From Chiloscyllium plagiosum (Eukaryota), in NCBI RefSeq assembly GCF_004010195.1, contig NC_057731.1, forward strand, positions 43,057,084-43,121,083: a stretch of DNA of 64,000 nucleotides. The letters run 5' to 3'. Position 1 is the stretch's first letter, and every line of letters starts with the position of its first letter. A program made the position numbers and the translations under genes. Below, in pieces: positions 1 to 64,000 of this stretch. The notes beneath the pieces are model-generated. The model did no database searches. It had not been told where the DNA came from and saw nothing but the letters and a program-made list of their open reading frames with translations.

Positions 1-321
1 GTAGCCCTGGGCACACGTATGGGCCCCAGCTATGCCTGTCTCTTTGTTGGCTACGTAGAGCAGTTGATCTTCCGTAATTACACCGTCACCATTCCCCACC
101 TCTTCCTCTGCTACATTGATGACTGCATTGGTGCCATCTCGTGCTCCCGTGAGGAGGTTGAGCAATTCATCAACTTCACCAACACATTCCACCCTGACCT
201 TAAATTTACCTGGACCATCTCTGACACCTCCCTCCCCTTCCTGGACCTCTCCATCTCCATTAATGACGACCGACTTGACACTGACATTTTTTACAAACCC
301 ACCGACTCCCACAGCTACCTG
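1..321 (+). mobile_element. Penelope-like retroelement RT fragment (Neptune-like), truncated
   Basis: Translates GTRMGPSYACLFVGYVEQ...YIDD...HPDLKFTW...LPFLDLSI...TDIFYKPTDSHSYL. About 10 differences in 256 nt against the copy at 25742-25997. Confidence 0.88.
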
Positions 322-369
322 GTTAGACCGGAGGGTCTGTTTCCATGCTGTACATCTCTATGACTCTAT
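322..369 (+). mobile_element. CR1 LINE 3' tail
   Basis: GGGTCTGTTTCCATGCTGTACATCTCTATGACTCTA tail, also seen at about 17180, 41156 and 49681. Confidence 0.85.
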
Positions 370-389
370 GGTTGAACCTATTACTCTGG

Positions 390-1412
390 CTCACTTAAAC
401 TTACTGAAGTTTTGTTTAGAATGTAAACTAGTAAAATAGATAAGGGAGAACCGCTGGATGTGGTATATTTTGGAAAGTTTTTGATAAGATTCTTGACAAG
501 AAGTTAAAGCACATGGGACAGGGATGATATACTAGCATATATTGAGAATTGTTTGAGACAAGAAAACAGAGAGTGGAAATAAATGGGTCTTTCTCTGAGC
601 GGCAGGCAGTGACTTGTGGAATACTGCAAGATCTAGTGCATGGTCCCCAGCCATTAATGCAATGTCAAATTTACATGGATGAAGGAACTAAATACAATGT
701 TTCCAAGTTTGGTGATGACAAAAAACTGGACAGGATCGAGAGTTGCAAGGAGGATGCAAGTAAGCTTCAAGGTGTTGTAGACATTTTGAGTGAATGGGTA
801 AACACGTGACCGATGCAGTAAAAAGTGGTGAAAAACAGAAAGGAAGAGTGTGGTTTATATGAGATTTAATGGGAAGTGTGGATGAAAATAAACAAGCAGG
901 TGCAGCAAGCAATTAGGAAGGCAAACGATATGTTCACCATCATTGCAAGAGCACTTAAGTTTTAAAGAAGGGATGACTTTCTGCAGTTACACTGGATTTG
1001 GTTTGCCAACATCTGGAGTATTGCAAGCTAAGAATATACTTGCTATAGAAGAAATGCAGCAGAGGTTCACTCAGCTGATACCATTCCATGAGGAGAGATT
1101 GGTTCATTTGGGTCCGTATTCACGAGCATTTAGAAATTACAGGGAGTTTTGATTAAAACACAAACTTCTACAAGGGTTGGACAGACTAGATGCAAGGAGA
1201 TGGTTTCCCTGTATAGAGAATCTAAAACCTGAGGATAGTCTCAGGGTAAATCATTTCAGATGGAGATGAGGGTAAACGACACCAAGGGGTACAGGGGATA
1301 AGTGGGAATATGGCATTGAGATACAGAATCAGTCATGATCATATTGAATGGCAGAGAAGGGTAATATGGCTAACCAAGTGGCCAACTCTTGCTTCTACTT
1401 TTTAATGTTTCT
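390..1412 (+). mobile_element. Decayed CR1-type LINE ORF2 3' part
   Basis: Frame fragments RKQRVEINGSFSERQAVTCG..Q..V.GP, SKFGDDKKL (F-A-D-D-like) and a degenerate 3' tail. Confidence 0.8.
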
Positions 1413-3052
1413 ACGACATCAACTGATCTCCAATCTGGTGGGATCGATTACTCTGACATGAACTGATTTCTGATTTGATGGGCTGTTTTATTGTATTACA
1501 CATATTTGCTTCAAACTGACTACATTTTGTTGGTTGAACCATGATTCTCCTCTAATACCTCCCTTGTTCTCCTGAATTTGCTAATTCTGCTGGAGTGCCT
1601 GAACAGCTCACCAGAATATGGAATAAGCAAACACTCTTCACACATGAACTTACTGAAATCAACATGCTATTGAAACACATTGGTTCTATGTTACCTTTGA
1701 ATATTTTTTGTTCACCAGCCTGGCCATCACAGAAAAAAAACAGTTGATAAATGTTAGGAGCCCAGGCTGATTAGAATGTGCGATAGGTTTAGGGTTAAGC
1801 CCTAGTGAGGTCACTCTCAAAATAAAAACTAATATTTTGGCACCTAGATGATTTACCCTTATGCCAACTATTCTTAATTGAATACATCTACTATCCCAAT
1901 ATATCAAGCTGTCTTGGCTCTCAGCTTCACACATAGCTCAACATTTGTTACTGACCAACTGGAAAATTTGGCTTACATTCGAATTTATACACATTTATCT
2001 TAAGGAATTAAATATAGAATTGCAGAGATGGAGAATACGTCTGTGCAGGAAATTTACCCATCAACCAGCAGAGTTAGTCTGTAGTATAGATTTAGACAGT
2101 GACAGGTAAATCAGAAAGTTAAAGGTACAGTCACAACTAATTGTCTCCACTACATAGAGTAGTTTGAAATGGCAACATTGCAACATGTTTTAGTGAACAT
2201 CTGATTCACATACTCTGAAACAGCTGGAATGTGTCCCAGGTCTAACACTAATTTGCAGTTCAGTGTTGAAAGTGTATACCATCGGAAAGGGTATAAACTG
2301 GTGCTAACTGGTTTTCAAATCAACTCTGATTGACCAATGCTTTGCCATGGAGAAAGCATTTTTGAATTCCCAGGGAGCTTGGGGTGCCTATGGTTTTTCA
2401 GGTGTTCTATTTATAGCAACACCATGGCCAAACAAGTCAACTTGCCAACCAATCAACACTCCTTTTCTCCTGTGGTGTATATGATTCTGATGTTTTGAAA
2501 TTTGGCACTCTTACATTTGTATAAGTGTAAGGCAAAAAGCTTTGACAACAAATCTCTTTTGAGCAAGATTCAAGCTCTGGACCACCAAGTGAGTGTTTTG
2601 GCAAATCTCATCCATTTTGTATCACGTTTACTCCTCACTCTGTGAGGAACAATGTGATATTGAATCTTTCAAGGAACGAACTGCAGAAAATAATAGTTGG
2701 GACTTGTAGTATAAACACTGCCCATTGCAATGTTTGAGACTATTAATCAAGACAGTGCACTTTGGAAAAGCAGGAATTGCCATATACAGGCCTCTAACTG
2801 TCCTGGACTTTATACCAGTCCTTTATACAACTACTTTGCCACTAGTTAAGGGGTGCACTGTGATGATTATTACCTCCAATGTCACTCTGGACCATGCATC
2901 ACTTGTTCCACTCTCTCACACTGACCTGTGCACCAGCTGCACTGATACCCCGGCTGGCTGTGTAATGACCACCACTACTTTCCTTTGGACAGTGCATCAA
3001 CCTGCACTACATGTTAGCAAATTGCATTCTCTCTTCCAATGTTGAGTCTTAC

Positions 3053-3232
3053 CTCTTTTTTGCGATTTTTTAAAATGCTCTGGAATTTTGACAGCTCCTT
3101 TTCCTGGTCGGATTTGATCCTCTTTGCTTCATCTCGCAAGCGGGTAGTGTGGTCTTGTTCAAGACGCTCAATTGTCTGTTTCTGCTGCCGTTCCAAGTTT
3201 TCAATTTCATGGTCATACTGACGCTTCTTACT
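3053..3232 (-). CDS. SLK: SLK coding exon (exon 12 equivalent), coiled-coil region
   Basis: 180 nt, tcAG|AGT...GAG|GTaaga. Encodes SKKRQYDHEIENLERQQKQTIERLEQDHTTRLRDEAKRIKSDQEKELSKFQSILKNRKKE. Confidence 0.96.
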
Positions 3233-3999
3233 CTGAAGGGGAATAGATTAAACCCAGGTAGACAAATTACAAACCACATTTAATAGCATACAAGTCCATC
3301 TTTTCTCTGATAGTAAATTTCCAGATTTGTTTTAAAGTAAATTCAAATTTTCAAACTTCATTTTTGGATTTGAACCTGTATTCCCCATATTATTAATTCT
3401 GTAACATTATCACTACTGCACGTAGCTGATACTAAGTTTCACCCAGATTGTGATTAAAAACTAAACATTCTGGGTGAGAATTTGCCTTCTTTTCAAAATG
3501 TCAATTAAAGCAAAACAGAGGGTAGAGAATCATTGACTGAAAGGACTTCAGCATTAGAAAAGGACGACATTACCAGTCTGTGCATTTTGAGCTAAAATGA
3601 TCAGTGCTAAATCATTTCAAATATTTTACAGATGGTTCAGTCGTTCAAAATGAGGGAATAATCTCCTGACAGTTCAGTGTGCTATGCAGAAACAGTATAG
3701 TAGAAATATCAGAATGGGGAGTTTTGACTATCCAGAGATCAACTGGATAAAACAACTAAAGGTTTTTTTAAAGTCCGGAGTTTATTGAAGACACCAGAGC
3801 ATGTTCAATGCACTGCTCAAATTGGCACAGGTACATTTAAATGGTTTTGGGCTAAAGGACAGGTGGGGATATGATTGAGGAATGGAGACATTCTGCTGCG
3901 GGAGGAGAGAACGAAGAGGAAAAGCGGCTGAAAGAGATGAAGAAGCAAACAACAAACCACTTAAATGAGTGAGTAAGCCCATAACCAATGAATAGAAAC

Positions 4000-4420
4000 C
4001 AAGAACATTTTGCATTTTACACAGACTTTTACAATCCAACGATTCTTTTGAAGTTGTAATACAGGAATTCCCCAGCTTAACTGTGCATTCAAAGTTGCCA
4101 AACAGCAGTGTGATACTGACCAGATAATCTCACTTTAATTATGATGATTGTGGATAAATAATGGCCAGGATATCTGAAATAACTCAAAAGTAAAACATAA
4201 CGTATGCTGGAAATCTGAAGGAGAAAATGCTGAAAATACTCAGCAGATCAGGCAGCATCTTTGGAGAGGGAAATAGAATTCATGTTTCAGATTGATTCAC
4301 TAATCAGGAAATGAAAGGTCATCAAATTGAAGCATTAACCATTTTTCATAAGTAATAACTTGCCTGATCTTCTTTCAAATAGTCACCATTGGATATTTTA
4401 TGTTCAACTGAGGGGACTGG
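4000..4420 (-). mobile_element. Deu-domain SINE relic interrupted by a degenerate hammerhead-type PLE element (about 4190-4350)
   Basis: TGGATAAATAATGGCCAGGATA and CTTCTTTCAAATAGT..GGATATTTTATGTTCAACTGAG resemble the reverse of the Deu core. The insert carries the GCTGAAAATACTCAGCAGATCAGGCAGCATCT arm. Confidence 0.55.
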
Positions 4421-4421
4421 T

Positions 4422-4560
4422 CATGATGTAGAGGTGCTGGTTTTGGACTCGGGTGGACAAAGTTTAAAGTCACACAACACCAAGGCTATAGTACAACGGG
4501 TTTATTTTTAAGTACAAACTTTCGGAGCGCTGTTCCTTCATCAGGTAGCTAGTGACAGGA
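4422..4560 (-). mobile_element. Short PLE-derived element with hammerhead motif (AAGCT-type family)
   Basis: Minus strand reads CTAC-CTGATGA-A-GGAACAGCGCTCC-GAAA-GTTT-GTAC. Flanks match the elements at 21634-21814 and 60133-60351. Confidence 0.75.
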
Positions 4561-4689
4561 ATGATGGCATACAAGATAAATGGCAGAGAAAAGAAATAAT
4601 TTATTAAAGTTACATATGCTACAGTAAATAGTGTTATTTTCTGTTGATCACAAAAACTGAAATTAATTACTCTGGTCCTGAGTAGCAGG

Positions 4690-4832
4690 AGAAAATGAGG
4701 ACTGCAGATGCTGGAGAGTCAGAGTCAAAAAGGGTGGTGCTGATAAAGGGCTTATGCCTGAAACATCGACTCTCCTGCTCCTAGGATGCTGCCTGACCTG
4801 CTGTGCTTTTCCAGCGCCACCCTTTTCGACCC
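4690..4832 (+). mobile_element. Short PLE-derived inverted element with decayed hammerhead motif
   Basis: CTGATAA-A-GGGCTTATGCCT-GAAA-CATC at 4740-4767, with inverted arms GTCAAAAAGGGTGGTGCTG / CAGCGCCACCCTTTTCGAC. Confidence 0.75.
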
Positions 4833-5039
4833 TGAGTAGCAGTCAGTCAGGCAAATTAGTCACCTTTGTGGTCTCATTGGGATTTTATACATTTTGAGGG
4901 GGCTTGTGGAATGGTGGGGCATAATAAAACGGATTGGTCTGTTCAAATTGAAATAAACTACTATGATCTGACAGCTATTACAGAGACTGGGCTGTGAAAC
5001 AACAAAGCTTAGGTCCTGAATATTCAAGGTTACCTGCCA

Positions 5040-7340
5040 TCTCAGAAGGACAGGAAGCAATGAGAAGATGGAGAGTTAGCTCTGTTAATTAAAAGTGGCC
5101 ATAACACAACAGAGAAATAACCTTAGAACTAAAAATCAAGCTATCAGATGTTTGGCTAGAAATAAGAAAGCGCAAAGAAATCTTTTGTGAGAGAAGGTCA
5201 TGGATCCCCTAACAGTATTCACACTGTATAATGGGTACATCGAACAAAATAATCAAGGTTTGAGAGAAATGCCTGGTGATAAACATGGGTAATTTTAATT
5301 TACAAACAGATTGATTGAATGAAGCAGATTAGCAGAAGCAGGTTGAAGTTCATATTGTACTTTTGGAATAGTTTCTTCCAGCAACAAGTTGTGGAGTCAA
5401 CTAGATTTGGTAATATGCAATAAGATTAGGCATCATAGTAAAGGAGCTCCCTAGGTGGCATGGATCATAGCTTGATTGATTTTCTGTTTGAGGAGAACAA
5501 TGGGTATAAGAATGAATGTTCTAAACTTAAACAAGGGCAATTATAAGGGTACATGAACAGAGCTAGGTCTGAAATAGGTCTGCAGAGAAAGAAAGACTTC
5601 AGGGGAAAGACACACCATTTGCAGCTAACTAAGCAAGTTCAAGACAGCATTAAATTGAAAGAAAAAGCATATAATTTCACAAAGATTAATACACAGTAGA
5701 TGTTTGAACAGAATGTTAAAAAAGCAAAGAATGGTTTAAAAAATGACTAAGAAACTAGAACGTGAGGAAGTTGTTTAGAAATATAAAACTAGATGCATTT
5801 TCAACACTTATTTAAAAAGAAAAGGGTAACCAAAGTGTGCAAAGTCCTCTTGAAAGATTGTGTAATTAATAATGGAAAATAAAAAAATGATGGATAAATT
5901 GAATTGATACGTTGAATCTATCTTCACTGTGGAAGTCACAGACAACATCCAAGAATTACTAATAAATCAAGAGGTGAAAGGATGGAAGTAAGTTAAAACA
6001 ATCACAATCATCAAGGAAAGGGTACTGGAAAACTGATTTGAACTGAAGAATTGCAAGTACCCAGCTCCCAATAGAGTTCATCCATAGTCTTAAAAGAAAT
6101 GTCTACTATATATGAGTACTAACTTTTTAAGATCCCCTAGCTGACAAAAAGGTTCCATCAGATTGGAAGGTAGTAAATATAACTTCTAATCAAAGGAAAA
6201 CAGAAAGCAAGAGGCTGCATATAATTTAGCTTAACATTGCTCATAGAAAAGTTACTGAAATCCATTATTAATATTAGAAAACATCAAGACAGGTAGAATC
6301 AATGTGGTTTTGTAAAAGAGGAGTATCAAATAAGTTGTGCAACATTTCTTTTTTTTTGCCACTGCCCAGACCTCCGAAGTGCACGGTGGCAGTGGCTTTG
6401 GGTGGCAGAAGCCATGCATCTGCACACCATTTGGTATGTGCACAGCTTCCCAGTGAATGCACCATCACCCACCTGCACAGCTTACAGGGAGTGCTGAAGG
6501 TGAATTAAGGGGTACTTTAAGATGTGATGTAATTCTATTTACAGCAGGCATTCGATAAGTTGTTTTGTTAAACATTACTACACAAAGTAATACCTAATGT
6601 TTTAGGCAGTAACATATTAATACAATTAGAAGATTAGATGACAAACAGGAATAAAACATAATGACTGACACGGCACAGGTAACAGAATTGGAGCCATAAC
6701 TATTTATAATGGAGAGCAATGATTTGTATGCATACAACAAGTGGTTAAAGAAGCAAATTGAATGTTGTTGTTTATGACAAGGGAGATTGTTATACAGAAG
6801 TAGGGATGTTTTGCTACAGTTAGACACGGAATTGGTGAGACCACATCTGGAGTATAGCGTACAGTTTTGTCTCTCTTATTTATGGATAGGATATAACTTC
6901 ATAAAAAGCAGTTCAGATAAGGGATAGGTTGGCCTGTAACCAGTAGAATTTAAAAGGATGAGAAGTAATCTCACTGAATCATACAAGATCTTGAGGGGAT
7001 TTGACTGGGTGGGTGCTGAGAGGATGTTTTCCCCTGGTGAGAGACAATTAAAGGACATAGATTAAAAATAAGGGATTTCTTATTTAAAATAGAGGTGAGT
7101 ATTTTTTTTCTCTTAGAGGATCATGAATCTGTGGAATTCTCTCCTCCAGAGCATGGTGGTGGCAGGTTTCTTGAATATTTTTAAAGAACATTTTTATTTT
7201 AGATAGATTGTTGACCAACAAGGAAGTCTCAAGAGAGTATGGAATAGACAAGAGTGTGGAATTTTACACAATCGTATAAAATTGCATAGAAAGCTCAAAA
7301 GGGCTGACTGACCTATTACTGCTCTTAATTCGTATTGTTA
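5040..7340 (+). mobile_element. Heavily decayed CR1 LINE ORF2 body, with a small insertion at about 6345-6510
   Basis: Scattered CR1-like segments (GATTGGAAGGTAGTAAATATAAC, GTGAGACCACATCTGGAGTAT, CCTATTACTGCTCTTAATTCGTATTG tail) and no intact ORF. Confidence 0.7.
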
Positions 7341-7486
7341 TAAGGATTGCATAAAGATGGATTCCAGTTCTACCCTTGAACAACTGCCTTTCTGGAGTAC
7401 AAGAGTGAGGCAGAGAATTAAAGCTTTTACAATGTTGCTAGTATGCTTTATATTTAACAACACAAGCTAAAGATTTCTAGACTTAC

Positions 7487-7610
7487 TGTCATCTCCTGCT
7501 CAAAACGGCGAAAGATCTGCTCACGCTGCTGCTGCAGCTTATTGCTGAGTTGCTGCTGTGTACGTTGTTCCTCTTTCTGAAGAAGCCGCAGCTCACGCAA
7601 CTCTTGGCGC
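7487..7610 (-). CDS. SLK: SLK coding exon (exon 11 equivalent), coiled-coil region
   Basis: 124 nt, gcAG|GCGC...ACA|GTaagt. Encodes RQELRELRLLQKEEQRTQQQLSNKLQQQREQIFRRFEQEMT. Confidence 0.96.
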
Positions 7611-8558
7611 CTGCACAGAGAACAGAAGTTCAACATAAAGTCATTCATAGACAGTCCTTTCAACACAGAAATAGAAACAAAAGATATAAAACCTAGAAAT
7701 CAGAGGTAAAAATACTGCAGGTACATCAATGCCTCACCATCAACAGATTTTAGGATGGAGTTTGTGGTTGCAACTTCATGTCAAAATCCAATTCCAAACA
7801 CTCAAGTCTTAGCTAATTCAAAACATTCACAAACTTAAACATGTTCAAATTTGGTTTTAGCTAAAGGTGCAATGTCTATTGCACTAACTCCCTTTGGTTT
7901 TGTGATTGAAGTTATTAATGACTTGAAAAAATGAAAAAAATGGGTGTAACAGATTTCCAATAATCTGGAGAAAATTCTTGATTTATTGTCAATTTCTTCT
8001 GATGCAACTAAAAAATGTGTTTTGAGATTTGAATCTTGGCAGAAATATCTTTGCTGCTGATTGTCTCATGTAAATCCCATCAGGTTCCATACTCATTTCT
8101 GTTCGATATTGAAAAAGCTTCATTAACACAAATTTTTAAATGCAATATAATCAATTCATCTCAAACCTGACAAAAAATACAGAGTTCAGCTGAGTGTTTG
8201 CCAGGCTCTATTATGTAAAACCAAGTCATCTGCTTTCTTTCCTAAGTGAGGATTCTATAAATATGTTAAGCTTCAAATCAAAATACTCCAGTTCTGAAAT
8301 TAATGACAGAGAATAAAAATAGGGAGCATTTGTTACTCAAAAACGAATATTGTCCAATGGGCTTTATCTGAAGCTATTCTCACAAACAGTGATAAGCTAA
8401 TTATAAACATAAAAAGAAATTGCTAGATAAGCTCAGCAGGTCTGGCAGCATCTATGGAGAGAAATCAGAGTTCGCATTTTGGGTCAAGTGACCCTTCCTC
8501 AGAACTGATGGTAGCTAAGTAGTTCGCGTGCAGAAGATAGGGTGGAGGAGGTAAGAAG

Positions 8559-10260
8559 TAGAGGTAATTCAACTAGAAAGCATTTATTAAACACAATTTG
8601 TGAATTGCCGACTTTTTTTAAAAAATAAAGCAAACTCCCATTTGCTGTTACGTGATTCTCATCCCTGGCACTAGGTGTCGCGGAGGACTGGACTCCGCAT
8701 TGGCATCATGTGATCAGTCGGCTCGTGTGCTTTCTCGTGAAGAGCTTCATGAAAGATATTGTGAAATATTTGTGCTCGCGGAGTTGGAAAAGCATCATGA
8801 AAATATCTCTACAGCCTGAGGACAAGAAGCTGGGAGCAATGTGTTAAAAACTTGAAGAGTTGAGATAAGAGTGAAATTTCACTGGAATTGACTAACAGTA
8901 AATGAACAGTGTTGAGGAGCAGTTTGAAACTTGGCTTTGTCGTTTGTATTAAGAAAGCTTTTTTTTCTCTTTTTGTTTAAAAAAAATGCTTAGATGTTAA
9001 AGATTATCTGCACTCATGCGAATCTGTTTCAGTGACTAATCACTATGGCAACCAACTGCAAAAAAATACCAGTATGGGGCTTGGACACGGTCAGTCAGCA
9101 GCTCAGGGTCAGGAAACTGCACATAGTGGATAAGGGAGAGAAAGGAGGGTAGCACACTGTTACTTTTGGTGCATGTGCGAAGATGTCCTAAAGGGGTGAG
9201 TAGGCCATGCAGAAGAGATTTAAGGTTAGTCAGGGTCAGATGGTAGTGAGGATAAGAGTGAGTGGGATGATGATGCAGGAAATGGTGGGTACAGTAGCAG
9301 AGATGGATTCAGTGTGAGGTATCAATGAGAAGATAGAGGCACTTTCACTAGCAGAGTGCAGAAGATCATTGATCTTCTTCCATAATTCTATGCATTCCCT
9401 CAGATGGTTGAGGCTGCACTAGTTTGGCTGGTAACCCAGGTCCAGGTTGGTGTTGTTCCACTAGAATGGGATCCTCTGTTGGCCTTGGAGAAAAGGATAT
9501 CTTGCCTCTGCATCATCCCATTCTCATCAGCACCATCTCAATGTCCCTGCCCACAAAGAGAGGCACCAATTTTCCATTGTCTTCCACGTTCAGGGCCAAT
9601 ACCAGGAACCATGCAGGGCAGTTCTAGATTGACAGCTCTTGTCTGGGTTTGACCAGCATGGATGTTGGTCAATTCTGGGATATCCAGGAAGTGGTGAGTT
9701 GTTTTGAAAATGACACCTGGTCTGATTGTGCTAGAATGTGAGTGAGGAGCATCAAAGGGTGAGGTAAATAATAAATCAGGTGGGTTTTGTAAAATAAGGT
9801 ATAGATATCCCTAAGCATCACGATGTGAAATCCTCTAAAAAAATTTGACCAAACTGACACTTAGTGAAAGAAATTAAGATCCTGCCCTTGATCTATCAAA
9901 GTAGGTTTCATTCTGGGATCTTACTTGTGCAATGTTATCATTGGATGGGATCAGAAGACTGATTAGAATGTAGTGCAGCCAGCATGTATAGATGCCAATC
10001 GAGATTAAAAGTTGAAAATTCTGATGAATTACACTATACAATACCATAAAACAGGTCAGGTACAATAGGTCCAAATTTACTTCGACTGTGCTATTGTTTG
10101 TGTTAGGCTAACTACTATTACTGTTTTGATTTTTACTGGTATTTTTGGTGGTCCGCCCCAACCCTATTTTTACTCAAAAGCACCATTTATAATGCATGAT
10201 TTTCTCTAACACAGCATTGCATGGGAATGTAATGATGGTGTTACAGGAGAACTACCTGTA
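8559..10260. mobile_element. Tc1/mariner (Tigger/pogo-like) non-autonomous DNA transposon nested in the PLE
   Basis: TA-flanked imperfect TIRs TAGAGGTAATTCAACTAGAA / GTTACAGGAGAACTACCTGTA. Removing it rejoins the PLE 3' region. The TIR resembles the MITE at 39976. Confidence 0.6.
9345..9590 (-). pseudogene. Decayed Myb/SANT-like (PIF/Harbinger ORF-type) coding relic
   Basis: With two frameshifts and stops it reads GKLVPLFVGRDIEMVL / GMMQRQDILFS..TPTWTWVTSQTSAAST / WKKINDLLHSA, the pattern of Myb_DNA-bind_5-like domains. Confidence 0.5.
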
Positions 10261-10455
10261 AATGATAGAAGGGAATGGAGCCCAAAGAGACAGAAGAACT
10301 GTTGGATAGATAAAGGAGTGGATAACAATCTGACTATGAGGGTGATTCAGTACTAATGGGGAATGTTAGTGGCTAACAATGGGTTGTGTGTAATAGCAGA
10401 CAATGTGGTAACAAGGCCTGGTGTGTGGGCTTTGGAATAGGAGCATAGGAGAGTA

Positions 10456-11158
10456 TGAAAAATAAAGAACAAGAAAGCATGGGAAGGATTAAACCATGAA
10501 GACCACTGGCAATTTGTGATCTGTGAAACGCAAGATAGAATAAGAATTGTGGAACATTCTTACACCAATTAACAGAGTAAGGTTAAGGCTGAAAGGTCAC
10601 TATGGCGTGATGAGATAACACAAGTAATAAAGCAAGTTTCTCTGTTAAGTGTTATGACGACAGGATTGGGACCATAAATATTTGGGACATGACATTAAAA
10701 TATCTAATTAATAGTAGAGTCAGCTTGAGTCAGGAGACTATTGTAATAGATGGAATAGCTAAATATCTATCATGATAGGTTAGTCTGCAATGGAAGATCA
10801 CTGTAGCAGAAGTGTTAATAAATATCTAATCATGATATTATGAAAATATTAAGTAGGGTCTGGAATGAAAGACCACTGTAGCAGAGTTAGCAATAAATAT
10901 CTAACCGTGACATTAGAATAACATTAAGTAGAATGTACAACTAAAGAGATAATGGGAACTAACATCACTGGTTTATTGCGTAGCTAGAGTGAGGTACTTT
11001 GATTAATATAGTTGGACATGCTGATAAGCTAACCGAAACATGATAAAAAATATAAAAATCCACTTTCTCAGGTGTCACGGTTTTTTGTTTGCAAATAAAA
11101 GACCTACTTCTTGAAGAACTCTCTGCGACTCCTGGTGGTTCTCTATATTTTCTCCACA
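10456..11158 (+). mobile_element. Probable solo LTR nested in the PLE
   Basis: TG...CA ends, repeated AAATATCTAA/GACCACTGTAGCAGA motifs, TATA-like TATAAAAA near 11051 and AATAAA near 11094. It interrupts PLE sequence. No clean TSD. Confidence 0.5.
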
Positions 11159-11358
11159 ATACTCAAAACCTAACGGTGTTGAATTCGATATTGAGTCCAG
11201 AAGGCTGCATCATCCCCAAGTGGAAAATGAGGTACTGTTCTTCCAGCTTGCGCTGAGCTTCACTGGAGCAGTGCAGCAAGCCTGAGATAGATGTTGGCCA
11301 GGGAACAGGATGGTGCATTGAAACTAATTATAGCCCTTTTTGCATTATTTGTTTAATA

Positions 11359-11700
11359 GGGGGAGGTAGTAACATGGCTGTAATTCCACTGGACTAGCAG
11401 CCTAGTATTCGTGGGTTAATGTTCAGGAGACATGGGTTTGAATTGCACCATGGCAGATAGTAACATTTTAAGTGATTTTTAAAAATCTAGCATAATGGTG
11501 ACCATGTAACCACTGTCCATTGTTGGAAAAACTCATCTAGTTCACTAAGGTCCTTTAGAGAATGAAATCTGATAGTTTATTTGATTAGGCCTACATGCGA
11601 CTCAACTCTCAGCAACGTGGTTGATTCTCAATTGCTCCAATTTGGGGTAGGTATTAACTGCTGACAGTGATGCCTACATCCACTGAATGAATAACAAAAA
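11359..11700 (+). mobile_element. tRNA-derived SINE (same family as 38435-39570)
   Basis: CACTGGACTAG..GGAGACATGGGTTTGAATTGCACCATGGCAGAT head, shared GTTCACTAAGGTCCTTTAG body and a TGAATGAATAACAAAAA tail. Confidence 0.75.
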
Positions 11701-12192
11701 TGTGCTTTATTTTCAGTTTTTAAAAACCTTTCTCACTTTATGCTTTTATTAATAGCTTCAAATATTCCAGTTAGAATTCAATATCCAAAAGCATGAGATT
11801 ACATTTATGTTAAGGAGATTCCACAATTCAAAATAACTCACTGTCCATGCTACACTGAAATCTTTCTGACAGAGGTACCAAAGTGTTCTTTTAACATAGA
11901 TCTTGCTTTTTTCTAGGAAACACATTCCTAGGAGTAGGGAAATAAATTATTAATTGCAGCTTATAAAGACAAATTACAGATGCCCTTCACTGTAAAATCA
12001 CTAGGTTGTAAAATAAGAGGAATTTATACATTACTAACAAATACAAATTCATGTGGAACGCTCATTGAAGGATACACTTGATCCAAGATTGAAATTGATC
12101 ATAAAGAAATTTACTCCAAAACAAAACTCAACATGTTATAAAGCTGCTGATATACTTAGTATTAAACAAAAATAACCAGGTTGGAGTCTTAC

Positions 12193-12323
12193 CTGAGGTA
12201 CCTCATTTCTTCATTGTTTTTGTCATTATCTGTAACAATTTTTGATGTTGTCACTTTTACCTCCACACCATCGACCATAAACTTACGTGTTTTCTTCAAT
12301 GTTTTTTTCTGTTGCTTCATTTC
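12193..12323 (-). CDS. SLK: SLK coding exon (exon 10 equivalent)
   Basis: 131 nt, acAG|GAA...CTCAG|GTaaga. Encodes [44 protein letters not shown]. Confidence 0.96.
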
Positions 12324-12364
12324 CTGTTAAAGTTGCAAATACACAAACAAGTGATTGAAAGAGA

Positions 12365-12820
12365 CTACCTGTTGCCCAGTTTCCCTGCCATTCATCTGCT
12401 GCCCCAGTCTCTGTACTGTCAGAGCCCCAATGCTATCTGCCTACTCTGCCAGTGCCACTCCAGTCCCCTTTGGTTCCTGCAGTCTGCCCACTATGACAGT
12501 TCCTGGGCCATCCGCCTGCTGCTGTGGTCCTTGTGCCATTTGTTTGGCCTACTCTGCTGACCCAATCCCTGTCCAGACCACTTGCTGCCCTGGACCCCAT
12601 GCTGAGCATTTGCCGTCCCGGTCCTTGTGCCTTTTACCTCAGACCAGCTGCAATTCACCTGCCGATCCTTGATCCTTGTGCTATCCACCTGCTGCTCTAA
12701 TTCCCCATGTTGTCTGCTTTCTGCCCCAGTCCCAGTGCTCTTTCCCTGTCACTTAGGTCCCTGTGTTGTGTCCTGCCACCTTGGTCCCTGTGTTGCACCC
12801 ATCCCTGAGCTGTCTGTCAA
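12365..12820. repeat. Degenerate C/T-rich low-complexity minisatellite-like tract in SLK intron 9
   Basis: Recurrent CTGCTGCCCCAGTC / CCCAGTCCC / GGTCCCTGTGTTG units, which generate Cys/Pro-rich spurious ORFs. Confidence 0.55.
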
Positions 12821-12958
12821 CCAAATCAATCAAAAATTTCAATAGAGGCTCCTCACCATCTTCTCAGAAGTGACTAGTGATATTCAATAACTTCAATATA
12901 CTCCACTGAAAACCAAAATAAAAATGTGATTTTTCTGTGCCTGAATTTGATTTGTTAC

Positions 12959-13254
12959 CTGAAGTGATATGGATCCAGTCTCCTTGTTGCGGGACAAGAA
13001 GCTGGATATGGACAGGCTTAAGTCTATGCTGTTGTTGTCTGCCATTGACCCGCTCCCAGAATCCGCATCTCTCTCTTTCTCTTTACCCATGCCCTTCGAT
13101 TGTGCAGCAGGATCCAAATTTTCCTTCATTTCTTCAGTGGTGACACTGATTTCAGGGATCATCTCCAGCTTTATGTCATCTGGACTCTCACTCTCTGTTT
13201 CCCTCACTTTATATGGCATAGCATCTTGTGTTTCATTCAACTCGCCACTCTGTG

Positions 13255-13290
<36 letters not shown>

Positions 13291-14167
13291 AAGGGTTAGT
13301 TTCAGATTGTGCCTTAGTTTCAGCCTCTGTCTCTGAAGTGTACCCTACTTTTACACCACTCTCAGTTACAATTTTTATCTCACAACATCCTTCACCTTCC
13401 ACTGATTGCGTAGCAGAGTTTACTTTGAGATCATCAGCCTGCTTCTCCTCTTTTGCTTCTTCACTGGGAAGAGCTGGGGTGTTTACAGTTGACTCTGTCA
13501 CATCCTGTTTTCCTTCCCCAGGAATTACATCCATTGTTTCTTCAGGTATATGCTCTTTCGATTGCACACTGATCACTGTTGCACTGGAAGCTTCCCTTGC
13601 TGCTTCTTGCTCACTTTTCTCTGCTTGTGTTTCTGCCAAGGCTTCTGTCACCTCAGGGTTGGTTGTTTTGTTCTCTCTCTCCACTTTATCTTCATTTGGC
13701 TCTGTGTCTGCCTCTTTCCCTTTTCCAGTTGCATTTTCCTTTTCTACCTCTGACACTTTGACTCTTTCATTTTCAGGTTTTCTAACATCCTCATGCACCT
13801 CAACTTCTTTCAGAGATTGTTCAGTGCTTTCATCAGCTTCTGGGATCTCCACATTTAGCTCTTCGGTCTCAGATTTTTCTTCGAACGGCACAGGTTTCCC
13901 AACCTTGGTATCCAGTTTCTCACTACCTCCTTGTACATCTTCATTATTGGTGTCAGCAGCATTGTTCTCCGTTGGCTTCTCCCCTTCACTGGTACCAATC
14001 CCTTCATCTGACAGCTTGTCGCTGACCTTGTCTGTATTTTCTTCAATGGACTCTGTCTCCATTTTCTCAGAAACTGCCTCAAGGACTGAGGGAGACTGGG
14101 ATAATTTTTCATCCTCAGAGCTGGCTGTGCTGATATCTGATGGGGCACGTTTATGTCCTGGCAAAGC
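12959..14167 (-). CDS. SLK: SLK large coding exon (exon 9 equivalent), acidic disordered linker
   Basis: 1209 nt (403 codons), ctAG|GCT...CAG|GTaac. The ends ALPGHKRAPSDISTASSEDEKLSQ and DSGSGSMADNNSIDLSLSISSFLSRNKETGSISLQ resemble SLK rather than STK10. Confidence 0.95.
13258..13290 (-). repeat. Pure (CTG)11 microsatellite encoding poly-Ala10 in SLK exon 9
   Basis: Direct count of 33 nt, translating PS-A10-VTQ on the coding strand. Confidence 0.95.
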
Positions 14168-14579
14168 CTAGGAGAATATAGCATAAAGCTTTTTTTATTG
14201 TGTAATTCAAGTACATTAGACAGTTAATTTATTTCAGAGCTCTACTCACAGCTAGTTCCATCCATGAATCAAGGGCATTTCAGTATCATATCAAAGAATG
14301 ATGATCATACCGCCACTCATACTTAGAAATTTTGAGACACATATTGCAGTAACTACACAGACAACAATGGCAGAAGATCAACAACGTAGTGAAATTCAAA
14401 TTCAAGAAAATGTCACTCAAGCCAAAGATGCATTAACAGTGCATTAACCTTCCATTGTGACACAATCTAAAAAGGAGTCAAAAGATTCTTCTTCAAGTGA
14501 ACAGCCCCTTTCCACTACTAAATAAGGCAGAAGAATGTGAATTTTCAAGTCACTCTCATAAAAGAATATACTGTGGATC

Positions 14580-15640
14580 CTTTTTTATATTTATTCATAG
14601 GTTAGGATGATTCTGGCAAGGCCAGCATTTATCAATCATCGCTAACTGCCACTGAGGTGATAGTAAATGAATGCTTTGGGCCCATGCGATCAAATATATG
14701 GTTAGTAACCAATGGTAACAGGGGAAAATCCAGGATGTTGAGATGACAACAGGAAAGATGATAAATTTTCAATTCAAGACGAAGAGCACTTTGCTTGTGA
14801 TGGTGTTCTCATGTTTCTGCTGGTATTGTTATCCCAAGATACTGGTTTAGAAGTTGCACTGAAGGTGGTTTGACAAGTTGACACAATACATCTTGCCAAG
14901 ATTGGAGGGTTTGTGCTATAGGGAGAGGCTGAATAGGCTGGGGCTGTTTTCCCTGGATGGTTGGAGACTGAGGGTGACCTTATAGAGGCTTATAAAATCA
15001 TGAGGGAAATGGACAGGTTAAATAGGCAAAATATTTTTCCTGGACTGGAAGAGTCCAGAAGTAGAGAGCATAAGTTTACAGTGAGAGTGGAAAGACTTAA
15101 AAAGGGAGCTAAGGGGCAATTTCTTTACGCAAAGGATGGTGCATATAGGAATGAGCTGCCAGAGGAAGTGGAGATGGCTGATATAATTACATTTGAAAGC
15201 CATCTGGTTGGGTACACGAATAGGAAAGGTTTAGAGAGATATGGGTCAAGTGCTGGCAAATGGGTCTAGATTAAGTTAAGATATCTGATTGGCATGGACT
15301 AATTGGACCAAAAGGTCCATTTCTATGCTGCACATCTCTTTGTAGATGGTAGACTCTGCTGCCACGGTGTGCGGTGGAGGAAGTGAATGTTTAAGGTGGA
15401 AGATGGTGTGTCAATAACCTGTGCCATTTTATCTTGGATGGGGTCAAACCTGAGTGTTTTGGAGTCGCATTTGCCCAGAGAAATAGGGAATATTCCATCA
15501 CACTCCAGATTTGAGCATTGTGGATGATGGGCAGACTGCAGGAAGTGAAGAGATGAGTTGCTCGCTGCAAAATTACTAGCCGTTAACCTACTTTCTTAAG
15601 TTGATCCAGCTAAGTTTATGATCAATGGAGAGATGGTTAC
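14580..15640 (-). mobile_element. Old LINE 3' fragment (L2/CR1 group) interrupted by a younger CR1
   Basis: TTTATTCATAGG..GGCAAGGCCAGCATTTAT tail, shared with about 50470-50985. Continues after 15340 (TTGTAGATGGTAGACTCTGCTGCCAC). Confidence 0.6.
14893..15340 (+). mobile_element. CR1 LINE 3' fragment
   Basis: GDLIEAYKIMREMDRLNRQ..FP ORF2 C-terminus followed by the CR1 tail. Confidence 0.88.
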
Positions 15641-15687
15641 ATCCCTGCCCTTTGCTGTTTTGTGAAATTACAAACTATTATTAACAA

Positions 15688-17212
15688 AGAAATAATGAAG
15701 AGGATTGACGACGGCAGAACGATAGACGTGATCTTATATGGACTTCAGTAATGGTTCCACAAGGCTCCTTATGGTAACTAATTAGCAAGGTTAGAACACG
15801 TTGAATACAGGGAGAACTAACCATTTGGATACAGAACCGGCTCAAAGGTAGAAGACAGAGGGTGGTGGTGGAGGGTTGTTTTTCAGACTGGAGGCCTGTG
15901 ACCAGCAGTGTGCCACAAAGATTGATGCTGGGTCCACTGCTTTTAGTCATTTATATGAATGATTTGGATATCAATGTAGGAGGTATGGTTAGCAAGTTTA
16001 CAGATGCACCAAAGTTGGAGGTGTACTGGACAGCAAAGAAGGTGGGTGACACGGTGGCACAGTGGTTAACACTACTGCCTCACAGCACCAAATACCTGGG
16101 TTCAATTCCTGCCTCAGGCAACTGTCTGTGTGGAGTTTGCACATTCTCCCCGTGTCTGCGTGGGTTTCCTCCGGGTGCTCCTGTTTCCTCCCACAGTCCA
16201 AAAATGTGCAGGTTAGGTGAATTGGTCATGCTAAATTGCCCATAGAGTTAGTTGAAGGGATAAATGTAGAGGAATGGGTCTGGGTTGTTTGCTCTTCGGA
16301 GGATTGTTGTGGACTTGTTGAGCCGAAGGGCCTGTTACCACACTGTAAGTAATCTAATTTTAAAAAAAAAGGTTACCTGCGTACAACAGTATCTTGATCA
16401 GATGGGCCGATGGATCAAGGAGTAGCATTTGGAGTTTAATTTAGATAAATATGAGGTGCAAATCAGGACAGGACTTATACACTTAATGGTAAGGTCCTGG
16501 AGAGTGTTGCTGAATAAAGAGACCTTGAAATGTAGGTTCATAGTTCCTTGAAAGTGGAGTCACAAATAGATAGGATAGTGAAGGCAAAAGTTGGTATGCT
16601 TGCCTTTCTTGGTCAATGCATTGAGCATAAGAGTTGGGAGGTCATGTTGCAGTTGTACAGGACATTGCCGAACCAATTTTTGGAATATTGTATGCAATTC
16701 TGGTCTCCCTCCTACTGGAAGAATGTTGTGAAACTTGAAAGGGTTCAGAAAAGATCCACAAGGATTTTACCAGTTTGAGCTATAGGGAGAGGCTGAATAG
16801 TCTAGGGCTAGCTTCCCTGGAGCATGAGAGGCTGTGGGGTGGGCCATTTAGAGGTTTATAAACTCACGAGGGGCATAGATAGGGTGAACAGCCAAATTCT
16901 TTTCCCTGGGGTGCAGGAGTCAAAAACTCGAGGATATAGTTTAAGGGGAGAGGAGAGAGATTTAAACGGACCCAAGGGGCAACCTTTTCACAGAGGGTGG
17001 TGTGTCTCTGCAATGAGCTGCCAGACAAAGTGGAGGAGGCTGGTACAATTACAACATTTAAAAGGCATCTGGATGGGTATATTAATAGGAAAGATTTAGA
17101 GGGATATGGACCAAATGCTGGCAAATGAGATTAGATTATTTTAGGTATATCTGGTCGGCATGGACGATTTAGACCAAAGGGTCGGTTTCCATGCTGTACA
17201 TCTCTATGACTC
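15688..17212 (+). mobile_element. 5'-truncated CR1 LINE containing a SINE insertion
   Basis: RT motifs VVEGCFSDWRPVTSSVPQ..LGPLL..YMNDLD..SKFTD, CR1 tail, and TSD TATTAACAA at 15679-15687 and 17213-17221. Confidence 0.9.
16044..16370 (+). mobile_element. HE1-like V-SINE
   Basis: tRNA-like head GGTGGCACAGTGGTTAACACT..GGGTTCAATTCC and V-domain TGTGGAGTTTGCACATTCTCCCCGTGTCTGCGTGGGTTTCCTCCGGG. CR1-like 3' end; flanked by AAGGT repeats. Confidence 0.85.
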
Positions 17213-17733
17213 TATTAACAACCTGTGATAAGAATAAGGCAGCATTTGATGAAACCTTGCAAAGCTCCAAGACAAACTCATGTCCCCTTGATGAACAATA
17301 TTGCAAAATGGCAAGTGGCTTAAGATCCAGGTTTCTTAACGAGTGAGCCTTTCAACTCTAATCACTGAAATAAGGAATCCTTTAAATTTATTATTGAAAC
17401 CTTTTTCCCATATAGACTTGTCTAGCTTCCCCTTGAATTCATTTTTATTATTTGTTTCAACTACTCCCTGTGGTAATGGGTTCTACATATTCACCACTGG
17501 GTAATGAACTTTCTTCTGAATTCCCTATGAGATTTTAATTAATAAATACCTCCCCACAATAAAGTGCTTTTTGTTCCGATATTCAAAGGTCGATGACATT
17601 CAGGTTCCTGCAAATTGAAGTACAAGGCCTGACAAATCAGTACCTTCTACCCAATTCAAGGTGATTCAAATCAAAGATTAAATGGATGACTGTGCTTGGA
17701 CACAAAACTGGAAAGCAAGTAACCTAACCATCA

Positions 17734-17928
<195 letters not shown>

Positions 17929-19089
17929 CTAGAAAGGGGAAAAAAAAAACAGATTTAGAAAAACAAAACTAACTTACACACAATAGGCCATGGTAATCCC
18001 AAATCTGTGACCACCAAGAAAAATACAGCAGAGGCATGCACAAGGCACTCATCATCATAATTTGGAACTATATTGCCATTCCTTAACTGTCGCTAAGTCA
18101 AAAGCCTGGAATTCCTTTCCTCCCAGCACCGTGTACCTACAACACACTGATTATAGCAGTTCAAAAAGATGACTCACCACCAGCTTCTCAAGGGTATTTA
18201 GGGATGGAAAATAAATGCTAGCCAAGACAGTGACACACACATGCAAATAATGGATCTAAAGAAAATACCTCATGTCCTGAGCTACTGCCAGTCATCAGAT
18301 ATGTGTCCCAAATTTGGCTCCCCCTCTATCACTGTGATGTAACTGCATCAGGCAGCAGTACAGCATTCATTGAGAAAGGAAAGAGATGTTGAGGCTCTAC
18401 CATGTTCTTAAGGTCTCCAGCATCACTTACACCAACCAATTTTAAACATGAACCGAAGCTGACCTGGAGCAAAATGGCCTATATTTCCACAGAGCTTAAG
18501 AAAACCCAAAAATCTGAAAAAACAGCCAGAAACGTAAATAGACCTGATGGAACATCATCCATATGAAAAATTAACTATTTCCTTCCACAGATGATGCCCA
18601 AACCTAAGTTTTTCCAGCCTTTTCTGTTTTATTTTAAAAAAGAAATGCAGTGGTCATCAGCATTGAACAGTTAATATCTCAGGCAGGATCATTCTACTGA
18701 TCCGGATCTTAAGTGGAATGCTAATTTGTCTCTTCAGATGCTGCTGCATCTATCATACAATTCTAGAATGCTCCATTTCAATTTCTTAAGTTTTTACCCT
18801 TTGCTGCAGATAATAAAATGAACAATAAGAGTTGGTTCTGAATTAGTATCAGAAATGGATTAATGGGGAATGTGACTGATTCTGGATCAGCACAGAGAAA
18901 AGGTGTAATGGAAAATACTATTAATTCTGGATTAGCATTGTGAAAAGGTTAATGAAGTGGAACAGGTTCAGAATCACTTGACTGAATTAAAGCTTACTTG
19001 CTGTCAAGATGCTTCCAAAACACTATTGCTTGATGAGCACCTTACATGTTCTCAGCGCCAATGATCTGGAGCTCACAAAATCTCTAACT

Positions 19090-19581
19090 CAGGGGTTTCC
19101 AAACAATAAAATTTTGGGGTCACAAAGGCCTTAATGGCAGTTATAGAACAATGAGACAGTTTAATTATACTATCGTTTCCCGTGTGCTCTGCGGGAAGAT
19201 TCTGGCAGACACTGGCCTCCATTTTGGTGCCTTGAGTTCGATCCAGTGATAATCAGAAAGTAGAATTTGGGAGGAATGGAGTAAGTGGGAGGTTGGTGAT
19301 GATGTTTGTTATAGATACCTCTATTTTATATTGCAGTTGGAATCATAACTGTCTGTTCTCCAGGGTACATTTAGTTCACTATACACTTCTATGTTTAAGA
19401 CAACACAAGTATTTTGAGGTGTAGTTCTACGACAAATACATGTATGCCATGACTCAATTTGTGTACAAAAGTTGCTGTACAACTGGAAATGTTCCCCCGC
19501 TCACCCACTCATTGATCTCTCCACCCCCTTCATAACTCTGGGATCGTGTAAATTCAAAAACACTAAAATGAGAACACAGTG
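19090..19581. mobile_element. Possible hAT-type MITE
   Basis: Left end CAGGGGTTTCCAAAC..GGGGTCAC and right end GGGATCGTG..TGAGAACACAGTG. The TIRs and 8-bp flanks are only loosely similar. Confidence 0.35.
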
Positions 19582-20932
19582 GTAAAACTGTGAACCAGTA
19601 TTTTAATGCAAATGTAGGTCCACAAGCAAGCATCGAACAAACAGCTCTGATTTATACTCACAGATGATTGGGGCATTAGGCCAAAACAGCAAAATCTGAT
19701 AGACATGAAACTGCTATTTTTCTTATGATCTTCGTACAAGAGAATGTAGACGCCACAAAGCAGCTCTGTGTTCCCTTCAGCTGTTTCTGTTTGAATTCTA
19801 AATCTGCAGACTCTGATGGGATATTCCAATATAGAAACCAGCTGTTGCACAGAATGTGGCCTATAAATTCTGACAGGCCAGTGAAGCTCCACCTGCACCC
19901 AGAACACAACAGAATGCCTGGGCCTCTCCCGTCACTCCACGGGCTAATGCACTGTCCACCTGACACTGAACCATAAGAATCCGAAAAGACTGAAGTTCCA
20001 TCCTTAGACTGAGCTGAATTAACTGATCAATATTCCTGAGTTGAGTGACTGGAAAAATTGACCAGGAATTTCAGTCTTCAAACATTACCTTGTGACAACT
20101 ACAAGAAACTGCCTATCTTTACGGTTCAACTTAGGGCAGGATCAGACGCCAGTTCCATGCTGCTTTACTTGTGATCTGCTAATACTGAGATCTGAATCAA
20201 ACTGACAGAGCAGACAGGACTCTAGAGATTTGAAGATACAGTGCAGCACTCCCTTAGTGTACCTTTGATTATTAGTGCAGCCTTCTTCTAGGAAAAGAGC
20301 ATTACTGACAAGAGCATCATTTATTGCTAAGGTCCAATTGTTTGAGAAGATGGTATAGCTTGAATTGCTATAATCCATTTGGTGCAGATAAAATCAGTGT
20401 CGACTTCTCTGTGATGGTTTTGATGTAACAGAGTGGCTTGAAAGACCTCGTCAGAGAGCATTTAAGAGTCAAGCACATTGCTGTGTATCTGGAGTTACGT
20501 GTAGGCCTGCCTGAGTAAGGATGGTGCATTTCATTCTCTAATGAATGCTCATGAAGCAGATGGGGCTTTTTAAAATGGTAGTTTCACAGTACCATTATTT
20601 AGACTAGTTTTTTATGACAGATTTATGAATTAATTGAATTTAAATACCATGCTGATGGGAACTGAACACGTCTCTGAAGGATTATTTCCAAGTCTCTGGG
20701 TCACCAATGCAGTAACAATATTATAAATGTTAACAGTTCCATTTGCAAAAGTCAGTTATCTTTGTAATTTGGACTGCTCACAGTTAGGTCTTAAATGGTC
20801 ACAGTTGTATATTACAATCAGGACGAATGACAATAACATCTTAATATTGTTCGGTTCAGTATCCCCTGGTGCATGTCAGAATGTGAAGCTGTTTCCCATT
20901 CAGTATTTGTCAAGCACTGATTACATACTCAC

Positions 20933-21014
20933 CTGTAGCAACTGCTGGGATGACCACCTCATCTCAACATTCTTCTCCAATGCCTTTTTCAGGAAATCAC
21001 TGAACTCAGGAGAC
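20933..21014 (-). CDS. SLK: SLK coding exon (exon 7 equivalent), kinase subdomain XI
   Basis: 82 nt, gtAG|GTCT...CTACAG|GTgagt. Encodes SPEFSDFLKKALEKNVEMRWSSQQLLQ. Confidence 0.95.
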
Positions 21015-21591
21015 CTACACAAAGAAACAGCAGTCACTAGATGGTATGAAAGAACTTTATGAACACCTCATCATAACTATCAGAAACATATCAACATGGA
21101 GGTATGCACAGTGAGATCCCATGAACTGCAATGAAACAAACTTTCACAAAAGGCATGAAATGCAGGGATTAGAAATGGAAAACAATAACTGCAAAAGTCA
21201 GTCAGCAACTGGTGTCCAGCTCTGATGAAGAGTTACACACAATGCGTGAATTTTGGCTGTTAGGCTCAGCCAAAATCATCACAGAAGTCAACACTGAATT
21301 TATTAGCAGCACAGGAGGGCATTGGACTATTGTGCCCACACAATGACAGATCAGACAAGATGCCTGATGTATGAATGCTTATACTTACAGGGGTGTAATT
21401 TTAAAGATCCAACATACAAACATTTCCTGTACTAATGAATGCCTACTTTATATTCTCTTCATTGTGTTCGATTTGTATGCAAATGACTTGCAAACAGACT
21501 CAAGAACAGAAACTGTTTGCAACAAAGGGATGGCCTGTACACAACTACACTACAAATGATGACCAACATGGCGTGAGTATCCAAAATTTGA

Positions 21592-21907
21592 TTAGTTCTG
21601 AAGAGGGTGTGCAGGTGCTGGACTGGGGAAGACAAGGTCAGAAGTCATACGACACCAGATTATAGTCCAACTAATTTATTTGATATCACAAGCTTTCAGA
21701 GTGCTGTCCCTTCTTCAGGTGAAGTCACCTGACAAAACAGGCAGCACTCTGAAAGCTTGAGATTTCAAGTAAACCTGTTGGACAATAACCTGGTGTCATA
21801 TGACTGCTGACCTTCTGAAGGGTCACTGGACCTTAAATGTTGACTCTGCCTTCTGTCCACAGATGCTGCCAGACCTGCTGAGTTTTTCTGACAATTTTTG
21901 TTTTTGA
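21592..21907. mobile_element. Hammerhead palindrome element (21634-21814) inserted in the hammerhead core of a second PLE-derived element
   Basis: About 180 bp hairpin centred on CAGGTGAAGTCACCTG. The outer element reads TTCTGAAGA[insert]GAAGGGTCACTGGACCTTAAATGTTGACTC..CACAGATGCTGCCAGACCTGCTGAG. Confidence 0.78.
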
Positions 21908-22045
21908 AATCTGTTTAAATGATGCAACTTAGCAATAGATATTCAACTTCCTACTCATCTTTCAATAGTGTCATAATCTCTTCAACATCCACCTGAGCAG
22001 GTAAAGGGAGTGTCAGTTCATTCTAGTCAGCAGAGAAATCTTTCA

Positions 22046-23135
22046 ATCATAGAGTCATACAGCATGGAAACAAACTCTTTGCTCCAACTCAACAATGCCA
22101 ACCAGATATCCTGAACTAAACTAGTTTCACTTGCCAGCATTTGGCCCGTATCTATCTAAACCCTTCCTATTCATATACCTATCCAGATGCTTTTAAATAT
22201 TCTGATTGTATCAGCCTCCACCACTTCCTCTGGCAGCTCGTTTCATACACGCACCAACTCTGCATTGAAAAGTTACCTTTCAGATCCTTTTTAAATCTTC
22301 CCCTCTCACTTTAAACCTATGTCCTCTAGTTTTGGACTTCTCCAACCCTTTGAAATAGACCTTGACTAAATTCATGCCATTCATGATTTTATAAACCTCT
22401 ATAAGGACACCCCTTAGCCTCTGTTGCTCCAGGGGGAGAAGGTCCCAGCCTATTTAACTTTGCCCTGTAACTCAAATCCTCCAGTCCCAGCAACATATTT
22501 GTCAATCTTTTCTGCACCCTCTCAAGTTTAACAACACTCTTTTTGTAGAAAGGCAACCAGAACTCTACGCAGTATTCTAAAAGTGGCATCATCAACGTCT
22601 TGTACAGCCACAACATGATCTCCCTACTGCTATACTCAATATACTGACCGATGAAGGCAAGTGTGCCAAACAACTTCTTCACCACCCTGTCTACCTGCGA
22701 CTTCACTTTCAAGGAACTACGCACCAACATTTCTGGGTCTGTTTGGTTACACTCCCCAAGGCTCTATCATTATCTGCAAGTCTTGCACTGGTTTGCTTTA
22801 CCAAAATGCAACACCTCACATTCATCTCAATTAAACTTCATCTGCCACTCCTCGGCCTACTGGCCCATCTGATCAAGGTCCCATTGTACTCTGACATAAT
22901 CTTCGAGTGTCCACTAACCACCTCTTTTGACGTAATCTGCAAACTTATTATATGCCTTTTATATTCACATCCAAATCGTTATATGAATAACAAAAAGCAA
23001 GGGACCAGCACCAGTACCTATGCCACACCACTGGTCAGAGGCCTCCAGTCCAAAAAGCAGCCCTCTACAACCACAATCTGTCTGCTATCTTCAAGCCAAT
23101 TTTGAATCCAATTGGCTAACTCCCTCTGGATCACA
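22046..23135 (-). mobile_element. CR1 LINE 3' fragment
   Basis: ORF 22389-22730 SSLKVKSQVDRVVKK..LEYCVEFW..LERVQKR, and the reversed tail TCATAGAGTCATACAGCATGGAAAC. Confidence 0.9.
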
Positions 23136-24511
23136 TGCAGAGAAGTATTTAAATGCTGCCCTGCTACTGTCACCATTTCCCATTAGAAAGAAGTGTCCAA
23201 CATAGGTTCTCGGATTTCTGACACCTGCCATTAGTGCTCTTCACTGGACAAATGATTACGCTTGAAAGATTTGGAGATCTAGCACCAGCCAATACACATT
23301 AAGCATTCCTCCTACAAGGAGGAATGATGCAATCTACAGAACCCCAAAAAAAGCATCATTATGGAGAGCTATACTCACCAGCATAATGCTATTTTGATAG
23401 GTGTAGTAAGGCAGAAAAAGAAAAGATCTGCTGGTAAATCCAGACTCATAGGTGGAAGCTTAGTGGCCTCACAGCCAGCCAGCTGGGTTCTGTTCATCAC
23501 TGATGGTGGCAAAGGCATTTGTGCTCGTAGATGATTTGGATTGATAGCTGCAACCTCCAAGTTCTCCACTCAAAAGTCATCCTAAACTATGTGGTGAAGT
23601 TCTATCATAAGGTTTAAATCCATGGGCTTCTGATGTGTGGGTGACAAACCACCTGAGACAAGCTGCACCCATCTAGGCAAAATTCCATCACATTTCTGGC
23701 TTGTGCCTTGTAGATGGTGAACAGGCACTTAGGAAATAGGCAATGTAACCCAATGCAGTAATCCCTATTTGATCTTCACTTGTAGACATTCAATATTCTA
23801 GGTGTGGCCTCACCAAGGCCCTGTATAGTTCCAACAACATATCTCTACTCCTGTACGCAAATCCTCTCACAATGACAACCAACTTACCATTTGCCTTCTT
23901 TACTGCCTGCTGCACCTGCATGCTTACGTTCAGCAACTGACTGAATCAGCAAATCAGTAATGTGTTTTCCAGCAAATATTATAGAGTTATGAATAGATTC
24001 TCTCTTGTTGGATATTCCTGGCACATATGTAGCATGTAAAGTTCATGTCACAAAGTTCATGCCTGGTCTTGGTCATGTTGTCTAGGTTTTTATGTGGATG
24101 GATACAGGACTCCAATGACTAAAACCAGCTTCCTCTGAAATAGTTACAATTCTAACCAGCAGAAAAGTTTCCTGATTCACAATTACTGTGGTTTTGCTGG
24201 GATTCCTTGATGATATTCTTGGTCAAATGCAGCCTGGATGTTAAGAGTAGTCACTCACCTCATCTCTGGAATTTAGCTCTTTTGTCCATCTTTGGACCAA
24301 GATTGAGGTCACAAGTCAAGTGGCCATGGAGACACCCAAATTGAGCATCAGTGAGCAGGTTATTGCTTTGCAAGTGCTGCTTGGTTGCACTGTTAATGAT
24401 CCTTTCCATTACCATGCTGATGATCAAGATTACACTGATAAGGCAGTAATTAACTTAGTTGAATTTGTCCTGCATTTTGTGTGCAAGACATAAGTCAGCA
24501 TTTTTTCTACA

Positions 24512-26935
24512 GTCTGCCCTGCCTCAGCTGAGGGCCACACACTCTCAGAATTGCAAAGGACCCACTCTGCACTACATCCTCAGGAGAATTCATACTCTCA
24601 ACAAACAGTATTTCACTCCATCTCAAAACATCAAAAACTATAAGTACAACAACCTTTTATCTACCCACCTCCACAACCAGCGCTCCTCAAACATTCCACT
24701 AGATTCCCCTGGTCTCTGGAACGTGTTTGCCACCACTTCCGCCCCACCAACGCCACTCACCTGCATTCTGCTGACACGCCCCCCCACAGATCCCACTGTC
24801 ACCATCCCCGCCCCCCAGAACCCTGAGGGGAACACCACCCCTACTCATGGCTCCAGCTGCATTCCCCACACTTCTTCCGCCGCCTTAGCCTCCGAGCTTA
24901 CTTTCACAATCAGGACTCCCGCCCACCTTCCGAGGACCCCTTCACCCATCTCCAACACACTGCATCCACCTGGACACCCCGCGCTGGCCTATTACCTGCC
25001 CTTGACCTCTTCATTTCCAACTGCCGCCGGGACATTAACCGCCTCCATCTGTCTACCTGCCTCCCCCACTCCAACTTCTCACCCGCACAATGTGCAGCCC
25101 TCCAATCCCGACCTCACCATCAAGCCAGCAGATAAAGGGGGCGCAGTGGTAGTCTGGCACACTGACCTCTACACCGCTGAAGCCAAATGCCAACTCGAGG
25201 ACACCTCTTCCTATCGTCCCCTCAACCATGACCACACCCCCATCACCAAACCATCATCTCCCAGACCATACAGAACCTCATCACCTCAGGAGATCTCCCA
25301 CTCACAGCTTCGAACCTCATAGTCCGGGAACCCCGCACTGCCCGGTTCTACCTCCTTCCCAAGAGCCACAAGTCTGACCACCCTGGCCAACCCCTTGTCT
25401 CAGCATGCTCCTGCCCCACTGAACTAATTTCTACCTACCTCGACATTGTCCTATCCCCTCTGGTCCAGGAACTCCCCACATACGTTCGAGACACCACCCA
25501 CGCCCTCCACCTCCTCCAAGACTTCCGTTTCCCCGGCCCCCAACGCCTCATCTTCACCATGGATATCCAATCCCTCTACACCTCCATCCGCCATGACCAG
25601 GGCCTCCAAGCCCTCAGTTTCTTCCTCTCCCGATGTCCCCAGCAGTACCCTTCCACCGACACTCTCATTCGCTTGGCCGAACTGGTCCTCACCCTTAACA
25701 AATTCTCCTTTGAATCCTCCCACTTCCTCCAGACCAAAGGGGTAGCCATGGGCACACGTATGGGCCCCAGCTATGCCTGTATCTTTGTTGGCTATGTAGA
25801 GCAGTTGATCTTCCGTAATTACACCGGCACCACTCCCCACCTCTTCCTCCGCTACATTGATGACTGCATTGGCGCCACCTCGTGCTCCCGCGAGGAGGTT
25901 GAGCAATTCATCAACTTCACCAACACATTCCACCCTGACCTTAAATTTACCTGGACCATCTCTGACACCTCCCTCCCCTTCCAGGACCTCTCCATCTNNN
26001 NNNNNNNNNNNNNNNNNNNNNNNNNNNNNNNNNNNNNNNNNNNNNNNNNNNNNNNNNNNNNNNNNNNNNNNNNNNNNNNNNNNNNNNNNNNNNNNNNNNN
26101 NNNNNNNNNNNNNNNNNNNNNNNNNNNNNNNNNNNNNNNNNNNNNNNNNNNNNNNNNNNNNNNNNNNNNNNNNNNNNNNNNNNNNNNNNNNNNNNNNNNN
26201 NNNNNNNNNNNNNNNNNNNNNNNNNNNNNNNNNNNNNNNNNNNNNNNNNNNNNNNNNNNNNNNNNNNNNNNNNNNNNNNNNNNNNNNNNNNNNNNNNNNN
26301 NNNNNNNNNNNNNNNNNNNNNNNNNNNNNNNNNNNNNNNNNNNNNNNNNNNNNNNNNNNNNNNNNNNNNNNNNNNNNNNNNNNNNNNNNNNNNNNNNNNN
26401 NNNNNNNNNNNNNNNNNNNNNNNNNNNNNNNNNNNNNNNNNNNNNNNNNNNNNNNNNNNNNNNNNNNNNNNNNNNNNNNNNNNNNNNNNNNNNNNNNNNN
26501 NNNNNNNNNNNNNNNNNNNNNNNNNNNNNNNNNNNNNNNNNNNNNNNNNNNNNNNNNNNNNNNNNNNNNNNNNNNNNNNNNNNNNNNNNNNNNNNNNNNN
26601 NNNNNNNNNNNNNNNNNNNNNNNNNNNNNNNNNNNNNNNNNNNNNNNNNNNNNNNNNNNNNNNNNNNNNNNNNNNNNNNNNNNNNNNNNNNNNNNNNNNN
26701 NNNNNNNNNNNNNNNNNNNNNNNNNNNNNNNNNNNNNNNNNNNNNNNNNNNNNNNNNNNNNNNNNNNNNNNNNNNNNNNNNNNNNNNNNNNNNNNNNNNN
26801 NNNNNNNNNNNNNNNNNNNNNNNNNNNNNNNNNNNNNNNNNNNNNNNNNNNNNNNNNNNNNNNNNNNNNNNNNNNNNNNNNNNNNNNNNNNNNNNNNNNN
26901 NNNNNNNNNNNNNNNNNNNNNNNNNNNNNTCCAGA
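24512..26935 (+). mobile_element. Penelope-like retroelement (Neptune-like RT), frameshifted, 3' part in the assembly gap
   Basis: NPDLTIKPADKGGAVVVW, MDIQSLYTSI, GVAMGTRMGPSYA, RYIDD and HPDLKFTW motifs. Perfect 12-bp TSD ATTTTTTCTACA at 24500-24511 and 26936-26947. Confidence 0.9.
25998..26929. other. Assembly gap (932 N)
   Basis: Run of N characters. Confidence 1.
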
Positions 26936-27870
26936 ATTTTTTCTACATTGTCAGATACATGCCAGTGCTGAAACTGTAGTGAAACAGCTCAGGTAGGGAC
27001 GTGGCTAGTTCTTAAATCTTCAGTATTATTGCCAGGATGTCGTAAGGACGTATAGCCTCTGAGTGTCCAGGGTCTTCAGCCATTTCTCGATTGCACATTG
27101 GTTGAACCAAATTGGTTGAGGACTTTGATGCTGGGGACTTCAGGTGGCGGCCGGAACTGATTATCCACTCAAATCTTCTGACTGAAGATGAATTCAACAC
27201 TTCAGCAACTTTTGCACTGTTGTGCTGGCCTCAGTCATCATTGAAAATGGAGGTACTTGTGCAGCCACCTTCTCCTGCTAGTTACTTAAACATCTACTGC
27301 CATTTATGGCTAAGTGTGGCAAGACTGCAGAGCTTAGATCTAATATGCCCAGTCTATTGCATACTCCTCTGTTTGACACGTAAATAGTCCCATGTTGTAG
27401 CTTCACCAGTTTGAGATCTCATTTTTACTTATACCTGTTGCAGCTCCTACATTCCCCACCAAACATTTCCAGGGCAGGTACAGCACAAAAACTGAAAGTT
27501 CCCACCTGAAGGTTAATCACAAATCATTCATTCTTCAATCATCCCCAACACCTCCATTAAAGCGTGAGGAACAGTATTTCATCTGTCAATTAGACACTTT
27601 ACAGCTTTTCAGACTCAATAGCAAATTTGACATGCTTTGGATCATTACCTGCAGCTGTTGGTACTAATTCTGTTATTTCCACCACACTTCTTCTGAACAC
27701 ATCTTTTGTTTAAAAGATGAAACAGAAGGGATGGAACAAGAGGAGGTGCATGAACATGATACCAGAGTAGTACAAGGAGAGTAGAACTGAACAGTTTGGA
27801 TTACTGTAATACTGTGTTCAAGTGAAGTGGACACTATTTAAGGATTTGAGTAGCACAGATCTAATCTAAT

Positions 27871-28055
27871 TACAGAGGAACCTCGATCATCCGAAGAACA
27901 CGGACAGGGAGTATTTTGTTCAGGTAATCGAGTGCTGGATAAATCTATGCCGGATAACATCGTTAGCCATGTGATCTTATTAAGACCTTGTGATCTTATT
28001 TGGATCATCCAAAATTCAGTTAAATCAAATGCCGGATAACCGAGGTTTCTTTGTA
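27871..28055. mobile_element. Tc1/mariner (Tigger-like) MITE
   Basis: TIRs TACAGAGGAACCTCGATCATCCG / CGGATAACCGAGGTTTCTTTGTA with TA ends. Confidence 0.75.
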
Positions 28056-28168
28056 TAACACTGAACTACACAACAACTCTGGATGAAATATCCACAGAAA
28101 TCTACAAACACTAAAATTTGCAATGTTAAATAGGTGCTTGCAATTAGCCGCCAACGCAAGTATACTTA

Positions 28169-28447
<279 letters not shown>

Positions 28448-28540
28448 TCACTACATACAATCCACACAGTTGGAAACTGATAAATAATACTAGATCCTCA
28501 CAATGCACAAGTCAAGCTAAGCAGTAAAAATCACATCTTA

Positions 28541-28699
<159 letters not shown>

Positions 28700-29275
28700 T
28701 TATTAAACTGACTGCAGGCGCTGAGGCAGCCGTGTCCCAGGCCCCAGCTCCTGTAGAGCAGAAAAGTGTATATTTTTGCTGAAATATATAGAAACCATTA
28801 TTAGACAAGAACTCATGGTGATTCTGCTATTTAAAAGAAATGGCAGGACTAAAAAGAATGTCCAAAGCCCACTTGCACTCCATTCATTGTCCTTTATTAA
28901 TGTTGGGAAAGTAAATACAGATAATTAATGCTTTCACTCAATAGACCTTGGGCACTCCTCTAATCTTTAACTGCAAACATGCACAATTGTATAGCTCAGT
29001 GATCCAATTGAAAGAATACTGGAAAATTATACCAATACTCCTAATGAGACAATCACAACTTGCCTGTCCAAAGCCTAGTGAAGCATAAATGGCTTTTCTT
29101 GATAAAGGCTACCAATGAAAACACTAACTTCTTGTTTCTGTCTCAGATGCTGACTAATATGTAGTATCTCATTGATATCTCATGAACAGAGTCTTTTACT
29201 TTTGGGTCCTAACAAATATTTTTTTCTTACATCTCAGACACTGTTACAAGCAGATTTTCAGACACAATACGAATA

Positions 29276-29653
<378 letters not shown>

Positions 29654-29908
29654 TCAGGCTCATGAAAGGCTGACAGTATTCTGAGACGTACCACTGAACA
29701 CTACTCAGTGAAGAAGGATCCAGCCATTTCTGAGCTGAGTGAAAACACCAGACTCCCTCTTGCTGTAGTACCTGCTTTTTGCCACAGGAGACCTCCAATG
29801 AGCCAAATATGGAAAACCAACAGCAGCTCAATGTGATCTGGAGTTGAGTTTATTTTCTGGAATGCAGGATCTTCCTGATATTCTCCAATTTCCTCAGAGA
29901 AAAAGAAA

Positions 29909-29973
29909 AAGGGGAGCGCGGAAGAGAAGGGGGGGCGCGGAAGAGAAGGGGGCGCGTGGAAGAGGAGGGGGGG
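29909..29973 (+). repeat. Short GA/CpG-rich tandem repeat (about 3 x GGGGGCGCGGAAGAGAA)
   Basis: Units directly visible in the sequence. Confidence 0.8.
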
Positions 29974-30199
29974 AAATTTGAAGAAAATTGTCAAAACATT
30001 CATGACAATACAAAAAAAAATTGATTCTCTACCCCAAAGGTTTATCAATACTCAATCATTGAACACATTAAAAGATGACAGAGACAGATTTTTGGTTTCT
30101 CAGGGCATTTAGGTGTTTCAGAGGGGTGGGCAAGTTGAGTTGATGCCTAAGATCAGCCATAACCGTACTTAATGACAGAGAAGGCTTGACAGCCAAATG

Positions 30200-31810
30200 G
30201 TATCCCTTACTGCTACTTCTTGTGTTTTTGCAAAGTCGATCAGTAAAAAGAGAATTGTTAAAAACAAGGTGAAATTGTAGAAGAGGACTGTTAATCTGTA
30301 AATAATGATCAATAAAGGATGAAGTGTTTAATAAATATTTGTGCATCAGATTTTTATTGGAGATGTGGATGACAGTGAAAGGAATATTGTAAATACAAAT
30401 GTCTGCTCGAATACATCATAAGATCAGGCAGAAGATAAGGGGAGAAACTGTACAGTCCCAAGAAATGGCATTTCCGAGCATTATTGGGTGTGGCTGCAAG
30501 TAAGGGAACTGGAAAGTACCCAATGTGGAACCGCTTTTAAAACAGGAAACAGTTCCTCTGGGTAAAAGCAGGGCAGTGAACATTTGTGGTAGAAAAAAAC
30601 TTTAGTCTTTAATTATGGATTAAATTACCATGAGTATGAAGAGAAAAGAGAAGCAGCCAGCATGAATTTTCAAAAAGGACAACTGTGTTTGGCATTTCAA
30701 ATGGGAATAATTTAGTAAACACAAGTGTGGCGTGACTTTAGGAAAATCTTTAATATGATGATCAAGGGTTCAAACCTATTGCATGTGGATGGCAAACTGC
30801 ACGAAAGAGTTGGTTAGAAGAGAGAACAGCGAGATTACAGACAGTTTTCCAAAGTGGTTGAATGTGAACATTTGCATCCACGTGAATCTCACTGTGTATA
30901 GCAACAATTTGGATACAGGGCTAGAGGGCATGGTGTTAAATTTACAAATGGAATGAAAATATCAGGTTCTTTACAAGATAAAAGTAAGATGGAATAATCA
31001 GTTATAAAGTGAGAGAGGGCATTCAATTGGAAATTGTGAGGAGGCAACATTTAGTTTTGTTACAGCAAGAATGACTATGAATACACTTTAAGTCAGCACT
31101 GGGGAAAGGGTAGTGAGATTTAGGAGAAAGATTTTTGTTTACTCATTCAAGAAACATGGGTGTTACTGGCTATTCACAGGACAGTAAAGATATCAGCACC
31201 TCAGGGTGATAAGGCTATGAAACAAGCTAAAGAAATTGAAGCTTTTAAACAAGAGAGATACAGAAATATAAAACACAAGGTGTTAAAATAAGCAGATATA
31301 AAATCTTAAGATGTTAGAGGTATTTTAAGAAAATGTTCACATTTCAGAAAAAAGGTTAGGCTTTTAGAGACGGTACAGAGTGGATTTTTAGAATGATGCC
31401 CGATAAGAAGAAAAATTTTGAGGGGAAGTGGAGAAAAATCAATCGTTTTCACCCTAATAAAGTAAATTAAAGAGCGATAATGACATGTTTGAAATCATGA
31501 AAGGATGTGACAAAACAGAGTGAACCAAGCTGTTTCCTTTGGTTGAGACTCTGAAATAAAAAGCCACTGAGACAAAATTAAATTAAGGTAATTTTGGCCA
31601 GAGGACAGGGAGACTTCTTCAGACAGACAGTTAGTAGGCCATTATTTCCAGGGTTAGTAGGTGAGGTCGAAACTACTGAAGGTTAGATAAATCAAAATAA
31701 ACTGAGATAAACGATTATAGATACATGGAAATGTGAACTGGACTATTTATTCATGGAGTGTAAATGGCAACATGGACTGTTTGGATGAATGTCTGTTTCC
31801 ATGTTGCACC
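30200..31810 (+). mobile_element. Very old CR1-type LINE relic
   Basis: Scattered CR1-like segments (CAGCCAGCATGAATTT, ATGTTTGAAATCATGAAAGG, CTGTTTCCATGTTG tail). Confidence 0.5.
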
Positions 31811-31909
31811 ATCTAAACATCTATTTCTTCTTATTATTTTCATCACAAAGATTAAAGCTAGACACAGCCAATGTCAGAATAACTTACGGCACAATTCAAC
31901 AGAACTTAC

Positions 31910-31958
31910 CCAGCATTACTGCATCTACAGCTCCTCCAGCACAGAACTCTATCAGAAT
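31910..31958 (-). CDS. SLK: SLK coding exon (exon 3 equivalent), hinge region
   Basis: 49 nt micro-exon absent from the ORF track, cccacAG|ATT...CTGG|GTaagt. Encodes ILIEFCAGGAVDAVML, and the phase matches both neighbouring exons. Confidence 0.96.
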
Positions 31959-32169
31959 CTGTGGGAAGAGAAGGTTGCTGGTTAGAGACAGGTCAACATA
32001 GGTCTTAAAACAATGGTGCAACAGCCAACAACCTTTGTACACAATTTACTCTAATGAATGATAAGTCTGCTCCATCATTCAAGGTGACTATGGCTCATTT
32101 GCACTTCCACCAACCCAGCTTTGAACTATATCCTGTGAGACCCTTATTTAATGTCGGATGTTGTTTATT

Positions 32170-34097
32170 AAATACTGTTTCAAAGTCCATATAAAGTCCC
32201 ATATAAGAGACTGTTGACTTAAGCAGAAGTCCACGGAACGGAGGTCGGATCACTGACGGGGCTGGGAAATTAGTTGAGTGTCACAGGACAGAAAGTAGGG
32301 ATAATGGATAGGGCCTCAATTTTTTTTTTAATGAATGCCTTGGATAATGGCATACAAATTTACATATCAAAATCAGTTGATGACACAAAGTTAAGCGGCA
32401 CCATAGACAGTGTAGATGATAGCATAAAATTACAAAGACATATTAATAGTCTAAGTGAATGGAGAAAACTGGGTCTGATGGAGTTTAAAGTAAATGTGAG
32501 ATTTGTTAAATACAGTAAATATCCAGAGACCTGGGTGTTTAGATGCATATATTGTTAAAATGTCATAAACAGGTGTAGAAAATAATCAAGTTAGTTAATA
32601 GAATGCTGGCCTTTATATCGAGAGGGCTGAAGTATAAGGTCACAAACGTTATGCTGCAGTTATACAAAACCCTGATTAGGCCCCACTTAGACTCGTGAGC
32701 AAATCTGGGCACCGTACCTTATAAAGGATATACAGATATTGGCCTTAGAGGGAGTACAACATAGGTTTGCAAGAATATTCCCTTGGTCCTCACATTCCAC
32801 CCCAATCTTCAAACCCAATGCTTCATCCTCCATCATTTTCTCCACCTGCAGTCTGACCCCACCACCAAAAAGACTTTTCTTTCCCCACCATAGGGAACGT
32901 TCCCTCCGCAACTCCCTCATTGGTCCACACTCCCCATCAACCTCTCCTCCACACCTGGCACCTTTCCCTTCAACTGCAGGAGATGCAACACTTGTCACCA
33001 CATCTCCCCTCTTATCTCCATTCAAGGCCCCAAAGAATCATTCCGAGTCCAGCAGAGATTTATTTGCATTTCCTCCAACTCGATTTACTGCATCTGTTGC
33101 TCCGGATGTGGTCTCCTCTACTCTATATCAGAGAGACTGAACGCAAACTCAGGGACCAGTTCAGGGAACATCTAAGGTCTGCATGCTCCAATCAACCCCA
33201 CCTCTTAATTGCCAGCCATTTTAACTCCTCCTCTCATCCCTTAATGACACGTCCATCCTTGGCTTCCTCCACCTTCAAAATAAGGCAACACGCAAACTAG
33301 AGGAACAGCACCATGTCTCAACAGAATTCACAAGCTTCCAAATCTGTCCACTCCCCACCGCATTCCAGGTCCAGCCGTCTCTGTCCACCCCCAACCCTTG
33401 ACCTGATCTAACCTGTCCATCTTCCTTCCTGCCTGTCTGCTCCACCCTTCTTACTGACCAATCTCGATCACCTCCTACCTGCATCCACTTATCGCCATCC
33501 CACCTACCTTTCCCACAGCCCCAACCCCCCCTTTTTTATTTATTTCTCAACCCTCTTCTGCCCCCACTCCTAGTTCTGTGGAAGGATCCTGCCCAAAACA
33601 TCGATGATGCTGCTTGACCTGCAGTGGTTTTTTCAGCTCCACATTTGATCAACCCTAAGAATGAATGAAAGCTATACTTTAGGGATTATTTTATGAGGAG
33701 ACATTATACAAATTAGGTCGGTTTTCTCTAGAATTTAGAAGGTTAAGGGATGATCTAATCAAGTCTTCAAGATATTAACAGAAGACAGGATAGATAAACT
33801 GTTTCCATTGGTTCGAGATTCTAGAACATGTGGGCGTAGTCTCAGAATTAGGGCCAGACAGTTCAGGAGAGACATTACATGCAAAGGATGGTAGATGTTT
33901 GGAATTCTCTACTATAAATGGCAATGGATGCTGAATCAGTTGTTAATTTTAAATCAGAGATGGATAAAATTTTCTAAGCAAAGATATTGAGAGATATGGG
34001 TCAGGTTGGCATATGCAATTAGGCCACAAATTAGCCATGAACTCAGCGAATGGTGGAAGAGGCTCAAGGGGTTGAATGGCCTACGCCTGTTCCTATG
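32170..34097 (+). mobile_element. Decayed CR1 LINE interrupted by a Penelope fragment
   Basis: ISKSVDDTKLSG and ALEGVQHRFARI before 32780. It resumes at about 33655 with GAATTTAGAAGGTTAAGGGATGATCTAAT and a CCTACGCCTGTTCCTATG tail. Confidence 0.75.
32780..33655 (+). mobile_element. Penelope-like 3' fragment: GIY-YIG endonuclease relic, pyrimidine-rich 3' region, decayed hammerhead end
   Basis: LLYIRETERKLRDQFREHLRSACSNQPHLLIASHFNS and RKLEEQH. The end reads TTCTGTGGAAGGATCCTGCCCAAAACATC..GATGCTGCTTGACCTGC. Confidence 0.8.
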
Positions 34098-34510
34098 ACA
34101 GAATGAATTCTGTACATTTTTATAAAAATGTATTAAAGATTAAAGTTATACAGAAACAAAGTCTTAAGCAGAAAACAAGTTGAGGGAAAAATGCCTTGCT
34201 CAATCATGTGTACATATATATGTTACAAAAGTCTATCTGGCTGTTATGTCACTTAATCCCTTTGATTATTCTGTTGTTATAGTGTTGGGGGTGGGGGGAT
34301 TGTAAGATTCAGCTTTCACAAGAAAGCTCCCGCTAGGCCCTGGAAGTCTTGGTGCAGTACCAGCATGAAAGGTTGCGCATTGTCAATGCTATTTTTCTAA
34401 ACCTTTAAAGGGCCCAGTCATCTGCAGAGTTGGGAACACACAGAGGGTCAGCAGGATTGGAACTAGTGCAAAAAAAAAAGACTATGAGGTTAAGACTGGT
34501 CATAAAAGGT

Positions 34511-34629
34511 TCCTGAAGGGCTTATGCCCGAAACGTCAATTCTGCTCCTCGGACGCTGCCTGGCCTGCTGCGTTTTTCCAGCACCACATTTTTCAACTGT
34601 GGTCTCCAGCATCTGCAGTCCTCACTTTC
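34511..34629 (+). mobile_element. Monomeric PLE-derived hammerhead element with TSD
   Basis: TC-CTGA-A-GGGCTTATGCCC-GAAA-CGTC (3 nt of the core missing). Flanks TCATAAAAGGT (34500-34510) and TCATAAAAAGGT (34630-34641). Confidence 0.82.
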
Positions 34630-34719
34630 TCATAAAAAGGTAAGCCACCTGACAATATCAAAAGTTAGCTGCTCTGCTGTAGGTAGAGAATGGTCTATCC
34701 CAGACAGAATGTTGCTGTA

Positions 34720-34951
34720 GACAAAAGTAGAAATTGCTGGAAAAGCTCAGCAGGTATGGCAGCATTTGTGGAGAGCAATCAGAGTTAATGTTTCAGGTTG
34801 AGTGACCCTCCCTTAGTTCTGAGGAATGGTCACTCCACCTGAAACATTAACTAATTTCTCTCCACAGATGCTCCCAGACCCGTTGCGCTTTTCCAGCAAT
34901 TTCTATTTTTGTTTCAGATTTACAGCATCTGCAGTTCTTTTGGTTTTTATT
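34720..34951. mobile_element. Head-to-head palindromic PLE hammerhead element
   Basis: Arms AGAAATTGCTGGAAAAGC..GTTAATGTTTCAGGT..GAGTGACC / GGTCACTC..ACCTGAAACATTAAC..GCTTTTCCAGCAATTTCT. Plus-strand CTGAGGA-A-TGGTCACTCCACCT-GAAA-CATT. Confidence 0.82.
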
Positions 34952-37900
34952 TAGGATGCTCCTGTAGCAGACTCTGAACAGTTAAGATTGGGAGAAATCC
35001 TGGTAACTATTTGTGCAATTACAAGTGCGGGCTGAGACTCAAGAAAGACCCTGGGAGCTGTGTGGGTTTGTGAACCGTCAATATTACCATGTAACAGAGT
35101 CGAGGTGAAGGAAGCTCACAAGGAATACTTTCTTGCTGCAGCTAAGATTGGAGCTTGGAGAATACTACCAATTGCAATAAAGCCTGGTAAAGCGGTCTGT
35201 CTGCAGAAAAGCTGGGATTGTGCCCATGAGCAGGTGCGTGTAGAGTTTCAAGAATTCAGGGAAATGCAGTCCCAGGAAAGAAGACTGAACTACTAGGACT
35301 GAAGCGGTGGATCATGACAGTCCACAGTGCAGAGGCTATTGAGAGAGTTTCAAGGAATCAAAGCTTCATGAGATTTGGTGATCCACAATGGCGTGTGCGC
35401 GCATGTGTGTGTCACTGAGAAATCCACAGGGTCTGTTTTAACTATATTTGCCATTTGATGTAGTATGACTGGATAGGTAAGATCCCATTTGGCTTAAAAG
35501 ATAATTTTTGTTTTTGATTTAACTTAATGGTCTTTCATCAAAACACAAACACACAATGTTGCAGATTTAGTTTTTTATTATAAACTGCAAGTTTATTATG
35601 CAAAAGAAATGAAAACAAAATGGAATAAACTGAACTGTTTACATATAATACAAGTTTAAAGATTTAGAAATTGACATGATCCAGTTAGAAAAGAGTCTGC
35701 TGGTACTTTAACCCCACTATTATCAGGGTTATCACACAAATTAAGTAGTACTCCAAGTCCCCAATTTAGTAGGAAAAATTAGTAGGGAGACAGTTCAATA
35801 GTACCAATCCATGGTATTTGATAAGGTCTCCACTTTGTTTCCTAAGATCTTTTGTTCTCCAATCCCTTTATTTCCAGATCCTTTCAATTCTTTATAGATT
35901 ATATAGTGTGGTTGGTATACCAATTGTAACATCTTGCAGTCACTAGTTAGAGGAAACAGTTTACACCAGCCAGTGGGAGAGAATCTCTAGCTATCTTCCA
36001 GGCTTTGGTTACTTCACTGCAGAGAAAAAAGATCTTGACTGCTGCAGTGTGGAGGCTTCTCCCCCTGTATTGCAAACACACAGCAGTTCACCTCTCATCA
36101 TGCTCAGCATCCACAATTGGCCCCATCTGCACAAATCAATCAGCAAATCTCACTGAGGTGCCTTAAATAATTGAGATTAAATTTTGGAGAAATGACATAC
36201 ACCTTACAGCATAAATGTGTGAGGGTGCTCAACCACAATTTGCTATTTAAACATATTTACTTCCTGCTATTTCTGGACATTCTTCAGATATTGTTTTAAC
36301 TTCACATAGTAATATTCTAAATCTGGATAGTAATGTTGATTGTTGTTTGTTCAAAACCACAGAACCTTGTCATTTTACTTACTATTTACCTCAGAGATCA
36401 AACATTGTCTACTGCTTAAAAGAAGTTACTGGTTCCTAGCCAGATAACATGTACATTTTTGTTATCTCAAGTTGGTGCATCACAAAGAGGTTCTCTGGAT
36501 AAAATGGCTGCTAAAAGCACAATATATTCAAGGAATCAAGGGTAGCAACCCATAGTCCTTCTGAACACATTTGCAAATGATTACACACAATAGTCCAAAA
36601 AAGTGCTTCTGCTGCTTTCAATCTGAACTCCCACCCAGCTGTATTTAGTATTCTAACCATGAATAAACATGTAAAGTTTAACTCTTTGTTTACAGGGTGT
36701 TGGAAGTAGGCTGAGGTCCAGAAGCTGTTTGTCAAGTGACATGTCTTGAGAGATGGTCAGTTGCTAATGGTACAAGTGTCTGAAGGCAGACTGCTGGTAG
36801 GGGAGGAAGAGTGACGTGATGTAACTAACATCTGAGATACACCTTGCGCAGATCACAGAAGTTCAAGAACAGTCCCTATCCAGAAAGAAAATAAATCTGG
36901 GGATTTCATAAATTATATCTGGAAACTTCGTAAGAGGTAGTATATTGAAAAATGGAATCTTCATAGACTAATCCCCTGTAACTCTAGTCCAATAACCTAA
37001 CAAATGTATAAGAACAAAGCTAAAACAGTCAACATAGTATTCCAACACAAGTGCAAACCCCAGAATGTCTTGCAATCAGGCATCAGTTCATCTGCATCAC
37101 TTACAGGGAGTGCTCAGTGCTATGACGTCTGATAGATGTGGGTGGAGTGTTAGTTAATGTGGCCCCAAATATAATAAACAATGGCTCATAGTTCTAGAGA
37201 ATTCTGTGAAACTAACACACTGCAAGAAAGACTCAGCCTCCCATATGATCACTGCCCAGTGGTATGTCTTAGCTGCTCTCTATCCTTGGATAACAAATCA
37301 GCAGGCAGTTATGAACCAGCTCTCAGCATGAATCACTCATCACCTGATTCATTAGTAACTAATCTTTGCAATATTCATGCATCACATTTTAATTATGCAT
37401 CACATTTTAAAAGGACAAGTTTTCCAAGATTGTGTTTCATGAATTGCGGCTGTCCTCCTTTGAGAAAGGAAGGTTGAAAGGGTACGTAATAAATGTGTTC
37501 AAAAATCATGAAAAGCCGAGGTAGAATAAATAGAGAGACATCGCAGAAAGGCTGACAATCAGAGGACTGCAACTTAAATTGAATGACAAAAGAACCAATG
37601 GTAACAGAAGACAGCAAATGGTTAACACCTGGTACGCACCATCCAAGTATTTGGAGAAAGCATTTTGATCAAGGCTTTAAAAGGGGATATGATAATTATC
37701 CAAAAAGAAAATACATTTAAAACCATCAAGGTAAAGGAACAAACTGTGTTGCTCCTTAACAACTGGCACAGACACAGCAAACCAAAGAGCACCCAATGTA
37801 GTGATCCAAATCAGGTCCAGAAGTGCAACAGATTACCAAACACAGCCAGAAATAATTTTGTTTAAACATGGAAAAATACTGGATCAGAGACAAGAGCTGT

Positions 37901-38494
37901 AATCCTGTGATCCTACAAGGCTGTAATGTTGTGGAGAGCAGAATGGATAGAGAAAACATATAGCTTGGAAGTACTGTTTGTGTGAAGACGGTAATATAGA
38001 TTATCTTTGCTATATACAGCAAAAGTGCCCAAGCATTTCATTGATGGTGTATTAAGTTTATATGTTACAGTAAAAGTCTTGAAACTTGAAATATTGTTGT
38101 AAATTTCAAGATTGTCACTAGGAATACAATTATCTCCCTGCTCAGGGGATATTACTTCAAATCGCACGAAGAGCTCTACAGTTATCATTGTCGAAATGGA
38201 TTATAACAATTCGTTGAGCAGAAGTATACCCAGTACCCTAGATGTGAATGAACAAGATTTTAGTAATGCTGCAGCACAAGCTCCTGCCCTTCGTATCCTA
38301 GTTTTCTAATAACTCTTCTTTTTTGTACCTGATCATTTTATTTTTAAAAATTCAATCACAGGTTGTGGATATTACTTGCAAAGCTAGCAGTTATTGCTGA
38401 GCCCTCCTAACTCTTGAATTGTTTGCTAGGTCCAGGGGCCGAGTGGTATTATCACTGGACTGCTAATCCAGAGACCCAGGTAATTTTCTGGGGA

Positions 38495-38671
38495 ATACTG
38501 AAAGAACTACGGCTGCTGTAAATTGGAAACAAAAACAGAAAATGCTGGAAAAACTCAGCAGGTCTGGCAGCACCTGTGAAGAAAAATCAGATTTGACGAT
38601 TTAGGTCCAGTGACCCTTTCTCAAAGCTGCCAGATCTGCTGCATTTTTCCAGCAATTTCTGTTTTTGTCGT
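38495..38671 (-). mobile_element. PLE-derived partially palindromic element with 14-bp TSD
   Basis: TAATTTTCTGGGGA at 38481-38494 and 38672-38685. Inverted arms and a decayed hammerhead on the minus strand (TTGAGAAAGGGTCACTGGACCTAAATCGTC). Confidence 0.82.
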
Positions 38672-38777
38672 TAATTTTCTGGGGACCTGGGTTCAAATTC
38701 CAACATGGCAGACAGTGGTATCTGAATTCAATAAAAGTCTGGAATTAAGATTCTAATGATGACCATGACCATTGTCA

Positions 38778-39434
38778 CAAAGTTATAAAGATGTACAGCA
38801 TGGTCCAACTTGTCCATGCCAACCAGATATCCTAAACTGATTTAGTCCCATTTGCCAGCATTTGTCCCATATCCCTCTAAACATTTCCTATTCATACACC
38901 CATCCAGATGCCTGTAAAATATTGCAATTGTACCAGCCTCCACCATCTCCTGTGGCAACTCATTCCATTCATACATCACCTTCTGCATGAAAAAGCTGCC
39001 CCTTGGGTCCCTTTTAAATCTTTTCCGCTCACCATAAACCTATGCCCTCTAGTTATGAACTTCCCCTACCCCAGGGAAAAGACCTGTCTACCTACCCTAT
39101 ACATGTCCCTCATGATTTTATAACCCTCTATAAGGTCACCCCTCAGCTTCCAACACCCCAGGAAATGCAGACGATTCAGCCTCTCCCTATAACTCAAATC
39201 ATCCAACCCTGGCAACATCCTTGTAAATCTTTTCTGAACCCTTTCAAGTTTCACAACATCATTCCTATAGGAGGGAGACCAGAATTGCACTCAATATTCC
39301 AAAAGCGGCCTAACCAATGTCCTGTATGGCCGCAACATGACCTCCCAAATGCCTATACTCTATGCTCTTACCAATAAAGGAAAGCACAGCAAATGCCTTC
39401 TTCACTATCCTATCTACCTGTGACTCTACTTTCG
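38778..39434 (-). mobile_element. CR1 LINE 3' fragment with 7-bp TSD
   Basis: QFWSPSYRNDVVKLERVQKRFTRMLPGL..RGDLIEGYKIM. ATTGTCA at 38771-38777 and 39435-39441. Confidence 0.9.
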
Positions 39435-39975
39435 ATTGTCAGAAAAAGCCATCTGTTTCATAATTCCTTTAGGGAAGGAAACTGCTATTTTTACCTGGTC
39501 TTACTAAATGTTACTCCAGACCCACAGCAATGTGGTCAATTCTTAACTGCCCCACATTTGCTAAGAGTATGGCATCAATCATGGGCATGATGGGTAGGAA
39601 CAGGAGACTTCCTTCCTGAAATCATTACTGATACTAATTTATCTTTCAAGGTTTACTTTATCAACTGAACATAAAGATCTCAGCTGCCAGGGTGGGATTT
39701 GAACTCATATTATATCATTAGTCAGACTTCTGCACTATATGTCCAGTAACATGACAATACCAAACCTTTCACTTTTCTGAACTGTTCATGAACCCACAAT
39801 TGTTTTTGGACCTGCACTGTTCAGCTTTTTCCCCATCCAAACAGCATGGAGCTATAATCTTATTTTAGTGCAAAATGGATAGTCTCACCTTTACAAGCAC
39901 TGAAATCCAACCGTCACTGCTTTGCTCACTCTATTAACCCCTACTGCAATTTTACTCTCCCATCTACAATACTGA

Positions 39976-40198
39976 TACAGGTAGTCCTTCTATAACACTA
40001 TGATTGTATTCTTGAGCAACTCTGCATTATAGAAAAATTGTGCTTTAGAAACAGCGCTTAAAGTGTTGGAGATATAATTGTGTTACGGCCAACACACATT
40101 TTAAAAGTTTGTGCTTTGGAAAAAGTGTCCCAGTTTGCCAATCGTGTCATAGTGAATTTGCTTTTAACAAAATGTGTTATAGCAGAATGAACTGTGTA
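39976..40198. mobile_element. Tc1/mariner (Tigger-like) MITE
   Basis: TACAGGTAGTCCTTCTATAACA / TGTTATAGCAGAATGAACTGTGTA imperfect TIRs with TA ends. Confidence 0.65.
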
Positions 40199-40284
40199 TC
40201 ACCAACCTTTGTATAATCATACAAACATACAAACTAGAGGCAGGAGGAAGCCATTCACTCTTCAGGGTAACTGCACTTTTCAAT

Positions 40285-41191
40285 ATGGGAGCATAAGAGG
40301 TATAGTTAGCAAGTTTGCAAATGACACCAAAATTGGAGGTGTAGTGGACAGCGAAGAAGGTTACCTCAGATTACAATGGGATCTTGATCGGATAGGCCAT
40401 TGGGCTGAGAAGTGGCAGATGGAGTTTAATTTAGATAAACGTGAGGTGCTGCATTTGGTAAGGTCCTCGGGAGTGTTGCTGAACAAAGAGACCTTGGAGT
40501 GCAGGTTCATAGCTCCTTGAAAGTGGAGTCACAGGTAGATAGGATTGTGAAGAAAGCGTTTGATATGCTTTCCTTTATTGGTCAGAGTATTGAGTACAGG
40601 AGTTGGGAGGTCATGTTGCGGCTGTACAGGACATTGGTTAGGCCACTATTGGAATATTACGTGCAATTCTGGTTACCTTCCTATCGGAAAGATGTTGTAA
40701 AACTTGAAAGGGTTCAGAAAAGAGTTACAAGGATGTTACCAGGGTTGGAGGATTTGAGCTATAGGGAGAGGCTGAACAGGCTGGGGCTGTTTTCCCTGGA
40801 GCGTCGGAGGCTGAGGGGTAACCTTATAGAGGTTTATAAAATCATGAGAGGCATGGATAGGATAAATAGACAAAGTCTTTTCCCTGGGATGGGGGAGTGC
40901 AGAACTATAGAGCATAGGTTTAGGGTGAGAGGAGAAAGATATAAAAGAGACCTAAGGGGTAACATTTTTACGCAGAGGGTGTTACGTATATAGAATGAAC
41001 TGCCAGCGGAAGTGGTGGAGGCTAGTACAATTGCAACATTTAAAAGGCATCTGGATGGATATATGAATTGGAAGGGTTTGGAGGGATATGAACCAAGTGC
41101 AGGTGGGACTAGATTGGGTTGGGATATCTAGTCGGCATGGACGAGTTCGACCAAAGGGTCTGTTTCCATGCTGTACATTTCTATGACTCTA
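40285..41191 (+). mobile_element. Relatively young 5'-truncated CR1 LINE
   Basis: SKFANDTKIGGVVDSEEG..WAEKWQMEFN, the 164-aa ORF2 C-terminus (40499-40993) and an intact tail. Confidence 0.92.
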
Positions 41192-41194
41192 AAA

Positions 41195-42105
41195 CAGTGA
41201 TCGATCTGTTTGTGTTCTGAATTCTACATTCCCATCTATCCCAATAACCTTTGCTTCCCTTGCCCATCAAGAATTCATCTATCTCCGACTTAAAAATATT
41301 CAATGACCTACTTCCACTACATTCAGAGACAGAAACTTCCAGAGAGCAACAAACCTCAGAAAAAATTCTTGCCTCATCTCTGTCTTAACATGTGACCCCT
41401 CATTTTCTAACAGTGTCACCTAGTTCTGGACTGGCCCACAAAGTGAACGGCCTTTCAATACCATTCAGGATGTTATACATTTCAATTAAGTCACTCCTCA
41501 TGCTTCCAAACTCCAAAACAAGCCTAGACATGTACTATTTCGTCAAAAGACAAACAACATATTCCAGATATTAATAAAGTAAGCCTCCTCTGAAACACCT
41601 CCAATACATTTACATCCTTCCTTAAATAACAAGAGCAAAACTGCTCATAGTATTTAAGATGTGATCTTACTAATGCCCTGTATAACTGAAGCACAACATT
41701 CTTTCTTTTATGCTCAACTCCTGTTGTAATAAAGGCTATTAGCCTTCATAATCATTTACTGTACCTGCATACTAACACTGAGACTTGTGCACTAGAACAT
41801 GTAGATTCTGTCATACTTCAGAATTCAGTAGCTGTTCAGTTTTTTTTTTCATTCTTGCTGCCAAAGTGAAAAATTTCACGTTTTCCCACATTACTCATTC
41901 AACCTATCTTTGTCACTCTTTTGTTTTCACAATATACTTTCTTATCCACCTGTGTCATCTGCAAATTTGACAACCATTCCTTTGATCTCCTCATCTAAGT
42001 CATTGATATAGATTGTAAGATAATGAGGGCCCTGCACAGACCCATGCAGGATCCCACTAGTCATATCATGCCAATCTGAAAAAGACCCAAATACGCATAC
42101 TTGAA
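41195..42105 (-). mobile_element. Old CR1-type LINE fragment
   Basis: Reverse-strand RT motif GTGTCATCTGCAAATT (KFADDT) and CR1-like 3' region. Confidence 0.7.
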
Positions 42106-43300
42106 CATCATAATTAATTATATCATATGATAGCGAGTCATAGGAAAATAAGATGTAAGAACTGGAGCAGATATTTGGCCCTTCAGGCCAAATGATGTGA
42201 TTTTTGCCTCATTTCTACTTTCCTGTCTGCCTGCATAACCCTGGACTGCCTTGATTATCAAAAGTAATTTTATAAGTGTCTTATTAGGACAGCTTTATTT
42301 TTTATAGAGTTGGAGCCAGATAGTAAGTAGTTAAGAAAAGAGGGGTTGGATTTGTGAATATTGTTGTTTAGTGTTCATTATTAGAGTTAAGAAAATAAAG
42401 AACTTTAAATCTGAAGAAAACCTCTTTATCTTTCCAGCAACAGTTGTTGTAAGCTGTGACTCTTAACTGTGGCTCCTATATACCAGTGGAAATATTTGGG
42501 GAAAAGACAACTGAAGCAATGTGCTGGCCAGCAGAAGAATCATATAGATCAATACAAGAATGTTAAGGGGACGTTTATAAGGATATTAGAATTTTAATTC
42601 AAGTGTTATACCCTAATGTTTTACAATGGTTTACCTGTAACTAGAATCTAACTACTTGTAATAAAGTCATTCTCGTTCAGTAGAGAAACCTGATTTGTGG
42701 TTTCTTTCGACCTGAGTCTGAGCATCAGGTAAATGTGGAGTCTTTGCATACTTCTTAAAAATTCCAACTTTTGTGACGACTTCGGGGACAGCAGTCCTCA
42801 ATTGCATGCTACCCGAGTGAATCATAACATGCATCTCTTAACAATGCAGTGAGAAGAACAGGAAAAATTAGAAACTTAATTTACAATGCACCTTCTGATC
42901 AGAGAATCATCACTAACACTGAACTGTCAGTTTAAATTTTATTTCAAAGAAGAAATCGTACTTAAAAATGTAATGGAATAAAGGGCAAACTTTAAATAGG
43001 AGACAGTTCAAGTAAAGTTGACATACATTCCCATTAGGAGGGAACACAGTGCAACCAGAGTAATGTGAATGAGCAAGGAAATGGAGATCAATATGAATTA
43101 GAAAAAAGGTGCATAATGCCAGATATCAGGTAGATAATACAGAAGAGAATGTGACTAAATACAAAAAGAAATGAAAAGGGAACTAAGACAGGCAAATAGA
43201 ATATATGAGAAGAAACAGTTAATTTAACATGGAAAAGAATGTAAAAATCTTTTGGAGTATAGTAGTGAGCAAGCTATGCATTCATAGGCAGTGCTCTTTA

Positions 43301-43615
<315 letters not shown>

Positions 43616-43859
43616 TCATGAAAATGTACAATCATGCAAGATTTTAAAGTGGGATGCAAAGACAAAAAAAAAATCATACATAAGTGTATTAGGTACAAAC
43701 ATCTGCAAGATTCTTGTGTGATGCAAAGCAATTTATTTGTTCAGAAAATGAAATTTTAAATTTAGAACATCTTAGGACCAATCTAAGACATGGATTATTA
43801 AACTGAAACTGATGGAAGTTAGCAAATAGATCATAGTGAACACATGTTTCAAAAGGGGT

Positions 43860-44905
43860 CATGTTGATTTACTGTACTGAATTTTTTAAAGTAACAAAAA
43901 TGTAAATAAGGGTAACGAAGTAGATACAATATATTTGACTTTCAAAGTGTCTGAAAATACTATTTCTAATCAGCCTGTTCAGAGATGTCATTACACACCT
44001 CTGGAACAAATGAGACTTGAACATGGGCCTACTGCTTAAAGGTAAGATTACTACCACGGCATGACAAGAACAGTAGGTTACGAGATTAGGAATCACGTTG
44101 AAAGTACAAATATGAGGAGACAAGCAAGAAGCATCAGAGATGAGAGTAAACTAGCTAATAGCACCAAGCAGAGAATGGACGTTCAATGCTCTTACTCCAA
44201 TTAACAAATGGTGGGAAGTGATGTTCCACAAGGACCACATTGGGACCACTATTGCTTACAATTTATGTAACTAATTTGCAATGGGAATCTGGAAAACCAC
44301 TTCAAAATCTGTAAATGAGATCAAATTAGTGCATGTGTAAAGGACTGTGCCAAAATACAAAATGCCAAGAATTAACCTGCAGAATGGATATGTAACTGAC
44401 AAATTGTTTGAGCTACTTTACAAGAAAAATAGGAAGTGACATATTGTTTGTGAATAAGAATCTAAATGGGGTAGAGGAACAGAGTGGTCTGGAGGTACAG
44501 ATACACAACTCAGTACATAAAATGATGAATAATAATTAACCCATTAAAAAAAAAGTACTAAGCTCCATTTTCAGAAAGAGAACTGAAAAGCAGAGGAAGT
44601 CACAGTAAACTCAATCAAACCTGGTTAGGACCACACCTAGCACTGTGAACAGTTCTTGTCTATTATAAAACTGATATAAAGCTACTGGAGAAAGTACAAA
44701 AAATATTTAATAGATTGAGATCTTTTGCTCATCAGGCAAGGATGAACAGGCTGGAATGCTTTTCTCTACAGAAGGGAAGATTGAGGGGGTGACTTGATAC
44801 AGAAGTTTTGAAGATTCAGAAATGATTTGACAGGGTTGATGTGGGAAAAAGCTGTTAATTGTAAGCAAGATCAGAACTAGGGGCCATAAATATAAAATAA
44901 CAGTA
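43860..44905 (+). mobile_element. Old CR1-type LINE fragment
   Basis: Degenerate segments GGAAGTGATGTTCCACAAGGA, CCTGGTTAGGACCACACCTAG and GATTGAGGGGTGACTTGATA. Confidence 0.6.
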
Positions 44906-45310
44906 TAGACAAACATTTGGTTCAAACTTCTGTTTTGCACAATCAAGACTATTTACACAAATTGGCAGCATAAGTGCTGATTATTGATAAGTAGACTTGG
45001 TTAAGAGGCCTTGCCAAGGAGAATGTAACAGTTAGATGATGAATGACAATGAACTACCAAGTTTTGTTTGATCCTTCTGACATCAGCTATGTCAAGATCC
45101 CTCAGGATCTTACATATTTCCACCAAGTCACCTCTTTCTCTTTAAACTGCAGCACATACAAGTCTATCCAACTTTCCTCATTAGGAAATCTGCCCATTCT
45201 AGGTATTTTTGTCTCTAACCATTCTAGGTATTAGTCTGTAAACCTTCTCTGAACTGCTTTCAATACATCTGCACCATTCCCTAAGTGGGAAGGCAAATAC
45301 TGTACATAGT

Positions 45311-45657
45311 ACCAAAAAAGAGGAAATGCTGGAAGATCTCAGCAAGTCTTGCATCATCTGCAAGGAGAGAAAAGAGCTGACGTTTCGAGTCTTAGACTCG
45401 AAACGTCAGCTCTTTTCTCTCCTTTTCCCTAAGTGGGAAGGCAAATACTGTACATAGTACCAAAAAAGAGGAAATGCTGGAAAATCTCAGCAAGTCTTGC
45501 ATCATCTGCAAGGAGAGAAAAGAGCTGACAAAGGGTCAGTTAGACTCGAAACGTCAGCTCTTTTCTCTCCTTACAGATGCTGCAAGACTTGCTGAGATTT
45601 TCCAGCATTTTCTCTTTTTTGGTTTCAGATTCCAGCATCCGCAGTAATTTGCTTTTA
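45311..45657. mobile_element. Palindromic PLE hammerhead element with a local 148-bp tandem duplication, inside an old minus-strand CR1
   Basis: Units 45277-45424 and 45425-45572. Perfect 30-bp-arm palindrome at 45362-45424. CTGACAA-A-GGGTCAGTTAGACTC-GAAA-CGTC-AGCTC at 45525-45560. Confidence 0.85.
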
Positions 45658-46359
45658 CACTGTATATAATACTTTAAATGTAGTTTTACTGATGCCCCAT
45701 ATAACTGAAGCATAACGCCCCTACTTTTGTATTTAAAAAGTCTGTTAGTATTCCCTACCCATATAATAACCTTTGCAATCCATGCACCAGGACACCCGCA
45801 ATCTCTTACCATTTAGAATTTTAAAAAATTCTTCCTGCCAAAATGGACAGTTACCCACTTTCCTACATTATACACCACTTCCAAATCCTTGGCCATTCAC
45901 TTAGCCCACCTATATCCCATTGTAGCCCCATGTTGTCTTTACAACTTGGTTTCCTATCTATAACTTTGTGACATCAGCAAATTTAACATCCATACCAATG
46001 GTCCCTTCCTCCAAGTTATAAATGATCAAAAGTTGAGGACACAGCACAGATCTCTGTGGTGCATCATTCACTGCAGCTTGCCAACCTAAACAAAAATCAC
46101 CAACTTAACACAAATATCTCATTAGCAATTTATTTTTAGAACCTAGGATGATGTCCATCAGGTCTCAGGGACAGCCCATAGCTCCAACAACTGCTCACAG
46201 CCCACAGCACTATTTCCCCAATAACTAAGCACTGGGCATCCCAATTTTGTAGTGATCTTTGATTTCCTTGAGTTCTTACTTCCTTTGCTTTTCCTGATTT
46301 ACAGCGATTTCTTCTGACATCGAGCCGTTCAGACTTGTTCCCAAGGTCCATGATAAAAG

Positions 46360-47240
46360 TGGGCAAAGTCCTCAACAGAGAATCAGTCTATGCTGTAAAT
46401 ACCACACTGACACTGCAGACTGAGGATGAACTGCAGTCGCAAAAATAAAGATTCTCTCATGACTGAAAAAATTGTTTTATTTGATCATCAGCATCAGGAA
46501 GAGAAATGTCATGGTCCAAGACATTGCTACACCATCTATCAGCAATGACAATATTACTCTGCGGGTTGTTAATAACTTCTCATTTTTGGGCTTCACAATC
46601 ACCAACCTGTCACCTGATGCTAAAATTAACAAACACATTGAAAAAGTTTCAACTGTTACGCTCTAACTGAGTAATGGTGTGTGGAACAGCAGCCACATGA
46701 CTGAGAATACTAAACTGTGAGCTTACCAAAGCTGTGTCTGCAGTATACTCCCCCATCATAGTGAGTCCTGGACAGCATATATTAGTCAGATGAAAAGTTT
46801 TGCTGTCTCAGATATATTGTCAGAATTTCTTGACAAAACAAAGTCATTAACTCGGAGTTCCTGCAGAATGCACTCGACTGCTATGCCACTGAAATCTGCT
46901 CTGCCTTGGACACGTTCATTGGATGCTTGATGGCATCCCAATTCTGTACAGTGATCTGGCCACTGGGTCATGACCTCCCATTCATCTACTGCAAGGACAA
47001 CTGAAAGTAAGACATGAAACTGGTAGATACTGCCACTGACCAATAGGAGTAGTCACCATTGTAACCTCTAAAGGCTGATTGTTTGGACAGGCACTGAAAG
47101 AGGTGAGTAAAAATGTAGTTCAGCTGGCCATAGAAGATGATCCAGTGAAAAACGAATTGTGGTCCTTCTCAGTATACTGCTTTCTTCTACAAAAGCACCA
47201 GAGACTCAAGATGGGGTTCCTAAGCCATGCCAGGTGATGC
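46360..47240 (+). mobile_element. Decayed RTE-clade LINE fragment
   Basis: LIISIRKRNVMVQD..PSISNDNITLRVVNNFSFLGFTITNLSPDAKINKHIEK matches the RTE RT C-terminal pattern (F.YLGS.I...D.EI..RI.KA). Confidence 0.65.
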
Positions 47241-48422
47241 TAATGTAGTACCAGTAGATGATACTACTGGACAAGTCAAATTCTAGAATAAAATCAGGTT
47301 TAGTAAGTCATATGATGTTTTAAATTTAGTTAACCGGTAGTCAGCCACCAGAACAGTCACATGAGAATGTAGAGCTTCTTGAACGTAAATTTACTATGCA
47401 GAAGAAATAAAAGATAAGTTAATTGTAGAATATTGTTCGAACAATATTAATACATACAGCAAAACAAAGTTTCAATCTGCTTCATAACACTGTCCCTTGC
47501 AGAAACTCAAATCCAGAGAAATTACCATTCCATATCAAATCTTTGAGTTCTGTTTAATTGAATCTCCCCACTTTCAGCTGTGTGAACTGTGGAAACTTCT
47601 TATTTGAACACTTGTAAAACTGAAAACAAACATTCACAGCTTTTTGTACCCTGCAGATTTTTAACCAAATGCTCCTGGTTTGGAAGTATCATAAATTCAA
47701 CTTTCCAACCAAAGTAACTTATTCCCCAGATTGCTCTGAAAATTCCTTGCTGGGAGAAAAACTGTACTTGTTTCTTACCTCAGACAAGTCTCTCACAAAC
47801 TGCCCTAAAAACGTTCAATCTCTGAGTTTTCTAAACTCAAACCAATCTTTAATTATTGTGAAGTGAAAACAATGTCATGGCCTTCAATGTTTCTTCTACT
47901 TGTCACAAAACTCAGTATTAACATCTTATTCCATTAAGACAATTAAAGGTTAATTCCATTGGCAATTCCATTAATGGTTTGTGTCAGCTGTTCTTTGATG
48001 CACAGTGGATTAGGTCACTGTTCCAGGATGATTGTCTGACCTAAAAAACACTCTTCACAAAAGTAACCAATGTCCGTGTACCACAATTTTAAATCTAAAC
48101 TTCATAAATGATATTAATATATATAAATCTCACAACTGTCATCACACTACAAACAACTCCTCATCATGACGCAAACCAGCATCTTATGAGATGGAAGGCT
48201 GTCAAACAAGACTGATTTTGTGGCTTAGTAGGTATCACTTCCACCTCTGAATTAGCAGGTTTCAGGCTCATGTTCCAGTTCAATACTCTCAAAAATGCGC
48301 TGTTTTAGCTGAGATGTTAAAGGAAGTTCCATTTGCCCTCTCAGGTCAAAGTGAAAGATTGCATGCAGCTATATTGAAAAGCATGGCATTTAACTCCTGT
48401 GGCCTGGATCCAATATTTATTA

Positions 48423-48626
48423 TCGGGATCAATGGTGCTGGAAGAGCACAGCAGTTCAGGTAGCATCCGAGGAGCTTCAGCAAATCGACGTTTCGGGCAA
48501 AAGCCCTTCATCAGGAAAACGTCGATTTTGCTGAAGCTCCTAGGATGCTGCCTGAACTGCTGTGCTCTTCCAGCACCAATGATCCAGAATCTGGTTTCCA
48601 GCATCTGCAGTCATTGTTTTTACCTT
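48423..48626. mobile_element. Palindromic PLE hammerhead element with perfect 14-bp TSD
   Basis: TCCAATATTTATTA at 48409-48422 and 48627-48640. Inverted arms of about 68 bp at 48426-48493 and 48517-48585. Confidence 0.88.
48482..48519 (-). ncRNA. Minimal type I hammerhead ribozyme motif, intact core
   Basis: TTC-CTGATGA-A-GGGC-TTTT-GCCC-GAAA-CG-TC|GATTT. Predicted cleavage between 48487 and 48486. Stem I is only 2 bp. Confidence 0.65.
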
Positions 48627-49280
48627 TCCAATATTTATTACTCAATTAACATCACGAAAATAATTGTGTTTTGTGCTGCTAAGATGACTTTTCTTCTGAA
48701 CTTAATCTAGGAATGGTCCCTTACCATCCAGTGCTGTGCAGGGCATAGAAGTTCAACTTTGTAAAAAACTCATCACTTAAGTCGCATACATTCTTGGAAA
48801 CCATGTTTGAATTTGCTATTCCAAAACAACTTTCTGACGTTTCTGACAAAGTCACCTCCACATAAAATCAATTTTGCTTCAATTTAGAATCCAAATGTCC
48901 AAATAATAACAATACTACAAACCTGCATTGGAGGAAGTAATAAGTGAAAGTTTTTCATATTTTTCTCTCATTTCTGAAGGCTGTCCTCAAACAGATCGCA
49001 GGGAAATCTCATGGTCGCACACATTTCCATCCCAAATCAAATTTCTAGATTTTTTCCACATTTCTTGATTTACTGAGATATTCTTTTGCTGTACTTTAAT
49101 AAAGAAGTTTTGTAGAGTAACCTTAAATACCTTTGCAATGTAAACAGAAAGTACTGGAGAAGTACTTTGGTTCCAAGGCAAGTCATATTGGACTTCAAAT
49201 ATAAACTGATTTTCTAAGAAAAAAAAATACATATTGGACATGAAATGTTAATTCTAATTCTCTTTACATAGATGGTGCTG

Positions 49281-49520
49281 GGTCAAAAAGTGTGGCGCTG
49301 GAAAAGCACAGCAGGTCAGGCAGCATCCAAGGAGCAGGAGAGTTGATATTTTGAACATATGCTCTTCATCAGTATGCTGAATCAGGATGTATCCTGATGA
49401 AGAGCTTACGCTCAAAATGTTGACTCTCCTGCTCCTTGGATGCTGCCTGACCTGCTGTGCTTTTCCACTGAATTACATTTTGACTCTGATCTTTAGCATT
49501 TGCAGCCCTCTCTTTCTCCT
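49281..49520. mobile_element. Head-to-head palindromic PLE element with two CpG-decayed hammerhead motifs
   Basis: GCTCTTCATCAG at 49361-49372 and CCTGATGAAGAGCTTACGCTCAAAATGTTG at 49393-49422. Imperfect flanking repeat CATAGATGGTGCTGG / CATACATGCTGCTGG. Confidence 0.8.
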
Positions 49521-49597
49521 CATACATGCTGCTGGACCTATTAAGTTTCTCCATCATTTATGTTTTTCCATTTCAGATCTTCAGTACTGTCATTGAG

Positions 49598-49716
49598 TTT
49601 GGAGAGATATGGGCCTGTTGCTGGCAGGTGGGACAAGTTTGGGTTGGGATATCTGGTCGGCATGGACAGGTTGGACCAAAGGGTCTGTTTCCATGCTGCA
49701 CATCTCTATGACTCTA
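49598..49716 (+). mobile_element. CR1 LINE 3' tail
   Basis: GGGATATCTGGTCGGCATGGAC..GGGTCTGTTTCCATGCTGCACATCTCTATGACTCTA. Confidence 0.88.
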
Positions 49717-50119
49717 CTTAATTTTTACTTTGACGTCATATTCTTTAGGTAACTGGCATTGATTTTCCGAAGTTAAGGCAAAAGGTTCTCTTGACCTCCC
49801 TGGGGACTCAGCAAAAGTCATGATTTGACGGGTCCATTGGAATTCACCAATGGTTGGGGAGGGGGGTTTTCCAGTAATGAGTCAATATTTGCAGTTGCTA
49901 TCTATGAATATATACGTATTCATTGATAGTCTCAGGAAGTGAGAGTAATTTTAAGGGTGGCTAGAATGATGATACCATTTGCAGTGTGTTTCTGGGTTCC
50001 AAGTATGATAGTACTCACATATGGGGGTTCCATTTCCACACTCAAAATTTCTGAAACCCTGATAACAAGTACATCAAGGGTGTCATAATTTTTACAGCAA
50101 GCACCAGGACATCTTTTAA

Positions 50120-52640
50120 AATTGACTGTATGGGTGTAAGCATCAGTGGTAAGCCCAATATTTAATGCCCATCTCTAAATGCCCTCGAGAAGGTCACCTT
50201 TTTACATAAAAACAAACGTAGTAGGAAACTCAGCCCCTTGAGCCTGCTCCATCATTCAATAGGATCACAGCTGATCTCATCTCAGCCTCCAATTCCACTG
50301 TCCTGCCCACTCATTGTAACCTTCAACCATGTACTAATTAAAAATCTGTCTATCTCCTCTTTAAATTTACTCAACGTCCTGCCATGCACTGCACTCTGAA
50401 GTAGCGATTCCATAGATTCATGACACTTTGAGAGAAGTAATTTCTCCTCATCTCTGCCTCAAGTCTTTTTTAATTCACTCTTGGGATGTGGGTGTCATTG
50501 GCTGGCTAGCATTTATTACCCATCCCCAGCTACATTTGAGAGAGAAGGTGGTGAGCTGCCTTCTTGAAATATTGCAGTCCAGATGCTATAGATTGACCCT
50601 TAGGTAAGGAATTCCAGGATTTTGACCCAGCGACAGTGAAGGAATATGATATATTTCCAAGTCAGGATGTGAGTGGCTTGAAAGGGAACTTGTAGCTGGT
50701 GACGTTCCTATGTATCTGCTGCCCTTGTTCTTGTAGGTGGAAGTAGTTGACTGCTTGAAAGGAGCAATTTAAGGATCTTTGGTGAATTTCTGCAGCGTAT
50801 CTTGTAGATAGCGCACACTACTGCTACTGACCATCGGTGGAGGAGGGTGTTGGTGCTTGTGGATGATGTGTCAATCAAATGGGCTTTGTCCTGAATAGTG
50901 TCAAATGTGTTGAGTGTTGTTGGAGCTGCACCCATTCAGGCAAGTGGACAGTATTCTATCACACTCTTGATTTATGCCCTATCGATCTGCTACCCCTTAT
51001 CCTAAAACTATGACCTCTCATTCTAGAGTGTCTCACAGGAAATATCCTCTCTATATCTACTTTGTCAATTTCCTGTAGCATTTTATATACCGCAATTAGA
51101 TCACCTCTCATTCTTCTAAATTCTGCAGAGTATAGACTTAAACTGCTCAATCTGTCTTTCTAAGCCCAATCTTTCATCTGTTCTTATTCTTTAACTATTG
51201 CAGTCCATCTGGTACACCAACACAACCATCCAAGATTTTAAGCCAATAGTATAGGAGCAGTGAAATTGTTCTAAGTCAGAACTCTGAAGCTTAGTGGAGA
51301 TATTCACTTTGGCATCCCAAGTGTCTGCTGCCCTTGTCCTTCTGTAGTAGAGGCTATGGAGCTGAAAGGAGCCTCGATGAGTTGCGATTGTGAAACTTAT
51401 ATACTGTGTATTTTGGGGTCACCAAGCACTAGTAATGGAAGAAATAAACATTTAAGGTGGTGGATGGTCCTGAGCAAGCTCTTTACATCATCCTATATTG
51501 GTATTCAGTTTCTTGAGTCTTGTTGAACAGGCAAGTGAAGAGTATTGCATTACAATCCTGATCTGTGCCTAGTATATGGTGGACAATGTTTGAAGAGCTA
51601 GGTGGTGAACTACTCACAGCTAAATTTCCTGTCTCTGACCTCCTCTTGCACCTGTAGTATTTACATAGCTGGTCCAGTTCACCCCCTGGCTCAAAGGCAG
51701 CACCCTGACACATTGCTGAATCCCCTACAGTCAATGATAGTGCCCTAGAAGGCCAAAAGAGGAGGATTAAATGTTGTCCTGCTGGAAATGGTTACTGTCT
51801 GGCATTGTGGGATGCAAAAGTTATTTGCCACTTAACACCACAAACATGAATGTAGTCAGGGCTTGCTGCATCTAAGCTTACCTTACTTATACAACCGAAG
51901 AATTGCTAATGGTACTGATTTGTGATGGAAGAATATTATTGATGAAGCAGGTGAAGTTAGCTGGACCCAGGATAATACCCTGTGAAATGCCTGCAGCAAT
52001 ACCCTAGGACTGAAACGAGTGACCCCAATAAACATGTTCTTTGTGCTTGGTATGGCTCCAAGCAGTAGACAGTTTTCTATCTAATTACCACCAATTCCAA
52101 TTTTAATAAGGAACCTTGATAATACACACCATCAAATACTGCTTTGATGTTAAAAGCAGGCATTCTCAATTCACCTCTTGGATTTAATCAATTATCTCAG
52201 CCATAATGAAGCCAGGAGCCAAGTAGCCCTGGCAGAACTCAAAATGAACATCAGTGAGCAGGTTACTGCTGAGTTCCACTTAATAGCACTGACAATGACA
52301 TCTTCTGTCATTTTGCTTATAATTGAGAACAGACCACTGGGATAGTGATGCTGGAGTCCATCAAAAGCAGACCGAGATAGACCATCCATTCGGTGTTTCT
52401 TATGAAGATGGTTGCAAATGCTTCAATTTTTTTTAAAAATCACTGATGTGTTGGGTTTGCCCATCACTGACGACAATTTGTGAACCATTTCCTCCTATTC
52501 TTAATTGCCCACCACTATTTCAAGACTGGGTGTGGCAGGACAGCAGAGTTTTGATCTGATCCTCATGTTATGGATTTAGCTCAGCCACATATTGCACCCA
52601 CTGTGAGCATGTAGATTGCACTATAGCTTTATCAAGTTGC
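50120..52640 (-). mobile_element. Nested minus-strand LINE fragments (CR1 3' end plus L2/CR1-group elements)
   Basis: EFRRMRGDLIAVYKML (50959-51150) and AAPTTLNTFDTIQDKA..LLHRWSVAVVCAIYKI (50708-50935), plus a degenerate continuation. Confidence 0.7.
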
Positions 52641-53295
52641 CACCTCAAAGTATGACAACATTTACAGGAAGCTCCTGGGAGTGTGACATTTGCAGAGGTT
52701 CACTAGGATTGCCATTTTTCGCAACCTGTACCCGTAACTCATGAGTGCACCAAACCTCTTATGAGCTTTAGTTTTTAAGACCAGAATACATTACCAATTG
52801 TAAGAGATTCTTCCTGTGAAAAGGTGAGTCAAAAATAAGTTTGAAAGCACAGTTGTGGATAACAATAGTACATCTGAGTCTGGGTCACCACTCACAGAAA
52901 ATGTGTGTTTTAAGCAAGGTTACTGAAAAAAGAGGGAATTTTTAATGAGTGGTCTATTATCGCCAGAGTAAATACATGGGCACAGGATCAAATGGGAAGG
53001 AAACTGACTAAAAAAAACTTTTCACTCTGTTTTTGACCTTTCAGTCACTGCTATCATGGTTGAACTGGGTCTCAATTTCAATCATATTTTGCTGCTGACC
53101 ATCATGCATTATTAGGGAACAGGTTCCTCTTATTGCAGAAAGGAACATACTTCATTTCTTCTCAGGTCAACAAGTGATTTCATAACATCAAATTTAATTT
53201 CAGTACTTTTTTTCATATGCAGCAGCAAGGAAGGATCCTGGCAATTCTCAATATTTAAGATATTGAGAAATTTGCCAAAATAATTCTTCCATTAA

Positions 53296-53592
53296 GTACT
53301 GCCTCACAGCGCCAGAGACTCAGGTTCAATTCCCGCCTCAGATGACTGACTGTGTGGAGTTTGCACATTCTCCCAATGTCTGCATGGGTTTCCTCCGGGT
53401 GCTCCAGTTTCCTCCCACAGTCCAAAAATGTGCAGGTTAGGTGAATTTGCCTTGCTAAATTGCCCGTAGTGTTAGGTGAAGGGGTAAATGTAGGGGAATG
53501 GGTCTGGGTGGGTTGCGCTTTGGCGGGTCGGTGTGGACTTGTTGGGCCGAAGGGTCTGTTTCCACACTAAGTAATCTAATCTAATCTAATCT
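53296..53592 (+). mobile_element. HE1-like V-SINE with (TAATC)n tail
   Basis: CTGCCTCACAGCGCCAGAGAC..GGTTCAATTCCC head, V-domain and GGGTCTGTTTCCACACT..TAATCTAATCTAATCT tail. Confidence 0.88.
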
Positions 53593-54446
53593 CAGAGTGG
53601 ATAAACAGCTGGGTGTGCATTTAATTAAGATCAGATAGCCTTCTGCACTTACTCTCCAGAGAACATTTACACATGCACATAGGCAGAAGCTTAAATCATT
53701 AATGAGCGCATTCAATAACAAAACTCAATGAGAAAAAGCCAGTACAAGCAGAAACAGTATACCAATGTAACAGGTATATAACTAGACCTATGCCTGAAAG
53801 GATAACCATTAGTCCAACTTCCTCAATACAACTCAGAAACGCAGAAAGAGGAGGAGTAGGTCATTCAATATGATCACTGCTTATCATCCTACTCAGTCCC
53901 CTGACCCACTTTCACCCCATACCTTTTGAACCCTTTAACCTGAAGTAGGGTATCTAATTCCGTCTTGAAAATAGTCAATGTTTTGGTCTCAACTGTGGCA
54001 GAGAATTCCATAGGTTCACCACTCTCTGCATGATGAAATTTCTCCTCATCTCAGTTTCAATGGCCTCTAACCTAAATAGTCTTCAACAACATCCTTGCTG
54101 CATTTACCCTGTTTAGTGCTGTTAAAACTTTAAGGTTTCCAGAAGATCCCTACCCCCCCAACTCATGCCCACACCCCCACCCTATTTTTCTGAACTGCAG
54201 TGAATATTGTTCCAACCAATCCAGTCTGTGATCATACATGTGTCATGCCACCCCAGGCTGAGAGAGAATTCATGCATTTCACACTATGTATTCAATTTCA
54301 GATATTGATACAACCTAAAAGTACAATAGACAGCTACTTGAAAACTAAGATGCCTGTGTATTTCATACTTACAGTCTCGTATAAAGCTAAAAAAACTGAA
54401 ATTGCACACTGTGAATTGAAAGTAGGAGAAATTTTAACACAGAAGT

Positions 54447-54870
54447 TGTTGTGGTTCTGTTCGCCGAGCTGGGAATTTGTGTTGCAGACGTTTCGTCCCC
54501 TGTCTTGGTGACATCCTCAGTGCTTGGGAGCCTCCTGTGAAGCGCTTCTGTGATCTTTCCTCCGACATTTGTAGTGGTTTGAATCTGCCGCTTCTGGTTG
54601 TCAATTCCAGCTGCCCGCTGCAGTGGTCGGTATATTGGGTCCAGGTCGATGTGCTTATTGATTGAATCTGTGGATGAGTGCCATGCCTCTAGGAATTCCC
54701 TGGCTGTTCTCTGTTTGGCTTGTCCTATAATAGTAGTGTTGTCCCAGTCGAATTCATGTTGTTTGTCATCTGCATGTGTGGCGACTAAGGATAGCTGGTC
54801 GTGTCATTTCGTGGCTAGTTGGTGTTCATGGATGCGGATCGTTAGCTGTCTTCCTGTTTGTACTTAGGAC
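54447..54870 (-). mobile_element. Penelope-like (Poseidon-type) 3' fragment: GIY-YIG C-terminus plus hammerhead end
   Basis: Minus strand translates QTGRQLTIRIHEHQLATK*HDQLSLVATHADDKQHEFDWDNTTIIGQAKQRTAREFLEAWHS..INKHIDLDPIY. Flanks TTTTAACACAGAAGT (54432-54446) and TTTTAATACAGAAGT (54871-54885). Confidence 0.88.
54484..54523 (-). ncRNA. Minimal type I hammerhead ribozyme motif, intact core
   Basis: GCA-CTGAGGA-T-GTCACC-AAGACA-GGGGAC-GAAA-CG-TC|TGC. Stem I is GCA/TGC, stem II is GTC.CC/GG.GAC, stem III is the ACGT palindrome and the cleavage triplet is GUC. Confidence 0.75.
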
Positions 54871-56374
54871 TTTTAATACAGAAGTCACTAGGCTGAATGA
54901 TAATTCAGGTATTATGGCAAGCACACGCCCTTACCCTACTTGGAAGCTCTTTCCTGTTTTTCTGGAATCTCTGCTGCTTCTCCTTTCTGGTCATATGCCA
55001 GCCTAATGGATTGAATTCTGCTCCCCTTCTCCCAGCTCTTGGTTGCCCAGTCCAATGGGATGCTGGCAAAAGTAGTTTTACGAGCAGCTAGATGGTAGGG
55101 ACAGAGGCAATAGCTAGGGAGTCGTATCAACATGGCTTTCCAACCCAGTCATATTGCCAGTGTTTTCCTATTTGAATGGGTAATTACCCAATTCTCACCA
55201 ATTTTCACATGCTACTGGCAATGTATTTCAGCCAAAGCCAAAACTTCAGTACATAGGGAAGGATTTGTCAGCAGCAGATGATGCTTCTATATTCCCAGTT
55301 CTGATTCTCATTCTGAGAATGCCCTTGCGTTTTCCTTGCTGCCTCAGCACCCTGCTGTAGTATTGCTGAAGTTCCAGAGTTGACAGACGTCTAATCGGGT
55401 CAGCAAGTTGTCTTGCCCACTGTCCTTAACGCCATCGCCCTTGACAGCCAGGTTCAAGTTATCAACTCCTGGCAATATTATCCAAATGTACTTGCAACCC
55501 AAAAACCATACAAATAAAAGCTCCAGAGCAAATCTCATCCCATAGTTATAAATGCCTCTCCAGCTACAGATCACTCTCCTCTTCCACTCCAATCAGTTTC
55601 CTGGCTGTGAACATTAGTTGAACAACACTTTTCCCTAAAACAATTTCTGGAAGCCTTATAAATCGGCAATTTTATTTCTTTAGAGTTATCTGAGGAACAA
55701 AAAGGTTATCTTAACTGGGAACATATGTGATACTGCCTCCTAACTAAAATTCATGCTGGACCTTGACTTTAGTAGGTGATACAATTTCATTCAAACAGTG
55801 ATGATTGCTTCTGAAGCAGGGCTTCAAAGTATAGTAATTGAAAATAGCTTCAGCATTGGATGTTGTATTGGGAAACTCATCACCCACTCTAATGCTTATG
55901 ATCAGGATTTTCCAGTTCAGATCTTCTTGTGGGTCCAATATTTATTTTAAAATGGTTTAGCACCACTTCAGTTACATTGTTTCCATAATTATCTTATTTC
56001 TTAACCATTTATTAAAAACTTGCAGGTGTTCTAAGCACAAGTCCTACATTTCAGTTGCTCAATTCAAACTCTGAAAAATATGCACTTAATCCAGAGCCCT
56101 CATGGATTAGTCTGTGTGCTTCTGAAAATTCTATCAGAATCTGCTGTAACACCTTCCTCTGTTGCCCTGGACCTGACAGCAAATTTAGTATCAAACTACT
56201 GCTCAACAAATTAAATACAACATAAACAGAAATATATACCAATAAAACAATGCAACACTGCAATTTTTCAACCACACCCATTTAAGTCTAGGATCAGTAA
56301 CAATGGAGCAGAAGACACTTTACATGACCTAATTATGGATGGAGTGCAGTGACAGAAAAGGCACAGCCAAAGAA

Positions 56375-56655
56375 TGAAGGGATGACCATTTAAAACTGAG
56401 AAGAAGAAGAAATTCTTCAGTCAGAGAGTATGAATCTGTGGAATCATTGCTGGAGAACACTATGGAGGCCAGCTCATTGAGTGTCTTTAAAACAGAGATA
56501 GCTAGGTTCTTGATTGTAGGGGGGGATTAACAATACAGGGAGAAGATTGGAGAATGGGGCTGAGAAACATATTGGCCATGATTGAATAGTGGAGCAGACT
56601 CAATGGGTCAAATGACCTAATTCTGTTCCTATATCTCATTGTCTATGGTCTAATA
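56375..56655 (+). mobile_element. CR1-type LINE 3' fragment
   Basis: TTTAAAACTGAG..GAATCTGTGGAATC..AAATGACCTAATTCTGTTCCTAT..TATGGTCT tail. Confidence 0.75.
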
Positions 56656-58396
56656 CTATAAGATCAGCTCAGAGGTGAGTAAATGTGAACACAACTGCTG
56701 GTATTTGCAGCACTTTACAGTTGTATTCTTCATCTGCTGCAATTTATTTTTCTTTAAGGATGAAGATTATGCCGATAATGTGAACTGAAAAGAAATAGGA
56801 GAAGGCTTGTGCAGAGAATAAACACCAGCAAAGCCAGAGGTTTATTCCTGTGCCGTGCATTCTGGTGATTTGTGATTTCTGTTTCATTTTTCATTCAGTA
56901 TGGGAGGAGGTTGGGCAGTTGGAACAAGTCTATATAAGCAGTTACTAGCTGGAAAGGGTCTAGCAAGAGAACTCCAAACAGAAAACCACCATCAGGAGTG
57001 GTAACATGATTAGGAAGTGATGGCTTCATACAAGCTTCTGAGCAGCAATTAAGCGAGTCGAGTATCTTGGTGAAAAGGACCTTGCACGACTGCAGGCAGA
57101 TAGATACAGAGGCACTAATCGGTTAGACTGAATAACGTGAGAGATACGATTTGAGTTCCACACATCCGTAGAAACCAATCATTATAGAACATGCTATCAA
57201 AAACTATTACACCATCAATGTTTCTTCCTTATACAGTAAAGAATTAACAAAAAAAGCCAAAAGAATCAATGGAAATCATAAATTTGCTGCAAGTCCACGA
57301 GATAAAGACAGGGTAGATTGTGCGAATCTTTTCCCAATGGTTGACATGCCTAAGACCAGATTGCATAAGTTTAAGATGAGGAGTAATTGATTTAGAGAGG
57401 ATCTGAGGGAAGTCATTTGTTTTTATTCATTCACAGGATAATGTGCATCGTTGGCCAGGTCAGCATTTATTGCCCATCCTGAAGTTAAGTGTCAACTATA
57501 TAGGAGCGGCAGATGGAGCTTAATTTAGATAAGCGTGAGGTGCTTGTTGATCATTGACATGGTGGGCCTAAGGGCCTATTTCTATGCTGTATTGTTAGGT
57601 TCTTTTTCCAAAGATCCTTACACACTTGATGCAACTTCAACATGCCAACTTCTGTGAACAATCAAAAATTAATTAAGTGCAGTACAGTATTAATCTTCTG
57701 AAGAAACCTTTAACACACACTTTACAGGGCTTGCAGAGTTGTGTCAAAGATCTCTCTGAACAAAGAAAACAGTTCTTCCTTTATTCAAAATCTTTACATC
57801 ACAGTCAGTAATGCCCACAAGACAACCCCTAGCCATCCTCCCAGTCACATGCCCCTCTAGACACAATGCAGTGACCACATCATTTTCAGAAACAACAAAA
57901 TGTAAATCATCCCTTAATGGTCAAATCTGTTATGAATTGTTTTTAAACCATAGGGAGTCGTCAAAACTCCAACTGTAATGTTCTTATTGATTTCTGAATA
58001 GAATGATGATGCAGATATAAATTATCTCTGAATAATAGGAGATGGCCATGTAAATGACTCTGAATGGCAAGGGATGGGAATGTAAATTCTTTACATTCTA
58101 CCTGTAGAACATAGACATCCCACCCTAGCCTCGAAACATCCAATTTCCTGCAGATCAGCAAAGCAAATTAACTCTTTAATATCACAGTATGACTCTATGT
58201 AAAATACTGAAAAACGATCCAGACAAATTGGACTCAATTAAGTGTATACTGGTATCCAATGACAGGCCCCATTTTCTCCACCACAAATTCACACACACCC
58301 TGCTAAGTCTTGGGAATCACAGCAAACTCCAGTTTTACAACAGTATTTTGTCAATTGGCTGAAGTATACCAGTCAGAAGAGGAAACTCCCCAGTAT

Positions 58397-58698
58397 GGCC
58401 ACACAGTGGCTAGTAGTTAGCACTGCTGCCTCAGAGAGCCAGGGACACAGGTTCAATTCCAGTCTTGGGTGACTGTGTGGAGGTTGCACATCCTCCCAGT
58501 GTCTGTGTGGGTTTCCTCCCACAGTCCCAATATGCGCAATTTAGGTGAACTGGCCAAGCTAAACTGCCCATAGTGTTCAGGGATACGTAGGTTAGGTGCA
58601 TTAGTTAGGGGAATGGGTCTGGGTGGGATCCTCTTCGGAGGGTTGGTGTAGATTTGTTGGGCCAAATGGCCTGTTTCCACACTTTAGGGATTCTATAT
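58397..58698 (+). mobile_element. HE1-like V-SINE
   Basis: GTGGCTAGTAGTTAGCACTGCTGCCTCA..GGTTCAATTCC head, shortened V-domain and GGCCTGTTTCCACACT..GGGATTCTAT tail. Confidence 0.85.
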
Positions 58699-59289
58699 TT
58701 TGTCCTCACAAATGGATACCATGGTTCACTAAAATATTCATACTGGCAACCCATCTGGGTTCAGTAAACCTGGCATAACCCAAAAATCTTCCTAGTTACC
58801 GGATTATCTCCCTGAATAGAACACTTGAGCTCGTCTAATCTGGCATTACTGATATTAGCTGGAGCAACATGAGAGATAACATGTAATTATAATACCACAT
58901 TTAAGTCATGTCTTCAATCACAGCCCAGTATACTATGCACCATATTCCTGCTGTACACCATGTATCGAAGCTTGTGAACCTTACATTGACGAAAAATGCA
59001 TAACAAGTCACATATATACATCAAAATGAACAATGCATCAGAGGCTTTAAAAAAATACAGCTTTGTTAATTACAAGATATCAACTGTCAATTTATAGCAT
59101 ATGCAGTACAAGTAACCTTACTATATAGCAAAGGTAGCTGTCTAATCCAGGAATTAGTAGTCCCATACCACTATTTGATGATGAGCAGTATGTTTTCCCA
59201 TCCTCTTGGTAAACATTCTGTCCATGATTTTAAAATAAAAGGTCAGTTTCTCATTTACCTTGGTGTTGTTTGTGGACACTTGCTGTTTA

Positions 59290-60630
59290 ATAGCCTTCAT
59301 CCTAGGATCTTAACAGAAGCGTCCGGACAGTTTGCTGATGCATTTGTTTTAATTTTCCAAAATTCCTTACACCAGTAGGTTCCATTAGATAAGAAAATAG
59401 TGAATACAACACCTTTATCTTAAAAGGGAGGAAGATATAAAGCAGAAAACAACAGGCTGGTTTATCTTAACATCTGTCACAGGAAATGTAACTAATGTTG
59501 TGTCAGGGTGTTTAGAGAAATTCAAGGTAATCAGGCAGAGTCAACATGGTTCTGCGAAAGAGAAACAAATTTAATCAATTTAATGGAGATTTCTGAAATA
59601 GTAGTGTACTGTGGATGAAAATGAACTGATGTTAACATTAATGTATGTTAATTTCCAGGTGCCACAAAGGTCACTACAGAATACAAAACCACAAGATGCA
59701 GGGGGTTACACCAGCATGGACAGAAGCTAAGCTAATAGGAAACTGAGAGTAAGCATAGATGGAGCAATTTCTGGTTAGCAAAATGCAACAAGGCGTATAC
59801 TACAGGGATCAATGCTGGGACCTCAACTTTTGACTATTTACATTAGTTGGTTGGATGAAGAGACCAAAGGTATTGCTGCTGATAACAAAGATAGGATAGG
59901 AAAATGAAATTGTGAAAAGGACATATGAGGTTACATAGGGACATAAAATAGGCTAAGCGAGTGGGCAAAGGAGCATAACGTTGGAAAATGTCCATTTTGG
60001 CAGGAAGAGTAAAATAAAATGCTTCTAATTAGTGAGAGTTTGCAGAGCCCTAAGATGCAGAGAAATCTGGCTGGGCTACAGCATGAATTATAAATGGGTA
60101 GCATTCAGGTACAGAAAGCAATTGGGAAAATAAAGTTAAAAATTACACAAAACCAGATTATAATCCACCAGATTTATTTGGAAGCACTAGCTTTCAAGGT
60201 GCTGCCTCTTCATCAGGTGGTTTGCAGCAGGACCAGGTGGTGTCTTCTGATCCTGCTCCACAACCACCTGATGAAGAGGTAGTGCCTCAAAAGCTAGTGC
60301 TTCCAAATAAATCTGTTGGACTATAACCGAGTGTTGTGTGACTTTTAACTTGTCCACACCAGTCCTCCAAATCGGGAAATCAACACGATGTTATAATTTA
60401 AAGTGAGCAGAATTGAATACAAAAGTAGAGAGCTTATGGTTCAGTTATACACGGCATTAATGAGGCCACATCTCAATTATTGGTTTCCTTATTTAAAGAA
60501 CATTGTAATTGTAATGGGAGTAGTTCACAGAGGTTTACTGGACTAAAACTGGAATGGATGGGTTGTCTTATGAGGAAAAGTTGGACAGGTTAGACGTCTA
60601 TCCACTGGAGTTCAGAAGAGTTAAAAGGAT
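59290..60630 (+). mobile_element. Old CR1 LINE fragment hosting a hammerhead palindrome
   Basis: CATCCTAGGATCTTAACAGAAG, AGTCAACATGGTT, CAGGGATCAATGCTGGGACC and GGAGTTCAGAAGA segments. Confidence 0.7.
60133..60372. mobile_element. Head-to-head palindromic PLE element with two hammerhead motifs (AAGCT-type family)
   Basis: Minus strand CAC-CTGATGA-A-GAGGCAGCACCTT-GAAA-GCTA-GTG and plus strand CAC-CTGATGA-A-GAGGTAGTGCCTC-AAAA-GCTA-GTG. The hairpin spans about 220 bp. Confidence 0.85.
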
Positions 60631-60639
60631 ACTTGAGTG

Positions 60640-62860
60640 ATTGCTACAATCTATGTGTTTGATGGTACATGTTGTTAAATTGGTGGCAAAATGAATGAAC
60701 TTGAAGCTAGTGTATGGGATACCAATCAGGCAGGCCTGGAAGATGGTGTGTTCTTGAGTATTGTTGGAGCTGTCCTTCTCCAGGCAAAGGTAGAGTATTC
60801 CAGCATGCTCCTGTCTAGTATTGGGGAGGTGTGCTCCTGACCACTGAATTCCAAGCTTCTAACCTGGTCTTCCAGCTACAGTACGGCTGGTTGCGTTCAG
60901 TTTCTGGTCAATAGTAACACCCAGGAGGCTAGTGGGGGAATTTGTGATGGCAATTTAATTGAATGTCAAGAGAAGATGTTTCGATTCTTGCTTATTGGTG
61001 ATGGTCAATGCTTGGTACTTAAGTGCTGCTAATGTTACTTGACATCTATCAGCTCAAGTCTGGATATTGTCTAGGTCTGCTGAACCTGGATATGAATTGC
61101 TTCAGTACCTGAGAGGATGTGAATGGTGCTCAACACTGTGCAATCATCATTGAACATGCCATTTCTGACTTTATGACAGCAAGAAGGTCACTGATGAAAC
61201 AGGTGAAGATTACTTCCTGGGACACTATCTTAAGGAACCTTTTAGATGTCCCACAACTGCAACCATCTACCTTTGGGCTAGGTATGATTTTAAGCAATAG
61301 AGAGCAAGAGCAATAGAGGTATGATTTTAAGCAATTTTCCTAAGTCCAATAGACTCTAATTTTGCTTGGGCTCCTAGATACCAAAATCAGCCAAATGCTG
61401 CCTTGATGTCAAGGGATCCACTCTTGTCTCACTTACAGAATTCAGCTCTTTAGTCCATGTTTGAAAGAAGGCTGTAACGAAGTCCGGAACTGAGTGAACA
61501 TGGTGGCACCCCAAACTGAGAGTTCGTGATCAGTGATCATTATTGCTGAACAAGGACCACTAGATAGCACTGTTAATAACACCTTCCATCACTTTGCTGA
61601 ACTGGTTGGACTGGATTTATCCTGCTTCTTGTGGAAAGAGTTTAATTGGGCAATTTATGATATTGTAATCCATTCAGACCCATTAGCCTTAAGAAAATAA
61701 GGGTGATCTAATAGTGGCCTCAACGCCACGTTCCCACTTTAATCCGATAACCACTGACTCTTGTTATTCAACAATCTATCTACTTCTGCCTTAACTGTAC
61801 TTAATGGTGTTACCTTCACTGCTCTCTAGGGAAGACAGTTCCAAAGATTCTCAACCATTGAACCTCTTGAGAGAATTCCTTCTCATCACCACATTAAATG
61901 AGATACTCACAAATGTTCCCAAATATTAGATTTTCCTTCAAGAGAAGTCTTACTGACTTCCTGAGGGTGGTTCAGCAGTAACATGGAAATGAGGAGGAAG
62001 AGTAAACCTTTTGGCCCTTTGATCACAGCTGGTCTTCCATCTCAATGCCTTCTTCCCAAACCCTTAATGCCTTCCAAAATTAAACATTCGTCTTTTCCTT
62101 TAACATATTCAGTGACTTGGCTTCCACAGCCTTCTGTAGAAGAGAATTCCACAGGTTCACTACCCTTCAGGTGAAGAGGATTTTCCTCATCTCAGTCTAA
62201 AATGGTCACCTCGTATCCTGAGATTGTATCCCCTGGTTCTAGACTCTCTAGGGAAAATATCCTCCCTTCCTCAATTCTCTCCAGCCCTGTTTGAACTTTA
62301 CACTTTTGAATCAGCTCTCCTCTCATCCTTCTAAACTCTAGTGAATATATGCCGTTTAGAACAATCTCTCCTCGTAGCATAGTCACGCCATCACAAGTAA
62401 CAACCCAGTGAACCTTTGCTGCACTCCCTCGAAGGCAAGAAGACCCTTTCTTATGTAAGACGACCAAAACTGCACACAATACTCCAGGTGTGATTTCACC
62501 AAAGTCCTGTATAACTGCAGTAAGACATCCCTACTTCTGAACTCAATTCCACTTGTAATAAAATATATGCCTTCCTAATTGCTTGATACATCTACATGTC
62601 TACATTCATCAACTATTGTACAAGGACATCCAGATCCCTTTGTATATCCACACTTCTCATTTCACCATTTAAATAATACCCATCATTTCTACATTTCATA
62701 CTGGTGTATAACTTGAACCATGCTGTACTACATGTGTTTGCCCACTCAAGTCGACTTGCTTAAATTTAGAAGCCTCTTTGCATCCTCCTTCAATTCACAA
62801 TCCCAACTAGTTTTATGTCATTAGCAATCTGGAAATGTTTCAGTTGGTTCCCTCATCATA
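60640..62860 (-). mobile_element. Series of old minus-strand LINE fragments (L2/CR1 group and CR1)
   Basis: YSLEFRRMRGELIQKCK (62192-62479), plus segments shared with 23950-24510 and 51500-52400. Confidence 0.65.
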
Positions 62861-62871
62861 TACATATACAG

Positions 62872-63389
62872 TCAGAGTCATAGAGATGTACAGCATGGAA
62901 ACAGACCCTCCGGTCCAATCCGTCCATGCCGACCAGATATCCCAACCCAAACCAGTCCCACCTGCCAGCACCCGGCCCATGTCCCTCCAAACCCTTCCTA
63001 TTCATATGCCCATCCAAATGCCTCTTAAATGTTGCAATTGTACCAGCCTCCACCATTTTCTCTGACAGCTCATTCCATACACGCACCACCCCCTGCGTGA
63101 AAAAATTGCCCCTAAGATCTCTTTTATATCTTTCCCCTCTCACCCTAAACCTATGCCCTCTAGTTCTGGACTCCCCGATCCCAGGGAAATTACTTTGTCT
63201 ATTTATCCTATCCAAGCCCCTCATAATTTTGTAAACCTCTATAAGGTCACCCCTCAGCCTCCGACACACATCTTTCCGATAGGAAGGAGATCAGATTTGC
63301 ACGCAATATTCCAACAGTGGCCTAACCAATGTCCTGTACAGCCGCAACACGACCTCCCAACTCCTGTACTCAATACTCTGACCAATAAA
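62872..63389 (-). mobile_element. Young CR1 LINE 3' fragment
   Basis: RRLRGDLIEVYKIMRGLDRINRQ..RGERYKRDLRGNFFTQGVVRVWNEL and an intact tail. Confidence 0.92.
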
Positions 63390-63697
63390 GTATATATATT
63401 ACATATATATGTTTATATATAACATAGATTGATCAGGAAATGACAATGAGAAGAGGGATGGTTAATACAGGACTGAAGGTGTTATATCTGAATGCACGCA
63501 GAATAAGGAGTAAGGTAAACCGCAACACGACCTCCCAACTCCTGTACTCAATACTCTGGCCAATAAAGTATATATATTACATATATATGTTTATATATAA
63601 CATAGACTGATCAGGAAATGACAATGAGAAGAGGGATGGTTAATACAGGACTGAAGGTGTTATATCTGAATGCACGCAGAATAAGGAGTAAGGTAAA
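63342..63697. repeat. 178-bp direct tandem duplication
   Basis: 63342-63519 vs 63520-63697, two mismatches seen. Confidence 0.9.
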
Positions 63698-64000
63698 TGA
63701 GCTTGTGGCGCAAATCAAAATTGGTAGATGTGACGTGATGGGCATCACAGGGATGTGGCTGCAAGGGGATCAGGACTGGGAGCTGAATATTCAAGGATAT
63801 ATATCCTATCAAAAAATAAGCAGATGGGCACCTTATTAGTAAGAAGTGAAATTAAATCAATAGTAAGTAACAAAGTAGGGTCAGTTGGTATAGAATCTGT
63901 GTGGGTAGAATTGAGGAATCACAAAGGTGAAAAATACCATAGTTGGAGTTTACCTACAGGCATCCAAACAGCAGTCAGGAGCTGGGGCACAAGATATACA
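63605..64000 (+). mobile_element. CR1 LINE ORF2 N-terminus (APE-like endonuclease), runs off the window
   Basis: LKVLYLNARRIRSKVNEL..DVMGITGMWL..WELNIQGY and IESVWVELRNHKG. Confidence 0.85.

Follow-up and report, generated by a model that had tools for sequence, protein, structure and literature searches.

Short hammerhead-bearing repeats of Chiloscyllium plagiosum: probable terminal-repeat-only insertions of Penelope-like elements

Repeat families and their density

A 64,000-nucleotide stretch of Chiloscyllium plagiosum DNA (hereafter the window) contains many short, mostly non-coding repeats with a hammerhead-ribozyme-like core, some of them arranged as inverted dimers. The question is whether they are truncated and inverted insertion products of coding Penelope-like elements (PLEs) or non-autonomous units of their own. 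The 16 loci named in the original prediction indeed carry related repeats of four families, although the intact motif is not present at all of them (Table 1). Family A includes the loci 4690, 29276, 33570 (placed by inspection), 34511, 48423, and 49281; family B/B2 includes 4190, 8406, 34720, 38495, 45311, the right part of 21592, and the weak remnant 18530; family C is represented by 4422, 21592, and 60133, and family D by 54447. The head-to-head arrangement was confirmed in eight named loci. Flanking direct repeats of 9-15 bp had also been proposed: they are clean at four loci (4690, 12 bp; 38495, 14 bp; 48423, 14 bp; 34511, 8 bp) and imperfect at four others (49281, 60133, 45311, and 4190), an 8-bp match at 33570 is probably due to chance, and a search at the remaining seven named loci found none.

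Table 1. Repeats and coding fragments of Penelope-like elements in the window
Position	Strand	Feature	Details
1..321	+	RT-coding fragment of family A element	tblastn 94% to family A reference
4204..4339	-	Decayed family B arm	Doubtful core
4421..4560	-	Family C unit with tail	Core (C3 at 4544) with one substitution
4687..4832	+	Family A unit: short inverted tail-bearing piece and tail-less direct arm	12-bp TSD at 4677/4831
8399..8517	-	Family B arm	Two substitutions in the core at 8502
11175..11282	-	Small GIY-YIG-region fragment	Not adjoined by a named unit
18564..18630	+	Weak family B remnant	Core not recognisable
21609..21796	.	Family C palindrome	Intact minus-strand core at 21718
21817..21906	+	Family B arm	Immediately follows the C palindrome
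24869..25996	+	RT-coding fragment of family A element, enters assembly gap	Pfam RVT_1 E 5e-8
29277..29372	+	Family A arm	Starts 4-5 nt before core
32780..33362	+	Decayed zinc-linker and GIY-YIG fragment	Neptune/Nematis type
33570..33660	+	Decayed hammerhead unit at 3' end of fragment 32780..33362	Three substitutions
34506..34634	+	Family A arm with tail	Flanked by an 8-bp repeat; part of the core missing
34721..34945	.	Family B palindrome	Arms start 4 and 6 nt before core
38495..38671	.	Family B palindrome	14-bp TSD at 38481 and 38672
45311..45655	.	Family B2 palindrome	Left part and flank duplicated locally
48423..48626	.	Family A palindrome	14-bp TSD at 48409 and 48627
48423-48517	-	Inverted arm of 48423 palindrome	Tail-less; intact core at 48514-
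48517-48626	+	Direct arm of 48423 palindrome	With tail
49280..49520	.	Family A palindrome, decayed	Flanked by an imperfect 15-bp repeat
54445..54864	-	Family D: 3' end of Poseidon-type GIY-YIG fragment followed by tail-less hammerhead unit	Core at 54520
60133..60365	.	Family C palindrome	Arms from 6 and 12 nt before core; core at 60216- intact

Outside the window, 94 loci were found in 390 kb of sampled sequence (one per 4.1 kb), which extrapolates to approximately 0.8 million loci in the genome. Of these 94 loci, 18 are palindromic, or about one per 22 kb; the density of one per 4 kb initially attributed to the palindromic form is that of all forms together.

Hammerhead motif

The reference sequences of the families all show a core, one bulged base, stem II, GAAA, a four-nucleotide palindrome, and UH. 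They have the features of minimal type I hammerheads, namely the core, the bulge after A9, stem II, a palindromic stem III, UH, and a short stem I (that of B2 taken from individual copies). A strict scan requiring both the palindrome and UH accepted three loci in the window (48514-, 21718-, and 60216-), compared to none in 100 shuffled sequences. Most other window loci proved to have decayed cores with one to three substitutions; at 54520- the core is intact and stem II is damaged, the core is doubtful at 4190 and 18530, and no sensible core is seen at 34511 and 38495. An Rfam search yielded no match to a hammerhead family; its 17 matches to miRNA models were hairpin-like and all scored below the gathering score. 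Folding of monomers produced stem II in three of six cases and the full junction in none, in keeping with a motif that lacks a stable stem III. A palindrome, when transcribed, is predicted to form a single long hairpin with the core buried inside.

Association with coding Penelope-like elements

All four families are the terminal repeats (pLTRs) of GIY-YIG-coding PLEs. In family A the unit follows the RT in 16 of 20 RT loci (4 gap-free), and the other four loci have a gap at this place. RT and GIY-YIG share one frame in locus L117 (RVT_1 E 3e-6, GIY-YIG E 7e-4, neither quite reaching the Pfam cut-off), and GIY-YIG is above the cut-off in L124; an RT with a C-terminal GIY-YIG in one ORF is the arrangement of EN+ PLEs. 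Among seven proteins from the window fragments, Pfam recognised RT in one and no other domain. GIY-YIG-region sequence also lies upstream of the B, B2, and C units (for B and C it is the only region reached) and upstream of the family D units. Each family continues into GIY-YIG-coding sequence, which supports the first of the two initial alternatives, truncated or inverted PLE insertion products. Three loci had been placed at the 3' end of GIY-YIG fragments, and this holds for 33570 and 54447; the third fragment, 11175-11282, has no named unit adjoining.

According to the accessible part of the literature, the Neptune and Nematis clades have a CX2-5CxxC linker between RT and EN (PMC8557442), and this linker is present in families A and C. 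In family D, the copies L271 and L276 have the CxxC inside GIY-YIG and lack the linker finger, like Penelope/Poseidon elements. The inverted 5'-truncated pLTR, the tail of 30-40 bp, and the TSD described for EN+ PLEs in the available text of two reports (PMC8557442; Adineta Pen2a, PMC3846280) have counterparts here in pLTRs with an optional 30-40 bp tail, inverted copies, and a variable TSD. As a class of element, the repeats are ordinary, and the inverted-pLTR shape has already been published.

Palindromes, tails, and junctions

In 102 of 106 palindromes the tail is on exactly one arm. The 3' ends fall at two fixed sites approximately 35-40 nt apart, the tail-less site and the end of the tail, and the TSD is mostly 10-17 bp long. 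Both arms belong to the same subfamily class in 54 of 60 palindromes (34 of 39 once query-selected loci are removed; the chance level is 0.28), and six of the 60 are discordant. Junctions are diverse: 91 classes were distinguished among 102 palindromes, and a single pair among 106 shares an identical centre. An origin as MITEs was rejected, since one fixed internal junction would be expected and the arms are unequal by the tail. Of the 72 family A tails, taken in genome order, 45 are confined to the last 145 nt; this group includes 24 palindromes, 21 with a TSD call. The inverted arm extends further 5' than the tail-bearing arm in many palindromes (in L057, up to 1,060 versus 30 nt).

The second initial alternative was a non-autonomous, retrozyme-like SINE; together with it we consider palindromic master elements, either of them being copied as a unit by PLE enzymes. 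The appeal of this view lies in the very high copy number, the near-fixed ends, and the excess of short over long copies in several variants; non-autonomous PLE derivatives are also known elsewhere, according to the accessible text of two sources (PMC8557442; bioRxiv 10.64898/2026.07.22.740005). However, the nearly unique junctions are hard to reconcile with copying of finished palindromes, and each common family A variant is also represented by copies with long upstream sequence, leaving no family A subfamily that is missing from coding copies. Two candidate short-only variants of this family were rejected on the same ground. Head-to-tail tandems of hammerhead units, the mark of non-LTR retrozymes, were found neither in the window nor among the 72 family A tails. 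We regard such an origin as very improbable.

Positions of the 5' ends

Random 5' truncation points of known full-length PLEs, together with a lack of independent subfamilies, had been named as grounds against the original prediction. The second of these was borne out, but the truncation points are not random: in families A, B, and C the 5' ends concentrate at the 5' border of the hammerhead, between 0 and 12 nt ahead of the core. In family A, 65 of 163 ends are within positions -10 to 0 relative to C3 and 17 are further upstream; in family C, 23 of 46 are within -12 to 0 and seven upstream; these counts leave out 28 A arms and 10 C arms with a gap or indel, probably mostly long, which inflates the short share. 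In family B, 21 of 58 ends are within -10 to -1 and six upstream.

The pile-up coincides with an initiator-like site, situated approximately 30 nt after the TATA box where a TATA box exists. The initiator-like +1 is at -4 in families A and B and at -7/-8 in family C; the TATA box is at -33/-35 in B, at -36 in B2, and at -38 to -40 in C, and none is present in family A, the best-sampled family. Family D has its TATA box at -53. Only one of its 29 copies stops at the hammerhead edge, and three short palindromes (three loci only) break at -23 to -30. The layout of TATA box and start is not universal, since the Drosophila virilis Penelope, in the accessible descriptions, has a TATA-less internal promoter and an intron before the hammerhead (PMC2377424; PMC4209133). 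In a look for a cap-derived extra G, a hand count of the first 100 matches listed gave 57 G and 43 A, where the window composition predicts 40:60, but several of the G are short re-duplications of the core start.

The same pile-up could be ascribed to trouble of the RT at the hammerhead structure, and not to an RNA end, with palindromes arising by ordinary 5' truncation and fold-back self-priming and later suffering deletions at their unstable centres. Self-priming has been proposed for head-to-head PLE junctions (PMC3846280, in the text available), the pile-up in A, B, and C falls at the outer end of stem I, and microhomology jumps across the core exist, two such deletions having 101 and 103 exact matches. 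Yet a stalled RT would be expected to stop at the 3' foot of the stem and not past it, family D has the same fold without a pile-up there, and palindromes whose inverted arm is the longer one are not obtainable by fold-back alone. We therefore consider this explanation unlikely, though less so than the copying of non-autonomous units.

Still less probable is an origin of the short copies by reverse transcription of hammerhead-cleaved RNA, with 5' ends at the cut site. Genome-wide, the break pattern at the cut has 1,423 matches, while the positions three bases upstream and four bases downstream have 271 and 814. The excess over controls is confounded by indels and microhomology: 30 inspected matches include six small indels or substitutions and about ten microhomology joins, and the deletion at the cut is no more common than a control deletion across stem II. 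Moreover, most copies retain the whole core upstream of the cut, unselected arms ending at the cut number four against a local mean of 1.4 (p 0.056), and no family C arm in the small stored sample has its 5' end exactly after the cut. At most a few percent of the copies would have arisen by this route.

Polyadenylation within the family C repeat

In raw RNA reads from a related organism, poly(A) ends occur inside the family C repeat, downstream of the predicted cut and short of the RT start sites. They lie 52-58 nt after the core, ahead of both start sites. The supporting reads number 456 and 437, and depth drops from 1221 to 258 on the sense-derived strand. The family C reads were taken from about 2% of one run and may come from few loci or from host genes that end in an inserted copy. 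A canonical poly(A) hexamer at +38 is present in 51 of 66 family C copies; none was found in the repeat of A, B, B2, or D. The family A alignment was without strand bias, and none of its listed rows had a poly(A) end; neither the A nor the C alignment listed a site where many molecules begin or end. A peak of loose ends 4 nt before the core in the family A reads partly reflects upstream subfamily divergence and was set aside.

Proposed origin of the short repeats

The short repeats are probably pLTR-only insertions of autonomous PLEs, and likely run-off cDNAs primed in the 5' repeat of the mRNA. The enzyme would prime within the 5' repeat of the element's own mRNA, reaching the RNA 5' end after 90-130 nt, so that the pile-up of 5' ends would mark the transcription start, at or near the start of stem I. 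A palindrome would form when priming takes place on both strands of the staggered cut, at one start site each, and the resulting pair of short cDNAs is joined using little or no microhomology; each palindrome would then be built anew. Given poly(A) addition before the start sites, the family C mRNA would contain RT start sites in its 5' repeat only. A full-length copy would then need a jump to the 3' repeat, circularisation via the two hammerheads, or read-through, and the stubs may be the cases in which these failed.

The retroviral U3-R-U5 repeat, where tRNA-primed synthesis yields minus-strand strong-stop DNA and an integrase is present, has the order of elements proposed for family C: TATA box, start, repeated region with a poly(A) signal, and priming region. 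PLEs differ in priming from nicked target DNA instead of tRNA and in lacking integrase, and for them the jump is only a proposal. More tentatively, the Penelope pLTR could itself be U3-R-U5-like, a possibility that we rate well below even: R would be the whole minimal hammerhead, and the mRNA would start at stem I and, in family C, be polyadenylated 25-30 nt after the predicted cut. With RT start sites near the 5' end only, target-primed synthesis would first give a strong-stop product, after which a jump or a circle would be needed, and the two terminal hammerheads of one mRNA could pair as a dimer for cutting and circularisation. If true, one scheme would cover partial tandems, tails, and inverted pLTRs, and the approximately 0.8 million stubs would be the fossil traces of transfers that failed. 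How PLEs form tandem and inverted repeats, and the role of the hammerhead in this, is described as an open question in the accessible part of PMC8557442.

Comparison with known systems

With the EN+ PLEs, as far as they are described in the sources available, the repeats share head-to-head pLTRs, a one-sided tail, a variable TSD, 5' truncation, and the order RT then GIY-YIG; they differ in that most insertions here are a pLTR alone, at about one per 4 kb, with non-random 5' ends. Published minimal type I hammerheads likewise have a bulged base after A9, G10.1-C11.1, a palindromic stem III, and a short stem I, and are mostly solo copies, with opposite-strand pairs 100-700 bp apart. Insertion ends, promoter position, and poly(A) site are not delimited in that publication, and the A-D hammerheads are sequence predictions. 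A biochemical parallel is the anole element Poseidon PAc, for which the accessible text reports that RT in vitro starts at two internal sites bounding the tail and extends both strands, uncut RNA being the main template (Frangieh et al. 2024, PMC11167929). The two start sites, the two-strand extension, and the use of uncut RNA as main template would be common to PAc and our families, but PAc is a Poseidon element, whereas A, B, and C are of the Neptune/Nematis type, and that text does not treat pLTR-only palindromes, transcription start, or polyadenylation. Metazoan non-LTR retrozymes, too, are short and non-coding, carry type I hammerheads, and are related to pLTRs (PMC7229834; bioRxiv 10.64898/2026.07.22.740005); in the portions available, however, they are head-to-tail arrays expressed as circles, in contrast to the solo or head-to-head pieces found here, which are continuous with coding elements. 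Our literature search turned up no description of pLTR-only stubs that end at the start site, nor of a poly(A) site within a pLTR; one may exist in subscription journals, supplements, Repbase, or Dfam.

The stubs offer base-precise and testable predictions of the transcription start, the RT start sites, and, in family C, the poly(A) site. At approximately 0.8 million, such loci are open to misreading as MITEs, SINEs, or miRNA hairpins, and the stub palindromes form long predicted hairpins in introns.

Hammerhead repeats in the window

The loci named in the original prediction proved to be genuine repeats falling into four families (A, B with its variant B2, C, and D), and eight of them are inverted, head-to-head dimers, as had been claimed. 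Hammerhead cores had been ascribed to all of them; three loci passed a strict scan of the window, compared with no such match in 100 dinucleotide shuffles, but most of the others carry one to three substitutions, and in four the core is doubtful or absent. Similarly, direct flanking repeats are clean at four loci and imperfect at four, but lacking at seven, with a probable chance match at one. Two of the three loci placed at GIY-YIG fragments indeed follow one, whereas the third was not borne out. The window loci are positioned between the exons of a protein kinase gene, presumably SLK/STK10-like, on the minus strand, and a second abundant repeat family is present, which we take from its translated motifs to be CR1-like LINE fragments. 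In the B2 core, the pair U3-A8 replaces C3-G8, a covariation also described in the minimal hammerheads of Schistosoma.

Coordinates of features in the window and at stored genomic loci
Feature	Location	Strand
Protein kinase gene exons (Pfam Pkinase)	window 43298-43615, 29294-29653, 28166-28447, 12893-14167	minus
Second abundant repeat family	window 14878-17218, 22047-23131, 38801-41191, 62769-63697	
Family B2 core with U3-A8	window 45311-45655; also loci L003, L061, L082	
Family A palindrome inserted after a tail	locus L131, 2430-2650	reverse
Poly(A) signal of the family C terminal repeat	locus L126, 1165-1185	

Assignment to Penelope-like elements

A family A unit lies downstream of reverse transcriptase (RT) sequence, in the same direction, at 16 of 20 RT loci (gap-free in 4 of the 16); the remaining 4 have a gap where the unit would be. 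At locus L117, the RT, a CX4CxxC linker, and GIY-YIG all lie in one frame, and upstream of the B, B2, C, and D units GIY-YIG-region sequence was found. This upstream sequence identifies the short units of all four families, on sequence grounds, as terminal repeats (pLTRs) of Penelope-like elements (PLEs), families A and C being assigned by the linker to the Neptune/Nematis type and family D to the Poseidon type. Retrozymes were rejected as an identity by the missing tandem structure in the window and among 72 family A tails, and SINEs by the missing independent subfamilies in family A, so that the proposed non-autonomous, retrozyme-like SINE is not upheld. Two variants at first found solely in short copies also have long or RT-linked copies.

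We regard the repeats as real and as new representatives of a known kind of element; they may offer a useful mechanistic clue. An inverted pLTR, a tail (the 3' extension beyond the tail-less end site), and a target-site duplication (TSD) have been described for PLEs in PMC8557442 and PMC3846280, and published accounts also cover minimal hammerheads, some of them paired on opposite strands. The family references agree with the minimal hammerhead as published, and self-cleavage is predicted; for the transcript of a palindrome, the predicted fold is a single hairpin (z -17). At the predicted cut site, breaks are somewhat commoner than at control positions, with indels and microhomology explaining much of the excess; 4 unselected arms end at the cut, against a local mean of 1.4 (p 0.056).

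Short copies and palindromes

Of 72 family A tails, taken by position along the genome (the first 70 matches listed, plus two more from overlapping stretches), 45 do not extend beyond the last 145 nt; 24 of these 45 are palindromes, with a TSD call in 21. Their layout is TSD, inverted arm, variable junction, direct arm that runs to the tail end, and TSD; the inverted arm usually begins some 35-39 nt short of the tail end. Across all loci collected, query-selected ones among them, exactly one arm bears the tail in 102 of 106 palindromes. In 102 palindromes, 91 junction classes were distinguished, and the two arms belong to the same subfamily class in 54 of 60, against a chance rate of 0.28. From the varied junctions, the concordant arms, and the long or RT-linked copies of the variants, we infer that each palindrome arises anew at its own insertion from coding-subfamily RNA and is not copied from a palindromic master.

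In an anole PLE, according to PMC11167929, RT starts at two internal sites bounding the tail, and both target strands are extended. By analogy, start sites 90-130 nt from the RNA 5' end, together with priming in the 5' repeat, would yield a run-off product of the observed size, and priming on both target strands would account for palindromes that carry a single tail and are flanked by a TSD. Symmetric palindromes could possibly arise instead by fold-back with later deletion of the centre, as in the self-priming proposal of PMC3846280, but this does not fit cases such as locus L057.

Several loci show further arrangements. At L131, a family A palindrome with a 15-bp TSD, belonging to another subfamily, lies directly after the pLTR tail of a partial tandem; the end of the element itself may have been targeted. 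In L175, L036, and L040, ORF-start sequence and another piece of the repeat adjoin its final 55-65 nt, which suggests template jumps within the leader. A single insertion with identical flanks at three genomic places (L300, L301, and L302) probably spread by duplication or within another repeat.

Probable transcription signals of the terminal repeats

Relative to the core base C3, 65 of 163 usable family A arms have 5' ends within -10..0, with 17 further upstream and 81 downstream (query-selected elements excluded; 28 arms dropped for gaps or indels). The corresponding counts are 23 of 46 within -12..0 for family C (10 arms dropped) and 21 of 58 within -10..-1 for family B. In B, B2, and C, a TATA box precedes by about 30 nt an initiator-like base located at or near the 5'-end peak, and family A has such a base at -4 without a TATA box. 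In family D the TATA box is at -53; the hammerhead edge is the stopping point of one copy in 29, and the breaks of three short palindromes fall at -23..-30. Because family D, with its distant TATA box, rarely stops at this edge, a transcription start is favoured, on few loci, over a structural stop as the source of the pile-up. In three diverged family A subfamilies (L040, L082, and L120), a short TATA-like word is retained some 32 nt upstream of the initiator-like base. Several copies starting at the pile-up (L206-L235) begin with a few bases that repeat the start of the core, possibly reflecting reiterative synthesis at the template end.

Raw poly(A) RNA reads from a related organism (about 2% of run X23) were aligned to a family C repeat; they may stem from element transcripts or from host transcripts ending in an inserted copy. 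Sense-derived reads predominate by approximately 5:1, and poly(A) follows at +52 in 456 reads and at +58 in 437. A canonical hexamer occurs at +38 in 51 of 66 family C copies, alternating between two canonical forms across copies, and a GU-rich stretch follows the poly(A) site. The resulting order is TATA (-40), predicted start (-8), core, predicted cut (after +28), signal (+38), poly(A) (about +55), tail-less site (about +83), and tail end (about +120). The A, B, B2, and D repeats contain no poly(A) hexamer, and among the family A reads displayed there are no such poly(A) ends. In the literature searched, we found no account of the family C poly(A) site or of the family D comparison. Inserted family C copies could end host transcripts.

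Abundance

One copy per 4 kb had been estimated for the palindromic form. In a sample of forty 10-kb stretches (four contigs; 389,916 called bases), this density holds for all forms together (94 loci, 1 per 4.1 kb), but the 18 palindromes amount to 1 per 22 kb. The RT fragment of the window has 55,223 first-look candidates, and exact matches to a 28-base tail word, which represents just one family A subfamily, number 19,977.
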